Counted from the first letter of the stretch, positions 1 to 32,679 are shown. The stretch is 32,679 nt of DNA from an uncultured Chloroflexia bacterium (GCA_963765765.1 CAVXYC010000022.1:1-32679); one strand, 5' to 3'. Numbers and translations are program-made. Notes: generated by a model not told the origin, from the sequence alone.

Positions 1-85
1 TTTAACTAGTCTCGGTGGCGGCCACATGCGGGCTCTGGTAAGTTGGAACTGGGCCGTGGAAGCTCCAAAACGTACAGGAAGATAG
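1..85 (+). CDS. possible 3' end of an upstream gene (partial)
   Basis: Frame 2 is open from the window edge (LTSLGGGHMRALVSWNWAVEAPKRTGR) to TAG at 83-85 and is followed by a terminator-like hairpin. Confidence 0.25.
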   Translation, partial: LTSLGGGHMRALVSWNWAVEAPKRTGR

Positions 86-97
86 GTAGTCGCAATT

Positions 98-119
98 CCC
101 GGCTCCGCCGGGGTTTTGC
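98..119 (+). terminator. putative intrinsic terminator
   Basis: CCCGGC-TCC-GCCGGG stem-loop followed by GTTTTG. Confidence 0.4.
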
Positions 120-180
120 TATTTAGGTGGTCGAACGCAGTCGAAACCACTATTCGATGCAGCTCCGCCACCGCAGTTGC

Positions 181-494
181 TCACAAATGTGGCAGTGACA
201 ATGGATCGAATCGGACTAAGCCAGTCACGAAGTGTCCGACGTTTAGCGGGAGTCGTAATGTGTCATGGTGTCCGCAGATTCCAAACGATCGAAGTCCTCG
301 GGCAAGCCGTTCGGCAGAGAAGTGCTCAGAACCCTGGACCTGACTCTGTTCGCGAATGAGACGACGGACGAAGCTCTGAATCGACTCCCCGTCTCTTTTC
401 GGTGAGCGCACCTGATCGCCAGCTCCTTGCGACTGATCGCGATGTTATAAGGGTATCGCCCGAGTGGGAACCGCTTCGGTTCAACCTGACCCAT
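181..494 (-). CDS. putative small ribbon-helix-helix DNA-binding protein (one frameshift near 415-425)
   Basis: Joining ORF 243..494 (MGQVEPKRFPLGRYPYNIAISRKEL) to the 181..411 frame (DQVRSPKRDGESIQSFVRRLIREQ) gives a strand-helix-GES-helix pattern. A promoter lies upstream. Confidence 0.35.
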
Positions 495-511
495 AACCGT
501 TGAGTCAATAC

Positions 512-541
512 ATTATGCTCTCCTTATTAGACAATCGTCAA
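512..541 (-). promoter_or_regulatory. sigma70-type promoter for the small leftward ORF
   Basis: Minus strand TTGACG (541-536), 18 bp, CATAAT (517-512). Confidence 0.4.
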
Positions 542-702
542 TCATGATGGTAAAGGCAACACATTGCCCTCGTAGGAACCAGATCAGGGCTCGCGAGTCC
601 CGAGTCTTATGGCGCAGGGAATCGATCAACTCGCCGAGCTCTTGGTCAAGTCCGCCCCCAGACCCTACGTCATGGTTTTTGGTCGGGCCTCCGGGTCAGA
701 CT

Positions 703-731
703 TTGACGTTCCTACCGTTTCCCAGTACTGT
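703..731 (+). promoter_or_regulatory. sigma70-type promoter of paralogue A1
   Basis: TTGACG (703-708), 17 bp, TACTGT (726-731). Confidence 0.55.
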
Positions 732-805
732 CATGCACGTCGGGTTGGCAGAGTTCACTAACATAGACCTCTCGGCGATGCCACCGATGACCGAAGGAGG
801 AAACC

Positions 806-1603
806 GTGGGTATCGTCACGTCACCGGGCGCGAGCTATGGCTGGCGCGCAACCGTTGGATTCATTCTTCCTGGCGACAGTTCAGCCGAAAACAGCACGTT
901 CGAGTTCTATATGATTGCGCCTCCTGGGGTGATGATGTCTCATGCCTCGCTCCGTGTCGAAGGAATGAAGCAAGAGTATTTCGATGCGGCTATTGGCCGG
1001 GCAGAAGATGCTGTCAGGATCCTGCTCGAAAGCGGAGTCGACTCTATTGTTGCGGCTGGTGTGCCTCCCATCATCACTCATGGATGGGGATTCGAGGCTG
1101 AAGTTCTGGCGAAAGTAAAGGCTCTGACGAGCCTGCCAGCTATCACCGACATCGGCGCATGCATCGAGGCAATGCATGCACTGCAAATGAAGCGGGTCGT
1201 AATGCTGACCGGCTTCAATCCCGAGCGCTACGGCGATGAGATGCACAACTATCTGACCGACTACGTCGGCCACGCTGAAATTGAAGTACTAGCATCTGAT
1301 TTCGTTTATACATCTCCCCCGACCGCGGTCAGGCGCGTACCTCTTGCAGTACCTTATCGGGCCGCCAAGACGCTCTATCGCTCCGTTGACTCTGCGGATG
1401 GTATCTGGATCACAGGCGGATTCATGCCGACGGTGGGGATGATTGATGCTCTTGAGCGGGACTCGGGTGTGCCGGTTGTAAGTAGCAAGCAGGCGCTCGC
1501 GTGGATTGGTCTTCGTATGGCCGGCATTCGAGATCGCATCGAAGGCTTCGGGAAGTTGTTCGAAAAGGACTGGCCACCAACCTCGAAGTACTTCCAAGGT
1601 TAG
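806..1603 (+). CDS. maleate isomerase/arylmalonate decarboxylase-like (Asp/Glu racemase fold) protein, paralogue A1, lacking catalytic Cys
   Basis: Intact 265-aa ORF with GTG start after AAGGAGG. Motifs GWRATVGFILP, PPGV, DGIWI, LERDSGVPVVSSKQA, GFGKLF. Confidence 0.85.
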   Translation: MGIVTSPGASYGWRATVGFILPGDSSAENSTFEFYMIAPPGVMMSHASLRVEGMKQEYFDAAIGRAEDAVRILLESGVDSIVAAGVPPIITHGWGFEAEVLAKVKALTSLPAITDIGACIEAMHALQMKRVVMLTGFNPERYGDEMHNYLTDYVGHAEIEVLASDFVYTSPPTAVRRVPLAVPYRAAKTLYRSVDSADGIWITGGFMPTVGMIDALERDSGVPVVSSKQALAWIGLRMAGIRDRIEGFGKLFEKDWPPTSKYFQG

Positions 1604-1656
1604 TGGAGTAAACAGCAGCATACTTCACGAGCTACTGAAGCATGCTGCTGTCTCCA
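1604..1656. terminator. long hairpin between convergent genes (possible bidirectional terminator)
   Basis: Paired arms TGGAG/CTCCA, ACAGCAGCAT/ATGCTGCTGT, CTTCA/TGAAG immediately after the A1 stop codon. Confidence 0.5.
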
Positions 1657-1709
1657 TGGCGAAAAGGATCGTGAATACGGCTCAGGACACGTGATGCAGA
1701 ACGGGGATA

Positions 1710-2460
1710 TTAGTACGCGCGGAAAAGCCGTCCAAACCCTTCTATACTCTCGTGTATTCCTACGCATCGCAGGCCCGCCCACATCAGAGCCTGGGCGCTC
1801 GTCACGACGGACACACGCAAATCGCGCTCGAGATCGTCGATCACCCCGACGCTTGGTGTGCTGGCTTGGGTGAGCCAAATCCCATCAACGTCGGATGCGT
1901 TCTCTTCGTAGAGACTTCGGGCTTTGCGATATATCACTTCTAAAGGTAGCGAGCTGGCATGGCGCGTCGTTTGTAGCTTGCGCAGTCGCCACAATGTCGA
2001 TTCCTGCGCCCTGCATATAGCTCTGCATATGGGCAATGATCTCTTCGCTGAACGCGTTGCCCACCATAACCACCGATTTCAGGCCTAGAGCCCGCATTGC
2101 TTTTACCGAGGCTCCCGCGTCGGTGATGAGAGGCACTGAGGTAACCTCTCGAATTCGCGCCAGGACCTCGTCCTCGTATCCCCACCCGTGGGTCACGATT
2201 GGAGGTACTCCTGCCTGGAGAATCACATCCGCGCCACGCTCAGCGATCATGCGGATGGCCGGTTCCATATTGGCGACCGCACGGTCGTACTGGGCCTGGC
2301 CCAGTCCAGTCATTCCGAGTCCGGTAATAACAAGCTCAATCCCCTGCGGCGCCATCAGGTAGAACTCGTGAACATTCGTATCCGCGACGATCGATGGAAA
2401 TACCATGCCGATTCGGGCGCGCCAGCCGTACGCGGCTCCCGGGGAATACCTGATGCCCAC
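1710..2460 (-). CDS. maleate isomerase/AMDase-like protein, paralogue B1 (frameshift near 1965)
   Basis: GTG 2460 after GGGAG. ORF 1885..2466 (PGAAYGWRARIG..QAGVPP) joins ORF 1710..2036 (DGIWLTQAS..VVTSAQA..GFGRLF). Confidence 0.8.
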
Positions 2461-2516
2461 TCGCAACTCCCATTCTAGAAAAGTAGCGCGCCTTCAACTC
2501 TGACGGCTCAGAGGAT

Positions 2517-3578
2517 CTACGCGAGCGCGTAGAAATGCCGAGCGTTCTCACTCACGATCTTTGACACGACGCCTGGCCGTAGCTTTCCGCTCCTCCCCCA
2601 GTCGACCACCACCTCATGGGCCTTGAGCTCACCCGATAGATCGCCATGCGCGTAATCCGTCCCGATCATGATGTTGTCCTCGGCGCCGTACTGATCCACA
2701 AGGCAGGCGACGTCGTCTTCGGTATCGCAGGTAACGAAAAACCGATGGTATTTCAAGAACCCGGCTTTGAAATCAGGGATCGGGTATTTAGAAGATCCAT
2801 CCCTCATGCCGAGCTGCTTGAGCAACAGCGGAATCCACGACGCGCCCGCCTCGATGAAGCCGAAGCGCAAGGTGGGGAACCGTTCCGGAATCCGAGCCTG
2901 GGCCAGGGAGTGGAACGCGGCTAGTACGTTGTAGAACTGCATCGAGGCGCTCTCGCTTGCGTTCGAGACGTTGTTGCCGTCTCCAGTGTGGAAGCAGATA
3001 GGCATGTCGAGACGCTCTGCTTCCGCATAGAGAGGAAAGAAGTAGGGGTCGCTTGCGGGGCGGTTGTATTCCACCCCCTTTTTCATGACAGCGCACGCAC
3101 CATTGTGTCGTGCCCACTCCATGTCTTTGACCGCGCGATCCATCGTCAACACTGGTGGAAGGTATGCCCAGCGCAGCCGGCCGTTGGCACTGCTTGTTCT
3201 CGCCGCCAACCACCGATTGTAGGCTCCGTGCACGGCTACCTCGACTTCCGGCTCATCCGTGACCACGTGAATGAACATGGTGGGGTAAATGATCTGTACA
3301 TCGAACCCCATCTCATCCATATGCTTCAGGCGAGCACCAACGTCTAACAGCTCTCGAGTCGCCTCAGTTGTTCCAGTCTGAACGTCGTCGCGATCACGCT
3401 TCAGCCGTAATTGCCCGGCCACCATCCAGAGTTTGTGCGGACGCTTATCGCGCGCCAGGAATCCCTTACCGTTCGGTGGCTCCAAGAGGTAAGGCTTGTA
3501 GCGCGCTTCCTCTGGCAACACGTAGTCCCATGTTTCGATGGTTTCGTCCACATGAGCGTCGGCATCAATAAAGCCCAT
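2517..3578 (-). CDS. amidohydrolase_2 family metallo-hydrolase/decarboxylase (copy 1)
   Basis: Intact 353 aa with IDADAH, YNRWLA, FFPLYAEAERLDMPICFH, FIEAGASW, GTDYAHGD, ENARHFY. Confidence 0.85.
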   Translation of the reverse strand: MGFIDADAHVDETIETWDYVLPEEARYKPYLLEPPNGKGFLARDKRPHKLWMVAGQLRLKRDRDDVQTGTTEATRELLDVGARLKHMDEMGFDVQIIYPTMFIHVVTDEPEVEVAVHGAYNRWLAARTSSANGRLRWAYLPPVLTMDRAVKDMEWARHNGACAVMKKGVEYNRPASDPYFFPLYAEAERLDMPICFHTGDGNNVSNASESASMQFYNVLAAFHSLAQARIPERFPTLRFGFIEAGASWIPLLLKQLGMRDGSSKYPIPDFKAGFLKYHRFFVTCDTEDDVACLVDQYGAEDNIMIGTDYAHGDLSGELKAHEVVVDWGRSGKLRPGVVSKIVSENARHFYALA

Positions 3579-3612
3579 TTCAACTCACCTTAAATGGCAA
3601 GGAATGTCCGCG

Positions 3613-3641
3613 AGAATAGCACCGCCGGTTCACCGAGTCAA
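3613..3641 (-). promoter_or_regulatory. sigma70-type promoter of the amidohydrolase-B1 unit
   Basis: Minus strand TTGACT, 17 bp, TATTCT with extended -10 TG. Confidence 0.6.
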
Positions 3642-3707
3642 TCGGATGCGCGATCAACTCGGACTCAGCAAGATAACTCCGCACGCCGCTGGAAATCGCC
3701 CAGCTTT

Positions 3708-3992
3708 TCAGCCGGATGCTGAGACATCGGGCGCTACGTGTCCCTTCATTCGGAGAACGTAAGTTTCGGGGGTGAGTCCAGCGATTCCGGCTCTCGCGAG
3801 TCGGCTTAGCAGATAACCGTGCGCGCCAAGGTCGTGCAGAGTCCGAACGTCACCCCTAAGCAGCGCAGTTCGCTCGGCGTCGGTAAGCATGAACTCCTGA
3901 AGTGTTGCCGCGGGATCGATCTTCAGGCGCTCTCGAAACTCGTCATCTCTACCAAGCTGCCGGCAGATCTTCAGTATTGAATAAACGCTCAT
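3708..3992 (-). CDS. LigA-like small subunit of aromatic ring-opening dioxygenase
   Basis: ATG 3992 after GAGGAG. FRERLKIDP..LTDAERTALLRGDV..LGAHGYLL matches the LigA pattern, and the gene lies directly downstream of the LigB-like gene. Confidence 0.7.
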   Translation of the reverse strand: MSVYSILKICRQLGRDDEFRERLKIDPAATLQEFMLTDAERTALLRGDVRTLHDLGAHGYLLSRLARAGIAGLTPETYVLRMKGHVAPDVSASG

Positions 3993-4055
3993 GTGAGGCT
4001 CCTCGCGTTGTGTTGGGATGATCTTCCCTGCTTCCAAACGTGTCTGGTCTGCTCA

Positions 4056-4878
4056 TCAGGCTATGTGCCATGCGGCGTACGCATGCCCAGCATGAGACTG
4101 CTGCTCGAGGAAGCTGGGGCGGTGTTCGCCGATCGCACCCAACATGGCGATCCAATTGAGTAGCTCACCGCCGACGTTTCCCGCTTTTACCAACCGATCG
4201 GTCGTCGCACGCGCAACCAAGTCCTTGAGAGCGGCGTGTTCCAGTGCCTCCATGATTGACTGGACCCATTCAGGGTCAGGGTAGCTGTTCATCTGTCCCG
4301 GAGCCCCGGATGCCGCCGATGTCCAATGAAAAGCTGCCACTTCCAAGAACGCCAACTCGCATTGCTGAAGGCCATGATTCCACGGCGCTTCGTACCGCTC
4401 CTCCCAACGCATAACAGCGATCCGCCCTGGGTAACGGCTCCACAATACCTGCCAGAAAGATCGGGACGATGGGAGTGCGCATCTGCGGGAGGAGGAAATG
4501 GAGGGGAACCAGAAATGAGTGATCGAGATCAAATTCCTGGGCAACGCCGAGATCGAAAGACTGTCCGATACCCGTCGCGCGAATGTGAGCACCAAGCTCT
4601 GCATCAACGGGCACAACATAGCTCGGCATTCGAGTCTGGTCATTGGGCCCGGCCGCCTGGTCAGTGATACCCACGCTCAGGAGCGGCAGATTGTCCAGGA
4701 AGAAGGTATTCATGTGATCAGAGCTAAAGCAGACGAGCACGTCCAGCTCCGATTTCGTCACACGATCGGCTACGGCGTCATAGAGCTTGGCAACCTCCGA
4801 ATTCGGACCTTCTCGACGCACCAAGTCGGGATAGTTCGGATTGTGTGGTACACCAAACCCGGCAACGATCTGCGCCAT
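4056..4878 (-). CDS. LigB-family (class III) extradiol dioxygenase catalytic subunit (frameshift near 4305-4335)
   Basis: MAQIVAGFGVPH, SDHMNTFFLD, LDHSFLVPL, then in the next frame PDPEW..AGNVGGELLNWIAMLG. Confidence 0.8.
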
Positions 4879-5353
4879 TCTCAGACCTACCTCAACACTT
4901 AGTGGTTGCTGTGCTAAGTATGTGCCACGCGGGCCCCGGTGAGATCGCGCTGATAGAAGGCGCTGGACTCCCTAAGTCTCCGGTCCGCCGCACGCAACTT
5001 CCATTAATTCCCGCTCATCCACTAGTTCACGCGCTCAGTAGCAACCCAATAGTACATCCAGATCTGACAGGCATACTGCCTTAATCTGCGAACGATCTCT
5101 CCATCCTGCTGCTGGGCAGGTTGCCAATCACTCGGTTAACCCGTCCTGCAATGGAGGCGTCGGGAATAACGCAATCTCAGATTGTCGGGTTCTGAGGCAG
5201 TCGAACGTGGGGTGTATGATTTGGATTCAGAAAAGTCCCGACCGGTCTCGACTGCATTCGATCGGGGTTAACGCGCGACCTACGTAATAGCGATAGTTCG
5301 TCGGCCTCCCGCGGGCGGGCCAAACGACACGCTCGTTGCGACCAAAGGCGATC

Positions 5354-6468
5354 ATGACGATTTCTGACCACTGGCAAACGATTCCCGACATTGTTCAGGC
5401 CGCTCGGGCTGCTATGCCGTCGCCCCTCTGGCAGTTCTCCGGTAGTGGTCCCGAATCGGAAATTAGCCTGAGACGGAATCGCGCTGCGTACGATCGCCTC
5501 GCGTTGCTCCTCGCTTGTTACGCGATGTAAGTTCGAGGGATCTCTCGACGACGGTGCTTGGCCATCGTTTGACTCTGCCCGTGATGCTGGCTCCGATCGG
5601 TTTGATCCAGCTATTCCATCCGGACGGCGCGGTGGCGCAAGCGAGGGTTGCAGACCGTGCCGGCACGATCACCTTCATAGGGACTAATTCTGAGCCCGGA
5701 CTCGAGGACGTTCGTGCCGCTTGCCGAGGGCCTATCGTCTTCCAGCTTTATACCTATGGTGATCGCGATTGGATTCGTAGATTTGTGCAACGCGTGGAAA
5801 ACGCTGGGTATGATGCGATCTGTCTTACCGTTGACTGCCCCGACGCGGGCCTGAGAGATCGCTATCTTCAGAACGATTTCGAGGATCGTGCACGAGGCGG
5901 CAAACGTCCGAACGTTGAGCCCATGCCAACTGTGGTGAATCGCTCAGAACAAAACGACTATCTCGGACGATTTACCTGGGACGATCTAGCCTGGCTACGT
6001 GAAAACACGCGCTTACCACTGATCCTCAAGGGAATCCTTTCACAACATGACGCCAAACTCGCCGTGGAGCACGGCGTCAACGTGATCCATGTGTCCAATC
6101 ATGGAGGAAGGCGACAAGACCAGCTACCTGCGACGCTGGACGTGCTTCCTTCAATAGTCAAAGCCGTAGACAGTCGTGCCGAGATCATCTTCGACGGCGG
6201 AATCATGCGCGGCACGGATGTAGTTAAGGCATTGGCCCTAGGGGCTCAATCAGTTCTGATTGGCAAATTGATGATGTGGGCACTCGGCGCTGGGGGCGAT
6301 GAGGGGCTGTGTCGGGCGCTCGAAATCCTCTCAAGGGAGATCGGCGCTACGATGGCGAACGTTGGGGCCGCGACCATCTCAGATCTCACCCCAGATATGG
6401 TCATTCCCAGTTTCGATCCACCCATCACACCGTGGCCTGTGGAACCGATGTCGCTGCGCGAGGCCTAG
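5354..6468 (+). CDS. FMN-dependent alpha-hydroxy acid oxidase/dehydrogenase (frameshift near 5510)
   Basis: SLRRNRAAY, LRDVS, LAPIG, FQLY, LTVD, LKGI, VSNHGGR, DGGIMRGTDVVKALALGA. Confidence 0.85.
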
Positions 6469-6478
6469 GGCACCGGAC

Positions 6479-7246
6479 CTACCCGGCCGCTGACTCCCTA
6501 GCAAACAGGCGGCCGAATCCTTGAATAGGTTCGTGAATACCGGCGGTCCGCAAGCCGGCCCAGGCCAGCGCTTGAGCGCTCGTAACTACTGGTACACCAA
6601 GATCTTCCTCAAGGGCTTCAATGACACCCACGCTCGGGATATTGGCTTGCGTCAGCCAGATGCCGTCAGCCTGGCCCCTGTGTTCCTGATAAAGCTTCCT
6701 CGCGCCCCGAAAAACAACTTCCAACGGCGCGCAGCCTGCGCTGGGCGAGCGGACATTCGCTAGCTGACTGTTCGCGACAAGCTCGATCCCCGCTGACTGG
6801 AGATACCGGCGGATATGCTCGACGAGCTCTGGATTGTAGGAGTTGCCCATCATCACGATCGATCGAAGCCCCACCACGCGCATTGCCCTGATTGATGCCC
6901 CAACGTCGGTGATGAATGGAATTGACGTCAGCTTGGCGACCCGTGTGCGGACCTCGTCTTCGAAACCCCATCCATGCGTCACGATCGGGGGCACCCCCGC
7001 CTGAAGTATGACATCGGCGCCATGTTCCACTACTCGGGCGACACACTCGTCGACCGCGGCGATTGCTCGGTCATACCCCTCCTGATTCGTGACGGTGAGA
7101 CCTAACGATGACAAAATGAGCGTTACTCCCGGCGGTGCCATCAGATAGAACTCGTGGATGTTGGTGTCCGCAACGACTGGTGGGACGAGTAGAGCCACTC
7201 GAGCACGCCAGCCGTATGAAGCGCCCTGTGAGTACGGGATCCCCAT
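6479..7246 (-). CDS. maleate isomerase/AMDase-like protein, paralogue B2
   Basis: Intact, ATG 7246 after GGAGG. GASYGWRARV, QAGVPP, DGIWLTQAN, VVTSAQA. Last gene of the Dpp-type operon. Confidence 0.85.
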   Translation of the reverse strand: MGIPYSQGASYGWRARVALLVPPVVADTNIHEFYLMAPPGVTLILSSLGLTVTNQEGYDRAIAAVDECVARVVEHGADVILQAGVPPIVTHGWGFEDEVRTRVAKLTSIPFITDVGASIRAMRVVGLRSIVMMGNSYNPELVEHIRRYLQSAGIELVANSQLANVRSPSAGCAPLEVVFRGARKLYQEHRGQADGIWLTQANIPSVGVIEALEEDLGVPVVTSAQALAWAGLRTAGIHEPIQGFGRLFARESAAG

Positions 7247-7300
7247 CTGTTCCTCCTGCATGTCCCGTGATTCCTCTTCGCCCGTTGGTCGTCTGTATCG

Positions 7301-8236
7301 TCACCGGCCTCGCAGCTTCGGGTCCAGAATATCTCGGATTGAGTCGCCCAGAAAGTTGAAAGCGAGGACCGTGGCGCTCAAAGCGACCGCTGGAGAGAGT
7401 AGGAGCCAGGGAGCAACCAACATGTATTGCCGCCCATCAGCGGTCAGCATTCCGCCCCAGGTGGCCAGAGGCGGCGGCGCCGCGAGCCCCAGAAAGCTCA
7501 GTGTGGACTCCGTAACGATCGCGGCCCCAATGCTCGTCGAGAACACGATCGTGGTTGTCGCCACGATATTGGGCAGGATGTGCTGAATAAGAATCCGGAG
7601 GTCTCTGGCACCTACCGTTCGTGCTGATTCGATGTACTGCTCCTGCCTTACCGAGAACACGTCGCTCCGAATGATCCGATTCGCCCGTGGAATCTGAGTG
7701 ATTCCGATTGCGAGCGCCGTCACGCTTAAGTCCTTGCCAAATATCGCCACCAACATCATCGCGAGGATGAGCGTCGGGATTGCCTGCATGGAATCGGTGA
7801 TCCGCTGAACGACCAGGTCCAGAGGGCCGCCACGATACCCGCAGATAACGCCCAGGATCAGCCCTCCCAGGGTCCCTACCAGCACTGCGCCCACTCCAAC
7901 GCCAAGCGAGATTCGTGCGCCGAAGATAAGTCGACTGAGCACGTCACGACCTTGACCATCGGTGCCTAACCAGTGGACCATCCCTGCTTGATCCACAAAT
8001 CCTGGCGGTTGCAGCGAATCCCTGATCGATTGTTTGAGCGGATCCTGCGGCGCCACAGCCTCCGCAAACAGCGCGCAGAACAAAACCACCAGAAGCACGC
8101 AGGAGGAGGCTGCCCCAAGAGGTTGGTCCTTCAGGATCCGCCAGGCCGCCGACCGCTTCTTGGGACCGACCCGGACCGGAACGGGAAGAGCCGATGGCAG
8201 AGCAAGCTCGTGCGCCTGACCTTGGGCTTGAACCAT
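7301..8236 (-). CDS. peptide/nickel ABC transporter permease (DppC/OppC-like)
   Basis: HWLGTDGQGRDVLSRLIFGARISL, YIESARTVGA (EAA loop), HILPN, FNFLGDSIRDILDP. Confidence 0.9.
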   Translation of the reverse strand: MVQAQGQAHELALPSALPVPVRVGPKKRSAAWRILKDQPLGAASSCVLLVVLFCALFAEAVAPQDPLKQSIRDSLQPPGFVDQAGMVHWLGTDGQGRDVLSRLIFGARISLGVGVGAVLVGTLGGLILGVICGYRGGPLDLVVQRITDSMQAIPTLILAMMLVAIFGKDLSVTALAIGITQIPRANRIIRSDVFSVRQEQYIESARTVGARDLRILIQHILPNIVATTTIVFSTSIGAAIVTESTLSFLGLAAPPPLATWGGMLTADGRQYMLVAPWLLLSPAVALSATVLAFNFLGDSIRDILDPKLRGR

Positions 8237-8307
8237 TCGAACTACCTGGCGCGGGACATTAGTCTTGCCAATGACCTCGGATTGATACGTCTGTCACGAT
8301 GCATGAT

Positions 8308-9264
8308 CTATCGATATTGAATTCGCGGATCCAGCCACACGTAGCTGATGTCCACTAGCAGATTGACAAGCAGGTAGACGATAAGCAGGTAGATGACACA
8401 TGCCAGGGTCTGCGGAAAGTCACCGCGAAGAATTGACGTGAGCGTGAGCTGCCCCAGTCCGGGCAGCGAGTAAATTTGTTCGACGACGACGCTCCCTCCC
8501 AGGGTCGCTCCGAGTTGAGTACCGAGCACGGTTACCGCTGGAATCAAGGCGTTCCGAAATGCATGTCCGTAGACAACGCGCCCCTCCACCAGCCCTTTCG
8601 CACGCGCGGTTCGAACATAGTCGTTGCGGAACACTTCAAGCATGGACGATCGGAGAATCCGAACCTTTGTTGCGCTGACCGAGGCCGCCAGCGCCAGGAG
8701 CGGCAGCGATATCTGCGTGAGGTGCTTCCCAAGGTTCTCCCAGGGCGCAGCATATCCAATAGGTGGGGCCCATCCCCATAACATCGCTGGTCCCAGGAGC
8801 AGGACCGTTGCGATCACGAAATTCGGGATAGATAGTCCGATCACGGCGATGAATCGCGACGCGTAGTCGAACCAGCTGCCCCGGTTGGCAGCTGATATGA
8901 CGCCCAGTGGGACACCAATGGCAACAGCGATGATCATCGCGAAAAGCGTAATCTCGAATGTGACTGGCAGGGTTTCGACGATGTGCTGAACGACTGGCCG
9001 CCCCGATCCCCAGGATGTTCCGAGGCCACCTCGTACGGCACCCCACAGCCAGGTCACATACTGAATATGAATTGGCTTATCGAGGCCGAACTCCTGGCGC
9101 AGTCGTTCCCGCACCACCGGATCGTGCGCACCGGGACTGTTAAGGAGCTTCTCCTCAATGATGTCCACCGGCGCATACAGGCGGAGTGAGAAGAAAATGA
9201 TGGCGGAGGCACCCAGCAACACAGGGAACAGCGCCAGCACACGCCTGATGCAGTACTCAGCCAT
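8308..9264 (-). CDS. peptide/nickel ABC transporter permease (DppB/OppB-like)
   Basis: FGLDKP..QYVTWL, DYVRTARAKGL, HAFRNALIP, VNLLVDISYVWLDPRI. Confidence 0.9.
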   Translation of the reverse strand: MAEYCIRRVLALFPVLLGASAIIFFSLRLYAPVDIIEEKLLNSPGAHDPVVRERLRQEFGLDKPIHIQYVTWLWGAVRGGLGTSWGSGRPVVQHIVETLPVTFEITLFAMIIAVAIGVPLGVISAANRGSWFDYASRFIAVIGLSIPNFVIATVLLLGPAMLWGWAPPIGYAAPWENLGKHLTQISLPLLALAASVSATKVRILRSSMLEVFRNDYVRTARAKGLVEGRVVYGHAFRNALIPAVTVLGTQLGATLGGSVVVEQIYSLPGLGQLTLTSILRGDFPQTLACVIYLLIVYLLVNLLVDISYVWLDPRIQYR

Positions 9265-9315
9265 CAGAGATTATCACGACCCGTAAGGGCTACCCTCGCC
9301 GCAGTCGGGGACCAC

Positions 9316-11000
9316 CTAGCACTGTGATTCGTCGAGCCATGCCTCGCTTATCCCGATGGCGGCAGCCGATGGATGGGTCGGCGGCATGTTGGCCACGCGG
9401 CAAGAGTAGAAGTGGTAGTAGATGAAGCTTATCGCCGGTATGTAGGGCATGCTTTCGAACATGCGATCCTGCGCGTCTCCGATAAGCTGCTTGCGCTTCG
9501 ACGGATCTAGTTCTCGGCGCTGGCTCTCGATCAACCTGTCGAGCTGCGGGTCGCTAAACCCTGTCCAGTTGCGGCTGTCGCCTGTGTAGGCCGTCCTGAG
9601 CCATCGATCCACAAACACCGACGATGGTGATTGGCCGGTCCACGCGGCTTCCCACCCGGCTTTTCGAAGATGAGAGATGTGCTTGCCGGTCCCTGATCCA
9701 CGAGCCCCACATCTATACCTGCAGCCAGAAGCTGCTGCTGTACCACCACTGCGTCGTTGATAAATCGGCTTCCCGTGGTGATCGTAAACTTTAACTCGCC
9801 GGGCCCAAATCCAGCGTCAGCAAGGAGCTTCTGAGCCTCCGCGCGATCTGTCTTGAACTTTTCTCGAATCTGGGGCTCCGGCCAGGCCGCATCGCCCGTC
9901 GCCAATGGCAGGAATCCCGAGATTACGGCCCCGCCACGGTTGTTAGCGATTAACTCGTCTCGATCAATGGCAAGCGAAATCGCCTTCCGAACACGCACAT
10001 CGTCGAAGGGCTTCTTGCGATGGTTCACCCACAGACTGATGGGATTGGCGGCAACATCATCAAACTTCTGTGTCTTCGGATTCCCTTGCTTGATCGCGTC
10101 TGCTTCCAACTTTCGGAATCCGACGTTCATGTTCAAGTCCAATTGGGCGGACCGCGCAGCCGCTACCTCGGCCGTGTAGTCTCCAAAGTTCACCGTGTGA
10201 ATTTCATCGATATATGGCGCCGGCCCTCTCCATTCTGGATTCCGTTCCACTATGACCATCTGGCCCGGCTTGAAGTCCTTGAGCATATAGGGCCCGGTTC
10301 CAATTGCCACAGTCTTAAAGTCGCCGAATTGCTCCTTCACTTCTCGAGGAGCAATCACATTGACATCATCGCCAAGCTTTCCTAGAAATTCCGCATCAGG
10401 CTCCTGAAGCCGTAGCACCACGGTGTAGGGGTCAGGTTCTTCGTGACTCACTGACGTCCAATACGAACGTAACTGGCCCGCCGCCTTCTGATACTCAATG
10501 GTCCATGCAACATCCGCTGATGTAAACGGCCGACCATTGACGGGCGGTTTGTTATGCCAGCGCGCGTCGTCGCGAAGATGCAGGGTCCAGGTAAGTCCGT
10601 CTGCTGATACATCCCATGATTTGGCAAGACTCGGCACCATGGCCGTGTCCTGGTAGTAGCAAGCTCGTGGGCGGACGAGCGTTTCATACACCTGAGAGAT
10701 CGTTTGAATGGATTGGCCGCCGCCAGTGACCAAGTCGAGGTTGGGTAAAGCACCCTGACCCTGTCCACCTGTGCGAATGAACTGTCCACCTCGCTTTGGT
10801 GTGCCAGATGAGCGCCAGTGTTCCTTGCCCGGCTCGCATTGGAAGCCGGATGGATCTTGTTGCACGTCCTTCGGGGCGGGAGCACTGGCAGTCGTTGACT
10901 GGCCGGTGGCCGACGGTCGGCCCGCAGGCGCGCAACTCAACAAGAGGCCTGCGCTGAGGACAAGTGGCATCAGTAAAGCGAGCGTCCGACGGTGCGTCAT
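9316..11000 (-). CDS. ABC transporter substrate-binding lipoprotein, family 5 (frameshift near 9645)
   Basis: ATG 11000 after GGAGG, lipobox LLLSC, PSLAKSWDVSADGLTWTLHLR, GTGPY, FDDVRVRKAISLAIDR. The C-terminus is in ORF 9316..9618. Confidence 0.85.
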
Positions 11001-11043
11001 TCTACGCAGCCCTCCAAACTCATTCACCAGGTGGACGCTGGCG

Positions 11044-11072
11044 AACGTACCACCGCCCATTCCGCCTGTCAA
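11044..11072 (-). promoter_or_regulatory. sigma70-type promoter of the Dpp-type operon
   Basis: Minus strand TTGACA, 17 bp, TACGTT with extended -10 TG. Confidence 0.6.
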
Positions 11073-11269
11073 GAAATTCAAATTGTTTCAGTAACCGTGA
11101 AGGAATCTCCGTGAATACTCCCAACTGTCCGATGCCCCCGATGAACGTCGCGACAAAGCTCGACAGGTCAACGGCTCCACATCAATAATGGGAGCGCATT
11201 TAGGCCACGGACCTTCTGCTGTGCTTCGGACGGCGGAGGGGCGTGCTTAAGCTTGGAGGAGCCAAGATC

Positions 11270-12065
11270 ATGCCTACCGCACCTGCCCCCGGGGCGAGCT
11301 ACGGCTGGAGAGCGTCAGTAGGGGTCATCATCCCTGGTCGCGTCTCCGATACGAATGCCTATGAGTTCTATGCGATGGCGCCGCCTGGCGTGATCATGGT
11401 CCACACGACCTTGGATGTGGGCGGCTCCAGCCAGGAACACTATGACCGGGCGATTGGGAACGCGGAAACAGCGGTGCGTGGGCTTGTTGAGCGAGGCGTT
11501 GATGCCATCGTTCAGGCGGGAGTACCGCCAATCGTCTCGCACGGTTGGGGGTTCGAAGCGGAAGTCCTCTCCAAGATAAAGCGGGTAACGACCGTTCCTA
11601 TGATCACAGACATCGGCGCATGCGTTGAGGGCATGCAAAAACTTCAGATGGGTCGAGTTGTCATGCTGACCGGCTTCAACCCAGACAGATATGGGAGCGA
11701 GATTCATGATCAGCTCATGAGTTACGTGGCGAACGCCGGGATCGAGGTAGTGGCCGACGATGCCGTGAGGACCACGCCACCTGAAGCCGTCCGACATGCG
11801 CCTCTCGCCGTTCCTTACCGAGCTGCAAAAGAGCTCTTTCGAAAGGCCGGGTCGGTGGATGGGGTCTGGATCACAGGAGCATTCATGCCCAGTGCCGGGC
11901 ATGATCGCCGCACTCGAAGATGATTTAGGTGCACCGGTAGTGGCCAGTATGCAAGCGCTGACATGGATCGGCCTACGTATGGCGGGCATACGGGACCGAG
12001 TCCAAGGATTCGGGCGGCTTTTCCAAGAGGATTGGCCACCCACCTCGCAGTTCTTTCAAGGCTGA
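11270..12065 (+). CDS. maleate isomerase/AMDase-like protein, paralogue A2 (frameshift near 11898)
   Basis: ATG after GGAGGAG. PGASYGWRASVG, QAGVPP, WITGAFMP. The C-terminus DWPPTSQFFQG matches A1 DWPPTSKYFQG. Confidence 0.85.
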
Positions 12066-12232
12066 AGTGCCTGCCGCCCAGCCATCAAGCCCACGTGCTG
12101 CGGTGATTCGATGGTATTCCGCCAGAACTCAATGACTGGAGATTGTTTGCAGCGATTCCAATCAATCTTCGAGTGAGTATCGATGGACAACTCGGAAGTA
12201 ACGCAAAGGTCGAATTGATCTGAGAGGACGGG

Positions 12233-13411
12233 ATGGTGAAACTGCAAGCATTCCCAAGGGCCGTATCTCTAGCGGCGCCGTCACTGGCCATACTGCTCAC
12301 GATCAGTGCCTGTGGGGGCGGGTCAACGAGCACTGGCTCGGCGCCAGCGAAAATCGATACTCCACCTCCGGCACCAGCGGCCAAAGCATCGACCACGGAG
12401 CAGGACTTTCCACGGCTTCGTTCCGAATTCGACACGGCGATTGTGCCCGCGGCGAAGAATGAAGGTCAGTTCACGTGGTACACCTGTGTCCAAGCGGAAG
12501 AGGCCGAGGGTAGAGTCAAGCATTTCAACCAGACGTACCCCGAGATTAAGGTCAACTACGTTTACCTGACACCAGCCGAAGCCGTGGAGCGCATCACCGC
12601 GGAGGCGGCCTCCGGCCGGGTCACCGCGGACCTTTACCAGTGTGCAGGCCAGACTGGTCGAATCCTCGGTTGGCGGGGGCTTACTGAACCGTACACACCG
12701 CCGAGCGCCGTTGACCCTTCGATCCCCTACAACTGGCCAGTGATGGGCGTGGAAGGAAGCTTGACGGTATTCCACATCGTCTTTTCCGGGATGATCATCA
12801 ACACAAAGCTGGTGCCGCAGGACAAATTCCCAAAGACATGGTGGGACGTTGTCCGCGATCCGTATTGGGTCGACCAACTACGCCAGGGCACCGTTCCAAT
12901 GAATGATCCGCGCTCACCCGGGTGGGGCGGCAACATACTCTACGTACTCAGTCAAGCGCAGGCCTCGGATTATGGAGAATCCTGGATTCGAGAGTTGGCA
13001 GCGCTAAAGCCGAGGCTGGTTGCCACGGCGGCAGGAGATGCAGACCTCGAGCGTGGCGAAGTCAATGCATTGCTGATCGGGGCAATGCGTTGGGACGCGA
13101 TCAAGCGTGGTGCCCCATTGACAACCTGGTGTCCCGAACCCGGCTGCATCACCAGCCAGTACTACCACACGCCGCTCAAGAACGCCCCGCACCTTAACGC
13201 CGCGAAGGTATGGGTGGAGTACTGGCTCACCAAGGATGCGCAACAGCACCTGGCTGACTGGGGCAATACGGTGGCTCGAGCGGATGTGCCGGTTCACCCT
13301 GAGCGGGATCTCAAGTCCCGCAAGCTCATGCTCTGGCCCACGGATGAGAGCGAGCGAGGGATTCTGGATACGATCAACTGGACTCAGCAATCCGGCCTGT
13401 TCAGTTACTGA
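12233..13411 (+). CDS. ABC substrate-binding lipoprotein (Fe3+/thiamine/polyamine-type cluster D)
   Basis: Intact 392 aa with lipobox ISAC, AAKNEGQFTWY, INTKLVP..PKTWWD, APHLNAAKVWVEYWLTKDAQ. Confidence 0.8.
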   Translation: MVKLQAFPRAVSLAAPSLAILLTISACGGGSTSTGSAPAKIDTPPPAPAAKASTTEQDFPRLRSEFDTAIVPAAKNEGQFTWYTCVQAEEAEGRVKHFNQTYPEIKVNYVYLTPAEAVERITAEAASGRVTADLYQCAGQTGRILGWRGLTEPYTPPSAVDPSIPYNWPVMGVEGSLTVFHIVFSGMIINTKLVPQDKFPKTWWDVVRDPYWVDQLRQGTVPMNDPRSPGWGGNILYVLSQAQASDYGESWIRELAALKPRLVATAAGDADLERGEVNALLIGAMRWDAIKRGAPLTTWCPEPGCITSQYYHTPLKNAPHLNAAKVWVEYWLTKDAQQHLADWGNTVARADVPVHPERDLKSRKLMLWPTDESERGILDTINWTQQSGLFSY

Positions 13412-13565
13412 AGAACTTGCCCACCTTCGTCGGCTCCGCTCAACTGAGCTACTCTCAACGGCGGTTGGGGGGTGGCGTAGACAATTCATCCGCCGGACGC
13501 TCATGCCGGGTTCTATGGAGCCACTTTGAGCCGGTCTTGAAACTCGGCCTGTCGCGCGCGATCTT

Positions 13566-15332
13566 ATGCTGACGACCCGTCCGAATGTAATTACAAGTCA
13601 ATCCAAAAGGCCGAATTGGCTGCGAGGTGGTCTACGCCTCCCAGTTTCGATGAATGCGCTTGCACTCAGCGTTCTGACGATCCTGGTCGCCCTCTTCACA
13701 GTAAGTCCGGTCGTCGCGGTACTTATTGGCGCCTTCCGCGATGCGCCGCCAGGTCGAGCCGGGGACCTGGACGCTTGATGGTCTTGTTCGAATCGTCAAC
13801 GATACCCAGAATCTCGCTGTGATCTGGACGAGTCTCTGGCTGGCCCTGAGCCGAGCGATTCTCGCAACGGCGTTAGCCATTGTGATCGCATGGATTCTGG
13901 CGAGGACCGATTGTCCGTTCCGAACCCAGCTGATCGTCCTCATCGGGATCTCGTTTTTCACGCCCATCCTGGGGAAAATCCTTGGTTGGACGATTCTGGC
14001 TAGTCCTCGCACGGGCTATCTCAATCAGCTGCTGCGACTCCTTCCGTGGTTTCCGGGAACATCCGGACCGATTGATATCTACAGCTACGGTGGCGTCATC
14101 TTTGTCAGCATCCTGGGTTGGTCAACGTTCTTAATACTCTTTTTGCTCCGTCCTTTTCCTCGATGGACGCCTCACTTGAGGAGGCGGGAACAATGAGCGG
14201 CGCTTCTCAGTGGCGTGTGGTCCAGTGGATCATGATCCCAATCATGCGACCCGCGATTGTCGCGGTATTCGTGCTCGCTCTCGCTCGTATGTTTTCTTCC
14301 TTTGAAGTGGAGTATTTCCTTGGCTCTCGTGCTGGAATTTACGTTTTCACGAACAAGATCTACGCCAGCCTCGATAGGTATCCGGCTGATTACAATCTTG
14401 CGTTCGGGCTGGTATTCGTACTGCTCATCATTACGGCATCGCTTGTAGCCCTCAATTGGATGCTTGTCGGCCAGCGGAATTACACAACGGTTTCTGGTCG
14501 GAGTTACTCAGCGCGGGTGATGTCCCTTGGAAGATGGCGGTGGGCGGCTTTTGCGCTCGTGTTTGGGTACGTCTTCGTTTCATTGATCTTGCCGCTCACC
14601 GTGATCATCCAGACGAGTTTCACCAGCAGGTTCGGCAGCGATCTGTTTTCTCTCTCGGGTTACAGCCTGGAGCGATGGGAACGGCTCTTCGCCCTGGAGC
14701 TGCCCCGACGCGCGATCGTGAACAGCATTGTCATGGGAGTCGTTGCGGCCTCCCTAGGCATGATCATCTACACCGTTGTCGCTTACGTGGTTGCGCGCAC
14801 AGACTTTCGGGGACGCGGCCTGCTCGACCTGGCTGCGTGGGTGCCGTGGGCAGTGCCAACCCTGGCTCTGGGCATTGGCATCCTGTGGACGGTCGCCTTC
14901 ACGCCATTGGCGTTCCTCTACGGGAGCCTGGCGCTCCTGATCGTCGCGCAGATCATCCGGGGCTTCCCGGCGCAAACGCGAATCATGTCGGCGTCGGTCA
15001 TGCAGATCGGTCAGGAGCTGGAGGAGGCAGCACGGGTTCACGGCGCACCGTGGTGGACCACGTTCCGACAAATTTGGCTGCCGCTCTTGCGGAACGGCAT
15101 CATCGCGGGTTGGATTATCGAATTTACCGTGTCCTTCAGCGATCTGGCTCTGGTGGCGTTCCTCTACGGCCCTGACTCCACTGTCCTTCCAACGCTTTTC
15201 CTGAGTCTTTGGCGCGCATCAGAGTGGGAGATGGCCAGTGCGGCGGCATTGGTCAACACGGCCATCGTCCTAATCGTGGTGCTCATCGCCCAAAGCATTG
15301 GACGGATAGGCATTGGCAGAACGGCTGCGTAG
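13566..15332 (+). CDS. FbpB/ThiP-type fused ABC permease (frameshifts near 13765 and 14148)
   Basis: Two EAA loops (MDASLEEAGTMSGA, QELEEAARVHGA), AWILARTD and AYVVARTD repeats, many hydrophobic segments. Confidence 0.85.
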
Positions 15333-15492
15333 AGAGGCCAGCTGAATTTGGAGACCCACCCTTTAGCCTTGTACCCGGACCGAGGATTGGACCTTGATCA
15401 GCGCTCCGGCCCTCGCGCTCAAACCCGACCCTGATTGGTCATGGCGGTCGCGCTGTCATGGGACTTCGCTTGTCCTCGTCGCTCATTGTGAA

Positions 15493-15521
15493 TTGACGCT
15501 CGACTAGACGGGTGCTATAAG
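15493..15521 (+). promoter_or_regulatory. sigma70-type promoter of the C1-Rieske unit
   Basis: TTGACG, 17 bp, TATAAG with extended -10 TG. Confidence 0.65.
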
Positions 15522-15590
15522 GCTGATCGCAGGGGTACATATCGTTTGTCGCGATGACGACTCGCGGGCTTCGAACAAGGAGACTGACTT

Positions 15591-16363
15591 ATGACAGCGA
15601 TGGCTAGCGCCGGAGCGGCATACGGATGGCGAGGTCGTATTGGATTCCTCCAGCCTGCAATGGCGAATCCGAACCACCCGCATGAGTTCTATCTCATCGT
15701 GCCCGAGGGCGTAACCATCAGTATTGCGAGCTTGCGCTCCTATGGTGATCCTGAGGGAGGCGAATTCCTGAATCCGGAATCGCTCAGGCTTCCCATGAGC
15801 CGCATACCGCAAGGAACGAAGGTCTTGGTTGCACAGGGCGTGGATGTCGTGGTCCAAGCCGGCGTCCTCACACAACGGTCGAGGGCTGGGGATACGAAGC
15901 GAAGCTGCGGGCCGAGGTGCGTGAAATTACAGACGTTCCGTTCGTCATTGATACACACTCGTCAATCGACGCCATGAAGACCTTAGGCATGTCCAAGGTG
16001 CTTATGGTGAGCCCGTTTCCGGAGAAGACCAGCGCACACGTCATTGAGTACGTCAGCCACGCTGGAATTGAGATTGTTCACGCGCATCGCGTCATGGTGT
16101 CGGAGTATGGCGGGCTCTATGGAATACCGCTCGGTGCCGTCTATCAAGAAGCGAAGAAGGCGTATCGTGGCGTAGGCGATGTTGACGGCATCTGGCTCCC
16201 TGGGGCGGCCATGCCCAGTGTGGCCGCCATCGATCCGCTCGAGCGTGATCTGGGACTGCCGGTCGTCAGCAGCAAGCAGGCCATGATCTGGGCGGCCCTC
16301 CGTGAGGCGCGGGTCGATTGTACGATCAGCGGTTACGGCAGCCTCTTTGAAGCGACGGAATAG
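15591..16363 (+). CDS. maleate isomerase/AMDase-like protein, paralogue C1 (1-bp deletion near 15866)
   Basis: ATG after AAGGAG. GAAYGWRGRIG and NPNHPHEFY. Restoring one C gives QAGVPHTTVEGWGYE, continuing to WLPGAAMP..VSSKQA. Confidence 0.85.
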
Positions 16364-16372
16364 GAGAACAGA

Positions 16373-17719
16373 ATGTTGAGGCGAGAAGACAACGAGCTCG
16401 TGACTCGGGTCGGACCGGGCACTCCCATGGGCACCTTGATGCGCGAGTACTGGATCCCGGTCTTGTTCTCAACTGAGCTAGCACAACCAGACGCCCCGCC
16501 GCTCCGCGTTCGCTTGTCGGGGAGAAGCCCATCGCGTTTCGCGATAGTGAGGGACAAATTGGCATGGTGGCACAGAACTGCCCACACAGGGGTGCTTCGC
16601 TCTTCTTTGGCCGTAACGAGGAAGCGGGACTCCGGTGCGTCTATCACGGCTGGAAGTTCAACGCCAGGGGGCTTGCGTGGACATGCCCAACGAGCCCGCA
16701 GAGAGTAACTTCAAGCACAAAGTGCGGGTGACCGCGTACCCATGCCAGGAGCGGAACGGCATCATCTGGACCTACATGGGTCCGCGTCAGAACCCGCCCT
16801 CGCTGCCCGCGTTTGAGTGGAACATGGTTCCCGAAGGGCACGCGTACGTCAGCAAGCGGGTCGCCGAGAACAACTGGCTGCAGGCACTCGAGGGAGGCAT
16901 CGACACGAGCCACGCGAACTTCCTGCACAAGTCGTTGGGCACCAAAGGTGGGAGCGGGTTTGGAGGGTCGGCGCCGCGCCGAACCAGCTCTGGTCTGGAG
17001 TACATGGCGCGAGACAGTCATCCGCGATTTGAGTGCTTGCCAACTGAGGGAGGCGTCTTGATCGGGGCCCGCCGTGAGGGCGACGCGGACAATTACTACT
17101 GGCGCATCAATCCGTTCCTGATGCCCTTCTACACCATGTTCCCTTCCACGGGGATCGATCCGTCGGCGAGCGGTCACGTATGGGTTCCTATCGACGACGA
17201 ACATACGCTCGTCTTGCACTTCACCTACCACCCAACCCGCCCGCTTGGCCCTGACGAGGTCGAGTACATGCGCTCCGGTCGGGACGGATTGGATGGTTTC
17301 CATCCGAATGCGAGTGGGTTCTTACCTGCGAGTGGAAGAGCCTTCGGATCCTGGTATCCGAAACTCAATCGAGACAACCTTTACGGCCTGGACTACGAGG
17401 TCCAGAAGACCCAGTTGTTTTGCGGATACCGGCGGGGTGGGCACAAGACTCGGCGACGCAGGAAAGCATGGGTGCCATCACTGACCGTACGCGCGAACAC
17501 CTGGGGTCAAGCGACGTCGGCATCATTTCCGCGCGACGCTTCCTGATCAATGCGGCGATTGCACATCGAGATCAGGGTGCACCTGCGCCGGGTGCCACGA
17601 ATCCTGAAGCGTTCGCCTTGCGACCCGCGGCCGTGCTGGTCTCGCGTAGTGGGTCAGTCTGGGAAGTCGCACCTGCTGCCACAGCCGTCAAGCCGGGGAC
17701 TAATTTCGCTGTAGTGTGA
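16373..17719 (+). CDS. Rieske non-heme iron oxygenase alpha subunit (phthalate 4,5-dioxygenase/LigXa-like; about 3 frameshifts)
   Basis: TRVGPGTPMG..YWIP start, Rieske CPHRGASL..LRCVYHGWKF, mononuclear site EGGIDTSHANFLH, QDSATQESMG, EHLGSSD. Confidence 0.85.
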
Positions 17720-17744
17720 GACTCGTCCAGAGGGAGGTAGCCAG

Positions 17745-18979
17745 GTGAACACCATGTCGTTTGCACGAGTGATCCCTACGCTGTGCCTTGTGCTCCTCGT
17801 AGCCTGCCAGCCGGCCACGCAAGCTCGCGGGCATCCGAATCATCGACGGACGACCCATGGCAGCAGATTCTCAACGCTGCAAAAGGTGAAGAACAACTCC
17901 TGGTCTATGCTCAGGCATTTACTGGCAGTGACGCGGCCAAGATTGCCGAAGAATTCCGAGCCAAGACGGGCCTGAATATGGATTTCATCAGCGCGGCGGG
18001 AAACGTGCTGATTCAGCGCCATCAAACAGAAACACAGGCAGGACAACGGTCGGGCGACATCATCGAGGGCTCGCCCCAGTTCTTAACAGCGGCGCGTCTG
18101 CAGGGCGTGTTTACACCGCTCAAGGATAAGCCGTTGCCATTCTTGAAAGAGCCTGCGGAGGTCTGGCGGGTTCCGCCAGCCTTTCTGGGCGAGTCGATGG
18201 ATGCGCTGGTAAGTCGACCGTCGAAATCCGAGGGGCACGTTACGGTAAATACGCGCTTGATGAGTCCCGCTGAATACCCGACCAGCTACCAGGACCTGGC
18301 CACAAACCCGAAATTCAAGGGGAAGGTCGCATTTAACGATCCCAAAGCGACAGGCAACGTCGCCGCCGTCTTTGTGCGTCAAGGATACGTGGGCAAGTCG
18401 CTGACCCTTAAGGACATCTGGTCGCTCTTCAACGAACAACAAGTTGCCACGTTTGGAAGGCCCGGCGAGCAAGAGGGCGCCGTGGCGCGTGGTGAGGCCG
18501 CCGTAGCGATTGGTGTCGGAAGCGAACGGCTGCTGGGACTCGCTGAGGCCAACGCACCGTTCAAACTTCTCGCATTTCCCGATACACCGATCGTCGGATT
18601 CCCTCAAATGATGGGTGTCACCCGCACCGCGTCAAGCCCGAACTCGGCGCTTGTGTTCATCAACTGGTACTACAGCAAGGACGGCCAAGAGTTCGTCAAG
18701 AAGCTCGTCGGTAGCGATGACGGCCCTCGTCGTGACGTGCCCAGCTACGTTCCCGATGCGCTCAAGGCCGAGGTCATAGGCGGGGGGAAACGCGGACCCA
18801 ATATGGTGACATCAGCGGCGCAAGCGGTGCTGGGTAGTGACCTCTACGCTTCGGGCATCTTCCAGGAGCTAACCGACGGGATCTCATTCGCTGATTTCGA
18901 ACGCAAGACGAACGCGTTCATTGCTGAATGGGAGTCAAAGCAGGGCGGCCGACCAACTGGCGAGGTGGTTATGCAGTGA
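17745..18979 (+). CDS. ABC substrate-binding lipoprotein (cluster D-like; frameshift near 17825)
   Basis: Lipobox LVAC, WQQILNAAKGE, VNTRL..PTSYQDL, PNSALVFINWYYSKDGQ. Alternative start ATG at 17754. Confidence 0.75.
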
Positions 18980-19315
18980 AGGCGTTGCCACGGGGCACAT
19001 TCCGATCTGAAAGTGGCTCCCCCATCGCCGGCTTGGTTTCACCAATCCGCGTTTGTATTACAGGTTGCCATCATCGCCGTGACTAAAACCTGTCTAGTCC
19101 GCCTGCTACTGTCTAGCCGTCGTCCGGCCCAACCATAGCCAAGATGCAGTTCGACTTCAGCGTGGCAACGGTCGGCCGCCCAGCTAGGATCATTCCCTAT
19201 ACAACGTCTCGCGACTTTGAATACCCTCATCGGCATTCTGCGCTGGTCGACTGGGGAGAGTCGAGTTTCAGGAGTCCGTTAAGCTTGGATCAAGACACCG
19301 AGGGGGAGCACCGTC

Positions 19316-20447
19316 ATGAAAGACGGATACCTTGTCATAGACGCCGATCGACATATGATGGAGCCGCTGGATTTTGGCGATCGCTGGCTCGAAGGGCCGC
19401 TTCACAGGACGGGTCACTGCGGCGAAATCGCTTTGGCCGATAGATCGATGGCCAGCCAACCTTCCGCGGAACGGCGCGCGGATCGAGCGATTTCGCGCTT
19501 GAAACGCGCTACCGTGAAGTCTTCGCGGACGCTCTGGCCGACGACTATGGCCCCGCGTCGAACCTCCGGGCCATGGATCGGGAAGGCGTCGACGTGGCAG
19601 TGCATTTCCCGAGCGCCGGGCTCATCATGCTCTCGCGCGACGACACGCCCTCGATCTCGCCGTGGCGATCTGCCGCGGGTACAACAACTGGGCGGCCGAT
19701 TATTGCTCGGCGGAACCGACCCGCCTCAAGGCCGATCGCCATGATTTCCCTCATGATCCGTCCGAAGCGGCGCGTGAGCTTCGCCGCGCAACTCAAGAGC
19801 TCGGCCACGTCGGTGTGTTCATGCCACCGAATCCCGTCGATCGGTCGGCGGCTTGATGATCCCGCCTACTACCCAATTTATGCGGCCGCCCAGGACCTGA
19901 ACTCGCCGATAACCCTCCATTCGGCGTCCGGCTCGCGCCTGCCGCAGGTGAGCGCTTCGCGTACCAGCCAATTCGGCAGCACGTCGCTATGCACCCGATG
20001 GAGCAGATGCTGGCCTGCTCTGACACTGCTAGGCGATGGGCTGCTCGAACGCTTCCCTCACCTGACGGTCGCCCACTTCGAGTCCGTGTGGCTGGCTTCC
20101 GTTCTGGCTGGAGCGGATTGACGAGCACTTCAAGCACTACCGCTGGAGCCAAGGCCGGACGGCACCTACGAAGCGCCTCCCAGTGAGATCTTCAAGGCGC
20201 AATGCTTCATCAGCGCTGAGGCAGGTGAAGAATGGTGGTCGACGTGGTGAAGCACGTCGGCGACGACGTGGTGATCATCGCGACGGACTATCCCCACTCG
20301 GATGCCGTGGACAAGTTCCCGGACCACACCATCGGCGATCTCACCGGAGCCGAGCACTCTCGGCGGAAGCCAAGCGAAAATCCTCTGGGACAACCCCGCT
20401 CGGCTCTATGGCATCACGGACGTTCCTGTATCGGCGGCGGTGATTAG
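19316..20447 (+). CDS. amidohydrolase_2 family protein (copy 2; many frameshifts)
   Basis: IDADRHMMEP, MDREGVDVAVHFPS, YNNWAADYC, YYPIYAAAQ, LLERFP, ATDYPHSD and KILWDNPARLYG are scattered over frames. The end is approximate. Confidence 0.75.
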
Positions 20448-20541
20448 TTCCGGCGCCATCGGCCCGTTAGGCCGCGAGTCGACTGGCGTGTGCCGGGCAG
20501 CGTCGAGCCGGCGCGTCCTTCCTGAGACATGGGGGACGCAC

Positions 20542-21685
20542 ATGCATTTCTGGCAGCGATCATTTGCTCAAATGTGCGTTTGGACGTCGTATCGCCGGGC
20601 TGGTGCTGTCGGCTTGCGGCCCCGCACCCGGCGGCGGTCCTGCGAGTTCAGGCAGCGACCCGTCGCTTGCTCAGGGCGCCACACCCGAGTGGGACGCCAT
20701 CGTCGCGGCAGCGAAGAAGGAAGGCGAGGTGGTTTGGTCCACCACCAGCGCCGATGACTGGATTGACTCTGCGGCAGCGGAGTTTCAGAAAGCGTACGGG
20801 ATCAAGCCCATCCTCTCATACACGCGACCCCCGGACTTCAACGCGCGCTATGAGGCCGAGCTCGCGGCGGGCAAGCAGTCCGTGGACATCCGCGGTGCCG
20901 GGACGGTCACGAGTCGGACGCTTGACTCGCGTGGTCTGAGTGAGCCGTTCGGGAACTACCGGTCATGTCTGAGCCGCCGAGTACATGGCGGATCGATCCA
21001 TTCGAAGACATGCTAGCGGGCAAGGGGAACAACGTCTTCTACGGAGTCTGGGGCCACCTGTTCGTCGCCAATAACCAGCTCTGCCCACCAGACAACTGCC
21101 CGAAGAGCTACAAGGACCTCGCCGATCCGCGATTTCGCGGCATGATTCTCCTTGATGAGCCGTTGCCAGGCGGGTCGGCCGGTACAAAGTTCACGTCCTA
21201 CACCTACCTGGAGTATGGCGAAGAGTATCTCCGTGACGTGGCGGCGAATGTGGCTGGCGGTGAGCCGAGTGAGCGCGGAGGCGCCAAAACAAGTGGCCCG
21301 CGGGGAGTTTCCGCTCTATGTTTCTGTGCCCAGCCCGCCGTCGGAGCTCTTTGCCCTGCCCAAAGCCGTACCCATTTCGGCTGATTGTGCCCGAGGACGG
21401 GATGATGAGCAGCTCGGGCAGCATCTCGCTGCTCAAGCAGGCGCCACACCCAACGCGGCGAAGGTGCTGACCAACTTCTTGCTGAGCAAAACAGGCCAGC
21501 AGGCCATTGCCAATATCCCCGGCGGGCCGTTCATCCGCAAGGATGTCACTCCGATCGATCCCGATCTGGTGATCCTCTCGGACAAGCTCTTCCCCGGGCA
21601 CCCAGATAAATTCGAGTTCGCCCCGCTGCAGGCCCAATACAGCCCAATCATGATCAAGTACCTCAAGGAGCGGGGGCTCATGTGA
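20542..21685 (+). CDS. ABC substrate-binding lipoprotein (cluster D-like; several frameshifts)
   Basis: Lipobox LSAC, WDAIVAAAKKEGEV, PKSYKDLADPRFRG, PNAAKVLTNFLLSKTGQ. Confidence 0.75.
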
Positions 21686-23488
21686 CCACCTTCTCCCGAG
21701 CCCGCTGTGGCGGTGATGGAGCAGCGGGAAATCTCTGGAGTTCGGACCAGCGGCACTCTTCGCACAAGGGCGTATTCAGCGCGCGTAGTCTGAATCCGTT
21801 TCCGACGGGGTCGATGGCTGCCCTGGGTACTCCTCGCGATTATTCGCCGTGCTGGTGCTGTACCCATTGGGGATGGTGGTCTACAGCAGCTTTCGCAACA
21901 TCGCCGCCAGGATCGGCGGGTACTCTCACACTGGAGCCGTGGCTCCGAACCTGTCCAATCCGGACAGCCTCAGCGCGCTTTTGACCACGTTCCGGATAGT
22001 CCTTCCGAAGGTGGCACTGGCAATGGCGGTGGCCACGCTCTTCGGCTGGATACTGGCGCGAACCAATACGCCCGCCAGGCCCGTACTTATTGGCCTTGCT
22101 GGCGTTCATGTTCTTTGTTCCCAATCTCCCGTGGGTCCTGGCGTGGATCCACCTCATCTCGCCGCGGACAGGTCTGCTGAATCAGCTGCTCGGGCCGGTA
22201 TTGCCGGGCGGCTTTCGATTCAACGCGTATTCCTATGAGGCACTGGTGATTCTGGGCGCGATGCATGCCGTGCCGATCCTTTTCCTGTTGATCTACCCGG
22301 CATTTCGAAACATGGACGCCACATTGGAAGAATCATCGCTCGCCTCTGGAGCGACACGCTGGCAGACAACCCTGCGCGTGACCTTGCCACTGCTGACGCC
22401 CGCGCTCCTGGCCACGGCTGCTCTCTCGACCATGGTGGGGATGGAGTCATTTGAGACCGAGCAGCTCCTCGGCGTGCCGGCCGGGATCTTTGTATTCACA
22501 ACGCGGATTTATGACTTCCTGTACAACCAACAATCGTCTGAATTTGGACCAGCTTCAGCACTGTCCATGGTGCTCGTTGCATTGACGCTGCTTCTCGTGA
22601 TCCTGCAGCGGACGAATCCTCGCTGGGCGCTCCTATACCAGCGTCACGGGACGGGGCTATCAGCCGAACCCAACCGATCTCGGTCCATGGCGGTGGCTGA
22701 CGTTCAGCCTCGTGGTGGGGTACTTCATCGTTTTTGGCGTAGCGCCAATTGTCGTGCTCCTGCTCACTTCCTTCATGCAGGTGAGTGGGTTCTTCACCCC
22801 CGAGCTTCTGACTACGCGCGTGTGGACCAAGGTTCTGTCGTCGACGACCCTCACGTCATCCATCCAGAACACGGTGCTCATCGGCGTTTCCGCGGCGACG
22901 TTCGGCGTCGTCATCGCCGCGCTGGCGTCGTACTTGATCACGCGTTTTCGGTGGGGAGGTCGACCGGCGATGGATACGCTGGTCTGGCTCCCCATCGCCG
23001 TCCCAGGTCTCGTGCTTGCACTCGGGTTCCTGTGGGCGTATGTGGGACTTCCAATCTACGGAACCATCTGGATCCTGGTGCTCGCATACATAGTCCGGGG
23101 ATTACCCACGAGCAGTCGCTTCTTCACTTCCACGATGGTGCAGATCAGCGCCGAGCTCGAGGAGGCGTCCCGCGTCCACGGAGCAACGTGGCTTCAGACC
23201 TTTCTCCGAGTTTGGCTGCCGCTCCTGAGACCCGCGTTGGTGGGCGCATGGATATTCTTGTTTGTCATTGCCGTTCGGTCGCTGGATGCGGCTCTGCTTC
23301 TGACTGGACCAAGCACCGAGGTGCTGTCTGTCTCGATTTTCCAGCAGGCCTCGCGTGGCGATGGCTCCGCCGCGTCAGCGCTGGCAATCATCCAGACAGG
23401 GATCATCTCAATCGCCTATCTTCTCGTTCGACCACTCCTCCGTCGTCCGGGGTCGGATGATCAGTCGACGCGGCCGACAGTGTCATGA
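21682..23488 (+). CDS. FbpB/ThiP-type fused ABC permease (several frameshifts)
   Basis: GTG overlaps the upstream stop. GWILARTN, MDATLEESSLASGA, QISAELEEASRVHGA. Paralogue of 13566..15332. Confidence 0.8.
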
Positions 23489-23619
23489 TTCACAGACCGG
23501 CCACTCGCTACTGCCGCCCTGAGGTACTGCGTTCGCACTCACGTGAGAGATCTCTGTCGCAGGAATGTCACGCGCGCAAGCCTGTGAGCACGCTGTTCCC
23601 TAATTGAGGAGGTGAGGAA

Positions 23620-25376
23620 ATGACGGCTTCTACGTCGAACCGATTCGGGTCCGATCTGATTGTGGACCTGATGAATCAGTACGAGCTCCCCTGGATCGCC
23701 TTGAATCCGGGAGCCTCGTATCGGGGGCTGCACGACTCCCTGGTGAACTATGGTGACAATCGCCCCGAGATCATCCTCTGTCCGCACGAAGAGATCGCAG
23801 TGTTCGTGGCGCTGGGATACGCGAAGGCGACCGGCAGGCCGATGATTGCGGCGGTTCACGACACTGTTGGCCTCCTACACTGTGCGCAGGCCGTCTACCA
23901 CGCCTATCTCGACCGCGTGCCACTTCTGCTGGTGGGCGGCACGGGCCCGCTAGATCCGGCCAAGCGCCGTCCCGGAGCGGATTGGATTCATACGGCCATC
24001 CCTCAGGCGCAACCGCTCCATGACTTCCTCAAGTGGGACCGGACGCCGCTCACAGCCCAGGAGGTGGTTGATTCGTTCGCGCGGGCATATCGAATCATGC
24101 TCCAGGAGCCACAAGGGCCGGTGTATCTCTGCTACGACGCTGGGTTCCAGGAGGAGCCGCTCGAGGAAGTGGTTGAGCTGCCAGACCCGGAGAATTCAGC
24201 CCTGGGACGCGCATGCAGGCTGATCTGACCGCGCTGGACGAGCTGGCCGACCGACTCCTGCAAGCCGAGCACCCCGTACTGATCGCAGGATACGCGGGAC
24301 GCAACCCGACTGCATTTCATGAGCTCGTGCGCCTCGCCGAAATCACCGGCGCAGCCGTGATGGACGAATACGACCGTCTGAACTTCCCTTCGCGGCACCC
24401 GCTCAACATCACCGGCACGGAGACCTCTACGCTTGCTCAGGCCGATCTCGTGCTCGCGCTTGATGTGAAGAACCTCTACGGTGCAATTACGAAGCACGAC
24501 GAGGACACCGCAAGCAATTCGTACCTTATCCCGTCATCCTGCAGGATTGCCGAGATTGGCTTCCGCGACGTGACGGTCAGCCGATGGTCCGATGAGTTTG
24601 CGCAGATTGTCCCGGTGGACATCCAGATACTCGCCGATACATCACTCGCGTTGCCGGAGCTCAATGCACGCATCATTTCACGGCTCACGTCGAGCTCAGG
24701 AGATCGGAATAGGGTGGCCAATCGAATTCAGGCGATCGGCCAGATTCATCAGGCAGCGCACGATCGGTGGGATCGTCAGGCGCGCGAGAATTGGGATGTC
24801 TCACCAGTTTCGATAAGTCGGTTAGCCCTTGAGCTGTGGGACGCTATCAAGGAAGAGGACTGGGTGCTCACGTCCAATACGCTGCGCAATTGGGCGTTGC
24901 GACTATGGGATTTCGATAAACCGGAGCGTTACCCCGGAACTACGGGAGGCATGGGTACGGGCAGTCAGGCCGGGGTCTCGCTTGGCGTCGCTCTGGCATA
25001 CCGTGGCACCGGCAAGCTCGTGGTGAATGTCCAACCAGATGGAGACCTGATGTTTGACCCGGGCGCACTCTGGGTAGCCGCCCATTCGCGCCTGCCGATG
25101 CTCATTGTGATGCTCAATAATCGATCGTATTACAACGACTGGGATCATCAGATCCGGATTGCTCGACGACGCGGTCGCCCGGAGGAGAACGCCTGGGTGG
25201 GCCAAGACATCAACGATCCGGCCCCCGACTTCGCCACCATGGCCCGGTCCATGGGCGTGCACGCGGAAGGTCCGATCGATAAGCCTGATCAAGTGGCAAG
25301 CGCTCTTAGACGAGCAATTGAAGTCGTCAAAGAAGGCCGTCCCGCTCTGGTGGATGTCATCACTCAAGCTCGATAG
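23620..25376 (+). CDS. thiamine diphosphate-dependent enzyme (acetolactate synthase/benzoylformate decarboxylase-like; frameshift near 24205)
   Basis: RBS GAGGAGG, LNPGASYRGLHDS, CPHEEIAV (catalytic Glu), PQGPVY, cofactor motif QPDGDLMF..MLNN, GRPALVDV. Confidence 0.85.
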
Positions 25377-25661
25377 CTCGACCTGCAGAGGAGACGACCG
25401 TTAATCAATCCATCGCAGGCATGAATGGGCGAGTGACGATTACCGACGCGGTAGTCGCCCAGGAATCGTGAAGGCGCTGACGGAGAATACTTAAGTCGCT
25501 CGAGTTACTGGGTCGGCTTGGTTGTATGCGCGCTCAGAAAATGAGGAAGCGGCTTTCCGGCCGCAACGTCCATTTCGCTTACCGATTCAATCGAGGGCGC
25601 ACGCGAATCGCGGAGAGCAACTGAAGCGCTTGATCTGGTAGGTGTTTTTTTTATTCCGCCA

Positions 25662-25849
25662 AATGCCATGCTCGGTCAGCGCCTGGACGATCCCGCTACG
25701 TACTTCGCCGCCATGACTCTACCCATGGGGTGCATGCCGAAGGCCGAATCGATAATGCTGGTCAACTGACGAGCGCACTCAGACGGGCAATGAAGTTTTC
25801 AAAGCAGGCCGCCCCAGTCCTTGTGGATGTCATGACTCAAGCTCGATAG
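25662..25849 (+). pseudogene. decayed 3' remnant of a second ThDP-enzyme gene
   Basis: Translates with indels as NAMLGQRLDDPATYFAAM..HAEGRIDNAGQLTSALRRA..LVDVMTQAR*, versus NAWVGQDINDPAPDFATM..HAEGPIDKPDQVASALRRA..LVDVITQAR* in the intact gene. Confidence 0.75.
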
Positions 25850-25945
25850 CTGAATTTCAAGGGAAACGCCCTTATCTTGGCTGTCTGCGCGAAGACACAA
25901 AGGTCGGCGAGTCGGCACAGACGCCTATTTTCCTTGCCAGCCTAC

Positions 25946-26345
25946 CTATTGAGTCGCGGTTTCTAAGTTTTCGGCGTGTACATCTGCTTTCAGGATGGCG
26001 AACACCTCGGGTTTAAGTGTCTTTGCTTCTTCAATGACCTTCCTGAGCGACTCGGCGGATTTCAAGCCGATATCAAGATTTCGCTTGGTCATCTCAGCCT
26101 GGAACGCTGGGTCGGCCACTGTGTCATTAAATTCCTTCCGGATCGCCGCGACGATGTTGTCGGGAGCGCGGGGGTAGCGCAAAGAGGCGTTCTCCAGAAG
26201 GGAGTTTGTTGTTGCCCTGGAGTAGGACCCGTTGATCGAGTGTGACTTTGACCACGTTGGCTACGTGGCGAGACCAAGGGTTGCGCCCCTGTGCCATGCG
26301 CCCAGCCATATGGTTCGGAGGGTTCTCAAAATAAAACAGCGCCAT
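25946..26345 (-). pseudogene. 5'-truncated remnant of a TctC-like binding-protein gene
   Basis: LFYFE..GRNPW..GERLFALPPR..DTVADPAF..IGLKS aligns with LFYFE..GKYPW..GQRMFALPPR..DTVADPAF..VGLKT of 27581..28823. There is no room for the N-terminal part. Confidence 0.7.
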
Positions 26346-26548
26346 CCACGCTGGACCCGCACCGGGCTAAAAGAGGGGCAGGGGCAATCTTCGAAAACCC
26401 GGACACGCGGCTTCAATGTCTTTTCGGGATTAGGAACTAGATTCTTGATTTTTTAACAAAACCTTCAGTATATGAAGACATTCCTGAGGGGCCAAAGCTT
26501 ATGAACCGTGGGGAGCGTACTCATGGGACGTGGTTCTTCGAATACTCG

Positions 26549-26577
26549 TTGACCACCAATTAGTCGGGTGTTATAAG
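26549..26577 (+). promoter_or_regulatory. sigma70-type promoter of paralogue C2
   Basis: TTGACC, 17 bp, TATAAG with extended -10 TG. Closely resembles the C1 promoter. Confidence 0.65.
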
Positions 26578-26633
26578 ATGGCACGTCCTGGGCCCACTCA
26601 ATAGTCAGGATGTCACAGAGGAGAGTGCCGCTC

Positions 26634-27406
26634 ATGAGTATGCTTGCAAATCCCCGGGGCCGCGTACGGTTGGCGAGCGCGGATTGGATTTCTCCGACCG
26701 GGCATGGCAAACCCGAACCACCCGCACGAGTTCTATCTGATCGTGCCCGAGGGAGTAACCATCAGTATCGCGAGCCTGCATTCGTTCGATGACCCAGCAG
26801 ACGAGTTCCTGAGCGCCACATCAATGAGCCGCCCGGTGAGTCGGATTCCCGACGGAGTAAAGCTACTGGCAAAACAAGGCGTAAACGCGATCGTTCAGGC
26901 CGGCATTCCCCACATCACCGTCCAGGGGTGGGGCTTCGAAGAGAAGCTGCGTTCCCAGATTCGCGAGATCACAGACATTCCGTTCGTTATGGACACGCAA
27001 GCATCAATCGAAGCCATGAAGGCCCTGGGCATGTCACGAGTACTCATGGTGAGCCCGTTCACCGAGCGCAGCAAGTGTGCACGTCAGCAAATATGTCGGC
27101 CACGCCGGAATCGAGATCGTGAGCGCACACCGCGTGTTGGTGGCGGAATACGGCGGCCTTTACGGAATTACGCTCGGGTCGGTGTACCAGGAGGTCAAGA
27201 AGGCGTACAGCAAGGTCGGGGACGTTGATGGCATCTGGCTGCCGGGTGCGGCCATGCCGAGCGTGGCGGTCATCGACCCACTCGAGCGGGATCTCGGACT
27301 TCCCGTGGTGAGCAGCAAACAGGCAATGATCTGGGCGTCCCTCCGCGAGGCACGGGTCAAAGATTCGGTCAGCGGCTACGGTCAACTGTTTGAAGCAGCG
27401 ATCTAG
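26634..27406 (+). CDS. maleate isomerase/AMDase-like protein, paralogue C2 (frameshifts near 26652 and 27070)
   Basis: ATG after GAGGAG. PGAAYGWRARIG, NPNHPHEFY, QAGIPH, WLPGAAMP, VSSKQA. Confidence 0.85.
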
Positions 27407-27488
27407 CGAGACGGACGAATAAGCCTCAAACCCGTCTGAATGCTTTGGGGGGCGTATCCGCAAGCGGTCTCACCCCTTCTAATCGCGC

Positions 27489-27517
27489 TTGACACTGCAG
27501 GGGGGGCGTGCTATGAG
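27489..27517 (+). promoter_or_regulatory. sigma70-type promoter of the tctC-amidohydrolase-cupin unit
   Basis: TTGACA, 17 bp, TATGAG with extended -10 TG. Confidence 0.65.
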
Positions 27518-27580
27518 TCGGACCCGTAAGTGCCGTATACGGTGGATGTGTACCCGGTCGCACACCAGCAGGGGACAAAG

Positions 27581-28823
27581 ATGCTTGAACGTCATCGTCG
27601 CATGATCACACTCGTGGGTACGGTCGTCTTCCTGGCTATGGCCGCATGTGCCGCGTCCGCGTCCCCCGCCCCACCCACAAGTGCGCCGTCGAAGCCGACG
27701 CCGGTGCACCGACGGCGGCAGCCCAATCAGCGCCGGCTAAGCCGGCTAGCCAAAGCAAGGCCCCGGTGGCCAGAAGTCCGCTCCAGCCGCCGCACCCAAG
27801 ACGGCGGAAAATCCGGCCCGCGCCAGCGGTCGACGTGGCCCAGGCCGCCAGTTATTTCGGGGGAAAGACCAGGGTCACGGTGGGCTACGCGCCCGGTGGC
27901 GGCTACGACACCTACGCGCGGATTGTGGCGGTACATATGGGCCGGCACGTCCTCACACGCCGGAAATCGTCGTTACCAACATGCCCGGCGCTGGCTCCCT
28001 GAGCGCCGTGCAGACCGTGATGCGGAAGGCGCCGGGGAACGGCATGGACCTGGTCGTCTTCACCCCAGGGGCTGCTGGTGCAGTCCGCTCTCGGTGAAAA
28101 GCTGCAGGGATTCGATCCCAGCGAGGCCACGTATCTCGGCGCACCCGACTGGGAGATCTCACCGCGCCAGATTTGCGCTCGCACGGACGTCGCCAATTCC
28201 CTGGATGCGTTTTTGAACAGTCCGCGCAAGTTGAAGATCGGTGAGTCGGCGACGCAGAGTGGTACTGGCGCCCTGGATACCTGGATGGAGCTGGCGGGCT
28301 TCCCGGTGCAGGCGGTATTTGGCTACGCGGGCACATCTGAGATCAATGTGGCTCTGGAGCGAGGCAAGCTTGACCTCACCACCCGTTGCACCGACGACGA
28401 TCTGGTGACGTTCCCGCATTGGTTCACCGAAAACGTGGTGACGCCACTTTTCTATTTCGAGAGTCCCGGAGTTCATGAAGGTTGAGGTAGCCAAGGGAAA
28501 GTACCCCTGGTACAAACAGATCTACGACGTCGTGGAGCTGTCGCCCCAGCTCAAGCATGCGCTCGAGCTGAACTCCCGAATAACAACCGGGCAGCGAATG
28601 TTTGCACTGCCACCCCGCACGCCCGAGCTTGCGACCAACACGTTGCGCAAGGCATTCGCAGACACGGTGGCGGATCCAGCGTTCCGCAAAGACATCGCAG
28701 ACCGGAAGTTCGAGGTCGGGACTCAAGACGCCCGAGGACATTCGTGCTGACATCGACGAGCTACAGGGCCTGCCCCCGGACGTACTGAGCCTGCTGAAAC
28801 AGATGTACAAGGTGAAGAGCTAG
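27581..28823 (+). CDS. tctC: tripartite tricarboxylate transporter substrate-binding protein (TctC/Bug family), lipoprotein with Pro/Ala linker (several frameshifts)
   Basis: Lipobox MAAC, YFGGKT..VGYAPGGGYDTYAR, NMPGAGS, GYAGTSEINVALERG, FALPPRTP, LRKAFADTVADPAF. Confidence 0.75.
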
Positions 28824-28839
28824 CACAAGGAGAAAACCT

Positions 28840-29900
28840 GTGGCTGTTGGTACCCTGGCGCAAGGCCCATCGACCGAGACGAAGCTGCTACTGATCTCTG
28901 CGGACTCGCACGTTACTGAAGACCCGAATCTGTGGCAAGAGCGTCTGCCACGGAACTCCGCGAAAGGGCGCCAAGTTTCGTGCCCGCACTGCTGATGAGG
29001 AGGCGACGTTCCACCCAGGCGGCTGGGACGGGCATGAGCGCCTAAAGGAGATGACCCAGGACGGTGTGAGCGCCGAGATTCTCTAGCCGGATCGGGATCG
29101 CGTTTCCTCTCGCTGGTGGACTCTGAAATTCAGGAGACGGGCTGCAGGGTCTACAACGACTGGCTGATGGAGTTCTGCTCGGCCGACCCTACACGGCTCA
29201 TTGGAATCCCGCAGATCTCGCTGTACAACATCGACCATGCAATTGCAGAGTTAGAGCGCTGCAAGCGCGGCGGCATGGTGGGCTCAGCGATCTGGCTTCT
29301 TCCACCGTCCGAGCTGCCGTTCTCATCGCCGCACTACGATCGCTACTGGGCGGCGAGCCAGGAGCTCGACATGCCCGTCACGGTGCACCTGGGCACCGGC
29401 TTCGGGTCCAATGAGAATCGTTCCGCGAGCCGCGGACCCGAGCGCTACCGGCGCAACGTGAACGTGAAGATCATGGACTTCGAGAATGCCCTGTTTGACT
29501 TCGTGTTCTACGGCATCCTGGAAAAATATCCTCGCTTGAAGCTGGTTCTCTCGGAGCCAGAGGTTGGTGGGCGCCGTTTGTCTTGCAAATGTGGGACTAC
29601 CACTATCATCGCTTCCAGCAGAGCGATCCGCTCCCAATAAGCCACCCTCCGAGCTACTATTTTGACCGCCAGGTGTACGTGACCTTTATCAATGACCACG
29701 CGGGCACCCGCCACTTCCCGGAGTGGGGCGTAGACAACTGCATGTGGTCGAGCGACTACCCTCATCATCCAACCAAGTGGCCCCATTCCCGACAGCTGGT
29801 TGAGGAGCAGCTCGCGCATGTACCGACGGACGATCTCAGAAAGATCCTGAGCGAGAACGCGATCAAGGTGTACGGGTTAACGCGGCCGCAGGCCGTCTAA
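28840..29900 (+). CDS. amidohydrolase_2 family protein (copy 3; frameshifts and one in-frame TAG)
   Basis: GTG after AAGGAG. ISADSHVTE, DGVSAEIL*P, YNDWLMEFC, YDRYWAASQELDMPVTVH, WSSDYPH, ILSENAIKVYG. Confidence 0.75.
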
Positions 29901-29933
29901 TTTCGCTGAGCATCACGTAGAAGGAGTAGGCCC

Positions 29934-30382
29934 ATGGCTACCGAGACATTGACCAAAGATGGCGTGTTCAATCTGCGCACGCCGCTGCTGAAACAGGGAC
30001 TGACGACCAATCACCGGGCGAAGACTGATCACCTGATTGTCACGATCAAGGTGTATGCCGATGGCGGTGAGAATCTGTTTCACGCACACACGGCCGACGA
30101 TCACGCGTTTGTGGTCTTATCCGGCCAGGCGACGTTTCACACCATCCAGGACGGCGAAGAGCGAGAGCGCGTGCTGAACAAATACGACGGGATCATGCTG
30201 CCGCAAAACACCGAGTACAAGTTCCAAGCACCGGGTCCGGCGGAAACCTGGTGATGCTGCGCATTGGGGCGCCGATCCCCGGGGAGACGTCAGTCGGTAA
30301 GGACAAGTCGTTCATCCCGGAGCGGATCGAGATCCACGGGCATGTTCTTCCCGGACGACTGCCCCTAGGCCTGCCAATTTGA
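29934..30382 (+). CDS. cupin domain protein (frameshift near 30226; end uncertain, 30368-30382)
   Basis: ATG after AAGGAG. GGENLFHAHTADDHAFVVLSGQATF and GIMLP, then NLVMLRIGA in the next frame. Confidence 0.7.
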
Positions 30383-30487
30383 ATCGCTCGGCGCGGCGCC
30401 ATGCTGCGCTGAGCGAATAGTGCCGATCCGCTGGAGGGGATCCGCCAGGTCTGAAGCCGTAGATTCCGGCGGGGTCCTTTAGCATTC

Positions 30488-30589
30488 GCCGTCGCCTTTC
30501 CGACGGCACGATCAGGCCGCGGTCGCGGTTATCGAAGGTGGCCGAAGGATGCCGGGCCGACTCTCTGGCGGCAGGCGTTTCGCTGCCGC
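30488..30589. terminator. GC-rich hairpins between convergent cupin and tctB genes
   Basis: GCCGTCG-CCTTTC-CGACGGC (30488-30507) and GCGGCAgGCG-TTT-CGCTGCCGC (30568-30589). No clear U-tract. Confidence 0.3.
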
Positions 30590-30592
30590 TTA

Positions 30593-31164
30593 TTAGCGGC
30601 TAATGCCCAGCAACTGGTGAAGGATGGGCGTGTTCCACGTTGTATGCAGAGCGCGGTCGTAAACCCCCAGAATGAGCAGCTCAAAGACGACGGCAGCGGT
30701 TACCGCCCACCACCAGCGGACGCGGCCGAAAAACAGCAAATAGCCAAATACGTAGGTGGGGAGCGCGATGTGGAATCCCACCACCCAGATGCCGACGAAC
30801 AGGAGCAGGATTGAGCCGAGCATTTCAGGGACCGCAGTCTTTGTTCACGCGCACCTACATCGAGGCTGCCAAATCCGATGTCGAGGATCTGGCGCGTCGG
30901 ACGCGTTGCTCGGACGCAAACGGTCAGCAATGTGCAACACAAGTAACACCAAGCCAGCACAGGCCACAACGGTTGGCAGCAATGCCGCGCCGATGGGCCA
31001 CGAGCGAGCATCCACGAGAAAGTAGACGAACACGGCGGCAACCAGTCCCAAGAAGATCATTTCTGCCGCGAGGTTGGCGCTGACTCCTCGGACGGCCCCG
31101 GAGTAGGATTAGGAGCGCTAGTGATCTCGCCATGTGGCGGCACTCCTGTAGCTGCTCCGTCCAT
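30593..31164 (-). CDS. tctB: TctB-like small membrane subunit (about 3 frameshifts)
   Basis: ATG 31164 after AAAGGAG. Hydrophobic segments in ORFs 30845..31060 and 30593..30823 (GFHIALP..W..P). Follows tctA. Confidence 0.6.
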
Positions 31165-31208
31165 TTAGGCTCCTTTCTCGCGAGTAACCCCAAGTAATGT
31201 CAAGTGGA

Positions 31209-32679
31209 TCAGTTGGTAGGGGCTGACACATCCTGGGTGCTTAGAGCGATCTCGCGGTTAGTTCTCCGCTCCAACCTAAGCGTCGAGTAGACCGACACAA
31301 TGGTGATGGCCAACAGGACGAGTACCTGGGGGCGGGCCAACATGGACCAGCCGTAGGTGTTGACAGAGAGCCAAAGGTACTTCTCCATCTGTTCGCCCAG
31401 GACCAGGGCAATGACGATGGGAGGGCGGGGCCAGCCGTAACGCTTCATGTACCAGCCGATGCCAGCGAAAACCGCGACAGCAAGGAGATCGCCCACGGAA
31501 GCGCGGGCCTGAAATGCCGAAAGGGTGAGCATCGCAACCACTAACGGCACCAGCACATTCGGCGGTACTGTCGATATCTTTGCGAGCTGAGGGGTGAAGA
31601 AAAGGGCAACGAGCGTTGCTACTCGTTGGCGAGCGCCAGGCATACGGCGATGAGTACCGTGATGTGGACGTTCTTCCCCAGCATCTCCGGCCCGGGCTGG
31701 ATACCAATAGAACCAGGAATCCTAGCATGATCGCCATGCCGGCGCTTCCAGGTAAGCCAAACGTTAGCGTAGGAATAAGCACTCCGCCGTCGATCGAGTT
31801 GTTAGCGCTCTCGGGCGCGATCACTCCCCGGATGTCGCCCGTGCCAAACGTCTTGTAAGCATCTCGCTCCGACTGCCGTGCCTGGGCATACGCAAGCCAG
31901 TGGGCTGTCGACCCGCCGACGCCCGGCATGATGCCGACCAACAGGCCGACCAGTGACGATCGAAGCACCAGAAGCTTGTGCCGCAACACCAGGCGGATGC
32001 CTTCCAGACGCCCTGTGTTCACGCCGGCCAGCAAGTCATCCATCCGCCTACGGGCAATCGGCGTATCGCTCACGACCATGTCGAGCAGCTCAGGGATAGC
32101 GAACAGGCCAATGATTGCGGGGATGAGTGGCAGACCATCCCAGAGATAGTCGATCCCTAGCGTGCCACGGGGAATGCCTGCGATGCTATCGAAGCCCACC
32201 AGCCCCAGAGACAGACCGAACGCTCCCGCCAGCAGTCCCTTCACGAGTGCGCCGCTACTGACGATGCCGACGATAGCTATGCCCAGGAGCGCCATCATGA
32301 AGAACTCGGGCGAACCAAAGAAGTTGACGATTGGTCTGGCCAACGGGATGACGAGCGCCAGCCCCGACGCTCCGATCAGACCTCCCAGCAGCGATGCGAA
32401 ATAAGCAGCCGACAGCGCTTGACCGGCCATTCCCTGCTTGGCCATTGGATATCCGTCCAGGATCGTCGCCTGGCCGAAAATAAAGCTGGAATGCCCATCA
32501 GGATGCAAGGGATGGGATCCGTCGTGCCGTTGACGGCCATATGGCCGATGACGATGGGGATAGCCAGATACGGGTCGAGATGGTACGCGAACCCCAGCAT
32601 GACTACCAGGACCGGCAAGCCACCGGCAGGCATGGCTCCACTGATAAGTCCGAGTCCGGTGCCAAGCAATAGTGCCAAT
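31209..32679 (-). CDS. tctA: tripartite tricarboxylate transporter large subunit TctA (5' end outside window; frameshifts)
   Basis: ILMGIP, ATILDGYPMAKQGMAGQAL, FGTGDIRGVIAPESANNS, IPTLTFGLPGS, GWPRPPIVIALVLG. Confidence 0.9.

Follow-up and report, generated by a model that had tools for sequence, protein, structure and literature searches.

Six PF17645 genes in the window

The window, that is, the whole 32,679-nucleotide stretch analyzed here from an uncultured soil Chloroflexota bacterium, contains six mutually homologous genes (g1 to g6). All six lie where the preliminary description had placed them and were confirmed as members of Pfam family PF17645 (Amdase, the AMDase/maleate isomerase branch of the Asp/Glu racemase fold; gathering cut-off, 25.9 bits). 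Two are intact: g1 (806–1603, plus strand, 265 aa, 84.9 bits) and g3 (6479–7261, minus strand, likely start at 7246, 90.9 bits). The latter served as the reference protein, and the residue numbers N33, E36, Q86, G88, P90, D118, and Q229 follow it. The genes g2 (1710–2466, minus strand), g4 (11270–12065, plus strand), g5 (15591–16363, plus strand), and g6 (26634–27406, plus strand) are frameshifted in the window; their fragments score 25.7–58.8 bits, and every piece with enough sequence exceeds the cut-off. The 6.49-Mb genome holds 28 PF17645 matches at approximately 20 loci, and the presence of six loci within this 32.7-kb contig is clustering far above chance.

The frameshifts are probably assembly errors rather than gene decay. 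Compared with contig C27 of the same assembly, g2 lacks two bases near 1964 (intact counterpart, C27:235838–236641), and g4 has an extra G at 11897, which is absent from an independent soil-metagenome contig and from the unbroken copy at C27:245391–246194. A one-base deletion near 15868 interrupts g5, and g6 probably has two frameshifts, near 26655 (a CCCC/GGGG run) and 27068; its counterpart (C18:199147–199981) is frameshifted too, at another place. The contig is an approximately 98% strain variant that duplicates two other contig ends, and rpoB itself is broken into at least three ORFs in this assembly. The four frameshifted genes and the duplicated contig ends could be taken to mean that g1–g6 are decaying pseudogenes or sequencing artifacts, that is, broken copies of ordinary maleate isomerases (MIs) or AMDases. 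Against this, dN/dS between the two haplotypes is 0.05 for g1 (compared with its C27 counterpart) and 0.16 for g3, showing that both are under purifying selection, a separate canonical two-Cys MI is encoded at C19:183211–184062, and the unusual motifs described below recur in 120 of 120 close homologs from many samples. Decay or artifact as the source of these motifs is refuted by the intact copies, the selection, and the homologs, in agreement with the earlier argument that the pattern is not a sequencing error, and we regard such an explanation as highly improbable.

Loss of the catalytic cysteines

The AlphaFold2 model of g3 (pLDDT 91) gave Foldseek TM-scores of 0.87–0.89 with AMDase, 0.84–0.86 with MI, and 0.85 with 4IX1, and shows the two-domain α/β Asp/Glu racemase fold with an interdomain cleft predicted for g1–g6. 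The active site was mapped by aligning a 61-sequence profile with the solved structures of AMDase (EC 4.1.1.76) from Bordetella bronchiseptica (3DG9, 3IP8, and 2VLB) and of MIs (EC 5.2.1.1) from Nocardia farcinica (2XEC/2XED) and Pseudomonas putida S16 (Iso, 4FQ5/4FQ7). AMDase shares with the window proteins and their relatives the two-domain fold, the Pfam family, and Gly74, which lies opposite the Cys and corresponds to the G of QAG (G88, nearly invariant in the 61 sequences); no cofactor is expected for them either. Its dioxyanion hole (Thr75, Ser76, Tyr126, and Gly189) is not kept: Thr75 is replaced by V (V/I/T across the clade), Ser76 by an invariant P, and Gly189 by A, and at Tyr126, as at the tyrosine of the MI TPY loop, g1, g2, g4, g5, and g6 have Phe and only g3 has Tyr. 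Cys188, the only proton donor of AMDase, falls at a variable G/Q/I/H position (G in g1, g4, g5, and g6; Q in g2 and g3). The NCBIfam AMDase equivalog NF052327 scores 21.8–88.9 bits for the window genes, below its cut-off of 225 bits.

The comparison with MI, whose fold is also common to these proteins, leads to the same picture. The Cys that acts as nucleophile and follows strand 3 (Cys76 in N. farcinica and Cys82 in P. putida) lies in a YAC motif that reads QAG or AAG here, the P. putida residue aligning with G in the profile. The second Cys (Cys194/Cys200) lies in SACVQMPS, which is longer by one residue than its replacement here, T[G/Q]A.MPS; both share the MPS motif just past site 2. The motifs that had been quoted for site 1, site 2, and the Tyr loop are correct: AAGVPP, WITGG, and TGF in g1; QAGVPP and WLTQA in g2 and g3, with NAF in the former and NSY in the latter; QAGVPP, WITGA, and TGF in g4; QAGV (then the break) and H, WLPGA, and SPF in g5; and QAGIPH, WLPGA, and SPF in g6. 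Neither catalytic loop of g1–g6 holds a Cys in any alignment register, and none of the 120 closest homologs has one there. The profile alignments to both enzymes thus bear out the proposal that both catalytic Cys residues are missing in all six copies, and no alignment placed a Cys in the active site.

Could ordinary AMDase or MI chemistry persist with a Cys recruited from elsewhere in the chain? In g1 and g4, a Cys lies four residues past the invariant Asp of TDIGAC, where the helix behind strand 4 makes its first turn, but g2, g3, g5, and g6 have Ala or Ser there, and a search of the 61-sequence alignment found no conserved Cys column. Furthermore, g6 and 26 of the 120 homologs have no Cys anywhere in the protein. 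The preliminary description had suggested this for g2, which is true of the C27 counterpart (none inside the protein), whereas the window copy has one in its C-terminal helix. The Cys-free members contradict recruitment, and its probability is close to nil.

The residue at the lost site 2 Cys differs between subclades and recurs inside them (WITGA, 51 sequences; WITQA, 16; WIPIA, 14; and WITHA, 11). Such subclade-wise variation is what specificity positions look like. The residues invariant in the 61 sequences are Y15, W17, R18, E36, F37, P42, G44, P90, P114, D118, P208, E217, Q229, W233, and G249. In the secondary structure of the model, N33/E36, Q86–P90, D118, and Q229 lie at strand C-termini or helix N-termini, and, judging by the topology of the fold, which forms its cleft at such positions, the clade's own invariant polar set of N33, E36, Q86, P90, D118, and Q229 would line the cleft in place of the lost residues. 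The YGWR motif, at the start of strand 1 and away from the cleft, is probably structural. Judged by these alignments, the clade is without both catalytic Cys residues, and its dioxyanion hole has lost the hydroxyl donors; because the catalytic Cys residues are lost, its members must use other chemistry or merely bind ligands.

One such chemistry would be an MI-type cis-trans isomerization that borrows an external low-molecular-weight thiol as the nucleophile. Maleylpyruvate isomerases that depend on glutathione, mycothiol, or cysteine work in this manner. The MI-like fold and the ring-cleavage dioxygenase genes adjoining g2 are compatible with this mechanism, and with the small residue Gly in place of each Cys there might be space for the thiol. 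However, many members have Gln, His, or Ile at site 2, so that no space would remain in these, the second carboxylate-binding features of MI are not traceable in the clade, and neither the sequence nor the context analyses gave any sign of a thiol cofactor. We therefore consider an external thiol improbable.

A Cys-free subfamily and its relatives

A phylogenetic tree, built with FastTree only and rooted on two long in-genome outgroups, placed g1–g6 inside a single 35-row clade (support, 100), every row of which is Cys-free in the catalytic loops. In this tree, one-Cys relatives surround the clade, and two-Cys forms branch deeper. We define its members by placement inside this support-100 clade together with the pattern YGWR...EFY...QAG[VIT]P...GW[GD]...[TMI]D...W[IL][TP]xA..P[ST]...Q, the motifs of which are present in all six window genes; the core signature is QAG[VIT]P...GWGFE...TD. 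The tree and motifs support the view that the QAGVP clade is a subfamily in its own right, old and Cys-free. It is widespread and occurs chiefly in uncultured Dehalococcoidia and Binatia. The homologs carry the automatic JGI annotation "maleate isomerase", and a search of the PDB and literature found no characterized member of the QAGVP clade.

The clade lies within a large, uncharacterized wider group, and "YGWR" relatives with one or two Cys account for the bulk of 5864 matches in a 50%-clustered library. Among 139 full-length representatives of the wider group, 67 have a Cys at site 2, 26 have Cys at both sites, and 40 at neither; by this count, Cys loss is not peculiar to the QAGVP clade and recurs in the wider group. 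The one- and two-Cys relatives, which are also encoded in this genome (contigs C23, C25, and C2), form sister and outer branches of the tree and share the YGWRAR N-terminus, EFY, length, and fold family with the clade, but have TT or TS in place of TD and lack QAGVP and GWGFE. Among solved structures, 4IX1 is the best sequence match (profile E-value, 1.1e-33) and one of the top structural matches; it is a Cys-less relative from Rhodococcus opacus PD630 determined by structural genomics and filed merely as "hypothetical protein OPAG_01669", and a literature search for a paper citing it found none. Its N-terminal YGWR, its site 1 Gly, and the absence of Cys from site 2 match the clade. Unlike the clade, with which it shares approximately 25% identity, it has GQVGTPF instead of QAGVPP and lacks GWGFE and the Asp of TD. 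The ectoine utilization protein EutA (TIGR02990) is a weak family-level match (54–58 bits; cut-off, 318), and no ectoine genes were found near the window genes.

Genomic neighborhoods

On the minus strand, g2 closes a LigB-LigA-amidohydrolase string. The amidohydrolase-2 gene (2517–3578; PF04909, 62.2 bits) lies 50 bp upstream of g2; its product has only remote relatives among solved structures, the nearest being PtmU3 and unnamed amidohydrolases. It is preceded by genes for a LigA-type small subunit of an extradiol ring-cleavage dioxygenase (3708–4037; PF07746, 41.8 bits) and a LigB-type catalytic subunit (4056–4878; PF02900, 86.8 bits on 4276–4878), the latter with a frameshift near 4303 and unbroken at C27:238233–238922. 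An FMN-dependent L-2-hydroxy-acid oxidase/dehydrogenase gene follows on the plus strand (5515–6468; PF01070, 341.7 bits), the best solved relatives of its product being lactate, glycolate, and hydroxymandelate oxidases. An ABC transporter string on the minus strand, closed by g3, consists of a family-5 solute-binding protein (9531–11081; PF00496) and two permeases (7301–8236 and 8308–9264; both PF00528). On the plus strand, g4 is followed by a family-1 solute-binding protein (12233–13411; PF01547/PF13416), a permease (14118–15332; PF00528), g5, and, 10 bp downstream of g5, a LigXa-type Rieske oxygenase gene (16373–17546; PF19301 LigXa_C on 16635–17546) whose N-terminal part is frameshifted. 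The 5′ part of the Rieske gene has approximately 30 paralogous copies elsewhere in the genome. Further along the plus strand are a thiamine-diphosphate enzyme gene split into two ORFs (23620–25376; PF02776, PF00205, and PF02775), for which no solved relative was found at E ≤ 1e-10, and a split second amidohydrolase-2 gene (29116–29900; PF04909 on both pieces).

The six genes form three old paralogue pairs (g1/g4, g2/g3, and g5/g6) in different operons, and the gene is solitary in 73 of 78 related loci, which argues against the preliminary view of a single undescribed "system". In 24 hand-picked diverse loci of these 78, the genes within 3.2 kb include amidohydrolase-2 (8/24), Rieske/LigXa oxygenases (7/24), and solute-binding proteins (9/24). 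Elsewhere the neighbors are hydantoinase A/B, amidase, a MetE-like protein, or histidine-biosynthesis genes, or there is nothing catabolic next to the gene. With approximately 90 amidohydrolase-2 genes in this genome alone, the association with that family carries less weight. The neighborhood is heterogeneous, which counts against the enzymatic proposal made below.

Proposed function

We propose, with a probability of roughly 0.45, that the clade comprises cofactor-free, non-thiol proton-transfer enzymes for carboxylated intermediates, with paralogues that differ in substrate. The window proteins would be soluble and cytoplasmic, each adapted to a carboxylated intermediate of its own, which would be imported by the adjoining transporters or made or consumed by the adjoining oxygenases and amidohydrolase-2 enzymes. 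The reaction would be a proton transfer (allylic or keto-enol isomerization, or decarboxylative protonation) in which the carboxylate of D118 and/or E36, or water, replaces the thiol. Our best guess is an isomerase or decarboxylase of carboxylated aromatic-breakdown intermediates with non-thiol acid/base catalysis. The most concrete case is g2, which may isomerize or decarboxylate an extradiol ring-cleavage product; a canonical LigI-PrpF(LigU)-LigJ cluster is present elsewhere in the genome, making g2 unnecessary for the textbook pathway.

Alternatively, the proteins may be non-catalytic ligand binders (pseudoenzymes) that keep the two-domain cleft for a carboxylate. They might, for example, serve the adjacent ABC/TTT importers as cytoplasmic acceptors or sensors, or act as partners of an enzyme. 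Besides the loss of both Cys residues and three oxyanion-hole hydroxyl donors, this would suit the position of g3, g4, and g5 among ABC-transporter genes, the nearby solute-binding protein genes of other loci, and the recurrent Cys loss in the wider group. The clade-specific invariant Asp, Glu, and Gln at cleft-forming positions speak for catalysis instead, as does the occurrence of many old, substrate-like paralogues next to oxygenase and amidohydrolase genes, a typical setting for catabolic enzymes; moreover, Pfam detected no fused DNA-binding or signaling domain in the window proteins. According to PMC4996985, genuine AMDases also adjoin TTT, TRAP, and ABC transporters, and the transporter context is therefore no argument against catalysis. 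We consider a purely ligand-binding role less likely than the proton-transfer proposal, though of appreciable probability. The degraded dioxyanion hole, a feature needed by both known chemistries, fits a non-enzyme equally well.

The earlier suggestion of an expanded subfamily with different chemistry or ligand binding stands as regards the distinct Cys-free clade, which we rate as a variant of an already known fold rather than a new system. More tentatively than the proton-transfer proposal itself, we suggest that its members are true thiol-free enzymes in which an invariant Asp/Glu pair replaces the Cys dyad, and that the many paralogues in uncultured Chloroflexota and Binatia help to degrade lignin-like or recalcitrant carboxylated organic matter. 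If this is true, paralogues of the clade would bridge the gaps that lie between Rieske or extradiol oxygenases on one side and amidohydrolase-2 enzymes on the other.

Family membership and genomic context of the six genes

All six window genes are members of Pfam PF17645 (Amdase) and of the racemase fold, each matching the family (g1 84.9 bits and g3 90.9 bits; cut-off 25.9) where the preliminary description had placed six homologous genes. On the forward strand lie g1 (806-1603), which is intact, g4 (11270-12065) and g5 (15591-16363), with one frameshift each, and g6 (26634-27406), probably with two; on the complementary strand lie g2 (2466-1710), with one frameshift, and g3 (7261-6479), which is intact. 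The metagenome-assembled genome (6.49 Mb, 33 contigs, of which the window is one entire contig, C22, of 32,679 bp) contains 28 PF17645 matches at approximately 20 loci. Six of these loci fall within 32.7 kb, and the cluster is therefore genuine. Identity as arylmalonate decarboxylase (AMDase), maleate isomerase (MI) or EutA is ruled out because the defining residues are missing and the scores lie under the cut-offs: at most 89 bits against 225 for NCBIfam AMDase, and at most 58 bits against 318 for the EutA family.

The genome also encodes a canonical two-cysteine maleate isomerase (AYAC... / LSACVQMPS) at C19:183211-184062. Three adjoining AMDase-fold genes occupy C23:61098-63777; two of them carry a site-2 cysteine (FFKCAHW, HFLCPHW), and the middle gene is a frameshifted, cysteine-free member (QAGVPQ) of the core clade, the branch that holds g1-g6. 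Two more cysteine-free copies, of a sister type, adjoin amidohydrolase-2 genes at C25:105077-106605.

Fold, active-site residues and proposed function

According to excerpts of two sources (bioRxiv 10.64898/2026.01.14.699310, PMC4996985), racemase-fold enzymes use one or two catalytic cysteines, C76/C194 in MI, and AMDase is defined by G74/C188 together with a dioxyanion hole. An AlphaFold2 model of g3, computed from a 61-sequence alignment, had a mean pLDDT of 91; its best Foldseek matches were 4IX1 (TM 0.85), AMDase (0.87-0.89) and maleate isomerase (0.84-0.86). 4IX1, a Rhodococcus opacus protein and the closest solved relative, is likewise cysteine-free and has no function assigned.

Active-site positions were mapped with a profile from the 61 sequences, which aligned to AMDase without gaps through both catalytic loops. 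AMDase G74 corresponds to a glycine, T75 to valine, S76 to an invariant proline, Y126 to phenylalanine (tyrosine in g3 alone) and G189 to alanine. C188 corresponds to a variable position, glycine in g1, g4, g5 and g6 and glutamine in g2 and g3. The first cysteine of P. putida maleate isomerase (YAC) falls on the same glycine as AMDase G74. Compared with SACVQMPS of the P. putida enzyme, the site-2 loop has one residue fewer, which makes its exact register ambiguous; the loop T[G/Q]A.MPS is free of cysteine whichever register applies. The alignment to both references thus upholds the claim that all six genes lack the catalytic cysteines, and the loop sequences first read from the DNA all proved correct on re-examination. 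The suggestion that g2 is wholly devoid of cysteine did not survive, as its read-through protein has one. The read-through proteins of g1 to g6 contain 1, 1, 2, 1, 1 and 0 cysteines, respectively, none of them in a conserved column, and it is extremely improbable that g1-g6 are enzymes with a recruited cysteine. An isomerase mechanism using an external thiol would dispense with cysteine in the loops; we consider this unlikely.

Invariant columns of the 61-sequence alignment are Y15, W17, R18, E36, F37, P42, G44, P90, P114, D118, P208, E217, Q229, W233 and G249 (g3 numbering). In the predicted structure, N33/E36, Q86-P90, D118 and Q229 are placed at strand C-termini or helix N-termini, which is probably where the racemase fold builds its cleft. 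By sequence comparison, D118 stands in place of the Thr/Ser found in every cysteine-bearing relative. We propose, with a probability of approximately 0.45, that g1-g6 are cofactor-free enzymes. A proton would be moved, or CO2 released, from a carboxylated intermediate; a carboxylate side chain or water would take over the role of the thiol; and the variable position formerly occupied by cysteine may tune specificity. This reading is favoured because of the invariant polar residues at the inferred cleft and the replacement of Thr/Ser by D118. Its main rival, in which proteins that have lost both catalytic cysteines act as non-catalytic binders, is possible but rather doubtful given the same residues. 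The remaining probability falls to some other explanation.

Relatives and phylogeny

A word-indexed search returned 477 homologues, 120 of which were listed and used for motif counts. Site 1 reads QAGV in 86 of the 120, the remainder having other Q/x-A/S/T/P-G/A forms; the site 2 forms include WITGA (51), WITQA (16), WIPIA (14), WITHA (11) and WLTQA (6). None of the 120 has a cysteine in either loop, and 26 are entirely cysteine-free. An exhaustive profile search of a library clustered at 50% gave 5864 matches at E<=1e-3, a number that falls to 2601 at E<=1e-10 and to 330 at E<=1e-30. The wider group was sampled through 150 listed matches, 149 of them new representatives, and 139 of these 149 span both loops. 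Among these 139, cysteine is present at site 2 only in 67, at both sites in 26, at site 1 only in 6 and at neither in 40.

A FastTree phylogeny was built from 170 rows (the six window genes, 9 paralogues from the same genome, 131 representatives and 24 close homologues, taken as one in five); rows of under 225 aa and those with loop gaps were excluded. All six genes fall in a single 35-row clade with support 100 in which no row has a catalytic-loop cysteine, as expected from the earlier proposal of an expanded subfamily. The genes pair as g1/g4, g2/g3 and g5/g6 with database sequences between the pairs, and are therefore old paralogues. The cysteine-free clade is nested among one-cysteine relatives, and two-cysteine forms lie deeper; the root and deep branching order are tentative, resting on two in-genome outgroups. 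Counting starred branches alone, the cysteine-free rows require at least 19 changes on this tree, indicating that cysteine loss has been recurrent in the wider group.

Our literature search, which covered the freely accessible text of papers, found no paper on 4IX1 or on a cysteine-free clade; maleate, arylmalonate and hydantoin are all absent from the SAR202 pangenome paper. The protein Atlas supplied nothing beyond automatic names ('maleate cis-trans isomerase family'). The six genes represent a real variant of a known fold, ordinary in appearance yet unstudied. An undescribed system had been suspected; this is not a new kind of system.

Among species-representative genomes, we counted 78 loci, all from uncultured MAGs. 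Chloroflexota account for 45 (39 of them Dehalococcoidia) and Binatota for 19; the others are mostly MAGs labelled 'delta' or Thermodesulfobacteriota, with one Haloarculaceae archaeon and two distant alphaproteobacteria. The genome studied here holds eight core-clade loci. A search of the 20 genomes nearest to it, several of which are incomplete, turned up no core-clade match (best score 175 bits vs >300 for the window genes). Within the lineage, its eight loci therefore appear to have been acquired or to have undergone an unusual expansion.

Assembly, frameshifts and selection

Positions 1-15521 of C22 align with the final 15.5 kb of contig C27, and positions 23530-32679 with the final 9.1 kb of contig C18 (92.5% identity). 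Therefore, C22 represents a second haplotype or strain bridging the gap between the two, and may account for part of the 6.85% 'contamination' of the assembly. C22 and C27 differ by 497 substitutions and 32 indels. Their identity is approximately 98% in most 500-bp windows and only 79-84% across 1001-2000, where g1 and g2 converge at their 3' ends; the stretch resembles a tract of recombination or replacement within otherwise near-identical surroundings.

Four broken reading frames might be taken to mean that g1-g6 are pseudogenes or an artefact. The counterparts of g2 and g4 on C27 are intact. One independent soil-metagenome contig (depth 3.1) lacks the additional G at 11897 by which the g4 frame is broken; coverage by contigs of other samples was thin and informative only at this site, the g5 site at 15868 being unbridged, and one such contig shows a gap over g6. 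The N-terminal break of g6 falls in a CCCC/GGGG run. In addition, rpoB (C20:324742-328773) is broken up into three or more ORFs, of 351, 450 and 330 aa, where relatives have approximately 1170 aa; this signals many indel errors in the assembly. Together, the intact C27 copies, the missing G, the homopolymer run and the split rpoB suggest that the frameshifts in g2, g4, g5 and g6 are assembly errors, not decay. For the intact pairs, dN/dS is 0.05 for g1 (dS 0.99) and 0.16 for g3, and both genes are under purifying selection. Decay or artefact is thus a very unlikely explanation.

Single-base indels relative to contigs of other soil samples also occur at 16261, 16664-16673, 17825, 21252, 21365, 22098 and 22613, suggesting either further uncorrected indels in the transporter and oxygenase genes of the window or errors of the low-depth contigs. 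The RpoB of this genome shares 98-99% identity with proteins labelled 'MAG: Chloroflexota bacterium'.

Gene neighbourhood

In the window, g2 ends a minus-strand string LigB-LigA-amidohydrolase-2-g2, and g3 follows a family-5 solute-binding protein and two permeases, also on the minus strand. Divergent to the g3 string run g4, a solute-binding protein, a permease, g5, a LigXa-type Rieske oxygenase and a further solute-binding protein; g6 lies 1.2 kb downstream of a ThDP enzyme. Because GC3-based gene calling gave too much noise here, ORFs were scanned with Pfam instead.

Neighbours were surveyed at 24 of the 78 loci, hand-picked for diversity, by scanning 268 ORFs within 3.2 kb, each 150 aa or longer. 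Solute-binding proteins occur near nine (L001, L008, L011, L019, L021, L055, L069, L076, L078), amidohydrolase-2 near eight (L005, L007, L011, L019, L028, L037, L059, L069), Rieske/LigXa proteins near seven (L005, L010, L024, L041, L055, L059, L071) and a luciferase-like monooxygenase near three; a ThDP enzyme is immediately upstream in one (L049), and histidine-biosynthesis genes adjoin the clade member at L039. The theme is uptake and catabolism of carboxylated, often aromatic compounds, with no universal partner. Outside the aromatic theme, the single clade members at L007 (8016-8741), L010 (8001-8729) and L024 (7986-8726) lie right behind hydantoinase/oxoprolinase A+B, an amidase and a MetE-like (Meth_synt_2) gene, respectively. 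Solved relatives of the neighbour proteins were distant or generic and named no pathway.

The genome itself is crowded with catabolic genes (109 amidohydrolase-2 matches, 17 LigB matches and approximately 30 paralogous LigXa-type Rieske 5' regions), so adjacency is weak evidence. Its canonical LigI-like/PrpF/LigJ-like genes (C20:835350-838740) look like a textbook trio of the LigI/LigU/LigJ type from the protocatechuate 4,5-cleavage pathway; the PrpF-family gene in this trio, the only one in the genome, is flanked by the second- and third-best-scoring amidohydrolase-2 genes.

MmgE/PrpD was considered as a general partner and rejected: a first count of 54/78 was false, antisense ORFs having been merged with real genes, and tblastn with verified PrpD gave 23/78. 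These are 21 syntenic Binatia-type loci, with PrpD approximately 1.3 kb upstream on the opposite strand, and two distant alphaproteobacterial loci (L077, L078), with PrpD directly 3' of the AMDase-fold gene. Binatia-type loci (L013-L036, L070, L073) conserve a GMC oxidoreductase, MmgE/PrpD (opposite strand), amidohydrolase-2, the cysteine-free gene and, behind it, a luciferase-like monooxygenase. A Dehalococcoidia operon (L041, L045, L046, L047) carries, on one strand, a LigXa-type Rieske oxygenase, two tandem cysteine-free genes and a luciferase-like monooxygenase. An obligate heteromer of two paralogue types was also rejected, tandem pairs occurring in only 5/78 loci.

Implications

The six genes belong to a natural, selected and widespread clade that has dispensed with catalytic cysteines and in which the oxyanion hole has been rebuilt too. 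Cysteine is also missing from both sites in 40/139 wider relatives. Each of these two results implies that the proteins labelled 'maleate isomerase' in metagenomes are for the most part misnamed. These results are relevant to enzymologists and to annotators of uncultured Chloroflexota and Binatia. If the proteins are binders, they would be a clean example of repeated conversion of enzyme to binder. If they are enzymes, they would represent a new catalytic solution on a scaffold with industrial use and would mark unknown carbon-turnover steps in abundant uncultured lineages of soil, groundwater and ocean.
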